A stretch of 64,000 nt of DNA, taken from NCBI GenBank assembly GCA_964247055.1, contig OZ176051.1, positions 1,302,001 through 1,366,000 on the forward strand, in the 5' to 3' direction. The position numbers and the translations under genes were made by a program. Each line of letters starts with the position of its first letter. The stretch's first letter is position 1. The DNA is from Paragordius varius (Eukaryota; Animalia; Nematomorpha). Below the pieces are notes generated by a model. That model was given only the letters and a program-made list of their open reading frames with translations. It ran no database searches and had not been told where the DNA came from. Below are positions 1-64,000 of this stretch, piece after piece.

Positions 1-185
1 TGAAAACTGCTATAAATTCATTGCTAATCAAATTATTTGAACAGTCTACGGATGTAACCACAGAACTTACAAATGTAAATCTTATCGATGATTCGACTGA
101 AATTTCTTCCAGAAAATTTAACAGTTGGTGGCTTTTTACAGAATGTTATTTCAATAATCCGTTGTATACCATGAATATGCATTAA
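1..185 (+). CDS. 3' end of the partner 184-codon ORF from the preceding unit
   Basis: Encodes ...KTAINSL...RKFNSWWLFTECYFNNPLYTMNMH*, matching the other copies. Confidence 0.75.
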   Translation, partial: KTAINSLLIKLFEQSTDVTTELTNVNLIDDSTEISSRKFNSWWLFTECYFNNPLYTMNMH

Positions 186-206
186 GTGATATTTTCTGGA
201 TTTTTT

Positions 207-237
207 AATAAAACAATTACTAAACACAACATTTATT
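207..237. terminator. Opposed polyadenylation signals between the convergent stops (repeated at every unit junction)
   Basis: AATAAA on + at 207-212. AATAAA on - at 237-232 overlaps the ADAMTS TAA. The stop codons are only 50 bp apart. Confidence 0.55.
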
Positions 238-2592
238 ATTTACAAGGGCACGGTCTAGAAACCAAAGGTTTTTGTCTATATCGAGAACAGATGCTATCAT
301 CAATAAAATCTTTTAGCGACGGGTCTTTGACACAAAAAACTGACCGATACTGTAATGTTGGGCTGAAATATAGAGAGGATTCATTTTTCGAATGGTATGA
401 TGAAAAAGTTGTATTAACGTCTTTTGTTGTTTCGCGGCAGAAACAAGGTTGCCAGTATCCTAACCACCAAAAAGGGAGACAAGTAAAATTATTGCATTTT
501 CGGGATAAAGTTGCTTTAGGTTTTGGTTGAGGACAAAGTTTATCACTCACTTTGAGTCCAGATATGGAATTGGCACAAAAATAAGCCTTATTTTGTGTGC
601 CCATTTTGTTGTTATTAGAATTTTCAAAACTACATTTTTTATTGCATGGACTCCAATCAGTTAATGCCCAGATGTATGATGTGTTGGTGGGATCATTGGA
701 ATTTAAACTTTTGTTTGGCTTTACAGATTTGTGATAATAGTTGACAGATATATTGATCGAAACATTTAACTGAGTAATAAGAACATAAACGATCATATCT
801 TTTTCGAGTGGACCCACGATTGAAATTAATTCTTGATGACTTTTTTTGGTTGAAGTATAGTTATAAACTACGGCTTTTACTGCTGATGAGGTTTTTACCC
901 TATGTACCCCAAACCAGGTGATTGTTAAATTGCCATTAAGCATATATTCAGCATCCTGTGCATAAGTCAGAGCTAAATAATTAGCATTCTCACTCATTTC
1001 TTGAACGGTTATTTGTGTTGCATCTTTTGGAATGGTTGCTACACTCAAATACGAGCTTGCATTGTTCTCCAAAAAACTATCCTCAACCTGACTCGTGTTA
1101 AGAAAAACATAATTTTCCACTTTTTTGCAATTTTTATTGCCTCCATCACAGATGAGACAATTATCTTTCTTAGCTCGGCTCTCGAGTCTTCGATCGCAAG
1201 CTATCGGATGACAACGCCCTTCTATACAAACACCATCTATAAACAAACGAATCATTGAGATAAAAAGAAATAGTTATTAGGTTTAAAGAGTTTCCTATTA
1301 TCTATTTTGATTAAAACTGGCGGAGTTCAAGATAATCGTTTATTTTACTTATGCACCGTTTACTCGATTAAAAAAATATATTTTTAACCAATATTTGTAA
1401 TGTATTTGCAAAATAACTTTTACTTACTGTATTCGATATCACTTTTAATTTCTAGTGGCGTGTGTTCGAAATTAACACTACCCATATTACACAAAGTCCC
1501 ATCTCGTAAACTGTGAGCATATGAATCGATCATTTCTAAGCTAACATTTTTCGTAATATTTGGATGTGAAATTAAACTTTGCGATTCATTTAGTTTTTCT
1601 TCGTTTGGCACGGATGATTGATATTCCGATTGAATATTTTTGCAGTTTAAATGACAGGCAGGTGCGCCATACATAATGGTTTGATAGTCAAAAATCCAAG
1701 TAGAATTGCATATTCCTTTAATTTTACATCCATACTCCTGACATTGGTAATTGGGATTGTATTCGTCTTAAATATATTGCAATTGATAATGAATTAACAA
1801 TAAAAATGGAAACTATACGGACAAAATATAAAAATATAAAGACATAATTTTTTTCAAAAGACAACCATGCTTTTTAAACCTAAATTTATCCTAAAAAAAG
1901 CATTTAATTAAATCGTAAAATAAATAATTGACTGTGTTACCAATTTACATTTCTATATTATACTTTATAGTTTAAAACAATAAATTCTATTTTAAAAAAA
2001 TCAAGATTAAAAAAGTATGGTTGTTTTTTTCAAAAAAATATTTGTCTTATTTTCACGTTTTGTCCGTATAATTGCAATTTTTACTTTAAAGCTGTTGATA
2101 TAAAAATGTTTTGCCAGTCCAAAATAACACTTTTGAAAATTTTATATTTTTATACTATATATAAGTTGAATTAAACATCAAATATAAAAATATAGATTAT
2201 AATATATTTCGATTCATCAGATACAAATTTATTGTCGACCCTAAAAATAATAATATCATTATTTAAGAATTCAGGTTATTTCCCTTGCAAAGTGCTTATG
2301 AGCCTTAATATACGACAATTCCCCTATTCCAACTCTAATCTGAACGAAAATTTATTACTTTTAATAGGATTAACGTATGGTGCAAAATAAAAATATCTGT
2401 TTTTTTAAAATAATATTTAGATAAAAAAATTAACTTTTATTATTTATTATGTTTGCATAATATTACCTTCATACTCATTTTCTTTCTTACAATCCCTTAA
2501 GTTGCAAGTTTTATAGCGAGTTTTTCGACCAACACAAAAGGTCCCATCGTTTGTCGGACTTTATTAATTTATAAGACATTAAAACTTCAAAT

Positions 2593-2857
2593 ATACCATT
2601 TACAGAAATTCACCTTCAAACAATTCAAATTCATTCTAAAATTAAAAAAATACCTATATTTTTTAAATTTTTTTTTAAAAAAAAAGTTTAAAATTAATAT
2701 AAACTGAAAAAAATAATAAACTATGTCATAAGATAATTTTCTCATTTATGATGAGTTATATTAGCCCGATAACACATAATTTATTTTCAGGGTGAATTTG
2801 AATTGTTCAAGGGTGAATTTAAAATGTTTTAGGGTAAATTTGAATTGTAAATGGTAT
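2593..2857. mobile_element. MITE family A (TACCATTTAC...GTAAATGGTA, TA TSD, subterminal ~20-bp repeats), ADAMTS intron 6, U1
   Basis: Inverted termini plus repeated aattcaaattcaccc / gggtgaatttgaatt. Empty site at 63355-63356 in U7. Confidence 0.78.
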
Positions 2858-3802
2858 ATTACAAATTCTGATCATACAAAAAGCATATCAAAAAAATTGA
2901 TTTTTTATTACATATTGTTTTAAGATATTTTTATCGAAATATTACTTTGTACATTAGAGGCCCTTAAATTGGAAATTATTGTAAATATAAAAATACCATA
3001 TTAATCAAATTAGAAAACATAAATGATAAAAAAATTATCACCAAAACAATTTATCTTAATTTTCCTAAACCATAAATAATTTACGTGGGATTATCACATG
3101 CCCGAGTTGATTTGGAAAGACCTATACCACAAGATTTACTACACGGAGTCCAAGGGCCCCAATGTCCCCAATTACCTATTTGCTGGAAAGTTTTATCATT
3201 AAGGCGTCTGAGATTTTGAGTTACTGCAATACATTCCTTGTTATAACACCATTTATTAACTCCACAATAGGTCCCATCCTCAACCATTTTCATTTTACTG
3301 ATGCATTTACCATTCACTTTACACCAGAGTGTACCACTGCATATATCCTGTTTTAGTTATCAATCAAAAGTGAGAAATTTTGAGCAAATTTACAGATAAT
3401 TAAGCGGTAATATTTCATATTATTTTATGTTATGTAAAATATTGCTAGTCATTTTTAACTCATAATCAAAATTATGAATTATATCAGACCTAAAATCTTT
3501 TAAAATACTATAATATATTTGATATAAAATATAAGGGTTTTTAGTAATCTACTCTTGTAATTTAGCTTTATATTTGTAAATATTCATAATTGTGTTAAAA
3601 TTAAATTATGTACAAATAATATATATATTAATGAGTATATCTCTAAAATAGGAGTTATCTAAACAACAAAATTTAAATTAAGAGAAAAATAAATTACCAC
3701 CTTTTGGGACAAAATAATCAATTATCATAATAATTATGACCTATAAATTAATCAAATAAAAATTGAAATATGAAAGGCTTATATCTGTGGACGAACTTTG
3801 AG

Positions 3803-4798
3803 TCTGTATATTTATAAAAATGGAAAATGCTGGCTGTGTGATCTGTTTCCCGAAAACCGGTGGACCCATTCAAATCCAAATATCGAAATAATTTTTAATG
3901 AATGCCTTGACAATAGCTTCGCCCCTTTTTGTAGGGCCCCGGTTTGGGTCAACCCCGTGTAAAAAACGGGTTTTTTAAAAAACATGTCCACAAAAACCGT
4001 GTCTTTGAGAAAATTTTCCGGAAAACTTGTTGGACTATTCGATTTTAAATAAAATTTTTTTTACTTATTTTCGATTGCGCCGAACATAGTCGGCTGGCTT
4101 TTTTAATTTAGGCCCGTTTTTTCTCGCTCACCCCGTAAAATGCCATTTTTTTCAAAAAACAAAGTCCACAAAAATAATTTTTTGATTTTATTTTTCGATT
4201 AAGGTATGAGACCGTTAAAATTCAATATAACCATGTATTCCCTCTTAAAAGGCAAAAAATTTAGTCAAGAGTTTCTATCATGATAGCTGCTGGGTAGGAA
4301 ACTACCTGCGAAAAACTGATTCGTCATATCGAAATAGCGTGCTTTTGGGGCTAAATTTCAGAAAACCTATGAGGCCATATGGGTTTAATAGCTGCTCAAA
4401 GTATTACTCTTAAAAAGTCAAAAATTTTAGTCGAGCGGATTTTTCGAATTAGCTGTTAAATAGGCCCTTTGCTCTCTAAAAAATGCGCTATCATTGAACT
4501 ATTATTTAGTTTTGAAGCCATTTTTCCATAAACTATTAGGAATGAATCATGATTCCAGGTATAAAGGCAAAAGTACTAACTACATTTTTATATTGTCCTC
4601 TTAGTATGGGGCTACCCGCCTACAACTGCGCCATCATATCGATACAGCATGCCTTTGGCAAATTTCAGATTATGAGACCATCTGAATCATTTTCGTGCCG
4701 CATAACATTGCTTATAAAATCGAAAATGCCCCCCCCCCCCCCCCCCAGAAGTCCGAAGGACTTACTCGGGCTGCGTAGCAGCACTAGATTTACGCTAG
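3803..4798 (+). mobile_element. Non-autonomous Helitron in ADAMTS intron 5, U1
   Basis: 5' TC, 3' hairpin plus CTAG|T, no TSD. Empty site gaactttgaa|tattc in U2 and U4. Confidence 0.82.
4729..4746. repeat. C18 homopolymer inside the Helitron 3' region (also about 23223, 44280, 54308)
   Basis: Direct reading; the length varies between copies. Confidence 0.9.
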
Positions 4799-6836
4799 TA
4801 CTCATATATATATAAATCAAATTTATCTTTTTAAGTCAGAAATATTAATCTATACTTCTATACCGGGACAGTATGTGGTATTTCGTAATCCCATGTTCAA
4901 TCGGCATTGGTGATCTAGGTTGTATTGTGTTCCCAAAAAATCGGTGGCTATTTTGGCTTGCAAAACTTGATCGTACGGTTTTAAGTGGAAAATAGTAAAG
5001 TTTCGATAGATATCTTGAAATATTGAAGGCGTATTTATAGAGTCTAGGGTTACATTTTTTAAGATAAGATTTAATTTTTTTTCTTGTCCATTCACAGTTT
5101 TCAAATGTTGAATCAAATGTTGGGACAAATTTTTTTAATAAGTTTCTGTGTCGATGACTGTCACGTATTGAATAAAGGGTTCAATATATAATAACATTGA
5201 CTCCTTTTCTATAATAGTTTTTGGTGGATGGGAGGAGGACATATTTTCGCTATTTGCCTTTAAACAATCTGCATTTTGTTTTTGAATGAAACCGGTTAAC
5301 TCTTGGTAACTACAGTTGGACCATATAAGATCGGCCTCTAAACTTTGGGGTAACTGAGAATCCATAATGTATGGCATTTTTTTGGATTCATTATTTTGCT
5401 TTTTTTGACTTCGATTAACATTGTGCCTTAAACAAAATTCCATTGTATCATGTTTCATACCTAATCTAACAACAACAATAGATGTAAATAATTTTTTTCA
5501 AAAAAAATAATTTCAGTTAAGACCGATAAATGCAAAAAGGTTAATTTTTGATTTATTATTTTGGATGTCATATTTTACAATAAAACTTTTGTTGTAGATA
5601 AATTATTTTTTGTTATAAAGTATTAAATCAGCATTTAATATTGTCATGAAATAAATCCTATGTTTGGATACACAACAACTACTTTATTTATATTCATAAA
5701 GTGGTTTTTCCTAAAAACGCAAAATTATCTTAGAAAGATCATCTCTTAGTCATTTAGACTGGGATTCCTGAAGTAAAATACAGAATTTTTGCCCTTTGTA
5801 TTTAAAGTATTTGGTATTTTCTTAAGCATCTTGTTAATTTTCTTTTGCTCAAAAATATTCCCCCCCCCCTCCAAAATATTTATTTCCTATCTCAAGTTTA
5901 AATAAAGTAAAAAAAGGAAATAATGTGTACAAATGTCCGATTTCATGTGCAATGGTGAATGCTGTGCTTAGTCCAGTATCTTCTGCAATGACACAACTCC
6001 TCCCATTCTGACAAATGGAACCGACTTCGGCCATCCCTAAAGTATTACAAGGCGTGTAATTTTGAGCGCATAAATCTAATCTAGTACAAATTATGCAACA
6101 TATTTAAGAATGTGAAATCAACTTTTCATTTATTGAACAAACATTTTTTAAAATATAATTGTTCAGTTTATTTACCGCATTTCTATGTTAAAATTGCAAA
6201 AAATAATTCTATGAAGGAAAAAATACTTTGTTAACATGATGGCCACATGATAAGATGGAACCAACTGACTTTTATTGAATAATGTGTATTGCCAAGCACA
6301 GAAGCTTTTTAAGTAATCATCAGCATTGATTGTCATATTAACGGATTTAGGCTAAATGTTATACAATTTAAACTCTGATTATAAAATAATTTTAATAAAA
6401 AATTTAAAAATTACGATTGTCTTCAAATGTATCATAGAGTTCCATTCTATGGTAAGAGGGAATCCAAAACTTAAACGTTTAAATATGGAATCAACCTTTA
6501 TGTATAAATAATGTTCATTTCATAAAAATATTAATCGAAATAAAAAAACCAAAACCAGAATGGATTTAGGAAAGTTGGAATTGTTTATGTTATATAAAAA
6601 CTAAAAATTTACCGGAGTATATGTAGATATTAACTCACCGAATGCATCAAAGTATATATGTAAGCTTCAACATCATAGTTTTTGTAATGCAAAACAAAAG
6701 ATTGTTCAGTAAAAACTATGGCTTTGATTATCATCGCCTCTAACATTGTGGATGTGATGTGGGACGCTGAATCTTCTGTAATAGAATTAGCGTAGATTAT
6801 ATAAAAACATTGCAAACTAAAAAGCAGAAATTGCAT

Positions 6837-7167
6837 TTTTAAATACTTTTAACATAATGTAAAAGATATTTTTCTTACAATGGCATCGCACCAAATGTTA
6901 TTCAGAATATGCTGCATAAACTTAATGCTTGCTTTAATTAATAAAAATATTCGATGGCTCATATTTCCATACTTATGCCTATATGAAAAGTATTTACTAT
7001 ATTTATATCTACATTGATATAAAAGTTAATTGTTTATATCAAACAAAATAACATTAATTTGAGTGTGGGAAATGGAAGTTAGTATGATGGTGAGAAGTTG
7101 ACTGTTTTATTGAAAACGCAAAACTCAGTTTGAGTAAATTTACACTTGTTTTGTCGTACAATTTGAG
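6837..7167. promoter_or_regulatory. Putative shared bidirectional promoter/5'UTR region between the divergent ATGs (repeated in each complete unit)
   Basis: 331 bp between start codons. Contains locally GC-richer blocks conserved across units (GAGTGTGGGAAATG, AACGCGTTACGCAGTTTGAGTAAATTT in most units). Confidence 0.45.
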
Positions 7168-7348
7168 ATGGAAACAGGTAATAATGAAATGGGGAATGAA
7201 CAAAAAAGACCTCCGATCCTACCTCCCCCATATAAGGAAGAAATTGAAGCTCAAGCTCCAAAGTTGGAAAACAATAATGGAGCCATTATATATCCAAATA
7301 CTACCCAATTAATAACGCAAAATCAAACATCGGCTGCCTTTCAGAATG
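7168..7348 (+). CDS. Partner gene exon 1 (Pro-rich, PPPY), U1; downstream exons damaged
   Basis: METGNNEMGNEQKRPPILPPPYKEEIE...FQN G|gt. The exon-2 acceptor is deleted in this unit. Confidence 0.55.
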
Positions 7349-7908
7349 GTTTTTTATAATAAAATCAATTAATATCTTTTTTTTTCTAATACCATCATTG
7401 CATTATTTATGGAAAAGTGCTAATATTTAAGAAAGTGCATATAAAATATGCTAAAATTATCAATTCCGTGAGCCAGAAAAAATTTTGATTATCGAAAATA
7501 TTTTAAAAATAATTAAATATTTATCTTTTATAAGTTTTCAAATCTTCGTTTTACTTAAAATAATAAACGCTAATGGTTCCACTATTAAAACATGTATAGA
7601 GTTTTCATCATAAATTTATTTCAACTGTAATGTTGATTAATAAAAACAATATGTTAAATTGTATATATAAACATCTTCCCATTTTATTTGCAAATGAACT
7701 CCTCAAATGCGTATGATAAAATACAAGTGTTTCAAGGGCAATCTTTATCAATTTTAGTACCGGGCTCAATATATAGAAAAATCCATATAAATAAGATACG
7801 TGTCACGAGTTTAAAAAACTTCAAAAAAGCATATTGTATTGATTGCTTATCTTTGTGTACCTTAATTTATTAATTTTGGATTGATCAAAATAATTTCCGT
7901 AAAATTGA

Positions 7909-8070
7909 ATTGGGTGGCAAAAAAATGTTACACTCATAAGCAAAAGACCTGACTTAAGTGTTTTTTTATCACCAATCTTCAAGTGTACACTTGATGGGTT
8001 AAGTGAAGTTGTTCAACTTCCCACGCTTGACTTAGAAGTCAAGTGCCACTTTTTTATCATGCCATCCAAT
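7909..8070. repeat. 162-bp inverted-repeat-bounded segment with internal palindromes (possible MITE) in partner intron haplotype X; also 26599-26761 and about 58437-58572
   Basis: ATTGGGTGGCA ... TGCCAyCCAAT ends. TCAAGTGTACACTTGA palindrome at 7979-7994 and a CTTGACTT-AG-AAGTCAAG hairpin. No clear TSD. Confidence 0.45.
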
Positions 8071-9539
8071 GTATGCATAGTTAAACATATGGATGGTGAA
8101 GATAGCGAGGAGCATCTTGAAGCTTCATTCCAAAAAATATCACTAACAGTTGCTATGAACTGCATATAAAAAGCAAAAAAAATGAATTTTTTGGTGTGGG
8201 CTCTGAAAGTCGCAAATTTTCGCTCTTCTAAAATGGGCTACTTTTCTTAAAATAAAATATCAACTAAAATATTTTCATAGCATAGTTTTATCAAAAATTA
8301 ATTTTTGGAAAACTTTGTTGAACCATACCTTAATTATATTGAGGTATTATGGAAACGGTATAAAAACGCTTTAAAACATTATAAAACACATTCTAAATTA
8401 GATAATGCTTAACATTTTTTCCCCTAAGAATTTTAGTACAAAGCGTTTGCTTAAATTTTAGTACAAAGCGTTTGCTTAAATTTTTGTAAAAAACACATAT
8501 TTGCTTTATCTTAAAGACTTGGTTCCTGTGGTGTATTACTAACAATCATTTTTTATAAAACTAACATACTAAAACTAAGTTTTGTTAGTGGCTCTGGTTA
8601 AACCGCGGTCATAAAAATTTAACAATCCATATAAAACCATTAAATTTTTCGGTTTTTATGGTGGAGCGCTTTTTAAAATAGAATTGTTTTCTAAATTTTT
8701 TTCTCCGAAACTTTGATTGAAACAGACCCAAACCTAAATTATAATTTATCCAAATATTGACATCATAATTATATATATTTTTATTCTTTTCATCTTTTAG
8801 ATTAAATTTTAGATATATGGCTTTGTAATTTTATTCATGAGTCGAAGGCTATGAACACACTTATGATTTTATCGATTGAACAGGATGGCATAAAGAAATT
8901 TTTGATTATGGCAATGATTATTATAATTCAAAAATATCAATATTCAATATATTAACGTGCGGGAGGTGGCTAAAATGAAATATATAAAATTTTAATATAA
9001 TCTACACAGATTGATAAACTTTGCTATTGCTAGATTAGTAAGTTTTTTACCCATAATTAAGGGATATTTGACCTTCCAAATTTAAAAATATATCAACGGA
9101 ATGGCGCATATATAAATGAAATGTAAGACTATAACTAAAAACCTATATGCTTTTTTGGTAAATTGTATAAAAATATTATAAAAGCTTTTAGATAAATAAG
9201 ACATAATGACGTTACTAGAGGTGTTAATTATTAAAACATTTATTTTTGACATGCGACAATTAAAATACATATTATTTGACGTCTTGCGATAGTTTTCGAC
9301 AATTATACATCCATGTATCTATGAATATTTTAATAATTTAATTCCCATGATATAACCCAAGAGACATCCATGAATTTGTATTAATATGATTAAAAACAAG
9401 AGTCGCCATAATATAATTTTTATTTAATCGGTATAGATCTTTGATCAGCACTATTAATCACACCGGAAATAATATGTATGCTAGTTTTAAATTTTCGCTA
9501 TTATTTAGATTAATTAAATGAAAGATTTTTATAAATAAC

Positions 9540-9792
9540 TCCACCCCTCAAATTCCCCCTCGAAATTCTTACCCTCAAATAAATTATATGTTTTTTAAGA
9601 TTAAAATTTGCCTATATTTTATATATTTTTGAAAAATATTATGTTTTAAATTAAAATAATATTGAAAAATAAAAAACTATGCCGCTTTCATATTAATAAG
9701 TTATAGTAGTTTGAAAGCACATTTAAGGGTGAATTTGAATTGGAGGGTGAATAATAATTGTTCAAAGGTGAATTTGAACTGTAAATGGTATA
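9540..9792. mobile_element. MITE family A, partner last intron, U1 (left end eroded)
   Basis: Right TIR gtaaatggtata and the subterminal repeats are present. Confidence 0.65.
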
Positions 9793-9852
9793 ATTTTAAA
9801 AATTTACTGTTAATATATAATTTTATAAGAACGTATTTACTATTTTAGAATT

Positions 9853-10408
9853 ATGAGTTTTGACAATTTAACATTGGTCGCGTTGAGTTCAATACCGTAT
9901 TGGTATGGGGTAGGGGAGGTGAAATATTGTTTTTATGAAAAAAGACATTACAAATATTCACTTCAACAATATTATTCATGGCGCCCAGATACTTTGGAAT
10001 GGGAAAGAATTGTTTTAACCGAAGATCAGCTGATGAAAAAAATTGAACCCTTTTATAGTCATTATATTTTACATATAAAATAGACAGAAATTAGAGAAAT
10101 CATATACAGTAATAGTTATAAGGAACACGATTATTCAAATGTTGATGGTAATGATGATAGGAATAAAGTTGCAAACATCATAAAAGAATATGTTGAAAAA
10201 TACAAAGCCATGCAGATATGAATTGAAAACTGCTATAAGTTCATTGCCAATCAAATTATTTGAACAGTCTACGGATGTAACCACAGAACTTACAAATGTA
10301 ATTCTTATCGATGATTCGACTGAAATTTCTTTCAGAAAATTTAACAGTTGGTGGCTTTTTACAGAATGTTATTTCAATAATCCGTTGTATACCATGAATA
10401 TGCATTAA
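9853..10408 (+). pseudogene. Partner terminal ORF, U1, disrupted
   Basis: TAT>TAG at 10081-10083 and a small deletion near 10215 split the ORF that has 184 codons in other units. Confidence 0.8.
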
Positions 10409-10458
10409 GAGATATTTTCAGGATTTTTTAATAAAACAATTACTAAACACAACATTTA

Positions 10459-13400
10459 TTATTTACAAGGGCACAATCTAGAAACCAAAGGTTTTTGTCT
10501 ATATCGAGAACATATGCTATCATCAATTAAATCTTTTAACGAGGGGTCTTTAACACAAAAAACTGACCGATACTGTAATGTTGGGCTGAAATATAGAGAG
10601 GATTCGTTTTTCGAATGGTATGATGGAATAGTTGTATTAGCTTCCTTTGTTGTTTCGCGGCAGAAACAAGGTTGCCAGTATCCTAACCACCAAAATGGGA
10701 GACAAGTAAAATTATTGCATTTTCGGGATAAAGTTGCTTTGGGTTTTGGTTGAGGACAAAGTTTATCGCTCACTTTGAGTCCAGATATGGAATTGGCACA
10801 AAAATAAGCCTTACTTTGTGTGCCACCCCATTTGTTGTTATTAGAATTTTCAAAAGTACATTTTTTATTGCATGGACTCCAATCAGTTAATGTCCAGGCG
10901 TATGATGCGTTGGTTGGATCATTGTAATTTAAACTTATGTTTGACTTTACAGATTTGTGATAATAGGTGATAGATATATTGATCGAAACATTTAACTGAG
11001 TAATAATAACATTAACGATCAGATCTTTTTCGAGTGGACCCAAGATAGAAATAAATTCTTGCTGACTTTTTTCAGTTGAAGTATAGTTATAAACTACGGC
11101 TTTTACAGCTGATGAGGTTTTTACCCTATGCACCCCAAACCAGGTGATTGTTAAATTGCCATTAAGCATATATTCGGCATCCTGTGCATAAGTCAGCGCT
11201 AGTTAATTAGCATTCTCACTCATTTCTTGAATGGTTATTTGTGTTGCATCTTTTGGAATGGTTGCTACACTCAAATACGAGCTTGCATTGTTCTCCAAAA
11301 AACTATTCTCAACTTGACTTGTGTTTAGAAAAACATAATTTTCCACTTTTTTGCAATTTTTATTGCGTCCATCACAGATGAGACAATTATCTTTCTTAGC
11401 TCGGCTCTCGAGTCGTCGATCGCAAGCTATCGGATGACAACGCCCTTCTATACAAACACCATCTATATATATAAAACAAACGAATTATTTAAGATAAAAA
11501 AATAATAATAAGCTTAAAGAGTTTCCTATTATCCAGCTTTTGTCAAATAAAACTGTCAGAGTTCAAGATAATCGTTTATTTTACTTATGCACCGTTTACC
11601 CCATAAAAAAATAGTATTTTTAATCAATATTTGTAATATAATTGCAAAATAACTTTTACTTACTGTATTCGATATCATTTTTAATATCTAGTGGCGTGTG
11701 TTCAAAACTAGCAATGTCCATATTACACAATGTCCCATCTCGTAAACTGTGAGCGTAGGAATCAATCATTTCTAAGCTAACATTTTTCGTAATATTTGGA
11801 TGTGAAATTAAACTTTGAGATTCATTTAGTTTTTCCTGGTTTGGCACGGATGATTGATATTGCGATTGAATATTTTTGCAGTTTAAATGACAGGCAGGCG
11901 CGCCATACATGATGGTTTGATAGTCAAAAATCCAAGTTGAATTGCATATTCCTTTAACTTTACATCCATACTCCTGGCATTGGTAATTGGGATTGTATTC
12001 TGCTTAAATATATTGTAATTGATTATGAGTTAATTACAGTAAAAATGGAAATTTTACGGACAAAATGTAACAATATATAGACAATTTTTTTTAAAAAATC
12101 AAGATGGAAAAAGTATGGTTGTTTTTTAGAAAAAAATATTTGTCTTATTTTCACGTTTTGTCCGTTTAATTTCAATTTTTACTGTAAAGCTGTTGATATA
12201 AAAATGTTTTGCCAGAGTTCCAATAATAACACTTCTGATTATAATAATGTTTTTATACAATTATATATAAGTTGAATTTAGCACCAAATAAGAAAAATAT
12301 AGATTATGATATATTTCAATGCCATTAGATACAAATTTATCGTTTACCCTAAATATAATATTATCAATATTTTGAGAATTTAGGTTATTCCCTTCTTGCA
12401 AAGTGCTAGGATGCGCTTTAATATACGACAATTCCCCTATTCCGACTCTAATCTGAACGAAAATTAATTACTTTTAATATGATTAACGTATTGTGCAAAA
12501 TATAAATATCTGTTTTTTTTTCAATAATATTTACCTAAAAAAACTTAACTTTTATTAATTATTATGTTTTCATAATATTACCTTCATACTCATTTTCTTT
12601 CTTACAATCCCTTAAGTTGCATGTTTTATAGCGGGTTTTTCGACCAACACAAAAGGTCCCATCGTTTGTCGGACTTTATTAATTTATTAGATATGATACA
12701 ATATAACTTCAAATATACCATTTGCAGTTCAAATTCACCCTTAAGCAATTCAAATTCACCCTGTTTTTTAAGATTAAAAATTACCTATATTTTTTTATAT
12801 TTTTTAAAAATGGAATTTCGTTTAAAATTAATATAATACTGAAAAATATAAGCCACAAAGATACATTTTATATTGATAATGAGTTATATTTTCAGAAGAC
12901 ATAATTCATTTTTAGGGTGAATTTGAATTGTTCGGGGGTGAATTTGAATTTCAAATGGTATATTACTAATTCTGATTATAGAAAAAGAGTATATTATAAA
13001 AATTGATTCTTTATTACACATTGGTTATATGATATTTTTAATCGATATATTACTTTGTATATTAGAGGCCCTTAATTCGGAAATTATAGTAAAATATAAA
13101 AATACCATATTAATAAAACATAAATGGTAAATAAATTATCATCAAAACAATTTATCTTAATTTTCTTAAACCATAAATAAATTACATGGGATTATCACAT
13201 GCCCGAGTTGATTTGGAAAGACCTATACCGCAAGATTTACTACACGGAGGCCAAGGGCCCCAATGTCCCCAATTACCAATTTGTTGGAAAGTTTTATCAT
13301 TAAGTTGTCTGAGATTCTGAGTTACTGCAATACATTCCTTGTTGTAACACCATTTATTAACTCCACAATAGGTGCCATCCTCAACCATTTTCATTTTACT

Positions 13401-16020
13401 GATGCATTTACCATTCACTTTACACCAGAGTGTACCACTGCATATATCCTGTTTTAGTTATCAAAAGTGAGATTTGATATATATCTTGTAAAATTTTAGA
13501 AAATTAAACAGTAATATTTCATATTATTTTATGTTTATATTACTGGTCAATTGTAACTCATAATCAAAATTATGAATCAAATCAGACCGTAAATTTTTTT
13601 AGAATACCATGATATATTTGATATATAATTTTAGTGTCTTTAGAGATCTAATCTTGTAATCTATTTAATAAATATTTGTGATTATTTCATAATTGTGTTA
13701 AAATTAAATTATGTACAAATAAAATATATATAGTATTGAGTATATCTCTAAAATAAATGGGAGTTATCTAAATAACAAAATTTAAATTAATAATATAATT
13801 AACCATCCAAATTTTGGGGTAGCTTGCGATTCCAAAATATTTAAGCAAAATTTTATTCAGAATATAATGGGACAAAAAATCAATTATTATAATAATTATG
13901 ACCTTAAAATTTGAAATATGTAAGGACTATATCTGTGGACGAACTTTGAATATTCATATATATAAAAATCAAATTTATATTTTTAGTACGTAAATATTAA
14001 TATATACTTCTATACCGGGACAATATGTGGTATTTGGTAGCCCCATGTTCAATTGGCATTGGTGATCTAGGTTGTATTGTGTTCCCAAAAAATCGGTGGC
14101 TATTTTGGCTTGCAAAACTGGATCGTACGGTTTAAAGTGTAAAATGGTAAAGTTTCGATAAACATCCAGAAATATTGAAGGTGTATCTATAGATTCTAAG
14201 GTTACATGTTTTATGATATGACTTAAATTATTTTCTTGTCCATCCACAGTTTTCAAATGTTGAATTAAGTGTTGAGACAAATTCTTTTCATAAGCCTCTG
14301 TGCCGATGACTGTCACGTATTGAATAAAGGGTTCAATATATAATAAAATTGATTCTTTTTCTATGATAGTTTTTGGTGGATGGGAGGAGGACATATTGTC
14401 GCCGTTTGCCATTAAACAATCTGCATTTTGTTTTTGAATGAAACCAGTTAACTCTTGATAACTACAGTTTGACCATATAAGATCGGCCTCTAAACTTTGC
14501 GGTAACTGAGAATCCATAATGTATGTCATTTTTTTGGATTCATTATTTTGCTTTTTTTGAATTCGATTATTAACATTGTGCCTTAAACAAAATTCCATTG
14601 TATCATGTTTCATACCTAATCTAACACCAACGCCAATAGATGGCCAATATATAAACTTATTCAAAAAAAATTATTTTATTTAAGACCGATAAATGCAAAA
14701 ACGTTAATTTTGAATTTATTATTTTGGATGTCATATTTTACAGTAAAACTTTTGTATTAGATAAATTATTTTGTGTTATTAAGATTTAAAACCCCATATA
14801 ATATTAATTTTGAAACCATGAAATACTTTATTAATATTTAAAAAATGGTTTTATTCCTAAATACATTCATAGCAAAAAATTATATCTAAGTAAGATAATC
14901 TCTTTGTCATTTAGACTGGGATTCCCAGACCGTTTACACACCTTTAAATCCAGGTTATAAAGTAAAATACAGTATTTTTACCTTTTATATTTATAAAGTA
15001 TTTGGTTTTTTCATAAGCATCTTATTAATTTTCTTTTGCTCAAAAGTATTCCCCCAAAATTTTTTTTATCTCAAGGAAGTAAAAAAAGGAAAGAAATAAT
15101 GTACAAATGTCCGATCTCATGAGCAATAGTGAATGCTGTGCTTAGTCCAGTATCTTCTGCAATAACACAACTTCTGCCATTCTGACAAATGGAACCGACT
15201 TCGGCCATCCCTAAAGTATTACAAGGCGTGTAATTCTGAGCGCATAAATCTAATCTAGTAGATTAAACATCCTTAAGAATGTGAAATCAACTTTTTATTT
15301 ATTAAACGAACATTTTTTAAAATATAATTGTTCAGTTTATTTACCTCATTTCTAAATGTTAAAATTGCAAAAAATAATTCTATGAAGGAAAAAATATTTT
15401 GTTAGCATGATGGCCACGTGATAAGATGGAACCAACTGACTTTCATTGAATAATGTGTATTGCCAAGCACAGAAGCTTTTTAGGTAATCATCGGCATTGA
15501 TTGTCATATTAACGGATTTAGGCTTAATGTTATAAAATCAAAACTCTGATTATAAAATAATTTTATTAAAAAAATTAAAAAATTTAAAAATTACGATTGT
15601 CTTCAAATGTATCATAGAGTTCCATTCTATGGTAAGAGGGAATCCGAAACTTGAGCGTTTAAATATGGAGTTAACCTTAATGTATAAATAATGTTCATTT
15701 CATAAAAATATTAATGAAAATAAAAAAGCTAACCAAAATTTGAATGGATTTAGGAAGGTTGGAATTGTTTATGAAATTAAAAAACTTAAAATTTACCGGA
15801 GTATATGTAGATATTGACTTACCGAATGCATCAAAGTATATATGTAAGCTTCAACATCATAGTTTTTGTAATGCAAAACAAAAGATTGATCAGTAAAAAC
15901 TATGGCTTTGATTATCATCGCCTCTAACATTGTGGATGTGATGTGGGACGCAGAATCTTCTGTAATAGAATTAGCGTAGATTATATAAAAACATTGCAAA
16001 CTCAAAATCAGAAAATGTAT
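10459..16020 (-). pseudogene. ADAMTS-family metalloprotease, copy U2, disrupted
   Basis: Same exon set. The signal-peptide ATG reads ATA at 16018-16020. Tyr>TAA at 11203-11205 (ANYL to AN*L) in the spacer exon. Confidence 0.87.
12712..12964. mobile_element. MITE family A, ADAMTS intron 6, U2
   Basis: Same termini and position as in U1. Confidence 0.72.
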
Positions 16021-16358
16021 TTTTGAATACTTTTAACATAACGTAAAAGATTTTTTTCTTACAATCGCATCGCACCAAATGTTATTCGGAATATGCTGCA
16101 TTAACTTAATACTTGCTTTAATTATTAATGAAAATATTCAATGGCTCATATTTCCATACTTATGCCTATATGAAAAATACTAACTATATTTATATATACA
16201 TTGTTGCAAAAGATAATTGTTTATATCAAACACAATAACATTAATTTGAGTGTGGGAAATGCAAGTTAGTATGGTATGGTGAGAAGTTGACTGTTTTATT
16301 GAAAACGCGTTACGCAGTTTGAGTAAATTTACACTTGTTTTGTCGCGTACAATTTGAG

Positions 16359-16612
16359 ATGGAAACAGATAATAATGAAATGAAACCTCAGGTCCTACCT
16401 CCCCCATATAAGGAAGAAATTGAACGTCAAGCTCCAATGTTGGAAAACAATAATGGAGCCATTATATATCCAAATACTACCCAATTAATAACGCAAAATC
16501 AAACATCGGCTGCCTTTCAGAATGGTTATTTATAATAAAATAATATTTTTTTGCAGGATACCATCATGGCGGCATTCTTCAACCCGTTTTTTATCCGCCA
16601 CATCCACCTGTG
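16359..16612 (+). CDS. Partner gene exons 1-2 (Pro-rich, PPPY), U2
   Basis: Exon 1 ends AAT G|gt. Exon 2 is cag|GA TAC CAT CAT GGC ... CCA CCT GTG|gttagt, phase-compatible (GYHHGGILQPVFYPPHPPV). Confidence 0.62.
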
Positions 16613-16680
16613 GTTAGTTATTTCATATTATTTTAAAAATTTATATGTACTTTAAAAATGTCTTTAGGAGTTTTTGATTA

Positions 16681-17400
16681 CATTGGACAACAAATTCTTC
16701 TGCCACTCGAGTTTTTTGCATTTGATATTTACTATCATTTTAACAGTAAATCTGAAATAAAAATTATAACTCCATGTATTTTTAATTTGATTTTTTCCTC
16801 TTTATCAAAATTTTACTAAAAAATGTTTTTCTTTGAAAGTATACAAGTCCCTATTTGTAATATATCATTCTAAAGAGTAATAAAAGCTCTATAAAATGCA
16901 TACTAATATGTATTACATCGACAGTTAATATTGGACACAGAGAACGACAAACGCGCGAAGCGAGAGCATTTTTTTTTAATTAATAGAATGAAAATAGCTC
17001 AAACTTTGTCTAGATGGTGATGAATGTTCAAAAAAGATAACACAAGAAAGTTTATTTGATTAAATATTTTTTTATTGCTTTTATGTCACTCAAAACAGCT
17101 AGTTTTTTGTTTTTTTTAAATTACCATCTCATCAATAATAATTTATTTTCTTTACGAGGCTGATAATTTTTAATTTTAAAGATAAAAACAAAGTTTAAGG
17201 TATTTTTGATTTTTTATTGCCATTAAATAAATTTACAGTTATAACTATGCATTTTAGTATCCACTAGGTAAAATTTATGATAATAATATTTTTTAAAAAA
17301 AGGCAAACCAAAAGCTTTTTCAAACATTTTTTTTAAATAATAAACCCTAATAATTATATTAAAATAATTTATATGATTTTCAAATTAGTTTTCTGTGATT
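16681..17400. mobile_element. Truncated, older copy of the CACTA-like element (opposite orientation) in the partner intron, U2
   Basis: Begins cattggacaacaaattc (degenerate TIR) and matches the reverse complement of about 31190-31969. Confidence 0.78.
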
Positions 17401-18470
17401 TTGATTTATATACACCTCAGAATTTTAGTACAAAGCGTTTGCTTAAGTGGTGAATTTTTGTAAAAAAACACATATTGCTTTATCTTAAAGACTTGGTTCC
17501 TGTGGTGTATTATTAACAATCATTTTTTATAAAACTAACATACTAAAACTAAGTTTTGTTAGTGGCTCTGGTTAAACCGCGGTCATAAAAATTTAACAAT
17601 CCATATAAAACCATTAAATTTTCCGGTTTTTATGGTGGAGCGAGCGCTTTTAAAATGTAATTGTTTTCTAAATTTTTTTCCCGAAACTTTGATTGAAACA
17701 GACCCAAACCGAAATTATAATTTATCCAAATATTGACATCATAATTAAATATTTTTTTATTCTTTTTATCTTTTAGATTAAATTTTAGATAATTGGCTTT
17801 GCCATTTGATTCATGAGTCGAAGGCTATGAACAAATCACTTATGATTTTATTGATAGAACAGGATGGCATAAAGAATTTTTTGATTATGGCAATGATTGT
17901 ATTATAATTCAAAATATCAATAATCAATATATTAACATGCGAAAGGTGGCTAAAACGAGTGTTTTTTATAAATATTTTTAACATAATCTACACAGATTGA
18001 TATACTTTGCTATTGCTAGATTAGTAAGTTTTTTACCCATAATTAATGGATATTTGACCTTCCAGATTTAAAAATATATCAACGGAATGGCGCATATATA
18101 AATGAAATGTGAGACTATAACTAAAACAAATCTATATGTTTTTGGGAAATTGGATAAAAATTTTATAAAAGCTTTTGGATAAATAAGACATTATGACCTT
18201 TATAATTGTTAATAAAATACATTTATTTTTGACATGCAACAATCAAAATACATATTTTGGCCCCTTAGAACATTTATACATCCATGTAATGAATATTTTA
18301 ATAATTTAATTCCCATGATATAACCCAAGAGACATCCATGAATTTGTATAAATATGATTAAAAACGAGAGTCGCCATAAATCACACAACGGAAATAATAT
18401 ATATGTTAGTTATTAAATTTTTTAGGTTAATCAAATTGAAGATATTTATAAATTACGCCTAGATATTTAT

Positions 18471-18758
18471 ATATACCATTTACAATTCAAATTTACCTTT
18501 AAACAATTTAAATTTACCCTTAAACAATTCAAATTCATCCTCAAATAAATTATATGTTTTTTAAGATTATAATTTACCTTATATTTTTATATTCGTTAAA
18601 AAAATAAAATTATGTATTAAAATAATATTGAAAAAATAAAAAACTATGCCACAAAAATATATTTCATATTAATATCTTATATTAGTTTGAAAACACATAA
18701 TTTATTTTTAGGGTGAATTTAAATTGTTCAAAGGTGAATTCGAACTGTAAATGGTATA
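18471..18758. mobile_element. MITE family A, partner intron, U2
   Basis: tataccatttaca ... tgtaaatggtata. Confidence 0.75.
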
Positions 18759-18818
18759 ATTTTAAAAATTTACTGTTAATATATAATTTTATAAGAACGT
18801 ATTTACTATTTTAGAATT

Positions 18819-19373
18819 ATGAGTTTTAACAATTTAACCTTGGTCGCCTTAACTTCAATACCGTATTGGTATGGGGTAGGGGAGGTGAAATATTGTTTTT
18901 ATGAAAAAAGACATTACAAATATTCACTTCAACAATATTATTCATGGCGCCCAGATACTTTGGAATGGGAAAGAATTGTTTTAACCGAAGATCAGTTGAC
19001 GAAAAAAATTGAACCCTTTTATAGTCATTATATTTTACATATAAAATATCCAGAAATTAAAGAAATCATATACACTAATAATTATAAGGAACAAGATTAT
19101 TCAAATGTTGATGGCAATGATAGGAATAAAGTTGCAAACATCATAAAAGAATATGTTGAAAAATACAAAGCCATGCAGAATAATGAATTGAAAACTGCTA
19201 TAAATTCATTGCCAATTAAATTATTTAAACAGTCTACGGATTTAACCACAGAACTTACAAATGTAGATCTTATCGATGATTCGACTGAAATTTCTTCCAG
19301 AAAATTTAACAGTTGGTGGCTTTTTACAGAATGTTATTTCAATAATCCGTTGTATACCATGAATATGCATTAA
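18819..19373 (+). CDS. Partner terminal ORF/exon (184 codons), unknown protein, U2
   Basis: Open in 4 units despite the AT-rich background. Preceded by a ttttag acceptor and followed by AATAAA. Confidence 0.78.
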   Translation: MSFNNLTLVALTSIPYWYGVGEVKYCFYEKRHYKYSLQQYYSWRPDTLEWERIVLTEDQLTKKIEPFYSHYILHIKYPEIKEIIYTNNYKEQDYSNVDGNDRNKVANIIKEYVEKYKAMQNNELKTAINSLPIKLFKQSTDLTTELTNVDLIDDSTEISSRKFNSWWLFTECYFNNPLYTMNMH

Positions 19374-19424
19374 GATTTTTTTTTCTGGATTTTTTAATAA
19401 AACAATTACTAAACATAACATTTA

Positions 19425-22400
19425 TTAGTTACAAGGGCACGGTCTAGAAACCAAAGGTTTTTGTTTATATCGAGAACAGACGCTATCATCAATTAAATCT
19501 TTTAGCGACGGGTCTTTGACACAAAAAACTGACCGATACTGTAATGTTGGGCTGAAATATAGAGAGGATTCATTTTTCGAATGGTATGATGGAAAAGTTG
19601 TATTAGCTTCCTTTGTTGTTTCGCGGCAGAAACAAGGTTGCCAGTATCCTAACCACCAAAAAGGGAGACAAGTAAAATTATTGCATTTTCGGGATAAAGT
19701 TGCTTTGGGTTTTGGTTGAGGACAAAGTTTATCGCTCACTTTGAGTCCAGATATGGAATTGGCACAGAAATAACCCTTATTTTGTGTGCCACCCAATTTG
19801 TTGTTATTAGAATTTTCAAAACTACATTTTTTATTGCATGGACTCCAATCAGTTAATGCCCAGATGTATGATGCGTTGGTGGGATCATTGGAATCTAAAC
19901 TTATGTTTGACTTTACAGTTTTGTGATAATAGGTGACAGATATATTGATCGAAACATTTAACTGAGTAATAAGAACATACACAATCAGATCTTTTTCGAG
20001 TGGACCCACGATAGAAATAAATTCTTGCTGACTTTTTTTGGTTGAAGTATAGTTATAAACTACGGCTTTTACAGCTGATGAGGTTTTTACCCTATGCGTC
20101 CCAAACCATGTGATTGTTAAATTGCCATTAAGCATATATTCAGCATCTTGTGCATATGTTAGAGCTAAATAATTAGCATTCTCACTCATTTCTTGAATGG
20201 TTATTTGTGTTGAATCTTTTGGAATGGTTGCTACACTCAAATACGAGCTTGCATTGTTCTCCAAAAAACTATCCTCAACTTGACTTGTGTTGAGAAAAAC
20301 ATAATTTTCCACTTTTTTGCAATTTTTATTGCGTCCATCACAGATGAGACAATTATCTTTCTTAGCACGGCTCTCGAGTCGTCGATCGCAAGCTATCGGA
20401 TGACAACGCCCTTCTATACAAACACCATCTATATATATAAAACAAACAAATCATTTAAGATAAAAAGAAATGGTTAATAAGCTTAAAGAGTTTCCTATTA
20501 TCCAGCTTTTGTTAAATAAAACTGGCGGAGTTCATGAAAATCGTTTATTTTACTTATTCACCGTTTACCCCATTGAAAAATATATTTTTAACCAATAATT
20601 GTAATATATTTGCTAAATAAATTTTACTTACTGTATTCAATATCACTTTTAATTTCTAGTGGTGTGTGTTCAAAACTAGCAATGCCCATATTACACAAAG
20701 TCCCATCTCGTAAACTATGAGCATAGGAATCGATCATTTCTAAGCTAACATTTTTCGTAATATTTGGATGTGAAATTAAACTTTGCGATTCATTGAGTTT
20801 TTCCTCGTTTGGCACGGATGATTGATATTCCGATTGAATATTTTTGCAGTTTAAATGACAGGCAGGGGCGCCATACATGATGGTTTGATAGTCAAAAATC
20901 CAAGTTGAATTACATATTCCTTTAACTTTACATCCATACTCCTGACATTGGTAATTAGGATTGTATTCTGCTTAAATAGATTTTGATTGATTATAAATTA
21001 ATTACAGTAAAATTTAAATTATACGGACAAAATGTAAAAATATAAAGACAATTTTTTTTTTCAAAAGACAACCATACTTTTTTAAACCTTAATTTATCCT
21101 ATAAAAAACATTTTTACAATCCTAAAATTAATAAAATTGATTGTGATACTAATTTACATTTCTATATTATACTTTGTAGTTTAAAACAATGAGTTTTATT
21201 TAAAAAAATCAAGATTAAAAAAATATGGTTGTCTTTTCGAAAAAAAATTTGTCTTTATGTTTTCACGTTTTGTCCGTATAATCTCTATTTAAAATGTTTT
21301 TTGCCAGAGTTCCAATAATAATAACACTTTTAAAAATTTTTTTTACATTTATAACACACCAAATAAGAAAAATATAGATTATAATATATTTTAATGCCAT
21401 CAGATACAAATTTATTGTTGACCCTAAAATAATATTATCAATATTTTGAGAATTTAGGTTATTCCCTTCTTGCAAGGTGCTTAGATGCGCCTTAATATAC
21501 GAATCTAATACTTTTAATATGATAAACGTATTGTGCAAAGCTACTCCCATACAAACGACATAAAGATATCTTTTTTTTCAATAATATTTACATAAAAAAC
21601 TTAACTTTTATTAATTACTAGTAAAAAAAATTAAACATTATACAAAAATCAGTCAAACCAGTTTTCCGTGTTTTTTTGTAAATCGGCCCTCTTTAACCTA
21701 TATTCAAATAATTTGAACATTTTAAGCTTATAATAAACACGTGATTTTATTTTAATTGGTGAATTTTGTACATATACTCGTCTACCAAAATTAATACGAT
21801 CTTTAGACATTATCTTATTTGATTTAATTTTATATCTGAGTAAATTGATATATTTTAGATTAAATTATTAAAGGAATGAAATAATGTTGGAAAAGTTAAT
21901 AAAATAAATAAAAAATTTGAAACACACTTTTCAATGGTTATAGCTACAAAGGGGGAAAACTTAAACTGAACCAACTGTTAATGAAATGCATAACCGTTAA
22001 AAAATAAACAAAACTTATTATATTACAAATAAGATTGTTTGATATTACCTTTATACTCCTTTTCTTTCTTACAATCCTTTAAGTTGCACGTTTTATACCG
22101 GGTTTTTCGACCAACACAAAAGGTCCCGTCGTTTGTCGGACTTTATTAATTTATAAGACATTATAACTTCAATAATACCATTTACAGTTCAAATTCATCT
22201 TCAAACAATTTAAATTCATTACCTATATTTTTTCAATTTTTTTTAAAAAAAAATTCGTTTAAAATTAATCTAAACTGAAAAAAATAATAAACTATGCCAT
22301 AAGATAATTTTCTCATTTATGATGAGTTATATTAGCCCGACAAGACAATTCATTTTTAGGGTGAATTTGAATTGTTCAGGGGTTAAAATGTTTAAGGGTG

Positions 22401-25400
22401 AATTTGAATTGTAAATGTATATTATAAAATCTGATTTTAGAAAAAAAAGTATATTAAAAAATTGATTCTTTAGTGAATATTGGTTATAAAATATTTTTAA
22501 TCGAAATATTACATTGTACATTAGGGGCTAAGACTACAAAACCTTAATTTGGTAAATATTGTAAAATCATCATCTACACCATATTAATCAAATTAGAAAA
22601 TATACATGATAAATAAATTATCATCAAAACAATTTATCTTAATTTTCCTAAACCATAAAAAAATCACATGGGATTATCACATGCCCGAGTTGATTTGGAA
22701 AGACCTATACCGCAAGATTTACTACAAGCTGTCCAAGGGCCCCAATGTCCCCAATTACCTATTTGCTGGAAAGTTTTATCATTAAGTTGTCTGAGATTCT
22801 GAGTTACTGCAATACATTCCTTGTTGAAACACCATTTATTAACTCCACAATAGGTGCCATCCTCAACCATTTTCATTTTACTGATGCATTTACCATTCAC
22901 TTTACACCAGAGTGTACCACGGCATATATCCTGTTTTTGTTATCAAAAGTGAGAAATTTTGAGAAAATTTATAAATAATGAACCGGTAATATACTATTCA
23001 TATTATTTTATGTATTGTAAAATATTGCTGGTCATCTTTAACTCATAATCAAAATTATAAAAATCAGACCGTAAAAGAATACTATAATATATTATAAAAT
23101 TTTAGTGTCTTTAGAAATTAGTCTTGTAATCTAGTTATATATTTGTAAATATTTCACAATTGTGTTAATATTAAATTTTGTACAAATAAAATATAACCGT
23201 TAAAATTCAATAAAGCCTAATGCCCCCCCCCCCCCCAGAAGTCCGAAGGACTTACTCGGACTGCGTAGTAGCACGAGATTTGCACTAGTATTCATATATA
23301 TATATATATATATATATAAATCAAATTTATATTTTTATTACGAAAATTTTAACATATACTTCTATACCGGGACAGTATGTGGTATTTCGCAGCCCCATGT
23401 TTAATTGGCATTGGTGATCTAAGTTGTATTGAGTTCCCAAAAAATCGGTGGCTATTTTGGCTTGCAAAACTGGATCGTACGGTTTAAAGTGTAAAATGGT
23501 AAAATGTCGATAAACATCTTGAAATATGGAAGGTGTATTTATGGAGTCTAGGGTTACATTTTGTATGATATGATTTAAATTTTTTTCTTGTCCATCCACA
23601 GTTTTCAAATGTTGAATTAAGTGTTGAGACAAATTCTTTTCATAAGTCTCTGTGTCGATAACTGTTACGTATTGAGTAAATGGTTCAAAGTATAAAAACA
23701 TTGATTCTTTTTCTATGATAGTTTTTGGTGGATGGGAGGACATATTCTCGCTTTTTGCTTTTAAACAATCTGCATTTTGTTTTTGAATGAAACCGGTTAA
23801 CTCTTGATAACTACAGTTGGACCATATAAGATCGGCCTCTAAACTTTGCGGTAACTGAGAATCCATAATGTATGGCATTTTTTTGGATTCATTATTTTGC
23901 TTTTTTTGACTTCGATTATTAACATTGTGCCTCAAACAAAATTCCATTGTATCATGTTTCATACCTAATCTAACAACAATAAAAGTAAATAATAAAAAAA
24001 ATATTTTAATTACACCGATAAATGCAAAAATTAATTTGAATTTTTATTTTGGATGTCATATTTTACAGTAAAACTTTTGTTGTAGATAATTTATTTTTTA
24101 ATAAGTATTAAAACAGCATTTAATATTAATTTTGAAAACATGAAATACTTTATTTACAGTAATTGTTATAATTAATATTAAGAATATTTATTTTAATCCA
24201 TGTGGGTTTTTTTTATCGTTTTAAAAGTTGTTTTACAATCATATAAAAAATAACACTTACATATTTATTTAAATGAACATACATGTTCCTTTTCGGTACA
24301 CATATATGAGAGATATATTAACAATGCAATATGTTCCCCTTCTCGCTACATATCTTATTAGAGAAATGGTAACATTGATGTGTTGTGCCAAAAATGGTGT
24401 TTACCATTCCTAAATACATTTATAGCAAAATAACATCTTAAATGGATCATCTCTTACTGGGATTTCTGAAGTAAAATACAGCATTTTTGTCCTTTATATT
24501 TAAAGTATTAGGTATTTTCTTAAGCATCTTGTTAATTTTCTTTTGCTCAAAAATATTCCCCCCAAATTATTTTCATTACTATCTCAAGTTTAAATAAAAG
24601 TAAAAAAGGAAATAATAATGTACAAATGTCCGATTTCATGTGCAATAGTGAATGCTGTGCTTAGTCCAGTATCTTCTGCAATGACACAACTTCTGCCATT
24701 CTGACAAATGGAACCGACTTCGGCCATTCCTAAAGTATTACATGGCGTGTAATTTTGAGCGCATAAATCTAATCTGGTACAAATGATTTTAACATCTATA
24801 AGAATGTGAATTCAACTTTTTATTTATTAAACGAACTTATTTAAAATATAATTGTTCAGTTTATTTACCTCATATCTAAAAGTTATAATTGCAAAAAATA
24901 ATTCTATGAAGGAAAAAATACTTTGTTAGCATGATGGCCACATGATAAGATGGTACCAACTGACTTTCATTGAATAATGTGTATTGCCAAGCACAGAAGC
25001 TTTTTAGGTAATCATCAGCATTGATTGTCATATTAACTGATTTAGGCTTATTTATATACAATAGTTGATTATATAATAATTTAAATAAAAAAATTAAAAA
25101 ATTTAGATATTACGATTGTCTTTAAATGTATCATAGAGTTCCATTCTATGGTAAGAGGGAATCCGAAACTTGAACGTTTAAATATGGAGTTAACCTTAAT
25201 GTATAAATAATGTTCATTTCATAAAAATATGATAAAATAAAAAAAGCTACAAAATTTGAATGGATTTAGATAGGTTATTGTTTTTAAAATTACAAAACTA
25301 CAAATTACCGGAGTATATGTAGATATTAACTCACCGAATGCATTAATGTATATATGTAAGCTTCAACATCATAGTTTTTGTAATGCAAAACAAAAGATTG

Positions 25401-25532
25401 ATCAGTAAAAACTATGGCTTTGATTATCATCGCCTCTAACAATGTGGATGTGATGTGGGACGCAGAATCTTCTGTAATAGAATTAGCGTAGATTATATAA
25501 AAACAATGCAAACTAAAAAGCAGAAAATGCAT
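19425..25532 (-). CDS. ADAMTS-family metalloprotease, copy U3, apparently intact, 9 exons
   Basis: [18 protein letters not shown] signal peptide, HEIGHLLGMKHD, Met-turn YIMD, WSNCS, TSP1 [15 protein letters not shown], Cys-rich and spacer motifs. No stop or frameshift was found in any exon; GT-AG sites are present. Confidence 0.88.
22172..22423. mobile_element. MITE family A, ADAMTS intron 6, U3
   Basis: Same family termini and repeats. Confidence 0.7.
23196..23288 (+). mobile_element. Deleted Helitron remnant (3' end only), U3
   Basis: Retains an internal accgttaaaattcaata fragment, the poly-C tract, both hairpins and CTAG|T. Confidence 0.78.
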
Positions 25533-25869
25533 TATTAAATACTTTTAATTTAATGTAAAAGATTTTTTTCTTACAATGGCATCGCACCAAATGGTATTCG
25601 GAATATGCTGCATAACTTAATACTTGCTTTAATTATTAATGAAAATATTCAATGGCTCATGTTTCCATACTTATGCCTATATGAATAGTACACACTCTAT
25701 TTGTATCTACATTGTTGCAAAAGCTAATTGTTTATATCAAACACAATAATAACATTAATTTGAGTGTGGGAAATGCAAGTTAGTATGGTGGTGAGAAGTT
25801 GACTGTTTTATTGTAAACGCGTTACGCAGTTTGAGTAAATTTACGCTTGTATTTGTCGTACAATTTGAG

Positions 25870-26050
25870 ATGGAAACAGATAATAATGAAATGGGGAATG
25901 AACAAAAAGATCCTCCGGTCTTACCTCCCCCATATAAGGAAGAAATTGAACCTCAAGCTCCAAAGTTGGAAAACAATAATGGAGCCATTTTATATCCAAA
26001 TACTACCCAATTAATAACGCAAAATCCAAATTCTACTGCCTTCCAGAATG
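25870..26050 (+). CDS. Partner gene exon 1, U3 (exon 2 truncated by intron haplotype X)
   Basis: METDNNEMGNEQKDPPVLPPPYKEEIE...FQN G|gt. Exon 2 diverges after GYHHGI. Confidence 0.55.
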
Positions 26051-28157
26051 GTCATTTATATTAAAATATATTAATATCTTTTTTTCTATACAGGATACCA
26101 TCATGGCATTATTTATGGAAAAATGCATATAAAATATGCTAATATCAATTCCGTGAGCCCGAAAAAATTTTGTTTATCGAAAATATTTTAAAAATAATTA
26201 AATATTTATCTTTTATAAGTTTTCATCTTCGTTTTACTTAAAATAATAAACGTTAATGGTTCCACTATTAAAACATGTAAAGAATTTTCATCATAAATTT
26301 ATTTCAACTGTAATGTTGTTCAATAAAAACAATATGTTAAATTGTATATATAAACATCTTCCCATTTTATTTGCAAATGGACTCCTAATCAAATGCATAT
26401 GGTAAAATACAAGTGTTTCAAGGGCAATCTTTATCAATTTTAGTTACCGGGTTCAATATTTAGAAAATCCATAATAATAAATAAGATACGTGTCACGAGT
26501 TTAAAAAACTTCAAAAAAGCATATTTTATTGATTGCTTATCTTTGTGTGCCTTAATTTATTAATTTTGGATTGATCAAAATAATTTCCGTAAAATTGAAT
26601 TGGGTGGCAAAAAAATGTTAGACTCATAAGCAAAAGACCTGACTTAAGTGTTTTTTTTATCACCAATCTTCGAGTGTACACTTGATGGCTTAAGTGAAGT
26701 TGCTCAACTTCCCACGCTTGACTTAGAAGTCAAGTGCCACTTTTTTATCATGCCACCCAATGAATGCATAGTTAAACATGGATGGTGAAGATAGCGAGGA
26801 GCATCTTGAAGCTTCATTCCAAAAAATATTACTAACAGTTGTTATGAACTACATATAAAAAGCAAAAAAAATGAATTTTTTGGTGTGGGCTCTGAAAGTC
26901 GCAAATTTTCGCTCTTCTAAAATGGGCTACTTTTCATAAAATAAAATATCAACTAAAATATTTTTATAGCATAGTTTTATCAAAAATTAATTTTTGGAAA
27001 ACTTTGTTGAAGCATACCTTAATTATATTGAGGTATTATGGAAACGGTATAAAAACGCTTTAAAACATTATAAAACACACTCTTAATTAGATAATGCTTA
27101 ACATTTTTTCACCTAAGAATTTTAGTACAAAGCGTCTGCTTAAGTGGTGAATTTTTGTAAAAAACACATATTTGCTTTATCTTAAAGACTTGGTTCCTGT
27201 GGTGTATTATTAACAATCATTTTTTATAAAACTAACATACTAAAACTAAGTTTTATTAGTGGCTCTGGTTAAACCGCGGTCATAAAAATTTAACATTCCA
27301 TATAAAACCATTAAATTTTCCGGTTTTTATGGTGCAAGCGCTTAAAATGGAATTGTGTTCTAAAAAAATTTTCCGAAACTTTGATTAAAACAGACCCATA
27401 TCTAGACCAATTATAGTTTTATCCAAATAAATAACATCATATTAAATATTTTTTTCATCTATTTATTTAATTTTAGATATGTAGCTTTGTCATTTTATTC
27501 ATGAGTCGAAGGTTATGAACAACTCACTTAGAAATTTTATCAATAGAACAGGATGGCAAGAAATTTTTGCTTATGGCAATGATTGTTTTATAATTCAAAA
27601 TATCAATAATCAAAATATTAACATGCGAAAAGTGGCTAAAACGAATGTATATATATTATTAACATAATCTACACAGATTGATAAACTCTGCCATTGCTAG
27701 ATTAGTAAGTTTTTTTACCCATAATTAAGGGATATTTGACCTTCCAGATTTAATAATATATCAACGGAATGGCGCATATATAAATGAAATGTAAGACTAT
27801 AACTAAAACAAACCTATATGTTTTTTTGGTAAATTGTATAAAAATATTATAAAAGCTTTTAGATAAATAAGACATAATGAGGTTACTAGAAATAATTGTT
27901 AATAAAATACATTTATTTTTGTGGCCCCTTACGATAGTTTTCGACATTTATACATCCGTGTATCTATGCATATTTTAATAATTTAATTCCCATGATAGAA
28001 CCCAAGAGACATCCATGAATTTGTGTTAATGTGAATAAAAACGAGAGTCGCCATAAATCACACAACGGAAATAATATATGTTAATTTTTAATTTTCGTTA
28101 TTAAATTTTTTAGGTTAATCAAATTGAAGATATTTATAAATAACGCCTGGATACTTA

Positions 28158-28464
28158 TATATACTAATTACAATTCAAATTTACCCATAAACAATTTAAA
28201 TTCACCCTTGAACAATTCAAATTCACCCTGAAATAAATTATATGTTTTTTAAGATTAAAATTTACCTTATATTTTTATATTTTTTAAAAAATAAAATTAG
28301 GTTTTAAATTAAAATAATATTGAAAAATATAAAACTATGCCACAAAGATATATTTCATATTAATAAATTATATTAGTTTGAAAACACATTTATTTTTAGG
28401 GTGAATTCGAATTGGAGGATGAATTTAAATTGGTCAAAGGTGAATTTGAACTGTAAATGGTATA
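28158..28464. mobile_element. MITE family A, partner intron, U3
   Basis: Same family termini and repeats. Confidence 0.7.
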
Positions 28465-28524
28465 ATTTTAAAGATTTACTGTTAATATATAATTTTATAA
28501 GAACGTATTTACAATTTTAGAATT

Positions 28525-29079
28525 ATGAGTTTTAACAATTTAACATTGGTCGCGTTAACTTCAATACCGTATTGGTATGGGGTAGGGGAGGTGAAATATT
28601 GTTTTTATGAAAAAGGACATTACAAATATTCACTTCAACAATATTATTCATGGCGCCCAGATACCTTTGAATGGGAAAGAATTGGTTTAACCGAAGATCA
28701 TCTGACGAAAAAAATTGAACCCTTTTATAGTCATTATATTTTACATATAAAATATCCAGAAATTAGAGAAATTATATACTGTAATCGTTATAAGGAACAA
28801 GATTATACAAATGTTGATGGTAATGATAGGAATAAAGTTGCAAACATCATAAAAGAATATGTTGAAAAATACAAAGCCCTGCAGAATAATGAATTGAAAA
28901 CTGCCATAAATTCATTGCCAATCAAATTATTTGAACAGTCTACGGATGTAACCACAGAACTTACAAATGTAGACCTTATCGATGATTCGACTGAAATTTC
29001 TTCCAGAAAATTTAACAGTTGGTGGCTTTTTACAGAATGTTATTTCAATAATCCGTTGTATACCATGAATATGCATTAA
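28525..29079 (+). CDS. Partner terminal ORF/exon (184 codons), U3
   Basis: Intact ORF; donor of the 127-bp insertion at 34634. Confidence 0.78.
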   Translation: MSFNNLTLVALTSIPYWYGVGEVKYCFYEKGHYKYSLQQYYSWRPDTFEWERIGLTEDHLTKKIEPFYSHYILHIKYPEIREIIYCNRYKEQDYTNVDGNDRNKVANIIKEYVEKYKALQNNELKTAINSLPIKLFEQSTDVTTELTNVDLIDDSTEISSRKFNSWWLFTECYFNNPLYTMNMH

Positions 29080-30847
29080 GAGATATTTTCTGGATTTTTT
29101 AAATAAAACAATTACTAAACAAAACATTTATTATTTACAAGGGCACGGTCTAGAAACCAAAGGTTTTTGTCTATATCGAAAACATATGCTATCATCAATT
29201 AAATCCTTTAGCGACGGGTCTTTGACACAAAAAACTGACCGATACTGTAATGTTGGGCTGAAATATAAAGAGGATTCGTTTTTCGAATGGTATGATGGAT
29301 AAGTTGTATTAGCGTCCTTTGTTGTTTCGCGGCAGAAACAAGGTTGCCAGTATCCTAACCACCAAAAAGGGAGACAAGTAAAATTATTGCATTTTCGGGA
29401 TAAAGTTGCTATAGGTTTTGGTTGAGGACAAAGTTTATCGCTCACTTTGAGTCCAGATATGGAATTGGCACAGAAATAACCCTTATTTTGTGTGCCACCC
29501 CATTTGTTGTTATTAGAATTTTCAAAACTACATTTTTAATTGCATGGACTCCAATCAGTTAAGGCCCAGATGTATGATGCGTTGGTGGGATCATTGGAAT
29601 TTAAACTTATGTTTGGCTTTACAGATTTGTGATAATAGGTGATAGATATATTGATCGAAACATTTAACTGAGTAATAAGAACATAAACTATGAGATCTTT
29701 TTCGAGTGGACCCACGATAGAAATAAATTCTTGCTGACTTTTTTCGGTTGAAGTATAGTTATAAACTACGGCTTTTACAGCCGATGAACTTTTTACCCTA
29801 TGCACCCCAAACCAGGTGATTGTTAAATTGCCATTAAGCATATATTCGGCATCCTGTGCATAAGCCAGAGCTAGATAATTAGCATTCTCACTCATTTCTT
29901 GAATGGTTATTTGTGTTGCATCTCTTGGAATGGTTGCTACACTCAAATACGAGCTTGCATTGTTCTCCAAAAAACTATCCTCAACTTGACTCATGTTAAG
30001 ATAAACATAATTTTCCACTTTTTTGCAATTTTTATTGTGTCCATCACAGATGAGACAATTATCTTTCTTAGCTCGGCTCTCGAGTCGTCGATCGCAAGCT
30101 ATCGGATGACAACGCCCTTCTATACAAACACCATCTATAAACAAAGGAATTATTTAAGATAATTTAGAAATATTAATAGGCCTAAAGAGTTTCTTATATC
30201 CAGCTTTTGTCAAATAAAACTGGCGGAGTTGAAAAAATCGTTTATTTTACCTATGCACCGTTTACCCGATTAAGAAAAATATATTTTTAACCAATAATTG
30301 TAATATATCAAAATAACTTTTACTTACTGTATTCGATATCACTTTTAATTTCTAGTGGCGTGTGTTCAAATCTAGCACTTCCCATATAACACAAAGTCCC
30401 ATCTCGCAAACTGTGAGCATAGGAATCAATCATTTCTAAGCTAACATTTTTCGTAATATTTGGATGTGAAATTAAACTTTGCGATTCATTTAGTTTTTCC
30501 TCGTTTGGCACGGATGATTGATATTCCGATTGAATATTTTTGCAGTTTAAGTGACAGGCAGGGGCGCCATACATAATGGTTTGATAGTCAAAAATCCAAG
30601 TAGAATTGCATATTCCTTTAACTTTACAACCATACTCCTGACATTGATAATTAGGATTGTATTCTGATTAAATATATTGTGATTTATTATGTTTTAATTA
30701 CAGTAAAAATGGAAATTTTAGCGACAAAATGTAAAATAAAGACATTTTTTTCAAAAAATAACCATACTTTTTTAAACCTTAATTTATCCTATAAATAACA
30801 TTTAATTACAATTAAATACATAATTGATTGTGTTACCAATTTACATA

Positions 30848-31969
30848 CACTAGACAACAAATTTTAACTTTTTTTAACTGCCATTCTTGTAAATTTAAAA
30901 TTTTTTTCATTAAAGTACATAATTAGTATATCTGAAAAGAAAATTGGTCTAGCATGGAAGAATTTTTTTATATTAGAGTTTATCGATAATTTTTGGCCCC
31001 GATTTAACATTAAACTCGAAATTTTGAAAATTTAAAGTTTTAGATATGAAGCCATGTATTTTATATTCGAAAGAGCGCAGAAAACTGAATCTTTTAAATG
31101 GTAGTAAGTCATTTAAATCAATCGGATGTAAAAGATATTTGGATTTAAATGGTCGAAATTTTCAATCCCTGAATAAGTCAAGAATTTTCACATACAAACT
31201 AATTTGAAAATCATATAAATTATTTTAATATAATTATTATGGTTATATTTGTATTTAATTTAAGAAAAATGTTTGAAAAAGCTTTTGGTTTGCTTTTTAA
31301 ATAAAAATTATTATTATCATAAATATTTTGCCTAGTGGATACTAAAATGCATAGTTATAACTGTAAATTTATTACATAATGGCTATAAAAGATCAAAAAT
31401 ACCTTAAACTTTGTTTTTATCTTTAAAATTTCGAAATTATCAGCCTCGTAAAGAAAATAATTTAATATTGATGAGATGGTAATTTTTAAACAACAAAAAA
31501 CTTAAAAACGGCTGTTTTGAGTGACATAAAAGCAATAAAAAAATGTTTTAATCAAAAAAACTTTCTTGTGTTATCTTTTTTGGACATTCATCTCAATCTA
31601 AACAAAGTTTGAGCTATTTTCATCCATTAGTTTTAAAAATATAATAATTAAAAAAAATGCTCTCGTTTCGCGCGTTTGTCGCTCTTTGTGTCCAATATTA
31701 ACTGTCAATGTAATACATATTGGTATGCATTTTATAGAGTTTTTAATACTCTTTCGAATGATATATTACAAATGGGCATTACTTGTATATTTTCAAAGAA
31801 AAACATTTTTTAGTAAAATTTTGCTAAAGAGGGCGCATAATCAAAAAAATCAAATTATACAAAATTCTTTCATCGAGTTATAATTTTTATTTCAGATTTA
31901 CTGTTAGAATGATACTAAATATCAGAAAATGCAAAAAACTCGAGTGGTAGAAAAATTTGTTGTCTAGTG
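30848..31969. mobile_element. Non-autonomous CACTA/EnSpm-like DNA transposon (1122 bp) in ADAMTS intron 7, U4 only
   Basis: Perfect 18-bp TIR CACTAGACAACAAATTTT and ATA|...|ATA 3-bp TSD. The site is empty in the other units. Confidence 0.82.
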
Positions 31970-32605
31970 ATATCTATATTATACTTTGTATTTTAAAAAT
32001 GAGTTCTATTTGAAAAAATCAAGATTAAAAAAGTATGGTTGTCTTTTAGAAAAATATTTATCTTTATATTTTCACGTTTTGTCCGTATAATTTTTTTTAC
32101 TGTAAAGATGTTGATTTAAAAATGTTTTGCCAGAGTTCCAATAATAATAACACTTTTGAAAATTATAATTATGTTTTTATATATTTATATATAAGTTGAT
32201 TTAAGCAGCAAATAAGAAAAATATAGATTATAATATATTTCAATGCCACCAGATACAAATTTATCGTTGACCCTAAAAATAATATTATCATTATTTTGAG
32301 AATTTAGGTTATTCCCTTCTTGCAAGGTGCTTAGATTTAATACGAATATTAAGAATATGATTAACTTATTGTGCAAAGCTAATCCCATAAGAGACATAAA
32401 AATATCTGTTTTTGTAAAATAATATTTAGATAAAAAAATTTAACTTTTATTAATTACTATGTTTGCATAAATATTACCTTCATACTCATTTTCTTTCTTA
32501 CAATCCCTTAAGTTGCATGTTTTATAGCGGGTTTTTCGACCAACACAAAAGGTCCCATCTTTGTCGGACTTTATTAATTTATAAGATATGATCAAATATA
32601 ACTTC

Positions 32606-32837
32606 AAATAAACCATTTACAGTTCAAATTCACCCTTAAGCAATTCAAATTCACCCTTATACAATTCTAATTAACCCTAAAATTATGTGTTTTTAAAGAT
32701 TAAATATATTTTTTTACATTTTTAAAAATGAAATTCATTTAAAATTTAATACCAAGATATATTTTATATTAATGATGAGTTATATTAGCCCGACATGACA
32801 ATTCATTTTTAGGGATTTGAATTGTAAATGGTATATT
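32606..32837. mobile_element. MITE family A, ADAMTS intron 6, U4
   Basis: Same family; the right-arm repeats are partly deleted. Confidence 0.7.
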
Positions 32838-33869
32838 ATAAATTCTGATCATAGAAAAAAGGGTATATCGAAAAAATTGATTCTTTAGTACATATTGGTT
32901 ATAAAATATTAAATCGAAATATTACTTTGTACATTAGAGGCCCTTAATTTGGAAATTATTGTAAAATATAAAAAATACCATATTAATCAAATTTGAACAC
33001 ATAAATAATAAATAAGTTATCATCAAAACAATTTCGTTTCTAAACCATAAATAAATTACATGGGATTATCACATGCCCGAGTTGATTTGGAAAGACCTAT
33101 ACCACAAGATTTACTACACGGAGTCCATGGGCCCCAATGCCCCCAATTTCCTATTTGTTGGAAAGTTTTTTCATTAAGTTGTCTAACATTCTGAGTTACT
33201 GCAATACATTCCTTGTTGTAACACCATTTATTAACTCCACAATAGGTCCCATCCTCAACCATTTTCATTTTACTGATGCATTTACCATTCACTTTACACC
33301 AGAGTGTACCACTGCATATATCCTGTTTTAGTTATCAATCAAAAGTGAGAAATTTTGAGCAAATTTATAAATAATTAAACGGTAATATACTAGTCATATT
33401 TTATGATTTGTAAAATATTACTGGTCAGTTTTAACTCATAATCAAAATTATGCAATCAATTACACCGTAAATTTTTTTTAGAATACTATAATATATTTGA
33501 TATAAAATTTTAGTGTCTTTAGAAATCTAGTCTTGTAAGCTAGTTATATATTTGTAAATATTTCATAATTGTGTAAAATTTAAATATTGTACAAATAAAT
33601 ATATATTATTGAGTATATCTCTAAAATAAATGGGAGTTATCTAAATAACAAAATTTAAATTAATAATTTAATTAACCATCCAAATTCCGGGGTAGATTGC
33701 GATTCCAAAATATTTAAACAATATTTTATAATATAAATATAATTAGAAAATTACCACCTTTTGGGACAAAAAAATCAATTACCACAATAATTATGACCTA
33801 TAAATTAAATAAAATTTGAAATATGTAAGGCTTATATCTGTGGACGAACTTTGAATATTCATATAAATA

Positions 33870-34061
33870 CAGTATGAGTAAGTATATATTGCTAGAAAGT
33901 TGTTAATTATTACCAAATAGCATATACAGCAAATATATTTATTATTAACTAATAATAGTAAAAAGTGAAAAATATAACTATAAGCCAATAATACTGCCCT
34001 TTGTTGTATATGCTATGGCAATGATTAACAACTTTCTAGCAATGTATACTTAATCTTACTG
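33870..34061. mobile_element. 192-bp MITE with long TIRs and TA TSD (Tc1/mariner-pogo-type ends), U4 only
   Basis: TA|CAGTA...TACTG|TA. About 60-bp imperfect TIR (AGTATAyATTGCTAGAAAGTTGTTAAT...). Absent from the other units at this site. Confidence 0.82.
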
Positions 34062-34633
34062 TAAATCAAATTTATATTCTTATGAAAATATTAATATATA
34101 CTTCTATACCGGGACAGTATGTGGTATTTCTCAGCCCCATGTTCAATTGGCATTGGTGATCTAAGTTGTATTGTGTTCCCAAAAAATCCGTGGCTATTTT
34201 AGCATTCAAAACTGGATCGTACGGTTTAAAGTGTAAAATAGTAAAGTTTCGATAGATATCTTTAAATATAGAAGGTGTATCTATGGAGTCTAGGATTACA
34301 TTTTTTATGATATGGTTTAAATTTTTTTCTTGTCCATCCACAGTTTTTAAATGTTGAATTAGGTGTTGGGACAAATTTTTTCCATAAGCCTCTGTGTCGA
34401 TGACTGTCACGTATTGAGTAAATGGTTCAAAGTATAATAACATTGACTCCTTTTCTATGATAGTTTTTGGTGGATGGGAGGAGGACATATTTTCGCTATT
34501 TGTCTTTAAACAATCTGCATTTTGTTTTTGAATGAAACCGCTTAACTCTTGATAACTACAGTTGGACCATATAAGATCGGCCTCTAAACTTTGCGGTAAC
34601 TGAGAATCCATAATGTATGGCAGTTTTTTGGAT

Positions 34634-34760
34634 CTTCAATACCGTATTGGTATGGGGTAGGGGAGGTGAAATATTGTTTTTATGAAAAAGGACATTACAA
34701 ATATTCACTTCAACAATATTATTCATGGCGCCCAGATACCTTTGAATGGGAAAGAATTGT
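34634..34760 (+). other. 127-bp templated insertion copied from the partner ORF at 28559-28685
   Basis: Shares the copy-specific variants AAAGGACAT and GATACCTTTGAATGG with the 28525 copy only. Confidence 0.9.
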
Positions 34761-36575
34761 TCATTATTTTGCTTTTTTTGAATTCGATTAACATTGTCCC
34801 TTAAACAAAATTCCATTGTATCGTGTTTCATACCTAATCTAACACCAAAAACAATAGATGGCCAATATATAAACTTATTCAAAAAAAATAATTTCAGTTA
34901 AGACCGATAAATGCAAAAACCTTAATTTTGAATTTATTATTTTGGATGTCATATTTTACAGTAAAACTTTTGTTTTAGATAAATTATTTTTTGTTATTGA
35001 GATTTAAAACCGCATATAATATTAATTTTAAAACCATAAAATAAATCAGATATGTTTAGAACGGGAAAAATACTTTATTTATATTCAAGTGGTTTTCCTA
35101 AACACGCAAAATTACATCTTAGAAAGGTCATTTCTAAGTCATTTAGACTGGGATTCCCAGGGCGCTTACACACCCTTATATCCTAGGTATTAAGTAAAAT
35201 ACACCATTTTTGCCCTTTATATTTAAAGTATTAAGTATTTTCTTAAGCATCTTGTTAATTTTCTTTTGCTCAAACATATTCCCCCAAATAATTTTTTTCC
35301 TATCTCAAGTTTAAATAAAAGTAAAAAAAGGAAAGAAATAATGTACAAATGTCCGATTTCATGAGCAATAGTGAATGCTGTGCTTAGTCCAGTATCTTCT
35401 GCAATGACACAACTTCTGCCATTCTGACAAATGGAACCGACTTCGGCCATCCCTAAAGTATTACAAGGCGTGTAATTCTGAGCGCATAAATCTAATCTGG
35501 TACAAATGATTTATTAAACAAACAATTTTTAAAATATAATATTTCAGATTTACCTTATTTGTAAATGTTATAATTGCAAAAAAATAATTCTACGAAGGAA
35601 AAAATACTTTGTTAGCATAATGGCCACGTGATAAGATGGAACCAACTGACTTTCATTGAGTAATGTGTATTGCCAAGCACAGAAGCTTTTTAGGTAATCA
35701 TCAGCATTTATTGTCATATTAACGGATTTAGGCTTAATGTTATAATATTTGATTAAATATAACCGATTTATCAAAAATTTAAAATGAATTTGTTAAATAA
35801 ATTTAAAAATTACGATTGTCTTCAAATGTATCATAGAGTTCCATTCTATGGTAAGAGGGAATCCCAAACTTGAACGTTTAAATATGGAGTTAACCTTAAT
35901 GTATATATAATGTTCATTTCATAAAAATATTAATGAGAATAAAAAAGCTAATCAAAATTTAAATGTATTTAGGAAAGTTGGAATTGTTTATGTAATTTAA
36001 AAACTTAAAATATACCTGAGTATATGTAGATATTGACTTACCGAATGCATCAAAGTATATAAGTAAGCTTCAACATCATAGTTTTTGTAATGCAAAACAA
36101 AAGATTGATCAGTAAAAATTATGGCTTTGATTATCATCCCCTCTAACATTGTGGATGTGATGTGGGACGCAGAATCTTCTGTAATAGAATTAGCGTAGAT
36201 TATATAAAAACAATGCAAACTAAAAAGCAAAAAATGCATTTTTAAATACTTTTAACTTAACGTAAAAGATTTTTTTTCTTACAATCGCATCGCACCAAAT
36301 GTTATTCAGAATATGCTGCATTAACTTAATACTTGCTTTAATTAATGAATATATTCAATGGCTCATATTTCCATACTTATGACTATATGAAAAGTACACA
36401 CTCTATTTGTATCTACATTGATATAAAAGTTAATTGTTTATATCAAACACAATAACATTAATTTGAGTGTGGGAAATGGAAGTTAGTATGGTATGGTGAG
36501 ATGTTGACTGTTTTATTGAAAACGCGTTACGCAGTTTGATTAAATTTACACTTGTTTTGTCGCGTACAATTCGCC

Positions 36576-36841
36576 ATGGAAACAGGTAATAATGAAAAGG
36601 GGAATGAACAAAAAGGTCCTCCAGTCTTACCTCCCCCATATAAGGAAGAAATTGAACGTCAAGCTCCAAAGTTGGAAAGCAATAATGGAGCCATCATATA
36701 TCCAAATACTACCCAATTAATAACGCAAAATCAAACATCGGCTGCCTTTCAGAACGGTTTTTTAAAATAAAATAATAATTTTTTGCAGGATACCATCATG
36801 GCATTCCTCAACCCGTTTTTTATCCGTCACATCCACCTGTG
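36576..36841 (+). CDS. Partner gene exons 1-2, U4
   Basis: METGNNEKGNEQKGPPVLPPPYKEE... plus cag|GYHHGIPQPVFYPSHPPV|gttagt. Confidence 0.62.
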
Positions 36842-36909
36842 GTTAGTTATTTCATAATATTTTAAAAATATATATGTACTTTAAAAATGTCTTTAGGAGT
36901 TTTTGATTA

Positions 36910-37630
36910 CATTGGACAACAAATTCTTATGCCACTCGAGTTTTTTGCATTTGATATTTACTATCATTTTAACAGTAAATCTGAAATAAAAATTATAACT
37001 CCATGTATTTTTAATTTTTTTTCCTCTTTATCAAAATTTTACTAAAAAATGTTTTTCTTTGAAAGTATACAAGTGCCTATTTGTAATATATCATTCGAAA
37101 TAGTAATAAAAGCTCTATAAAATGCATACTAATATGTATTACATCGACAGTTAATATTGGACACAGAGAGCGACAAACGCGCAAAGCGAGAGCATTTTTT
37201 TAATTAATAGGATGAAAATAGCTCAAACTTTGTCTAGATGGTGATGAATGTTCAAAAAAGATAACACAAGAAAGTTTATTTGATTAAATATTTTTTTATT
37301 GCTTTTATGTCACTCAAAACAGCTATTTTTGAGTTTTTTGTTTTTTTAAATTACCATCTCATCAATAATAATTTATTTACTTTACGAGGCTGATAATTTC
37401 TAAATTTTAAAGATAAAAACAAAGTTTAAGGTATTTTTGATTTTTTATTGCCATTAAATAAATTTACAGTTATAACTATGCATTTTAGTATCCACTAGGT
37501 AAAATATTTATGATAATAATATTTTTTAAAAAAAGGCAAACCAAAAGCTTTTCCAAACATTTTTTTTAAATAAAAAACCCTAATAATTATATTAAAATAC
37601 TTTATATGATTTTTAAATTAGTTTTCTATG
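36910..37630. mobile_element. Truncated CACTA-like copy in the partner intron, U4
   Basis: Same sequence and breakpoints as in U2. Confidence 0.78.
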
Positions 37631-38273
37631 ATTTTGATATATATACACCTCAGAATTTTAGTACAAAGCGTTTGCTTAAGTGGTAAATTTTGTAAAAAAC
37701 ACATATTTGCTTTATCTTAAAGCCTTGGTTCCTGTGGTGATGATTAATAACCATTTTTAAAAAAACGAACATACTAAAACTAAGTTTTGTTAGTGGCTCT
37801 GATTAAACCGCGGTCATAAAAATTTAACAATCCATGTAAAACCATAAATTTTCTGGTTTTTATGGTGAGCGCTTTTTTAAAATGGAATGTTTTCTAAAAA
37901 AATTTCCGAAACTTTGATTGAAACAGACCCAAATCTAAATTATAATTTATCCAAATAAATGACATCATAATTAAATATTTTGTATTCTTTTCATATAAGT
38001 TTAAATTTTAGATATATATGGCTTTGTCATTTAATTCATGAGTCGAAGGCTATGAACAAATCACTTATGATTTTATCGAATAGAACAGGATGGCATTACA
38101 TTTTTTGATTATGGCAATGATTGTATTATAATTCAAAATATCAATAATCAATATATTAACATGCGAAAAGTGGCTAAAACGAATGTTTTTTTATAAATAT
38201 TTTTAACGTAATCTACACAGATTGATAAACTTTGCTATTGCTAAATTAGTAAGTTTTTTTACCCATAATTAAG

Positions 38274-38334
38274 GGATTTTTGACCTTCCAGATTTAATAA
38301 TATATCAACGGAATGGCGCATATATAAATGAAAT
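38274..38334 (+). CDS. Probable penultimate mini-exon of the partner terminal ORF (xIFDLPDLIIYQRNGAYINE), shown for U4
   Basis: Ends GAA AT|gtaag (phase 2) and splices in frame to ttttag|A ATT ATG at 39121. Conserved in all complete units, with a synonymous ATA/ATT change. Confidence 0.55.
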
Positions 38335-38771
38335 GTAAGACTATAACTAAAAACCTATATGCTTTTTTGGTGAATTATATAAAAATATTGTAAAAGCTTA
38401 TAGATAAATAAGACAAATGGCGTTACTAGAGGTAAATTGTTAATAAAATACATTTATATTTGACATGCAACAATTAATACATAATTTTTTGACGTCTTGC
38501 GAGAGTTTTCGACAATTATACAACCGTGTATCTATGCATATTTTAATAATTTAATTCCCATGATATAACCCAAGAGACATCCATGAATTTGTATTAATAT
38601 GATTAAAAACGAGAGTCGCCAAAATATAATTTCATTTATTCGGTAAAGATGTTTGATCAACACTATTAATCACGCATCGGAAATAATATATATGTTAGTT
38701 TTTAATTTTCGCTATTAAATTTTTTAGGTTAATCAAATTGAAGATATTTATAAATTACGCCCAGATATTTA

Positions 38772-39064
38772 TATATACCATTTACAATTCAAATTTACCC
38801 TTAAACAATTTAAATTGATCCTTAAACAATTCAAATTCATCCTCAAATAAATTATATGTTTTGTAAGATTATAATTTACCTTATATTTTTATATTTGTTA
38901 AAAAAATGAAATTATGTATAAAATTTACCTTATATTAATATTAAATAATAAACTATGCCGCAAAGATATATTTCATATTAATAAATTATATTAGTTTGAA
39001 AGCACATTTATTTTTAGGGTGAATTTAAATTGTTCAAAGGTGAATTTGAAATGTAAATGGTATA
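38772..39064. mobile_element. MITE family A, partner intron, U4
   Basis: Same family termini and repeats. Confidence 0.72.
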
Positions 39065-39124
39065 ATTTTAAAAATTTACTGTTAATATATAATTTGATAA
39101 GAACGTATTTACTATTTTAGAATT

Positions 39125-39679
39125 ATGAGTTTTAACAATTTAACATTGGTCGCGTTAACTTCAATACCGTATTGGTATGGGGTAGGGGAGGTGAAATATT
39201 GTTTTTATGAAAAAATACATTATAAATATTCACTTCAACAATATTATTCATGGCGCCCAGATATTTTGGAATGGGAAAGAATTGTTTTAACCGAAGATCA
39301 GCTGATGAAAAAAATTGAACCCTTTTATAGTCATTATATTTTACATATAAAATATCCAGAAATTAGAGAAATCATATACAGTAATAGTTATAAGGAACAA
39401 GATTATTCAAATGTTGATGGTAATGATAGGAATAAAGTTGCAAACATCATTAAGGAATATGTTGAAAAATACAAAGCCATGCAGAATAATGAATTGAAAA
39501 CTGCTATAAATTCATTGCCAATCAAATTATTTGAACAGTCTACGGATGTAACCACAGAACTTACAAATGTAAATCTTATCGATGATTCGACTGAAATTTC
39601 TTCCAGAAAATTTAACAGTGGGTGGCTTTTTACAGAATGCCATTTCAATAATCCGTTGTATACCATGAATATGCATTAA
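39125..39679 (+). CDS. Partner terminal ORF/exon (184 codons), U4
   Basis: Intact ORF homologous to the other copies. Confidence 0.78.
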   Translation: MSFNNLTLVALTSIPYWYGVGEVKYCFYEKIHYKYSLQQYYSWRPDILEWERIVLTEDQLMKKIEPFYSHYILHIKYPEIREIIYSNSYKEQDYSNVDGNDRNKVANIIKEYVEKYKAMQNNELKTAINSLPIKLFEQSTDVTTELTNVNLIDDSTEISSRKFNSGWLFTECHFNNPLYTMNMH

Positions 39680-42120
39680 GAAATTTTTTCTGGATTTTTT
39701 AATAAAACAATTACTAATAAATACAACATTTATTTGTTACAAGGGCACGGTCTAGAAACCAAAGGTTTTTGTTTATATCGAGAACATATGCTATCATCAA
39801 TTAAATCTTTTAGCGACGGGTCTTTGACACAAAAAACTGACCGATACTGTAATGTTGGGCTGAAATATAGAGAGGATTCGTTTTTTGAATGGTTCGATTG
39901 AAAAGTTGTATTAGCGTCCTTTGTTGTTTCGCGGCAGAAACAAGGTTGCCAGTATCCTAACCACCAAAAAGGGAGACAAGTAAAATTATTGCATTTTCGG
40001 CGTAAAGAAGCTTTAGGTTTTGGTTGAGGACAAAGTTTATCGCTCACTTTGAGTCCAGATATGGAATTGGCACAAAAATAAGCCTTATTTTGTGTGCCAC
40101 CCCATTTGTTGTTATTAGAATTTTCAAAATTACATTTTTTATTGCATGGACTCCAATCAGTTAATGCCCAGATGTATAATGAGTTGGTGGGATCATTGGA
40201 GTTTAAACTTATGTTTGACTCGACAGATTTGTGATAATAGGTGACAGATATATTGATTGAAACATTTAACTGAGTAATAAGAACATAAACGATCAGATCT
40301 TTTTCGAGTGGACCCACGATAGATATAAATTCTTGCTGACTTTTTTTCAGTTGAAGTATAGTTATAAACTACGGATTTTACAGCTGATGAACTCTTTACC
40401 CTATGCACCCCAAACCAAGTGATTGTTAAATTGCCATTAAGCATATATTCGGCATCCTGTGCATAAGTCAGAGCTAGATAATTAGCATTCTCACTCATTT
40501 CTTGAATGGTTATTTGTGTTGCATCTTTTGGAATGGTTGCTATACTCAAATACGAGCTTGCATTGTTCTCCAAAAATCTATCTGCAACTTGACTCGTGTT
40601 AAGAAAAACATAATTTTCCACTTTTTTACAATTTTTATTGCGTCCATCACAGATGAGACAATTATCTTTCTTAGCTCGGCTCTCGAGTCGTCGATCGCAA
40701 GCTATCGGATGACAACGCCCTTCTATACAAACACCATCTATATATTCAAAACAAACGAATAATTTAAGATACAAAGAAATAATTAATAAGCTTAAAGGGT
40801 TTCCTATTATCTAGCTTTTGCTAATTAAAACTGTCGGAGTTCAAAAAAATCGTTTAGTTTATTTATGCACCGTTTACTCGATTAAAAAATATATTTTTAA
40901 CTAATATTTGTAATATATTTGCAAAATAACTTTTACTTACTGTATTCGATATCACTTTTAATTTCTAGTGGTGTGTGTTCGAAACTAGCACTTCCCATAT
41001 TACACAAAGTCCCGTCTCGTAAACTGTGAGCATAGGAATCGATCATTTCTAAGCTAACATTTTTCGTAATATTTGGATGTGAAATTAAACTTTGCGATTC
41101 ATTTAGTTTTTCCTCGTTTGGCACGGATGACTGATATTCCGATGGAATATTTTTGCAGTTTAAATGACAGGCAGGCGCGCCATACATGATGGTTTGATAG
41201 TCAAAAATCCAAGTTGAATTGCACATTCCTTTAACTTTACATCCATACTCCTGGCATTGGTAATTAGGATTGTATTCTGTTTAAATAAATTTAAATTGAT
41301 TATGAATTATTTACAGTAGAAATAAAAATTGGACGGATAAAATGTAAAAATAGAAAGACTTTTTTTCAAAATACAACCATACTTTTTTAAACCTTAATTC
41401 ATCCTATATAAACATTTAATTACAATCGTAAAATAAATAAAATTGATTGTGTTACCAATTTACATTTCTATATTATACTTTATGGTTTAAAACAATGAAT
41501 TCTATTTAAAAAAACAAGATTAAAAAAGTATGGTTGTCTTTCGGAAAAAATATTTTTCTTTATATTTTCACGTTTTGTCCGTATAATTTCAATTTTTACT
41601 GTAAAGCTGTTGATATGAAAATGTTTTGCCAGAGTTCCAATAATAATAAAACTTTTGAAAATTATATGTTTTTATACATTTATATATAAGTTGAATTAAG
41701 CACCAAATAAGAAAAATATATATAATATATTTCAATGCCATCAGATACAAGTTTATCGTTGACCTAAAAAAGTATTATCAATATTTTGAGAATTCAGGTT
41801 ATTCCCTTCTTGCAAGGTGCTTAGATGCGTCTCAATAACGACAATTCTTCTATTTAGACTCTAATCTGAACGAAAATTTATTACTTTTAATAGGATTAAC
41901 GTATGGTGCAAAATAAAAATATCTGTTTTTTTAAAATAATATTTAGATAAAAAAATTTAACTTTTATTATTTATTATGTTTGCATATTACCTTCATACTC
42001 ATTTTCTTTCTTACAATCCCTTAAGTTGCAAGTTTTATAGCGGGTTTTTCGACCAACACAAAAGGTCCCATCGTTTGTCGGACTTTATTAATTTATAAGA
42101 TATGATCAAATATAAATTCA

Positions 42121-42413
42121 AATGTACCATTTACAGTTCAAATTCACCCTTGAACAATTCAAATTCACCCTTAAACCATTCAAATTCACTCTCAAACATT
42201 TTAAATTCCCCCTAAAATAAATTATTTGTTTTTAAAGATTAAAATGCCTGTATTTTTTTATATTTTCTAAAAATAGATTTTTATTTTAAATTATAATACT
42301 GGAAAATAATAAAATAAGCCACAAAGATACATTTTATATTGATAATGAGTTATAATTGCCCGAAAACACATAATTCATTTTTAGGGTCAAGGGTGAATTG
42401 TAAATGGTATATT
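42121..42413. mobile_element. MITE family A, ADAMTS intron 6, U5
   Basis: Same family; the left arm has an expanded number of 21-bp repeats. Confidence 0.72.
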
Positions 42414-43339
42414 ATAAATTCTGATCATCAAAGGGCATATCAAAAAAATTGATTCTTTATTACATATTGGTTATAAGATATTTTTAATCTAAATATTCCT
42501 TTGTATATTAGATGCCAAAACTACAATACATCTTAACTTGGAAAATATAGTAAAATATAAAAATACCATATTAATCAAATTAGAAAACATAAATGAAAAA
42601 TAAATTATCACGTAAACAATTTATCTTAATTTTCCTAAACCATAAATAAATTACATGGGATTATCACATGCCCGAGTTGATTTGGAAAGACCTATACCGC
42701 AAGATTTACTACACGGAGTCCAAGGGCCCCAATGTCCCCAATTACCTATTTGCTGGAAAGTTTTATCATTAAGTTGTCTGACATTCTGAGTTACTGCAAT
42801 ACATTCCTTGTTATAACACCATTTATTAACTCCACAATAGGTGCCATCTTCAACCATTTTCATTTTACTGATGCATTTACCATTCACTTTACACCAGAGT
42901 GTACCACTGCATATATCCTGTTTTAGTTACCAATCAAAAGTGTAAAATTTTAGGAAAATTTACAAATAATGAACCGGTAATATACTATTCATATTATTTT
43001 ATGTATTGTAAAATATCACCGGTCAGTTTTAACTCATAATCAAAATTATGAATTATATCGCACCGTAAAATTTTTTAGAATACTATAATATATTTAATAT
43101 TAATTAGTGTCTTAGAAATTTCATAATTGTGTTTAAATTAAATTATGTACAAATAAAATATGTATTATTGAGTGTATCTCTAAAATAGGAGTTATCTAAA
43201 CAACAAAATTTAAATTAACAGAAAATAAAATACCACCTTTTGGGACAAAAAAATCAATTATCATAATAATTATGACCTATGAATAAAATTAAATAAAAAT
43301 TGAAATATGTAAGGTTTATATCTGTGGACGAACTTTGAG

Positions 43340-44349
43340 TCTATATATTTATAAAAATGGAAAATGCTGGCTTTGTGATCTGTTTCCGGAAAATAGGTGG
43401 ACCCATTCAAATCCAAATATCGAAATAATTTTTAATGAATGCCCCGACAATAGCTTCGCCTTTTTTTGAATTAGGGCCCCAGTTCGGGTCCACCCCGTGT
43501 AAAAAACGGGTTTTTTTTGAAAACATGTCCACAAAAATCGTGTATTTGAGACAATTTTCCGGAAAACTTGTTGGACTATTCGATTTCAAATATGATTTTT
43601 TTTACTTATTTTCGATTGCGCCGAACATAGTCGACTCACTTTTTTGATTTAGGCCCTCTTTTTACCCGCTTCCCCCGTAAAATGCCACCTTTTCAAAACC
43701 AAAGCCCACAAAAATAATATTTTGATTGTGTTTTTTCGCCCAAAGTATGGGACCGTAAAAATTCAAAAAGGATTCCGGGTATTCCCTGTTAAAAGGCAAA
43801 AAATTTAGTCAAGCGTTTCTTTCATGATAGCTGCTGGGTAGGAAACTACCTGCGAAAAACTGACCCGTCAAATCAAAATAGCGTGCTTTTGGGGCTAAAT
43901 TTCAGAAAACCTCCCAGGCCATATGAGTTTAATAGCTGCTTAAAGAATTACCCGTAAAAAGTCAAAAATTTTAGTCAAGCGGATTTTTCGAATTAGCTGT
44001 TAAATAGGCCCTTTGCTCTCTAAAAAATGCGCTATCATTGAACTATTATTTAGTTTTGAAGTCATTTTTCCATAAACTATTAGGAATGAATCATGATTCC
44101 AGGTATAAAGGCAAAATTACTAACTACATTTTTATATTGGCCTCTGGGTAGGGGGCTACCCGCCTACAACTGCGCCATCATATCGATACAGCATGCCTTT
44201 GGCAAATTTCAGAATATGAGACTATCTGAAACATTTTGAAACATCGTGCCGCATAACATTACTTATAAAATCGAAAATGCCCCCCCCCCCCCCCCCCAGA
44301 AGTCCGAAGGACTTACTCGGGCTGCGTAGCAGCACGAGATTTACGCTAG
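43340..44349 (+). mobile_element. Non-autonomous Helitron, U5
   Basis: TCTATATATTTATAAAAATG ... CTCGGGCTGCGTAGCAGCACGAG atttacg CTAG|T. Confidence 0.85.
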
Positions 44350-46739
44350 TACTCATATATATATATAAATCAAATTTATATTTTTAGTACGGAAATATTA
44401 ATATATACTTCTATACCGGGACAGTAAGTGGTATTTCGCAGCCCCATGTTCAATTGGCATTGGTGATCTAGGTTGTATTGTGTTCCCAAAAAATCGGTGG
44501 CTATTTTAGCATTCAAAACTGGATCGTACGGTTTAAAGTGTAAAATAGCAAAGTTTCGATAGATGCCTTGAAATATTGAAGGGGTATCTATGGAGTCTAG
44601 GGTTACATTTTTTATGATATGATTTAAATTTTTTTCTTGTCCATCCACAGTTTTCAAATGTTGAATTAAGTGTTGAGACAAATTTTTTTCATAAGCCTCT
44701 GTGTCGATAACTGTCACGTATTGAGTAAATGGTTCAATATATAATAAAACTGATTCTTTTTCTATGATAGTTTTTGGTGGATGGGAGGACATATTTTCGC
44801 TATTTGTTTTTAAACAATCTGCATTTTGTTTTTGAATGAAACCTGTTAACTCTTGGTAACTACAGTTGGACCATATAAGATCGGCCTCCAAACTTTGCGG
44901 TAACTGAGAATCCATAATGTATGGCATTTTTTTGGATTCATTATTTTGCGTTTTTTGAATTCGATTAACATTGTGCCTTAAACAAAATTCCATTGTATCG
45001 TGTTTCATACCTAATCTAACAACAACAATAACAATAACGACAATAGATGGCCAATATATAAACTTTTTCAAAAAAATTAATTGAAGTTAAGACCGATAAA
45101 TGCAAAAACGTTAATTTTGGTTCTCTTGATTATTTTTATGTCATATTTTACAGTAAAACTATTGTTTTAGATAAATTATTTTTTGTTATAAGTATTAAAA
45201 CCGCATGTAATATCAATTTTGAAACCATGAAATAAATCATATGTTTAGGAACACAAAAAATACTTTATTTATATTCATAAAGTGGTTTTCCTAAACAATT
45301 ATGTTAGAAAGATCATCTCAGAGTGATTTAGACTGGGATCCCAGACCGTTTACACACCCTTATATCCTAGGTATGAATTAAAATACAGCTGTTCTTTATA
45401 TTTAAAGTATTTGATTTTCTTAAGCATCTTGTTAATTTTCTTTTGCTCAAAAATATTCCCCCCCAAAATAGTTTTTTCCTATCTCAAGTTTTAATAAAAG
45501 TAAAAAAGGAAAGAAATAATGTACAAATGTCCAATTTCATGAGCAATGGTGAATGCTGTGCTTAGTCCAGTATCTTCTGCAATGACACAACTTCTATTCT
45601 GACATATGGAACCGACTTCGGCCATCCCTAAAGTATTACAAGGCGTGTAATTCTGAGCGCATAAATCTAATCTAGTGCAAATGATTTATTAAACAAACAA
45701 TTTTTAAAATATAATATTTCAGTTTATTTACCTCATTTGTAAAAGTTATAATTGAAAAAATAATTCTATGAAAGAAAATATACTTTGTTAGCATGATGGC
45801 CACGTGATAAGATGGAACCAACTGACTTTCATTGAATAATGTATATTGCCAAGCACAGAAGCTTTTTAAGTAATCATCAGCATTGATTGTCATATTAACC
45901 GATTTAGGCTTAATTATATACAATGTTGAATATATAAATTTTTTATTAAAAAGTCAAAAAATATAAAAATTACGATTGTCTTCAAATGTATCATAGAGTT
46001 CCATTCAATTGTAAAAGGGAATCCGAAACTTGAACGTTTAAATATGGAGTTAACCTTAATGTATAAATAATGTTCATTTCATAAAAATATTAATAAGAAT
46101 AAAAAAGTTAATCAAAATTTGAATGGATTTAAAAAAGTTATCGTTTTTAAAATTTAAAAACTAAAAATTTACCGGAGTATATCTAGATATTGACTTACCG
46201 AATGCATCAAAGTATATATGTAAGATTCAACATCATAGTTTTTGTAATGCAAAACAAAAGATTGATCAGTAAAAACTGTGGCTTTAATTATCATCGCCTC
46301 TAACATTGTGGATGTGATGTGGGACGCAGAATCTTCTGTGATAGAATTAGCGTATACTATATAAAAACAATGCAAACTAAAAAGCAGAAAATGCATTTTT
46401 AAAAACTTTTAACTTAACGTAAAAGATTTTTTTCATACAATAGCATCGCACCAAATGTTATTCAGAATATGCTACATTAACTTAATATTTGCTTTAATTA
46501 TTAATGAAAATATTCAATGGCTCATATTTCCATACTTATGACTATATGAATAGTATATACTCTGTTTATATCTACATTTATACATTGTTGCAAAAGATAA
46601 TTGTTTATATCAAACACAATAACATTAATTTGAGTGTGGGAAATGGAAGTTAGTATGGTATGGTGAGATGTTGACTGTTTTATTGCAAACGCGTAACGCA
46701 GTTTGAGTAAATTTTGCTTGTTTTGTCATAAAATTTGAG

Positions 46740-47012
46740 ATGGAAACAGGTAATAATGAAATGGGGAATGAACAAAAAGGTCCTCCGGTCCTACCTCCCC
46801 CATATAAGGAAGAAATTGAACGTCAAGCTCCAAAGTTGGAAAACAATAATGGAGCTATTATATATCCAAATACTACCCAATTAGCAACGCAAAATCAAAC
46901 ATCGGCTGCCTTTCAGAATGGTTTTTTAAAATAAAATAATTTTTTTTGCTATACAGGAGGATACCATCATGGCATTCCTCAACCCGTTTTTTATCCGCCA
47001 CATCCACCTGTG
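46740..47012 (+). CDS. Partner gene exons 1-2, U5
   Basis: METGNNEMGNEQKGPPVLPPPY... plus phase-compatible exon 2 ending PPHPPV|gttagt. Confidence 0.6.
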
Positions 47013-47078
47013 GTTAGTTTTTTTTATTTTTTAAAAATATATATGTACTTTAAAAATGTCTTTAGGAGTTTTTGATTA

Positions 47079-47795
47079 CATTGGACAACAAATTCTTATG
47101 CCACTCGAGTTTTTTGCATTTGATATTTACTATCATTTTAACAGTAAATCTGAAATAAAAATTATAACTCCATGTATTTTTAATTTTTTTTCCTCTTTAT
47201 CAAAATTTTACTAAAAAATGTTTTTCTTTGAAAGTATACAAGTGCCTATTTGTAATATATCATTCGAAAGAGCAATAAAAGCTCTATAAAATGCATACTA
47301 ATATGTATTACATCGACAGTTAATATTGGACACAGAGAGCGACAAACGCGCGAAGCGAGAGCATTTTTTTTAATTAATAGAATGAAAATAGCTCAAACTT
47401 TGTCTGGATGGTGATGAATGTTCAAAAAAGATAACACAAGAAAGTTTATTTGATTAAATATTTTTTTATTTTTATGTCACTCAAAACAGCTATATTTAAG
47501 TTTTTTGTTTTTTTAAATTACCATCTCATCAATAATAATTTATTTTCTTTACAAGGCTGATAATTTCTAAATTTTAAAGAGAAAAACAAAGTTTACGGTA
47601 GTTTTGATTTTTTATTGCCATTAAATAAATTTACAGTTATAACTATGCATTTTAGTATCCACTAGGTAAAATATTTATGATAATAATATTTTTTAAAAAA
47701 AGGCAAACCAAAAGCTTTTTCAAACATTTTTTTTAAACAATAAACCCTAATAATTATATTAAAATAATTTATATGATTTTCAAATTAGTTTTCTG
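47079..47795. mobile_element. Truncated CACTA-like copy in the partner intron, U5
   Basis: Same sequence and breakpoints as in U2. Confidence 0.78.
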
Positions 47796-48894
47796 TGATT
47801 TTGATTTATATACACCTCAGAATTTTAGTACAAAGCGTTTGCTTAAGTGGTGAATTTTTGTAAAAAAACACATATTGCTTTATCTTAAAGACTTGGTTCC
47901 TGTGGTGTATGATTAACAACCATTTTTAATAAAATAAACATAAAACTAAGTTTAATTAATGGCTCTGGTTAAACCGCGGTCATAAAAATTTAACAATCCA
48001 TATAAAACCATTTTTCCGGTTTTTATGGTAAAACGAGCGCTTTTTTAAATGCAATTGTTTTCTAAAAAATTTTTTCCAAAACTTTGATTAAAACAGACCC
48101 AAACCTAAATTATAATTTATCCAAATATTGACATCATAATAAAATATTTGTTTTATTCTTTTCATCTTTTAGATTAGATTTCAGATATATGGCTTTGTCA
48201 TTTGATTCATGAGTCGAAGGCTATGAACACACTTATGATTTTATCGATAGAACAGGATGGCATAAAGAAATTTTTGCTTATGGCAATGACTGTATTATAA
48301 TTAAAATATCAATAATCAATATATTAACATGCGAAAGGTGGCTAAAACGAATGTATATATATTTTTAACATAATCTACACAGATTGATAAACTTTGCTAT
48401 TGCTAAATTAGTAAATTTTTTTACCCATAATTAAGGCATATTTGACCTTCCAGATTTAAAAATATATCAACGGAATGACGCATATATAAATGAAAGGTAA
48501 GCTATAACCAAAACAAACCTATATGTTTTTGGGAAATTGTATAAAAATATTATAAAAGCTTTTATATAAATAAGACATAATGACGTTACTAGAGGTACTA
48601 ATTGTAAATAAAATACATTTATTTTCGACATGCAACAATTAAAATACATATTATTTTAGCCCCTTGAGATAGTTTTCGACATTTATACATCCGTGTGTCT
48701 ATGCATATTTTAATAATTTAATTCCCATGATATAACCCAAAAGGCATCCATGAATTTGTATTAATATGATTAAAAACGAGAATCGCCATAAATCACACAA
48801 CGGAAATAATATATTTGTTAGTTTTTAATTTTCGCTATTAAATTTTTTAGGTTAATCAAATTGAAGATATTTATAAATTACGCCTAGATATTTA

Positions 48895-49195
48895 TATATA
48901 CCATTTACAATTCAAATTTACCCTTAAATTTAATTTCACCCTTGAACAATCGATATTCACCCTTGAACAATTTAAATTCACCCTCAAATAAATTATATGT
49001 TTTTTAAGATTCAAATTTACCTATATTTTTATATATTTTTAAAAAATAAATATAAATTAAAATAATATGAAAAAATAAAAACTATGCCACAAAGATATAT
49101 TTCATATTAATAACTTATATTAGTTCGAAAACACATAATTTATTTTTAGGGTGAATTTAAATTGTTCAAAGGTGAATTCGAACTGTAAATGGTAT
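48895..49195. mobile_element. MITE family A, partner intron, U5
   Basis: Same family termini and repeats. Confidence 0.72.
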
Positions 49196-49252
49196 TTTAA
49201 ATTTTACTGTTAATATATAATTTTATAAGAACGTATTTACTATTTTAGAATT

Positions 49253-49806
49253 ATGAGTTTTAACAATTTAACATTGGTCGCGTTGACTTCAATACCGTAT
49301 TGGTATGGGGTAAGGGAGGTGAAATATTGTTTTTATGAAAAAAGACATTACAAATATTCACTTCAACAATATTATTAATGGCGCCCAGATACTTTGGAAT
49401 GGGAAAGAATTGTTTTAACCGAAGATCAGTTGACGAAAAAAATTGAACCCTTTTATAGTCATTATATTTTACATATAAAATATCCAGAAATTAGAGAAAT
49501 CTTATACAATAATAGTTATAAGGAACAAGATTACTCAAATGTTGATGGTAATGATAGGAATAAAGTGCAAACATCATAAAAGAATATGTTGAAAAATACA
49601 AAGCCATGCAGAATAATGAATTGAAAACTGCTATAAATTCATTGCCAATTAAATTATTTGAACAGTCTAAGGATGTAACCACAGAACTTACAAATGTAGA
49701 TCTTATCGATGATTCGACTGAAATTTCTTCCAGAAAATTTGACAGTTGGTGGCTTTTTACAGAATGTTATTTCAATAATCCGTTGTATACCATGAATATG
49801 CATTAA
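49253..49806 (+). pseudogene. Partner terminal ORF, U5, disrupted
   Basis: TCA>TAA near 49377 and a 1-bp deletion near 49565 (aaagtgcaaac). Confidence 0.78.
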
Positions 49807-49853
49807 GAAATATTTTCTAGATTTTTAATAAAAATTACTAAATACAACATTTA

Positions 49854-50856
49854 TTATTTACAAGGGCACGGTCTAGACACCAACGGTTTTTGTCTATATC
49901 GAGAACAAACGCTATCATCAATTAAATCTTTTAGCGAGGGGTCTTTAACACAAAAAACTGACCGATACTGTAATGTTGGGCTTAAATAGAAAGAGGATTC
50001 ATTTTTCGAATGGTATGAAGGAAAAGTTGTATTAGCGTCTTTTGTTATTTCGCGGCAGAAACAAGGTTGCCAGTATCCTAACCACCAATAAGGGAGGCAA
50101 GTAAAATTATTGCATTTTCGGGATAAAACAGCTTTAGGTTTTGGTTGAGGACAAAGTTTATCGCTCACTTTGAGTCCAGATATGGAATTGGCACAAAAAT
50201 AAGCCTTATTTTGTGTGCCACCCCATTTGTTGTTATTAGAATGCTCAAAACTACATTTTTTATTGCATGGACTCCAATCAGTTAATGCCCAGATGTATGA
50301 TGCGTTGGTGGGATCATTGGAATTTAAACTTATGTTTGACTTTACAGATTTGTGATAATAGGTGATAGATATATTGATCGAAACATTTAACTGAGTAATA
50401 AGAACATAAACGATCAGATCTTTTTCGAGTGGACCCAGGATAGAAATAAATTCTTGCTGACTTTTTTCAGTGGAAGTATAGTTATAAACTACGGATTTTA
50501 CAGCTGATGAGGTTTTTACCCTATGCACCCCAAACCAGGTGATTGTAAAATTGCCATTAAGCATATATTGGGCATCGTGTGCATAAGCCAGAGCTAGATA
50601 ATTAGCATTCTCACTCATTTCTTGAATGGTTATTTGTGTTGCATCTTTTGGAATGGTTGCTACACTCAAATACGAGCTTGCATTGTTCTTCAAAAAACTA
50701 TCCTCAACTTGACTCGTGTTAAGAAAAACATAATTTTCCACTTTTTTGCAATTTTTATTGCGTCCATCACAGATGAGACAATTATCTTTCTTAGCGCGGC
50801 TCTCGAGTCGTCGATCGCAAGCTATCGGATGACAACGCCCTTCTATACAAACCCCA

Positions 50857-50914
<58 letters not shown>

Positions 50915-53900
50915 AAAACATCATTTAAGATAAAAAGAAATATTAATAAGCTTAAATACTTTCCTAATATCTAGCTTTTGTCAAATACAAACTGGCGGAC
51001 TTCGAAAAAATCGTTTATTTAATCTTTCCCTGTTTACCGATTAAGAAAAATATAGTTTAACCAATATTTGTAATATATTTGCCAAGTAACTTTTACTCAC
51101 TGTATTCGATTTCACTTTTAATTTCTAGTGGTGAGTTTTTAAAACTAGCACCCCCCATATTACGCAATGTCCCATCTCGTAAACTGTGAGCATATGAATC
51201 AATCATTTCTAAGCTAACATTTTTCGTAATATTTGGATGTGAAATTACACTTTGCGATTCATTGAGTTTTTCCTCGTTTAGCACGGATGATTGATATTCC
51301 GATTGAATATTTTTGCAGTTTAAATGACAGGCAGGGGCGCCATACATGATGGTTTGATAGTCAAAAATCCAAGTTGAATTGCATATTCCTTTAACTTTAC
51401 ATCCATACTCCTGGCATTGGTAATTAGGATTGTATTCTGATTAAATATATTGGAATTCATTATGAATTAATTACAGTAAAAATGTAAATTATACGGACAA
51501 AATGTAAAAATATAAAGACAAATTTTTTTTTAAAAAATCAAGATTAAAAAAGTATGGTTGTTTTTTTTTCAAAAAAATATTTGTCTAATTCGTTTCATAT
51601 AATTTTATTTTTTACTGTTGTTGATAAAAATATGCTTTGCCAGAGTTCCTATATAATAACAATTTGAAAATTATAATTATAGGTTTTTATACATTTACAT
51701 ATAAGTCGAATTAAGCACCAAATAAAAATATAGATTATAATATATTTCAATGCCATCAACACAAATTTATCGTTGATCCTAAAAATAATATTATCAATAT
51801 TTGAGAATTCAGGTTATTCTTTCTTGCAGAGTGCTTAGATGCGACTTAATATACGACAAATTCCATATTTAGACTCTAATCTAAACGAAAATTTATTACG
51901 TTTAATATGATAAACTTATTGTGCAAAGCCTTTCCCATACAAACGACATAAAGATATCTGTTTTTTTAAATAATATTTACATAAAAATACTTAACTTTTA
52001 TTAATTATAATGTTTTCATAATATTACCTTCATACTCATTTTCTTTCTTACAATCCCTTAAGTTGCATGTTTTATAGCGGGTTTTTCGACCAACACAAAA
52101 GCTTCCATCGTTTGTCGGACTTTAATAATTTATTAGATATGATAAAATATAACTTCAGATATACCATTTACAGTTCAAATTCACCCTTAAACAATTCAAA
52201 TTCACCCTTGAATTTAACTTCAAATGTACCATTTACAGTTCAAATTCATTGTAAAATTAAAATTAAAAATTACCTATATTTTTTTTGATTTTTAAAAAAT
52301 GAAATTTCGTTTAAAATTAATATAAATACTAAAAAAATAATAAACTATGCCATAAGATATATTTTTTATTGATAATATAATTTCCCGAAAACACGTAATT
52401 CATTTTTAGGGTGAATTCAAATTGTTCGAGGGTGAATTTGTTTTAAATGGTATTTTACTAATTCTGATTATAGAATAAAGAGCATATCAAAAAAATTGAT
52501 TCTTTATTACATATTGGTTATAAGATAATTTTAATCAAAAACTTTTTACATAAAACTAAATACCTTAATTTGGAAATTATTGTAAAATATAAAATACCAT
52601 ATTAATCAAATTTGAACATATAAATGATAAATAAATTATCATTTGATCAAAACAATTTCATTTATCTAAATTTTCCTAAACCAAAAAAAAAATTACATGG
52701 GATTATCACATGCACGAGCTGATTTGGAAAGACCTATACCGCAAGATTTACTACACGGAGTCCAAGGGCCCCAATGTCCCCAATTTCCTATTTGCTGGAA
52801 AGTTTTATCATTAAGGCGTCTGAGATTCAGAGTTACTGAAATACATTCCTTGTTGTAACACCATTTATTAACTCCACAATAGGTTCCATCCTCAACCATT
52901 TTCAATTTACTGATGCATTTACCATTCACTTTACACCAGAGTGTACCACTGCATATATCCTGTTTTCGTTATCAATCAAAAGTGAGAAAATTTTACAAAA
53001 ACGGTAATATTTCATATTATTTTATGTTTTGTAAAATATTACTGATCATTTTTAACTATAAAAATCACACCGTAAAATTTTTTAGAATACTATAATATAT
53101 TTGATATAAAATTTTAGTGTCTTTTGAAATCTAGTCTTGTTAGTTAGTTATGTATGTATTTGTAAATATTTCATTGTGTTAAAATTAAATTTTGTACAAA
53201 TAAAATATATATTATTGAGTATATCTCTAAAATAAGAGTTATCTAAACAACAAAATTTAAATTAACAGAAAATAAATTACCACCTTTTGGGACAAAAAAA
53301 TCAATTATCATAATAATTATGACCTATGAATTAAATTAATTAAAAATGAAATATGTAAGGCTTATATCTGTGGACGAACTTTGAGTCTATATATTTATAA
53401 AAATGGAAAATGCTGGCTTTGTGATCTGTTTCCGGAAAACCGGTGGACCCATTCAAATCCAAATATCGAAATAATTATTAATGAATGCCCCGACAATGGC
53501 TTCGCCTTTTTTGAATTAGGGCCCCAGTTCGGGTCCACCCCGTGTAAAAAACGGGTTTTTTTTGAAAATCTGTCCTTAAAAATCGTGTATTTGAGACAAT
53601 TTTCCGGAAAACTTGTTGGACTATTTGATTTCAAATATAATTTTTTTTACTTATTTTTGATTGCGCCGAACATAGTCGGCTCGTTTTTTTAATTTAGGCC
53701 GTTTTTTTACCCGCTCCCCCCGTAAAATGCCATTTTTTTTCCACAAAAATAATTTTTTGATTTTATTTTTCGACCAAGGTATGAGACCGTTAAAATTCAA
53801 TAACGCCATGTATTCCCTGTGAAAAGGCAAAAAATTTATTTAAGCTTTTTCTTTCATGATAGCCGCTGGGTAGGAAACTACCTGCGAAAAACTGACCCGT

Positions 53901-56332
53901 CAAATCAAAATAGTGTGCTTTGGGGCTAAATTTCAGAAAACCTATGAGGCCATATGAGTTTAATAGTTGCTTAAAGTATTACCCGTAAAAAGTCAAAAAT
54001 TTTATTCGAGCGGATTTTTCGAATTAGCTGTTAAATAGGTCCTTTGATCTCCAAAATAATGCGCTATCATTGAACTATTATTTATTTTTGAAGCCATTTT
54101 TCCATAAACTATTAGGAATAAATCATGATTCCAGGTATAAAGGCAATTACTAACTACATTTTTATAATGGCCTCTTAGTATGGGGCTACCCGCCTACAAC
54201 TGCGCATCATATCGATACAGCATGCCTTTGACAAATTTCAGAATATGAGACCATCTGAATCATTTTGAAACTTCGTGCCGCATAACATTGCTTATAAAAT
54301 CGAAAATCCCCCCCCCCCCACCCAGAAGTCCGAAGGACTTACTCGGGCTGCGTAGCAGCACGAGATTTACACTAGTATTCATATATATATATATAAATAA
54401 AATTTATATATTTAGTAGGAAATATTAATATATACTTCTATACCGGGACAGTAAGTGGTATTTCGCAGCCCCATGTTTAATTGGCATTGGTGATCTAGGT
54501 TGTATTGTGTTCCCAAAAAATCGGTGGCTATTTTGGCTTGCAAAACTGGATCGTACGGTTTAAAGTGTAAAATAGTAAAGTTTCGATAGGTATTTTGAAA
54601 TATTGAAGGTGTATATATGGAGTCTAGGGTTACATTTTTTATGATATGATTTAAAATTTTTTCTTGTTTCTTCACAGTTTTCAAATGTAGAATTAAATGT
54701 TGGGACAAATTTTGTTCATAAGTCTCTGTGTCGATGACTGTCACGTATTGAGTAAATGGTTCAATGTATAATAACATTGACTCCTTTTCTATAATAGTTT
54801 TTAGTGGATGGGATGACAAATTTTCGCTATTTGTCTTTAAACAATCTGCATTTTGTTTTTGAATGAAACCGGTTAACTCTTGATAACTACAGTTGGACCA
54901 TATAAGATCGGCCTCTAAACTTTGGGGTAACTGAGAATCCATAATGGATGGCAGTTTTTTGGATTCATTATTTTCCTTTTGTTGAATTCGATTATTAACA
55001 TTGTGCCTTAAACAAAATTCCATTGTATCATGTTTCATACCTAATCTAACAACCACAATAGATGGGCAATATACAAATTTCAAAAAAAATAAATTTCAGT
55101 TAAGACCGATAAATGCAAAAACTCATATTTTACAAAAACTTTTGTTTTAGATAAATTATTTTTTGTTAGCAAGTATTAAAACCGCATGTAATATCAATTT
55201 CAAAACCATGAAATAAATCCTATGCTTATAAAATGTTTTTTACCATTCCTAAATACATTTATAGCAAAATAACATCTTAAAAAGATAATCTTTTAGTCAT
55301 TTAGACTGGGATACCTGAAGTAAAATACAGCATTTTTACCCTGTATATATAAAGCTTTAAGTATTTTCTTAAGCATTTTAATAATTTTCTTTTGCTTAAA
55401 AATATTCCCCCAAAATATTTTTTTCCTATCTAAAGTTTAAAATCAAGTAAAAAAGAAGGAATAATGTACAAATGTCCGAGTTCATGTGCAATAGTGAATG
55501 CTGTGCTTAGTCCAGTATCTTCTGCAATAACACAACTTCTGCCATTCTGACATATGGAACCGACTTCGGCCATTCCCAAAGTATTACAAGGCGTGTAATT
55601 CTGAGCGCATAAATCTAATCTGGTAAAAATGATTTATTAAACGAACTTATTTTTTAAAATATAATTGTTCAGTTTATTTACCTCATTTCTAAAAGTTTTA
55701 ATTGCAAAAAAAAATACTTTGTTAGCATGATGGCCACATGATAAGATGAAACCAATTGACTTTCATTGAATAATGTGTATTGCCAAGCACAGAAGCTTTT
55801 TAAGTAATCATCAGCATTGATTGTCATATTAACGGATTTAGGCTTAATTATATACAATTATTGATTATAAAAAAAATTATTAAAAAAATTAAAAAATTTA
55901 AAAATTACAATTGTCTTCAAATGTATCATAGAGTTCCATTCTATGGTGAGAGGAAATCCGAAACTCTCACGTTTAAATATGGAGTTAACCTTAATATATA
56001 AATTATGTTCATTTCATAAAAATATTAATGGGAATAAAAAAAGTTAACCAAAACCAGAATGGATTTAGAAAGGTTATTGTTTATAAAATTAAAAAACGAA
56101 AAATTTACCGGAGTATATGTAGATATTGACTTACCGAATGCATCAAAGTATATATGTAAGCTTCAACATCATAGTTTTTGTAATGCAAAACAAAAGATTG
56201 ATCAGTAAAAACTATGGCTTTAATTATCATCACCTCTAACATTGTGGATGTGATGTGGGACGCTGAATCTTCTGTAATAGAATTTGCATAGATTAGATAA
56301 AAACATTGCAAACTCAAAATCAGAAAATGCAT
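49854..56332 (-). CDS. ADAMTS-family metalloprotease, copy U6, intact, 952 aa
   Basis: Exons 56135-56332, 55909-55989, 55718-55842, 55470-55619, 54436-55045, 52697-52959, 52028-52119, 51101-51436 and 49854-50857 sum to 2859 nt (953 codons including stop). All phases are compatible. The zinc motif is HELGHLLGMKHD. Confidence 0.92.
50859..50914. repeat. (TA)n microsatellite abutting the last-exon splice acceptor of ADAMTS U6
   Basis: About 28 TA units with one G. The other units have 1-5 units here. Confidence 0.95.
52159..52453. mobile_element. MITE family A, ADAMTS intron 6, U6
   Basis: Same family; the left terminus (taccatttacagttcaaattca) is duplicated. Confidence 0.7.
53386..54375 (+). 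mobile_element. Non-autonomous Helitron, U6
   Basis: Same termini and position as in U1 and U5. Confidence 0.85.
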
Positions 56333-56665
56333 TTTTAAATACTTTTAACTTAATGTAAAAGATTTTTTTCTTACAATAGCATAGCACCAAATGTTATTCA
56401 CTAATATGCTGCATTAACTTAATGCTTGCTTTAATAAATGAAACTATTCAATGGCTCATATTTCCATACTTATGCCTATATGAAAAGTACATACTCTATA
56501 TGTATCTACATTCATATACATTGTTGCAAAAGATAATTGTTTATATCAAACACAAACACATTAATTTGAGTGTGGGAAATGGAAGTTAGTATGTTGACTG
56601 TTTTATTCTGAACGCGTTACGTAGTTTGAGTAAATTTACACTTGTTTTGTCGCGTACAATTTGAG

Positions 56666-56928
56666 ATGGAAACAGATAATAATGAAATGGGGAATGAACA
56701 AAAAGGTCCTCCTCCGGTCTTACCTCCCCCATATAAGGAAACCCAAGCTCCAATGTTGGAAAACAATAATGGAGCCATTATATATCCAAATACTACCCAA
56801 TTAATAACGCAAAATCAAACATCGGCTGCTTTTCAGAATGGTTATTTAAAATAAAATAATATTTTTTTGCAGGATACCATCATCATGGCATTCCTCAACC
56901 CGTTTTTTATCCGCCACATCCACCTGTG
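56666..56928 (+). CDS. Partner gene exons 1-2, U6
   Basis: METDNNEMGNEQKGPPPVLPPPYKE... plus cag|GYHHHGIPQPVFYPPHPPV|gt. Confidence 0.6.
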
Positions 56929-59900
56929 GTTATTTTTTTTTATTTTTGAATAAAAAATATATAAAATGTCTTTTTTATATGGTAAAAAGATTGTCCACAA
57001 ATGTTATAACGGTAAATCAACTAAACTAATTATTTCAATTTTATTAATTAATGCATTTGCATACATTTTATTATGTTTGTTTTTGATTCTGGTTGGTTTA
57101 AATAATTTATAACATATACATTTTTCTTTGAAGGTTTTTGGCATTTAAGCATGGCTATTCTAGAACATGAAATATATGTTAACTTAGCTAATGTAAAATA
57201 AAATCAATAAAAAAGTGACGCCTTCGTTCACTATGTTTTTTTGTATTCTAAGGACGATATTCAATATTGCGCAATTATTCTTTTAGTATGGGTCAAACAC
57301 CAGATGTAATTATTAAATTAATTATTTATTATTTTTATCAACATTTTTATAAAACATAAATTTTTTTATAAAAACTCAAATATTTAAAATTGATGTTAAA
57401 GTATTTCCAGAATATTTCCTATAAAGAATGATCAGAAAAAAGATATGAAATTACCCTTTTTTACGCCTAGATATCTTTGAAATATGTATATCATTGGTTA
57501 TTATTTTGTAATGTGTGATTATAATTTTGTAAACGCATAATTTGATTTCTAAAGTTTAACTTTATAAACCTACTAATTTGATTAATATTACTGATTTATA
57601 GAATATCGTGGTCGAGATGATGAGTTTAGAGTTTTTTTGAATTTACAAATTTACTAAAATATGATGAACTTTAGTTTGAATCCCAATAACCAATTATGGC
57701 TTGATAATTTAAAGTAACGACAGCTATTATTGACCATTTTGGTATTTAAATCGTCTAGAAAGGGAATTAATTTTCATGTCTCTCTTTAGCATATAAGATT
57801 TTTTATTTTATTAGTTAAATATTTACCTCTCTAAATATCCGATAATAAGAAATAAGTTATTGAATCATTTATTTTGCCTTTACAAAAAATTTTTTTATGG
57901 CTTTTATTAGATTTGCTATTCAATCATCTCGACTAGGTCACAGAAACGCGAGATGTCGCTTATCATTTTCGCTAAAATAAAACGATTTTTATAAAGTTAA
58001 TATTTAAAATATTTTAACCAATATTGGGAGAAAAATGATACAACACTTTTGAAAACTTGATATAAATTAACGTTCGAACTATAAAATCATCTTTAGGAAA
58101 TAAAAAAAATATTAATATCTTGCATTTCAATTTTGCGTGAATAATTGGTTCCAATAGGCAAAATTTTTTTAAATAATATTTTTTATGAGCATTTTTTTAT
58201 TATTTTGTAGCAACACATTTTGATGGTTGACGCGGTTGCTCAAAGGCCTCCAACCACAACAGTAAGAAATTTTAGTTACCGGGCTCAATATTTAGAAAAA
58301 TCCATAATATTAAATAAGTTACGTGTCACTGAGTTTGAAAAACTCAATAAATGCATATTGTATTGATTGCTTATCTTTGCGTGCCTTATTATTAATTATG
58401 GATAAAAATGATTAAAATAATTTCCGTAAAATTCGAATCGGGTGGCAAAAAAATGTTACACTTATAAGCAAAAGACCTGACTTAAGTGTTTTTTTATCAC
58501 CGATCTAAAGTTGCTCAACTTCCCACGCTTGACTTAGAAGTCAAGTGCCACTTTTTTATCATGCCACCCAATGTATGCACAGTTAAACATTTAGGATGGT
58601 GAAGATAGCGAGGAGCATCTTGACCTGCTAAAATTGCTGGACAAATTTAATAGTGATGAAAAAACAACCACAACAAGTTAGCATACATTTTTTATCCAGA
58701 TAAATTATTTGATAAAATGTTATAAATAAAGGATATGCAAGATAAATTGGTGGAAAAACATTTTAAATTTTGTCAGGAGCAAGAAGATGAAACTGAGCCA
58801 GAAAAGCTAAGAGTTTCCAATGAATCTAAAATTAATAACTTAATGGAGGATTTAGTTAATATTAACAATTCTTTGCATTTATTAAGTGATCAATAAATAT
58901 AATTTACTTTATATACTTTTTTAAATAATTAGCATCAATGTAATAAATTCTAAAATTATTATTGTTATTAGCAAAAACTTATTTGTTAAACTTCTAAAAA
59001 TAGAAAGAATTTAACTTTTGAAATGTTTGCCTCACTATTCTGTTTGTGTGTAAGAGTCCGTCATTGGATTTATGAATCTATAATAATTCAATAAGATACA
59101 TTTGATTGTGCATTCAATAGAATTTCTTTTTGATTACTCAGATCTTGTAAAATATTGTTGGCTATATGACTTGTTTCATGAGAAACTTGTAAAGATTTAT
59201 ACAAAGGCGCATCTGTCCCTACAAGTAACTTATCCAAGTAAAATGAATCGCTGTTTCAATTACATTATGGTTTACAGTTGTATTTTATCACATTATGCGC
59301 AATCGAGCCTTAAGACTTTTATATTTAATATTTAAGATATTCTAAAAAATTATGCATTTTTTGCCTTTAAGACTTATAATTATTTTTTCTTAATTTTATA
59401 AAAATTTTCTTCATCTCAAATCAATTATCAATTAGTGGCTCTGGTTAAACCGCGGTAATAAAAATTTAACAATCCATTTATATTAAATTTTCCGGTTTTT
59501 ATGGTGAAGCAGGCGCTTTTTTAAAATAATATTGTTTTCTGAGAATTTTTTTCCCGATAGAGCTTTGATTAAAACAGACCCATATCTAGACCAATTATAG
59601 TTTTATCCGAATAATTAACATCATATTAAATATTCTTTTCATCTATTAGTTTAATTTTAGATATGTGGCTTTGTCATTTTATTCATGAGTCGAAGGCTAT
59701 GAACAAATCACTTAGAAATTTTATCAATAGAACAGGATGGCATAGAGAAATTTTAGATTATGGCAATGATTGTATTAAAATTCAATATCTATAATCAATA
59801 TATTAACATGCGAAAGGTGGTTACAACGAATGTTTTTTAATATTTTTAACATAATCTACACAGATTGATAAACTTTGCTATTGCTAGATTAGTAAGTTTT

Positions 59901-60070
59901 TTTACCCATAATTAAGGGATATTTGACCTTCCAGATTTAAAAATTTATCAACGGAATGGCGCATATATAAATGAAATGTAAAACTATAACTAAAACAAAT
60001 CTATATGTTTTTTGGTAAATTGTATAAAAATATTATAAAATCTTTTAGATAAATAAGACAGATATTTATA

Positions 60071-60296
60071 CATACCATTTACAATTCAAATATACCCTTA
60101 AACAATTCAAATTCACCCTCAAATAAATTATATGTTTTTTAATATAAAAATTTACCTTATAATTATATTAAAAAATAAACTATGCCACAAAGATATATTT
60201 CATATTAGTTTGACAACACATTTATTTTTAAGATAAATTCGAATTGGAGGGTAAATTTAAATTGTTTAAAGGTGAATTTAAATTGTAAATGGTATA
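60071..60296. mobile_element. MITE family A, partner intron, U6
   Basis: Same family termini and repeats. Confidence 0.7.
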
Positions 60297-60356
60297 ATTT
60301 TAAAAATTTACTGTTAATATATAATTTTATAAGAACGTATTTACTATTTTAGAATT

Positions 60357-60911
60357 ATGAGTTTTAACAATTTAACATTGGTCGCGTTAACTTCAATACC
60401 GTATTGGTATGGGGTAGGGGAGGTGAAATATTGTTTTTATGAAAAAAGACATTACAAATATTCACTTCAACAATATTATTCATGGCGCCCAGATACTTTG
60501 GAATGGGAAAGAATTGTTTTAACCGAAGATCAGCTGACGAAAAAAATTGAACCCTTTTATAGTCATTATATATTACATATAAAATATCCAGAAATTAGAG
60601 AAATCATATACAGTAATAGTTATAAGGAACAAGATTATTCAAATGTTAATGGTAATGATAGGAATAAAGTTGCAAACATCATTAAAGAATATGTTGAAAA
60701 ATACAAAGCCATGCAGAATAATCAATTGAAAACTGCTATAAATTCATTGCCAATCAAATTATTTGAACAGTCTACGGATGTAACCAGAGATCTTACAAAT
60801 GTAGATCTTATCGATGATTCGACTGAAATTTTTTCCAGAAAATTTAACAGTTGGTGGCTTTTTACAGAATGTTATTTCAATAATCCGTTGTATACCATGA
60901 ATATGCATTAA
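60357..60911 (+). CDS. Partner terminal ORF/exon (184 codons), U6
   Basis: Intact ORF homologous to the other copies. Confidence 0.78.
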   Translation: MSFNNLTLVALTSIPYWYGVGEVKYCFYEKRHYKYSLQQYYSWRPDTLEWERIVLTEDQLTKKIEPFYSHYILHIKYPEIREIIYSNSYKEQDYSNVNGNDRNKVANIIKEYVEKYKAMQNNQLKTAINSLPIKLFEQSTDVTRDLTNVDLIDDSTEIFSRKFNSWWLFTECYFNNPLYTMNMH

Positions 60912-60961
60912 AAAATATTTTTAGGATTTTTCAATAAAACAATTACTAAACACAACATTTA

Positions 60962-63843
60962 TTATTTACAAGGGCACGGTCTAGAAACCAAAGGTTTTTG
61001 TTTATATCGAGAACATATGCTATCATCAATTAAATCTTTTAGCGATGGGTCTTGAACACAAAAAACTGACCGATACTGTAATGTTGGGCTTAAATATAGA
61101 GAGAATTCGTTTTTCGAATGGGGTGATGGAAAAATTGTATTAGCGTCCTTTGTTGTTTCGCGGCAGAAACAAGGTTGCCAGTATCCTAACCACCAAAAAG
61201 GAAGACAAGTAAAATTATTGCAGTTTCGGGATAAAGTTGCTTTAGGTTTTGGTTGAGGACAAAGTTTATCGCTTACTTTAAGTCCAGATATGGAATTGGC
61301 ACAAAAATAAGCCTTATTTTATGTGCCACCCCATTTGTTGTTATTAGAATTTTCAAAACTACATTTTTTATTGCATGGACTCCAATCAGTTAATGTCCAG
61401 GCGTATGATGCGTTGGTGGGATCATTGGAATTTAAACTTATGTTTGACTTTACAGATTTGTGATAATAGGTGACAGATATATTGATCGAAACATTTAACT
61501 GAGTAATAAGAACATAAACAATCAGATCTTTTTCGAGTAGACCCACAATGGAAATAAATTCTTGTTGACTTTTTTCAGTTGAGGTATAGTTACAAACTAC
61601 GGCTTTTACAGCTGATGAACTTTTTACCCTATGCACCCCAAACCAGGTGATTGTTAAATTGCCATTAAGCATATATTCGGCATCCTGTGCATAAGTGAGA
61701 GCTAAATAATTAGCATTCTCACTCATTTCTTGAATGGTTATTTGTGTTGCATCTCTTGGAATGGTTGCTACACTCAAATACGAGCTTGCATTGTTCTCCA
61801 AAAAACTATCCTCAACTTGACTCGTGTTAAGAAAAACATAATTTTCCACTTTTTTGCAATTTTTATTGCCTCCATCACAGATGAGACAATTATCTTTCTT
61901 AGCTCGGCTCTCGAGTCGTCGATCGCAAGCTATGGGATGACACCGCCCTTCTATACAAACACCATCTATATATACAAAACAAACGAATCATTTAAGATAA
62001 AAAGAAATATTAATAAGGTTAAAGACTTTCCTAATATCTAGCTTTTGTTAAATAAAACTGGCGGAGTTCAAGATAATCGTTTATTTTACTTATGCTTCGT
62101 TTACCCGATTAAAAAATATATTTTTAACCAATATTTGTAATATATTTGCCAAGTAACTTTTACTTACCGTATTCGATATCATTTTTAATTTCTAGTGGTG
62201 TGTATTCAAATCTAGCACTTCCCATATTACACAAATTCCCATCTCGTAAACTGTGAGCATAGGAATCAATCATTTCTAAGCTAACATTTTTCGTAATATT
62301 TGGATGTGAAATTAAACTTTGTGATTCATTTAGTTTTTCCTCGTTTGGCACGGATGATTGATATTCCGATTGAATATTTTTGCAGTTTAAATGACAGGCA
62401 GGGGCGCCATACATGATGGTTTGATAGTCAAAAATCCAAGTAGAATTGCACATTCCTTTAACTTTACATCCATACTCCTGGCATTGGTAATTAGGATTGT
62501 ATTCAGCTTAAATAGATTTAAATTGATTATGAAATAATTACAGTAAAAATTGGAATTATACGGATAAAATGCAAAAATATAAAGACTTTTTTTTTCAAAA
62601 GACAACCATACTTTTTTAAACCTTAATTTATCCTATAAAAAACATTTAATTACAATCGTAAAATGCATAATTGATTGTGTCACCAATTTACATTTCTATA
62701 ATATACTTTGCAGTTTAAAACGATGAGTTCTATTTAAAAAAATCAAGATTAAAAAGTATGGTTGTCTTTTACAAATAAGTTTTTGTTTAATTTTCACGTT
62801 TTGTCCGTATAATTTCAATTTTTACTGTAAAGCTTTTGATATAAAAATGTTTTGCCAGAGTTCCAATAATAACACTTCTGAAAATTATAATAATGTTTTT
62901 ATACAATTATATATAAGTTAAATTAAGCACCAAATAAGAAAAAATTTTAATATATTTCAATGCCATCAGATACAAATTTATCGTTGACCCTAATATTATT
63001 AATATTTTGAGAATTCAGGTTTTATTTCCTTCTTGCAAAGTTAGATGGCCATAATATACGACAATTCCCCTATTTAGACTCTAATCCGAACGAATATTCA
63101 TTCCTTTTAATATTATTAACTTATGGTGCAAAGCCCTTATACAAACAACATAAAGATATCTGTTTTTTTTTCAATAATATTTACATAAAAAAACTTAACT
63201 TTTACTAATTTTATGTTTGCATAATATTACCTTCATACTCATTTTCTTTCTTACAATCCCTTAAGTTGCACGTTTTATAGCGGGTTTTTCGACCAACACA
63301 AAAGGTCCCGTCGTTTGTCGGACTTTATTATTTATAAGATATTATAACTTCAAATATTATAAATTCTGATCAAAGAATAAAGGTTATATTAAAAAATTGA
63401 TTCTTTATTACACATTGGTTTTAGGATATTTTTAATCGAAATATTCCTTTGTACATTAGAGGCCCTTAATTTGGAAATTATTGTAAAATATAAAAATACC
63501 ATAATTTACAAAATATAAATGATAAATAAATTATCATCAAAACGATTTATCTTTATTTTCCTAAACCATAAATAAATTACATGGGATTATCACATGCCCG
63601 AGTTGATTTGGAAAGACCTATACCGCAAGATTTACTACACGGAGTCCAAGGGCCCCAATGTCCCCAATTTCCTATTTGCTGGAAAGTTTTATCATTAAGT
63701 TGTCTGACAGTCTGAGTTACTGCAATACATTCCTTATTGTAACACCATTTATTAACTCCACAATAGGTGCCATCCTCAACCATTTTCATTTTACTGATGC
63801 ATTTACCATTCACTTTACACCAGAGTGTACCACTACATATATC
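60962..63843 (-). pseudogene. ADAMTS-family metalloprotease, copy U7; only the last four exons are in the window; nonsense mutation
   Basis: Exons 6-9 are recognisable. CAA>TAA at 61319-61321 (WGGT*) in the last exon. Confidence 0.85.
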
Positions 63844-64000
63844 TTGTTTTTATCAATCAAAAGTGAGATTTGATATATATATATTGTAAAATTTTGAGAA
63901 AATTTACAGAACGGTATATTATTTTATGTTTTGTAAAATATTACTGATCAATTTTAACTCATAATCAAAATTATGAATTATATCGCACCGTAAAATTTTT

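Follow-up and report, generated by a model that had tools for sequence, protein, structure and literature searches.

Organisation of the array

The window, the whole 64-kb stretch of DNA analysed here, includes six complete units of a tandem array and portions of two others. Counted genome-wide, the array comprises 12 units of 9-12 kb each, arranged head to tail on one strand, with a total length of approximately 124-128 kb, from C2:1300710 to about 1428700. Within the window it appears as a direct tandem repeat of seven in-register copies with a spacing of 8966-11108 bp, and the units there are 81-97% identical to the reference copy, among the families listed. The genome is AT-rich. The minus strand of each unit carries an ADAMTS-type gene, and the plus strand carries an open reading frame of 184 codons (ORF184) together with the first exons of a small PPxY-motif gene (Table 1). 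On its left the array is bordered by a VTI1/CCDC28 pair and on its right by an LYPLA-like gene; N-terminal exons of VTI1 were not found between the VTI1 SNARE exon and the array. The array stretch is present in DNA runs from two studies and absent from one small run guessed to be RNA, and the runs that contain it behave as DNA.

An earlier sequence-only reading of the window described a cassette, duplicated at least seven times, of one ADAMTS gene on the minus strand and one unknown partner on the plus strand, separated by about 330 bp head to head and about 50 bp tail to tail, with intact frames of both genes in several units. The co-duplication is borne out by the seven in-register copies, and extension along the contig, as that reading had proposed, brings the total to 12 units. 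The ADAMTS gene is present as described and both spacings hold, at 337 bp from ATG to ATG (36239 and 36576) and 50 bp from stop to stop (39679 and 39730). The single partner is not confirmed in that form: the first distance is measured to the PPxY gene and the second to ORF184, two distinct plus-strand features that may still belong to one gene. Intact frames do persist: the ADAMTS-type gene is open in five of the 12 units and ORF184 in eight.

Table 1. Features of the array within the window (window coordinates; E, exon of the ADAMTS-type gene).
Feature	Position	Strand	Remarks
Unit 1 ORF184 copy, 3' part	1..185	+	starts 369 nt before window; broken, TAG at codon 116
Unit 1 ADAMTS-type gene, 9 exons	236..6836	-	broken, TAA at codon 110 of E4
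Unit 1 PPxY gene exon 1	7168..7348	+	exon 2 without BLAST match
Unit 2 ORF184 copy	9853..10408	+	broken, TAG at codon 77 and 2-nt deletion
Unit 2 ADAMTS-type gene	10459..16020	-	broken, start is ATA; TAA at codon 86 of E7
Unit 3 ORF184	18819..19373	+	open, 184 codons
Unit 3 ADAMTS-type gene	19425..25532	-	fully open, 952 codons, splice sites all GT-AG
Unit 4 ORF184	28525..29079	+	open
Unit 4 ADAMTS-type gene	29131..36239	-	broken, 127-nt insertion in E4, TAA in E7, 1-nt deletion in E5b
Unit 4 head-to-head spacer between ADAMTS and PPxY start codons	36240..36575	.	divergence among copies 0.073 vs 0.10-0.15 in introns
Unit 4 PPxY gene	36576..36841	+	exon 1 36576-36756, 32-nt GT-AG intron 36757-36788, exon 2 36789-36841
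Unit 5 ORF184	39125..39679	+	open
Unit 5 tail-to-tail spacer, 50 bp	39680..39729	.	poly(A)-signal-like hexamers on both strands
Unit 5 ADAMTS-type gene	39730..46396	-	broken, 1-nt insertion in E7
Unit 6 ORF184 copy	49253..49806	+	broken, TAA at codon 42 and 1-nt deletion
Unit 6 ADAMTS-type gene	49854..56332	-	reference model, fully open; stop 49854-49856
Unit 6 ADAMTS E7, E6, E5b, E5	49857-50857, 51101-51436, 52028-52119, 52697-52959	-	
Unit 6 ADAMTS E4, E3, E2, E1b, E1	54436-55045, 55470-55619, 55718-55842, 55909-55989, 56135-56332	-	
Unit 6 PPxY gene	56666..57308	+	exon 1 56666-56840, exon 2 56876-56928
Unit 6 PPxY candidate exon 3	57253-57305, or to TAA at 57308	+	sole exon 3 copy in window
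Unit 7 ORF184	60357..60911	+	open
Unit 7 ADAMTS-type gene, 3' part (E7 to E5)	60962..64000	-	continues past window; broken, TAA at codon 215 of E7

Structure of the ADAMTS-type gene

The ADAMTS-type gene has nine exons and 951-953 codons, with GT-AG boundaries at all junctions and fitting phases. Its model was searched exon by exon against Pfam and the PDB, and the joined frame was used for the length and the first stop. The fully open copies are those of U3, U6, U10, U11 and U12, and the other seven units carry lesions. By a heuristic measure, the methionine of E1 and the approximately 15 hydrophobic residues after it form a predicted signal peptide (Kyte-Doolittle 2.2 over 11 residues). The zinc motif HELGHLLGMKHD runs across the E3/E4 junction, agrees with the pattern HEXXHXBGBXHD and is followed by the Met-turn SIMD. 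The catalytic domain matches Reprolysin_3 in Pfam (3e-5) and the catalytic chains of ADAMTS-4, -5 and -1 in the PDB (1e-13 to 3e-12); E2 and E3 align colinearly with the chain of the ADAMTS-5 catalytic domain, at its residues 63-84 and 106-151. A disintegrin-like module and a central thrombospondin repeat (TSR) are present in E5 (Pfam ADAMTS_CR_2, 1.5e-7, and TSP_1, 2.8e-6), E5b supplies the other half of the TSR, and this region matches ADAMTS13 and ADAMTS-5 chains in the PDB. The spacer is recognised as ADAMTS_spacer1 (Pfam, 4e-17). The Cys-rich region matches ADAMTS_CR_3 at 0.003, which is under the Pfam cut-off, and the Cys-rich/spacer chain of ADAMTS-5 matches at 4e-8 (PDB). E6 has no Pfam match. 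From these motifs and matches, the product is predicted to be a secreted zinc protease with an intact zinc site.

The array gene shares with canonical ADAMTS such as human ADAMTS-4, -5 and -13 the signal peptide, the reprolysin-type catalytic domain with its Met-turn, the disintegrin-like module, the central TSR with WxxW and CSxxCG, and a Cys-rich end and spacer followed by C-terminal TSR-like repeats. It differs from them in its arrangement as a 12-copy tandem array, in an insert of approximately 110 residues that separates the catalytic from the disintegrin-like module, and in the absence of a pro-domain. This absence, already proposed from the window alone, holds on the exon model: E1 gives no Pep_M12B_propep match in Pfam, only about 15 residues lie between the predicted signal peptide and the start of the catalytic domain, and the ATG of the neighbouring gene follows within 337 bp. 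The gene is thus regarded as an ADAMTS-derived variant and a non-canonical member of the family. No description of an ADAMTS without a pro-domain was found in the literature with the phrases searched. A word search with E7 was blank; this search is length-limited and silent on longer relatives.

Selection and exchange among the protease copies

Copies of the ADAMTS-type gene evolve under purifying selection, with a dN/dS of 0.21 and a synonymous divergence of 0.136, which is at the level of the introns (0.10-0.15). In the two largest exons, five stop-creating changes were observed against 27 expected. The insert is also constrained (omega about 0.46), and no exon or sub-region has an omega near 1; the suggestion that the array is under diversifying selection is therefore not supported for the protease. 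Even in broken copies, private changes have an omega of about 0.37, which implies either that the lesions are very recent or that exchange between copies blurs the picture. Sequence exchange between units is indicated by shared in-frame indels that fall in incompatible sets of units (e.g. U2, U3, U6 and U8 vs U3, U5, U6 and U10) and by the nearly equal distances of all unit pairs in exons and short introns. A young clade of U2, U4, U5, U8 and U9, all with broken ADAMTS copies, emerged from a whole-unit distance matrix; it was missing in exons and short introns and was rejected.

The orphan reading frame ORF184

ORF184 is a single-exon frame found, in a search of the genome, solely inside the array. 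It has no relatives among 1.84 billion representative proteins, and Pfam, word, atlas and full HMMER searches were blank, with no likeness to M12B pro-peptides. No other part of the unit is as well conserved: its copies diverge by 0.032, as compared to 0.10-0.15 in introns. Just before its ATG lie a TATATAA and an acceptor-like ttttag, and an AATAAA follows approximately 24 nt past its stop; all three occur in all 12 units, the TATATAA being one base off in unit 12. Changes private to one copy accumulate at 43% of the intron rate, equal to ADAMTS exons. Indels number six per 552 nt, three of them in frame, while introns have about 0.09 per nt.

ORF184 probably represents a genuine protein-coding gene, confined to this lineage and subject to a weaker constraint of its own. 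Its dN/dS of 0.45-0.6 (P about 0.02) means that the dN/dS check proposed for the partner was passed, weakly. An unlikely alternative is that ORF184 codes for no protein, or has ceased to do so, and represents a conserved non-coding element, regulatory or RNA, at the convergent 3' ends, with the frame as a relic. Change is slowed at synonymous as well as non-synonymous sites (0.055 and 0.025, against a synonymous value of 0.136 in ADAMTS), variable sites are distributed almost flatly over the codon positions (30/23/31), and the omega of 0.60 in frame 0 is close to the 0.65 of frame +1. The low synonymous change, together with the scarcity of variants common to several copies, goes beyond plain protein-coding constraint. 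The missing relatives and low language-model recognition also fit a non-coding element. The lack of a confident fold (AlphaFold pLDDT 33) would as well; however, this argument is void, since the true ADAMTS exon E4 scored 32 with an equally shallow alignment and both models are unusable. The frame itself is difficult to reconcile with such an element: at approximately 30% G+C, chance would produce a 184-codon open frame about 1e-4 times per unit, and the borders of the conserved island coincide with those of ORF184, the island beginning within approximately 100 nt of the ATG and divergence dropping sharply at the ATG. Coding base periodicity fits frame 0 best, and open copies carry in-frame 3-nt deletions. 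Omega rises from approximately 0.3 for older shared changes to 0.57 in open copies and 1.0 in broken copies, which, although the numbers are small, fits a real gene with dead copies.

The PPxY gene and the unit junctions

The PPxY gene starts with an exon, a 32-nt intron and a second exon, and the spacer that separates its ATG from that of the protease (36240..36575 in unit 4) is probably a shared two-way promoter. A third exon survives in four of the 12 units and has been lost from eight. A LITAF-type zinc ribbon, considered as the identity of the gene, had no match near the array. In the window units, ORF184 lies approximately 2.3-3.4 kb beyond the PPxY exons, and the DNA between is repeat-rich and poorly conserved. 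Array edges that cut between the PPxY exons and ORF184, making an obligate chimera at each junction, were considered and dropped after BLAST of the right flank: U6, U10 and U11 retain an extra 0.4-1.7 kb of homology including the third PPxY exon, and it is the reference unit that carries a deletion or an inserted repeat at that point.

A related proposal, and a rather improbable one, is that PPxY exons 1-3 and ORF184 as last exon form one four-exon gene across the unit junction, a chimera made by duplication. For exon 3, the candidate donor CAGAT|GTAATT would join in frame to the ttttag that lies 4 nt ahead of the ORF184 ATG; the GTAATT donor is used by ADAMTS exons too, and each of the three junctions retaining exon 3 is followed by an open ORF184. 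For PPxY exon 1, omega is 0.47 in the proper frame and approximately 1 in either alternative frame. The fit of frame, however, has a 1-in-3 chance of being accidental, and exon 3 also ends at the same place in an in-frame TAA. Of the ORF184 copies that follow the eight units with exon 3 deleted, five are still open. A direct join of exon 2 to ORF184 is out of frame. The last unit has PPxY exons and no ORF184 downstream.

Origin of the array and relation of the protease to its neighbours

As it stands, the array is probably a lineage-specific expansion of a gene family, of a well-known type. Secreted proteases of parasites and other animals also occur as tandem families, with head-to-tail amplification, intact copies alongside dead ones, purifying selection on the surviving copies and exchange between copies, and the array resembles them in these respects. 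It differs in that its unit adds two further features, one of them the orphan ORF184 as best-conserved part. Of 13 ADAMTS-spacer loci detectable in the genome, 12 are in the array and only one lies outside. The earlier proposal of an amplified secreted metzincin gene is supported; the amplification is local and probably lineage-specific.

The best reading, with a probability of roughly 55%, is that the neighbours were passively co-duplicated with the protease in this lineage-specific array. A compact block of approximately 10 kb would have been amplified, presumably by unequal crossing-over, to 12 head-to-tail copies that appear to keep exchanging sequence. The clearest selection acts on the ADAMTS-type protease, which seems to have lost its pro-domain and gained the insert, and of which five copies are complete and seven carry lesions that appear recent. 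The plus-strand neighbours would have been copied along because they lie inside the smallest block able to carry the protease gene, its promoter and its 3' end; the two short spacers place them within such a minimal duplicable block. The PPxY gene is now decaying in most units, and loss of its third exon argues that neighbours were carried along passively.

The sequence-only reading favoured instead a protease/partner module, with simple hitch-hiking as its null hypothesis. In terms of the features described here, the ORF184 protein would fold, inhibit or escort the pro-domain-less ADAMTS, and the pair would have been amplified and kept as a unit. Such a module can draw on the constraint on ORF184, its eight open copies and its restriction to the array, and on the nature of the protease, as the missing ADAMTS pro-domain may chaperone folding and secretion (PMC4448532). 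It is nonetheless improbable. Open copies are not co-retained: both genes are open in four units, ADAMTS alone in one, ORF184 alone in four and neither in three, which shows no association. The ORF184 N-terminus has only a weakly hydrophobic segment, with a Kyte-Doolittle value of 1.5 over 11 residues where the ADAMTS signal peptide reaches 2.2, and no charged n-region, making entry into the secretory pathway doubtful. ORF184 resembles neither M12B pro-peptides nor any other family, and close spacing by itself explains the co-duplication. The functional pair is thus not supported, with the decaying PPxY neighbour pointing the same way, and the hitch-hiking null hypothesis stands on the retention counts and the loss of PPxY exon 3. 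The fuller scenario, in which a young ORF184 was recruited as a folding helper or latency factor for ADAMTS, replacing the lost pro-domain, and the pair (or, in a variant, the four-exon junction gene) was amplified for host-tissue invasion or remodelling, is very improbable.

Significance

In this horsehair worm, the array accounts for almost all spacer-bearing ADAMTS genes, and its five intact, divergent, pro-domain-free copies are candidate secreted enzymes for host penetration or tissue remodelling. They would also provide a natural test of ADAMTS folding and control without a pro-domain. ORF184 offers a clean case of an orphan gene with 12 paralogues in one genome. Hitch-hiking accounts for its co-duplication and not for the eight copies that have stayed open.

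Extent and setting of the array

The window (C2:1302001-1366000, where C2 is contig OZ176051.1) belongs to an assembly of 110.6 Mb in 44 contigs with a G+C content of ~28%, and is filled by a direct repeat whose seven in-register copies are spaced 8966-11108 bp apart. A whole-genome search with the unit's three long ORFs found 12 copies of each, in the same strand arrangement, and no copy outside the array. The limits of the array come from aligning one unit by BLAST to 164 kb of sequence that includes both flanks. The sequence-only reading had described a two-gene cassette co-duplicated at least seven times; the tandem array is real and bigger (12 units, U1 to U12), but its single plus-strand “partner” is two features, a small gene with a PPxY motif and a 184-codon frame, ORF184. 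What has been expanded in tandem is an unusual ADAMTS variant together with an orphan neighbour under constraint; as a lineage-specific expansion, the array is of a familiar type. Features and their positions are summarized in the table.

No N-terminal exons of VTI1 were found in the interval from its SNARE-motif exon to the first copy of ORF184; the array may therefore lie inside, or directly next to, the 5′ part of this gene. Array sequence is present in DNA runs of two studies. Across window positions 35900-41300, run X3 (labelled organism B), compared with runs X1 and X4 (organism A), has the array at 96-98% identity, with a divergence no greater than that among the array's own copies; this points to a very close relative or to a difference in labelling.

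The ADAMTS-type gene

In unit 6, used as reference, the gene has nine minus-strand exons (E1, E1b, E2, E3, E4, E5, E5b, E6 and E7), all with AG/GT borders and fitting phases. Exon by exon, Pfam matched ADAMTS_spacer1 (4e-17), ADAMTS_CR_2 (1.5e-7), TSP_1 (2.8e-6) and Reprolysin_3 (3e-5). Exon-wise matches in the Protein Data Bank were to the catalytic domains of ADAMTS-4, -5 and -1 (1e-13 to 3e-12), to ADAMTS13 and ADAMTS-5 for E5, and to the Cys-rich/spacer region of ADAMTS-5 (4e-8). The insert in E4 may be a new module of this ADAMTS variant.

On this exon model the array ADAMTS would have no pro-domain, because exon-wise Pfam searches gave no match to the pro-peptide family, ~15 residues separate the predicted signal peptide from the start of the catalytic domain, and the upstream neighbour, the PPxY gene, starts 337 bp away (ATG to ATG). 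The earlier label “prodomain-less” is borne out to that extent. Residues 63-84 and 106-151 of a chain that comprises just the catalytic domain align colinearly with E2 and E3. The family review gives ADAMTS pro-domains a possible chaperone role in folding and secretion, and describes that of ADAMTS13 as unusually short (PMC4448532). Literature searched by a limited set of phrases gave no description of an ADAMTS without a pro-domain. A single M12B pro-peptide exon was detectable genome-wide, exon-wise detection being weak, and 12 of the 13 ADAMTS-spacer loci in the genome lie within the array.

Features of the array and its flanks (plain numbers are window positions; C2 is the contig; L002 and L009 are fetched flanking DNA)
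Feature	Position	Strand	Description
Array	C2:1300710 to ~1428700		
Three long ORFs of the unit	C2:1301631 to ~1424900		12 copies each
Left flank of array			convergent CCDC28/VTI1 pair
VTI1 SNARE-motif exon	L002:8150-9630 (C2:1300150-1301630)	minus	~200 bp off the array's left edge
Right flank of array		minus	LYPLA-like gene
E1		minus	signal-peptide-like start, first catalytic-domain strand almost directly after
E1b, E2, E3		minus	remaining catalytic domain
E3/E4 junction		minus	reads HELGHLLGMKHD; Met-turn (SIMD) then in E4
E4		minus	~110 residues without any match, then start of disintegrin-like module
E4 insert	54510-54840 (codons ~73-182)	minus	the ~110 residues between catalytic and disintegrin-like modules; open in 8/12 copies
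E5 + E5b		minus	thrombospondin repeat with WGPW and CSKSCG
E6 + E7		minus	Cys-rich end, spacer, two TSR-like repeats
(TA)n microsatellite	50860-50912		reaches acceptor AG of last ADAMTS exon; longest in unit 6
PPxY intron	36757-36788	plus	32 nt, GT-AG; same place in other units
High-copy repeats	36805-37709; 38615-39157		between PPxY exons and ORF184; the second borders ORF184 on its conserved 5′ side
Element with open frames ...FLHGVDPNWGPNSKK...	43270-43800; 53340-53900		in large ADAMTS intron of several units
FLHGVDPNWGPNSKK-type element, right flank	L009:264-1700		present twice
AWCAGCTGWT	10025-10034; 39297-39306		same place in ORF184 copies

Integrity of the copies and selection

Copy integrity was assessed with a script that joined the exons and reported total length, reading frame and the first stop codon. 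Units 3, 6, 10, 11 and 12 each have an uninterrupted frame of 951-953 codons, from ATG to TAA and with canonical splice sites. The remaining seven copies are broken by one, two or three lesions apiece, none of them shared: a stop in E4 (U1); an ATA start codon and a stop in E7 (U2); 127 nt inserted into E4, 1 nt deleted from E5b and a stop in E7 (U4); a 1-nt insertion in E7 (U5); a stop in E7 (U7); two 1-nt indels (U8); and a stop in E4 (U9).

Mean pairwise divergence is 0.10-0.15 in introns versus 0.035-0.068 in ADAMTS exons. At synonymous sites of ADAMTS it is as high as in introns (0.136), and dN/dS is 0.21. Event counts, in which changes from the majority base are compared with an intron-derived mutation spectrum, give omega (a dN/dS-type ratio) of 0.06-0.46 per exon, with P from 0.02 down to 3e-13, and 5 stop-creating changes in E4 and E7 versus 27 expected. 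No sub-region is near omega 1; the highest value, ~0.46, is that of the E4 insert and the C-terminal repeats. The ADAMTS copies are under purifying selection, and not the diversifying selection that had been suggested. Constraint is looser on private changes, those found in just one copy (omega ~0.39), than on shared ones (~0.20). Private-change omega does not differ between open and broken copies, which means either that the lesions arose recently or that sequence exchange among the copies obscures the signal. Such exchange between units is likely, because shared in-frame indels sit in mutually incompatible sets of units and the distance between units is roughly the same for every pair, in exons and introns alike.

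ORF184

ORF184 is a single frame with its own ATG, and 50 bp lie between its end and the ADAMTS stop. No part of the unit is better conserved (0.026-0.046 per 100-nt window), and the conserved island begins no more than ~100 nt from the ORF184 ATG. The frame is open in 8 of 12 units; three stops and three frameshifts make up its six lesions, and another three indels are in frame. Indels are ~8 times rarer than in introns, and private changes occur at 43% of the intron rate, the same as in ADAMTS exons. The chance expectation for a frame of this length is ~1e-4 per unit, and frame 0 has the best coding periodicity among the six frames. An AATAAA ~24 nt past the stop is invariant in 12 of 12 units, as are TATATAA and ttttag just before the ATG, save for one TATATAA base in unit 12.

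The protein-level signal of ORF184 is weak. Omega ranges from 0.45 (Nei-Gojobori) to 0.60 (event counts, P = 0.02) and is 0.65 in frame +1, variable sites are spread almost evenly over the three codon positions, and 3 stops are seen versus 7.3 expected (P = 0.06). Synonymous divergence is just 0.055, and the frequency of variants common to several copies is a third of that in ADAMTS exons. Either more recent homogenisation of the segment or an additional constraint acting on the DNA or RNA may account for this.

ORF184 matched no Pfam family and nothing by word search or in the atlas. Full HMMER against 1.84 billion representative proteins also gave no match; ORF184 failed to match itself, so the library evidently lacks this genome and the blank does not speak to other hairworms. 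The AlphaFold pLDDT of 33 carries little weight: a genuine ADAMTS exon whose alignment was just as shallow scored 32. The motif AWCAGCTGWT occurs twice in the window versus 0.24 expected, and in none of the window's ADAMTS exons.

The PPxY gene

Exon 1 of the PPxY gene (181 nt) encodes a PPPY motif and has omega 0.47 in its own frame versus ~1 in the other two. After the short intron follows a 53-nt proline-rich exon 2. Exon 3 (53-57 nt) is conserved only in units 6, 10, 11 and 12, and is deleted or repeat-replaced in the others. The gene has no Pfam match.

Two separate genes are favoured for the PPxY exons and ORF184, because five ORF184 copies are open behind units without exon 3. Within a unit ORF184 precedes the PPxY exons, so a single gene could exist only across unit junctions, as a duplication product. 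If spliced at CAGAT/GTAATT, exon 3 would join in frame to an acceptor-like sequence located 4 nt upstream of the ORF184 start codon, but the chance of an accidental fit is 1 in 3, exon 3 also ends right there with an in-frame TAA, and direct joining of exon 2 to ORF184 is out of frame. A single joined gene is thus unlikely.

In three DNA runs, contig depth in the two segments from the PPxY-ORF184 interval is 50-150 times that of their flanks, which marks them as high-copy repeats. Their GGTGAATTTGAACTGTAAATGGTATA-type unit recurs in the ADAMTS intron just upstream of E5b.

Relation of the protease to its neighbours

The sequence-only reading had proposed a protease/partner module, and a pairing of ADAMTS with ORF184 finds neither support nor disproof here. 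Open copies are unassociated by unit (both genes in 4, ADAMTS only in 1, ORF184 only in 4, neither in 3), lesions per kb are ~3 times more frequent in ORF184 than in ADAMTS (6 in 6.6 kb versus 11 in 34 kb), and the ORF184 N-terminus has just a weak hydrophobic stretch. The runs that contain the stretch are DNA, as shown by even coverage of introns and spacers and by the lack of splice joints; the stretch was absent from a small run presumed to be RNA. With spacers of 337 and 50 bp, both neighbours are inevitably included in any duplication that takes in ADAMTS along with its promoter and 3′ end, and one of the neighbours, the PPxY gene, is visibly decaying.

What the first reader, a model, noticed from the sequence alone, without database searches (positions are those of the whole stretch)
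56135..56332. ADAMTS with no prodomain: signal peptide runs straight into the catalytic domain
Seen: exon 1 encodes MHFLILSLQCFYLIYANS, about 14 residues, then [31 protein letters not shown]|VNSIFK. This aligns by eye with the first strand/helix of the M12B domain (consensus-like YVETLVVADxxMxxFHGxxLxxYILTLMNxVxxIYK). There is no RxxR furin site, and the divergent gene starts only about 330 bp upstream, leaving no room for prodomain exons. Known: ADAMTS normally carry a roughly 200-aa prodomain removed by furin; ADAMTS13 has an unusually short one. Inference: the enzyme may be active on secretion or may rely on a trans-acting chaperone or inhibitor.
Basis: partly seen in the sequence, partly recalled or inferred. 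Interest (0 to 1): 0.72.

Follow-up and report, generated by a model that had tools for sequence, protein, structure and literature searches.

The report
Hairworm ADAMTS protease lacking a prodomain
A horsehair-worm gene for a secreted matrix-cutting enzyme (ADAMTS type) appears to lack the usual "safety-catch" prodomain, a relative in another hairworm has the same layout, and no RNA data could be checked.

Summary
Window 56332-56135 (minus strand) is the first of nine GT-AG exons of an intact 952-codon ADAMTS gene. It encodes a signal-peptide-like N-terminus (about 18 aa) and a 17-aa linker, then the first strand and helix of the M12B catalytic domain. The exon has no arginine, so no furin site, and no cysteine outside the signal peptide. 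An in-frame TAA lies just upstream of the ATG.

A prodomain HMM built from 33 classical relatives found nothing in any reading frame of the 64 kb window or of the 31 kb orthologous locus. A catalytic-domain control found exon 1 in all six copies.

The only close relative is Gordionus (Nematomorpha) XP_065312848.1. It has the same layout, conserved intron positions and a shared insert between the catalytic and disintegrin-like modules.

The gene is one of at least seven tandem ~10 kb copies. Only copies A (this one) and D are intact, with dN/dS 0.23 overall and 0.10 in the catalytic domain.

The literature searched describes no prodomain-less ADAMTS. A Hydra RefSeq model from another subfamily looks like an independent case.

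Verdict: a new variant of a known kind, of moderate interest.

The parts
56135..56332 (-). Exon 1 of ADAMTS copy A: ATG, signal-peptide-like residues 1-18, 17-aa linker, and start of the M12B catalytic domain (first strand and helix)
56333..56665 (.). 333-bp spacer between the ADAMTS ATG and the divergent plus-strand ORF. An in-frame TAA at 56345-56347 closes the ADAMTS frame upstream of the ATG
55909..55989 (-). Exon 2 (27 codons, catalytic domain). The Gordionus gene has an exon of the same size and position
55718..55842 (-). Exon 3 (catalytic domain, FCAWQ ... AIMLT)
55470..55619 (-). Exon 4 (catalytic domain up to HELGH). 82% identical to Gordionus
54436..55045 (-). Exon 5: completes the zinc motif HELGHLLGMKHD, then Met-turn, end of the catalytic domain, a lineage-specific insert of about 105 aa, and the start of the disintegrin-like module
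52697..52959 (-). Exon 6: rest of the disintegrin-like module (ADAMTS_CR_2) and first half of the central TSP1 repeat
52028..52119 (-). Exon 7: second half of the central TSP1 repeat
51101..51436 (-). Exon 8: cysteine-rich region
49854..50857 (-). Exon 9: end of the Cys-rich region, spacer 1, two C-terminal TSP1 repeats, and the stop codon (49854-49856)
19437..25532 (-). Copy D, the only other fully intact ADAMTS copy in the window (all nine exons open, same lengths, GT-AG kept)
56666..56851 (+). Divergent ORF with a PPPY motif and no family match. It is kept open in all six units

Best explanation
Copy A (56332-49854, minus strand) is a functional gene for a secreted ADAMTS metalloprotease of the ADAMTS7/12 lineage that has lost the whole prodomain.

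Shown:
- The gene has nine exons and 952 codons. Its layout is signal-peptide-like N-terminus, 17-aa linker, complete reprolysin-type catalytic domain with HELGHLLGMKHD and a Met-turn, a lineage-specific insert of about 105 aa, disintegrin-like module, TSP1, Cys-rich region, spacer and two TSP1 repeats.
- There is no propeptide-like sequence, furin site or cysteine switch.
- The same layout occurs in a second hairworm genus.
- The two intact copies are under purifying selection.

Inferred:
- The protein enters the secretory pathway through the N-terminal signal peptide.
- Signal peptidase (probably cutting after Ala-Asn-Ser18) leaves a mature enzyme whose N-terminus is only about 10 residues longer than that of a furin-processed ADAMTS.
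- The enzyme therefore folds without an intramolecular chaperone and is not a zymogen. This resembles ADAMTS13, whose short prodomain is dispensable.
- Control of activity would then rest on expression, the ancillary domains or substrate, or separate inhibitors.
For: - Gene model: every intron is GT-AG, the exons total 2856 nt in frame, and the junctions reproduce the orthologue's sequence.
- Domains, exon by exon: Reprolysin, ADAMTS_CR_2, TSP_1, ADAMTS_CR_3, ADAMTS_spacer1, TSP1_ADAMTS.
- No propeptide: Pfam scan of 73 upstream minus-strand ORF pieces. A custom prodomain HMM against 4121 six-frame ORF pieces of the window plus L001 gave a best E of 1.3, whereas the catalytic control found exon 1 in six of six copies.
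- Exon 1 has 0 Arg, a single Cys inside the signal peptide, a hydrophobic core at residues 4-14, Ala at -3 and Ser at -1, and an upstream in-frame TAA.
- Orthologue P0151 (Gordionus, 924 aa): signal peptide, about 20 aa, then the catalytic domain, with no PF01562. Intron positions are shared.
- Seven of the nine nearest other relatives carry PF01562.
- AlphaFold model: first strand at residues 40-49, catalytic domain pLDDT above 90, TM-score by target 0.82-0.85 against ADAMTS1/4/5.
- dN/dS between copies A and D is 0.23 overall and 0.10 in the catalytic domain.
- The tree places the orthologue in the ADAMTS7/12 clade with support 95/85.
- The review PMC4448532 states that pro-ADAMTS13 needs no prodomain removal and that its prodomain is not needed as a chaperone.
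Against: - There is no transcript or protein evidence for this gene.
- No SignalP-type predictor was available, so the signal peptide rests on simple rules.
- A consensus-like acceptor (ttctattacag|AAG) lies inside exon 1 at codons 20-21, so an alternative upstream first exon cannot be excluded.
- ADAMTS prodomains are poorly conserved, so a very divergent one could escape an HMM.
- Five of the seven copies are damaged, and copy E has lost this very ATG. The array is therefore partly decaying.
- The hairworm branch in the tree is long (2.74), so the subfamily placement is not secure.
Confidence: 0.78

Rival explanations
1. Split zymogen. The prodomain function is not lost but is supplied in trans. 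The same genome (and Gordionus) is reported to carry small genes encoding stand-alone ADAM-like prodomains, which could chaperone and/or inhibit the prodomain-less ADAMTS after secretion.
For: An earlier scan note, s1-257546, reports stand-alone prodomain genes in this hairworm genome and one in Gordionus (an unverified AI note). The two species said to have prodomain-only genes are the same two in which I find a prodomain-less ADAMTS. From general knowledge, isolated ADAM prodomains can inhibit their proteases in trans.
Against: I could not read or test those genes, because they lie on another piece of the genome. They are described as ADAM-like, not ADAMTS-like. There is no co-expression or interaction evidence. 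The ADAMTS13 precedent shows that no prodomain is needed at all.
Confidence: 0.12
2. Incomplete gene model. The real transcript has further 5' coding exons (alternative first exon, distant exons) that encode a divergent prodomain, and the signal-peptide-like start is fortuitous or belongs to a minor isoform.
For: There is no RNA evidence. A plausible acceptor lies inside exon 1. Gordionus has a second annotated isoform with a different start (P0001). Hairworm introns can be kilobases long.
Against: No propeptide-like ORF piece exists in 64 kb here (six upstream contexts) or in the 10 kb upstream of the Gordionus gene. The signal-peptide-like start is present in both species and aligns collinearly. 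The space upstream holds a divergent ORF at 333 bp and further genes. The alternative Gordionus isoform is shorter, not longer.
Confidence: 0.08
3. The internal insert between the catalytic and disintegrin-like modules has taken over the prodomain's role, as an internal chaperone or latency element.
For: The insert is shared by the two hairworm proteins, which both lack the prodomain. It is absent from classical relatives. It is under purifying selection, with dN/dS 0.29.
Against: The insert does not match the prodomain HMM (the exon 5 ORF piece was among the targets) or any Pfam family. Its pLDDT in the model is below 50, with no defined packing. Hydra lacks the prodomain without having such an insert.
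Confidence: 0.03

Closest known systems
ADAMTS7/ADAMTS12 subfamily (MEROPS M12B, ADAMTS)
   Same: Reprolysin catalytic domain with HExxHxxGxxHD and a Met-turn, disintegrin-like module, central TSP1, Cys-rich region, spacer and C-terminal TSP1 repeats. The orthologue falls in this clade in the tree, and RefSeq calls it 'ADAMTS12-like'.
   Different: It has no prodomain and no furin site. No mucin or PLAC module was detected, and there are only two C-terminal TSP1 repeats. An insert of about 105 aa separates the catalytic and disintegrin-like modules.
ADAMTS13
   Same: It is the known ADAMTS with the most reduced prodomain. Cleavage of that prodomain is not required for activity, and it is not needed as a chaperone (PMC4448532). 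That is a working precedent for an ADAMTS that folds and acts without a classical prodomain.
   Different: ADAMTS13 still has a short prodomain with a furin site. The hairworm gene has only a 17-aa linker with no basic site and belongs to another subfamily.
Gordionus sp. XP_065312848.1 / CAK9293471.1 (annotated 'ADAMTS12-like')
   Same: It is the orthologue. It has a signal peptide, about 20 aa, then the catalytic domain, with no PF01562. It shares the insert and the intron positions. Identity is 43% in the last exon and 82-86% in the zinc-site exon.
   Different: It is single-copy at its locus, with different neighbours. Its insert is longer, about 165 aa. An extra intron splits the signal peptide. 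The database entry carries only the generic name and no remark on the missing prodomain.
Hydra vulgaris XP_012557771.2 ('ADAMTS7 isoform X1')
   Same: It is a predicted signal peptide, about 37 aa without a furin site, then the Reprolysin domain. Neither the current model nor the older model has PF01562.
   Different: It groups with ADAMTS17/19 in the tree, so it is probably an independent loss. It has no catalytic-disintegrin insert.
ADAMTS-like proteins (ADAMTSL, papilin)
   Same: They also lack a prodomain, and they share the TSP1, Cys-rich and spacer modules.
   Different: They lack the catalytic domain altogether. This gene has an intact, constrained one.

Membership tests
ADAMTS (M12B) | Reprolysin-type catalytic domain with the zinc motif HExxHxxGxxHD and a Met-turn | tested here: met
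   HELGH|LLGMKHD runs across the exon 4/5 junction, and the invariant Met is in SIMDSQL. Reprolysin family hits and catalytic HMM hits on exons 1, 3, 4 and 5.
ADAMTS (M12B) | Disintegrin-like module following the catalytic domain | tested here: met
   ADAMTS_CR_2 matches split over exons 5 and 6. It is separated from the catalytic domain by an unusual insert.
ADAMTS (M12B) | Central TSP1 repeat, Cys-rich domain, spacer | tested here: met
   TSP_1 E 1.7e-6, ADAMTS_CR_3 E 0.002, ADAMTS_spacer1 E 4.9e-17.
ADAMTS (M12B) | N-terminal signal peptide | tested here: inconclusive
   Hydrophobic core at residues 4-14 (mean Kyte-Doolittle 2.2), with Ala at -3 and Ser at -1. No dedicated predictor was available.
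ADAMTS (M12B) | Prodomain (Pep_M12B_propep) ending in a furin-type site, as stated for all ADAMTSs in PMC4448532 | tested here: not met
   No PF01562, no custom-HMM hit and no Arg in exon 1. The gene is therefore filed as a homologous member by its catalytic and ancillary domains, but as a variant that lacks the canonical zymogen architecture.
ADAMTS7/12 subfamily | Phylogenetic placement of the catalytic and disintegrin-like region | tested here: inconclusive
   The orthologue P0151 lies inside a clade with fish ADAMTS12, insect ADAMTS7-like and Limulus/Asterias 7/12-like proteins (support 95/85), but on a long branch of 2.74. The window gene itself was not put in the tree.
ADAMTS7/12 subfamily | Mucin-like domain and C-terminal PLAC domain | tested here: not met
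   No PLAC (PF08686) or other module after the two C-terminal TSP1 repeats, either in exon 9 or in the orthologue.
ADAMTSL / papilin | Absence of the catalytic domain | tested here: not met
   The catalytic domain is present and constrained.

The most novel reading that the evidence does not exclude
Hairworms have turned an ADAMTS zymogen into a two-gene system. One gene encodes a prodomain-less protease, amplified in a tandem array. Separate genes encode stand-alone M12B-type prodomains that act in trans as chaperone or inhibitor. This would be a natural 'split zymogen', possibly tied to the parasite's tissue invasion or its exit from the host.
Probability: 0.12. Interest if true: 0.8.

Novelty: new variant of a known kind. 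Interest (0 to 1): 0.5.

Why it matters
Prodomains are treated as a universal feature of ADAMTS, ADAM and snake-venom M12B proteases, serving folding, latency and trafficking. The review read here says that all ADAMTSs carry a furin-type site.

A natural ADAMTS that is kept under purifying selection in two hairworm genera without any prodomain would show that the full ADAMTS fold can mature without an intramolecular chaperone. It would also give a simple natural construct for expressing active ADAMTS enzymes.

It raises the question of how a parasite controls an enzyme that is never a zymogen. Together with the reported prodomain-only genes in the same genome, it makes trans-regulation directly testable.

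Tried and rejected
- The word-index protein search with exon 9 and with exon 1 found nothing within the allowed length bands. These blanks only show that this species' protein is not in that collection.
- phmmer of exon 1 against PDB sequences gave only a chance hit.
- BLASTP of the 27-aa exon 2 against the orthologue was too short to score. Its correspondence rests on equal exon size and position.
- The look-up of encoding contigs had no record for isoform P0001.
- Other hits with a short N-terminus (P0181 Asterias, P0029, P0045, P0076, P0078, P0096 and others) were rejected as examples. They lack a signal peptide or keep a furin remnant, so they are truncated models.
- The older 1000-aa Hydra model has an N-terminal extension without any propeptide match.
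- The idea that the catalytic-disintegrin insert is a relocated prodomain was not supported.
- The literature searches found no paper describing an ADAMTS without a prodomain and no mention of metalloproteases in two hairworm genome papers.
- The spliced protein model was never joined for any search, fold or tree. Exons were searched one by one by reference, and the orthologue P0151 stood in for it. Only inside the script were the exons of copies A and D concatenated in memory, to keep codon phase for dN/dS.

Full report
**What is at the coordinates**

The window is very AT-rich, about 27-28% GC.
- a hydrophobic N-terminus, MHFLILSLQCFYLIYANS;
- then [31 protein letters not shown].

The exon ends at a GTAAGT donor. 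The frame is closed by a TAA at 56345-56347, four codons before the ATG.

**Gene model**

Guided by open frames and by the orthologue, I defined nine exons:

| Exon | Coordinates (minus strand) |
|---|---|
| 1 | 56332-56135 |
| 2 | 55989-55909 |
| 3 | 55842-55718 |
| 4 | 55619-55470 |
| 5 | 55045-54436 |
| 6 | 52959-52697 |
| 7 | 52119-52028 |
| 8 | 51436-51101 |
| 9 | 50857-49857 (stop at 49856-49854) |

- All eight introns are GT-AG, and the exons sum to 2856 nt, or 952 codons, in frame.
- The junctions recreate conserved sequence, for example HELGH|LLGMKHD and YCPGIE|DICSG, as in the orthologue.
- Exon-by-exon Pfam scans give Reprolysin-type hits, ADAMTS_CR_2, TSP_1, ADAMTS_CR_3, ADAMTS_spacer1 (E 4.9e-17) and TSP1_ADAMTS.
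- The gene is therefore a bona fide ADAMTS-type protease gene with an intact zinc site and Met-turn.
- Exons were searched one by one by reference.

**Is exon 1 really the start of the catalytic domain?**

- Exon 1 aligns collinearly with residues 9-71 of the Gordionus protein P0151 (E 9e-7).
- It also aligns with the Limulus ADAMTS7-like protein P0004 directly after its RTKR furin site (E 6e-5).
- A catalytic-domain HMM built from 33 classical relatives hits the exon-1 ORF piece in all six copies (E 4e-4 to 1e-2 among 4121 ORF pieces).
- After a signal-peptidase cut at Ser18, the mature N-terminus would lie about 17-19 residues before the first strand. In the furin-processed P0004 the distance is about 8 residues.

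**Is there a prodomain anywhere?**

- Pfam found no Pep_M12B_propep in the 73 minus-strand ORF pieces (20 aa or more) between the ATG and the next ADAMTS copy.
- A 245-state prodomain HMM was built from the same 33 relatives and run with all filters off against every six-frame ORF piece of 15 aa or more, in the whole window and in the 31 kb Gordionus locus. Its best E-value was 1.3. Because the window is a tandem array, this covers six independent upstream contexts.
- Exon 1 has no arginine in any copy, so it has no RxxR site. Its only cysteine lies in the signal peptide, so there is no cysteine switch.
- Upstream, a plus-strand ORF starts 333 bp away at 56666. It has a PPPY motif and no family match, and it stays open with only in-frame length changes in all six units.
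- Further upstream are CCDC28-like exons on the plus strand and a VTI1-like SNARE exon on the minus strand.

**Relatives**

- An exhaustive HMMER search with exon 9 found 596 relatives.
- The best is a Gordionus sp. (Nematomorpha) protein at 43% identity. Its RefSeq/ENA isoform P0151 (XP_065312848.1, 'ADAMTS12-like') reads signal peptide, about 20 residues, then catalytic domain, without PF01562.
- Seven of the nine nearest other relatives have PF01562. One of the remaining two is N-terminally truncated.
- In the Gordionus locus L001 the intron positions match those of the window gene, including the same 27-codon second coding exon. An extra intron splits the signal peptide there.
- L001 has 26.7% GC, in line with the 26.9% published for Gordionus montsenyensis, whose annotation used RNA-seq.
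- Earlier scan notes also call this genome a hairworm genome.
- No protein of the window's own species is in the collections.
- An AlphaFold model of P0151:1-480 with a 60-row alignment has a confident catalytic domain whose first strand is residues 40-49. Residues 1-30 are unstructured.
- The model superposes on whole mature ADAMTS5/1/4 structures, with TM-score by target 0.82-0.85.
- A maximum-likelihood tree puts P0151 in the ADAMTS7/12 clade (support 95/85), on a long branch.

**Array and constraint**

The window holds seven copies of a ~10 kb unit. Projection of the exons gives this status:

| Copy | Status |
|---|---|
| A | Fully intact |
| D | Fully intact |
| B | +1 frameshift in exon 9 |
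| C | Exon 5 interrupted by a 128-nt piece of a neighbouring ORF, -1 frameshift in exon 7, and a stop |
| E | ATA instead of ATG, an AT donor at exon 3, and a stop |
| F | A stop in exon 5 and a CG acceptor at exon 8 |
| G (partial) | Two damaged acceptors and a stop |

Between copies A and D, dS is 0.16 and dN/dS is 0.23 overall. By region, dN/dS is 0.10 in the catalytic domain and 0.29 in the insert. At least these two genes have therefore been kept functional since they duplicated.

**Mechanism**

- Shown: the domain layout, the absence of any propeptide-like sequence or furin site, conservation in a second genus, and purifying selection.
- Inferred: co-translational secretion through the N-terminal signal peptide; a mature enzyme that folds without an intramolecular chaperone and is not a zymogen; and regulation by expression, by the ancillary domains, or by separate inhibitors.
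- The precedent is ADAMTS13, whose short prodomain need not be removed and is not needed as a chaperone (PMC4448532).

**Rivals**

1. *Trans-acting prodomain proteins.* An earlier, unverified scan note reports stand-alone ADAM-like prodomain genes in this genome and in Gordionus. I could not read them.
2. *Missed 5' exons.* This cannot be excluded without RNA, and a consensus-like acceptor lies inside exon 1. It is made unlikely by the negative HMM searches in seven upstream contexts and by the conserved signal-peptide start.
3. *The catalytic-disintegrin insert as a substitute.* The insert is about 105 aa here and about 165 aa in Gordionus, and it is absent from other relatives. It has no prodomain or Pfam similarity, and its pLDDT is below 50.

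**Novelty**

- The review read here states that all ADAMTSs have a furin-type site and names ADAMTS13 as the extreme of prodomain reduction.
- Full-text searches found no description of a prodomain-less ADAMTS.
- In the databases, one further genuine-looking case exists: a Hydra RefSeq model with signal peptide, about 37 aa, then the catalytic domain. It groups with ADAMTS17/19 and so is probably an independent loss.
- Other short-N-terminus hits are truncated models.
- I rate this a new variant of a known kind, of moderate interest, limited by the lack of transcript and biochemical evidence.

Noticed in passing
window 1-64000: The whole window is a tandem array of seven ~10 kb units (spacing 8.97-11.1 kb, 88-97% identity). 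Each unit carries an ADAMTS gene, a divergent PPPY ORF and a 192-codon ORF. Only ADAMTS copies A and D are intact, and five copies carry frameshifts, stops, a lost start codon or lost splice sites. A note about a CCDC28/VTI1 pair 1.5 kb before the window start hints that related sequence continues to the left.
   Followed up: partly
window 54470-54800 (within exon 5); P0151 residues 255-405: A lineage-specific insert lies between the end of the catalytic domain (CLK) and the start of the disintegrin-like module. It is about 105 aa here and about 165 aa in Gordionus, and it is absent from classical ADAMTS and from Hydra. It is under purifying selection (dN/dS 0.29), has no family match, and is modelled at pLDDT below 50.
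   Followed up: partly
window 60333-60908 (+) and copies at 49229, 39101, 28501, 18795, 9829: A 192-codon ORF with no convincing family match recurs in every unit, convergent with the 3' end of the next ADAMTS copy. It is better conserved (96-97%) than the ADAMTS exons. Two copies are frameshifted. A 128-nt fragment of it sits inside exon 5 of ADAMTS copy C (34634-34761).
   Followed up: partly
   Followed up: partly
window 50868-50925: A (TA)n microsatellite fills the end of intron 8 right up to the acceptor of exon 9. It makes the mechanical ORF start about 22 codons too early.
   Followed up: no
P0123 / XP_012557771.2 (Hydra vulgaris): A Hydra RefSeq ADAMTS model also runs from the signal peptide through about 37 residues without a furin site into the Reprolysin domain. 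It groups with ADAMTS17/19, which suggests an independent prodomain loss in a cnidarian.
   Followed up: partly
window 16018-16020 (copy E) and 25440-25442 (copy D): In copy E the start codon is ATA. In copy D the internal Met31 codon is TTG. If copy E is translated at all, it would start downstream of the signal peptide.
   Followed up: no
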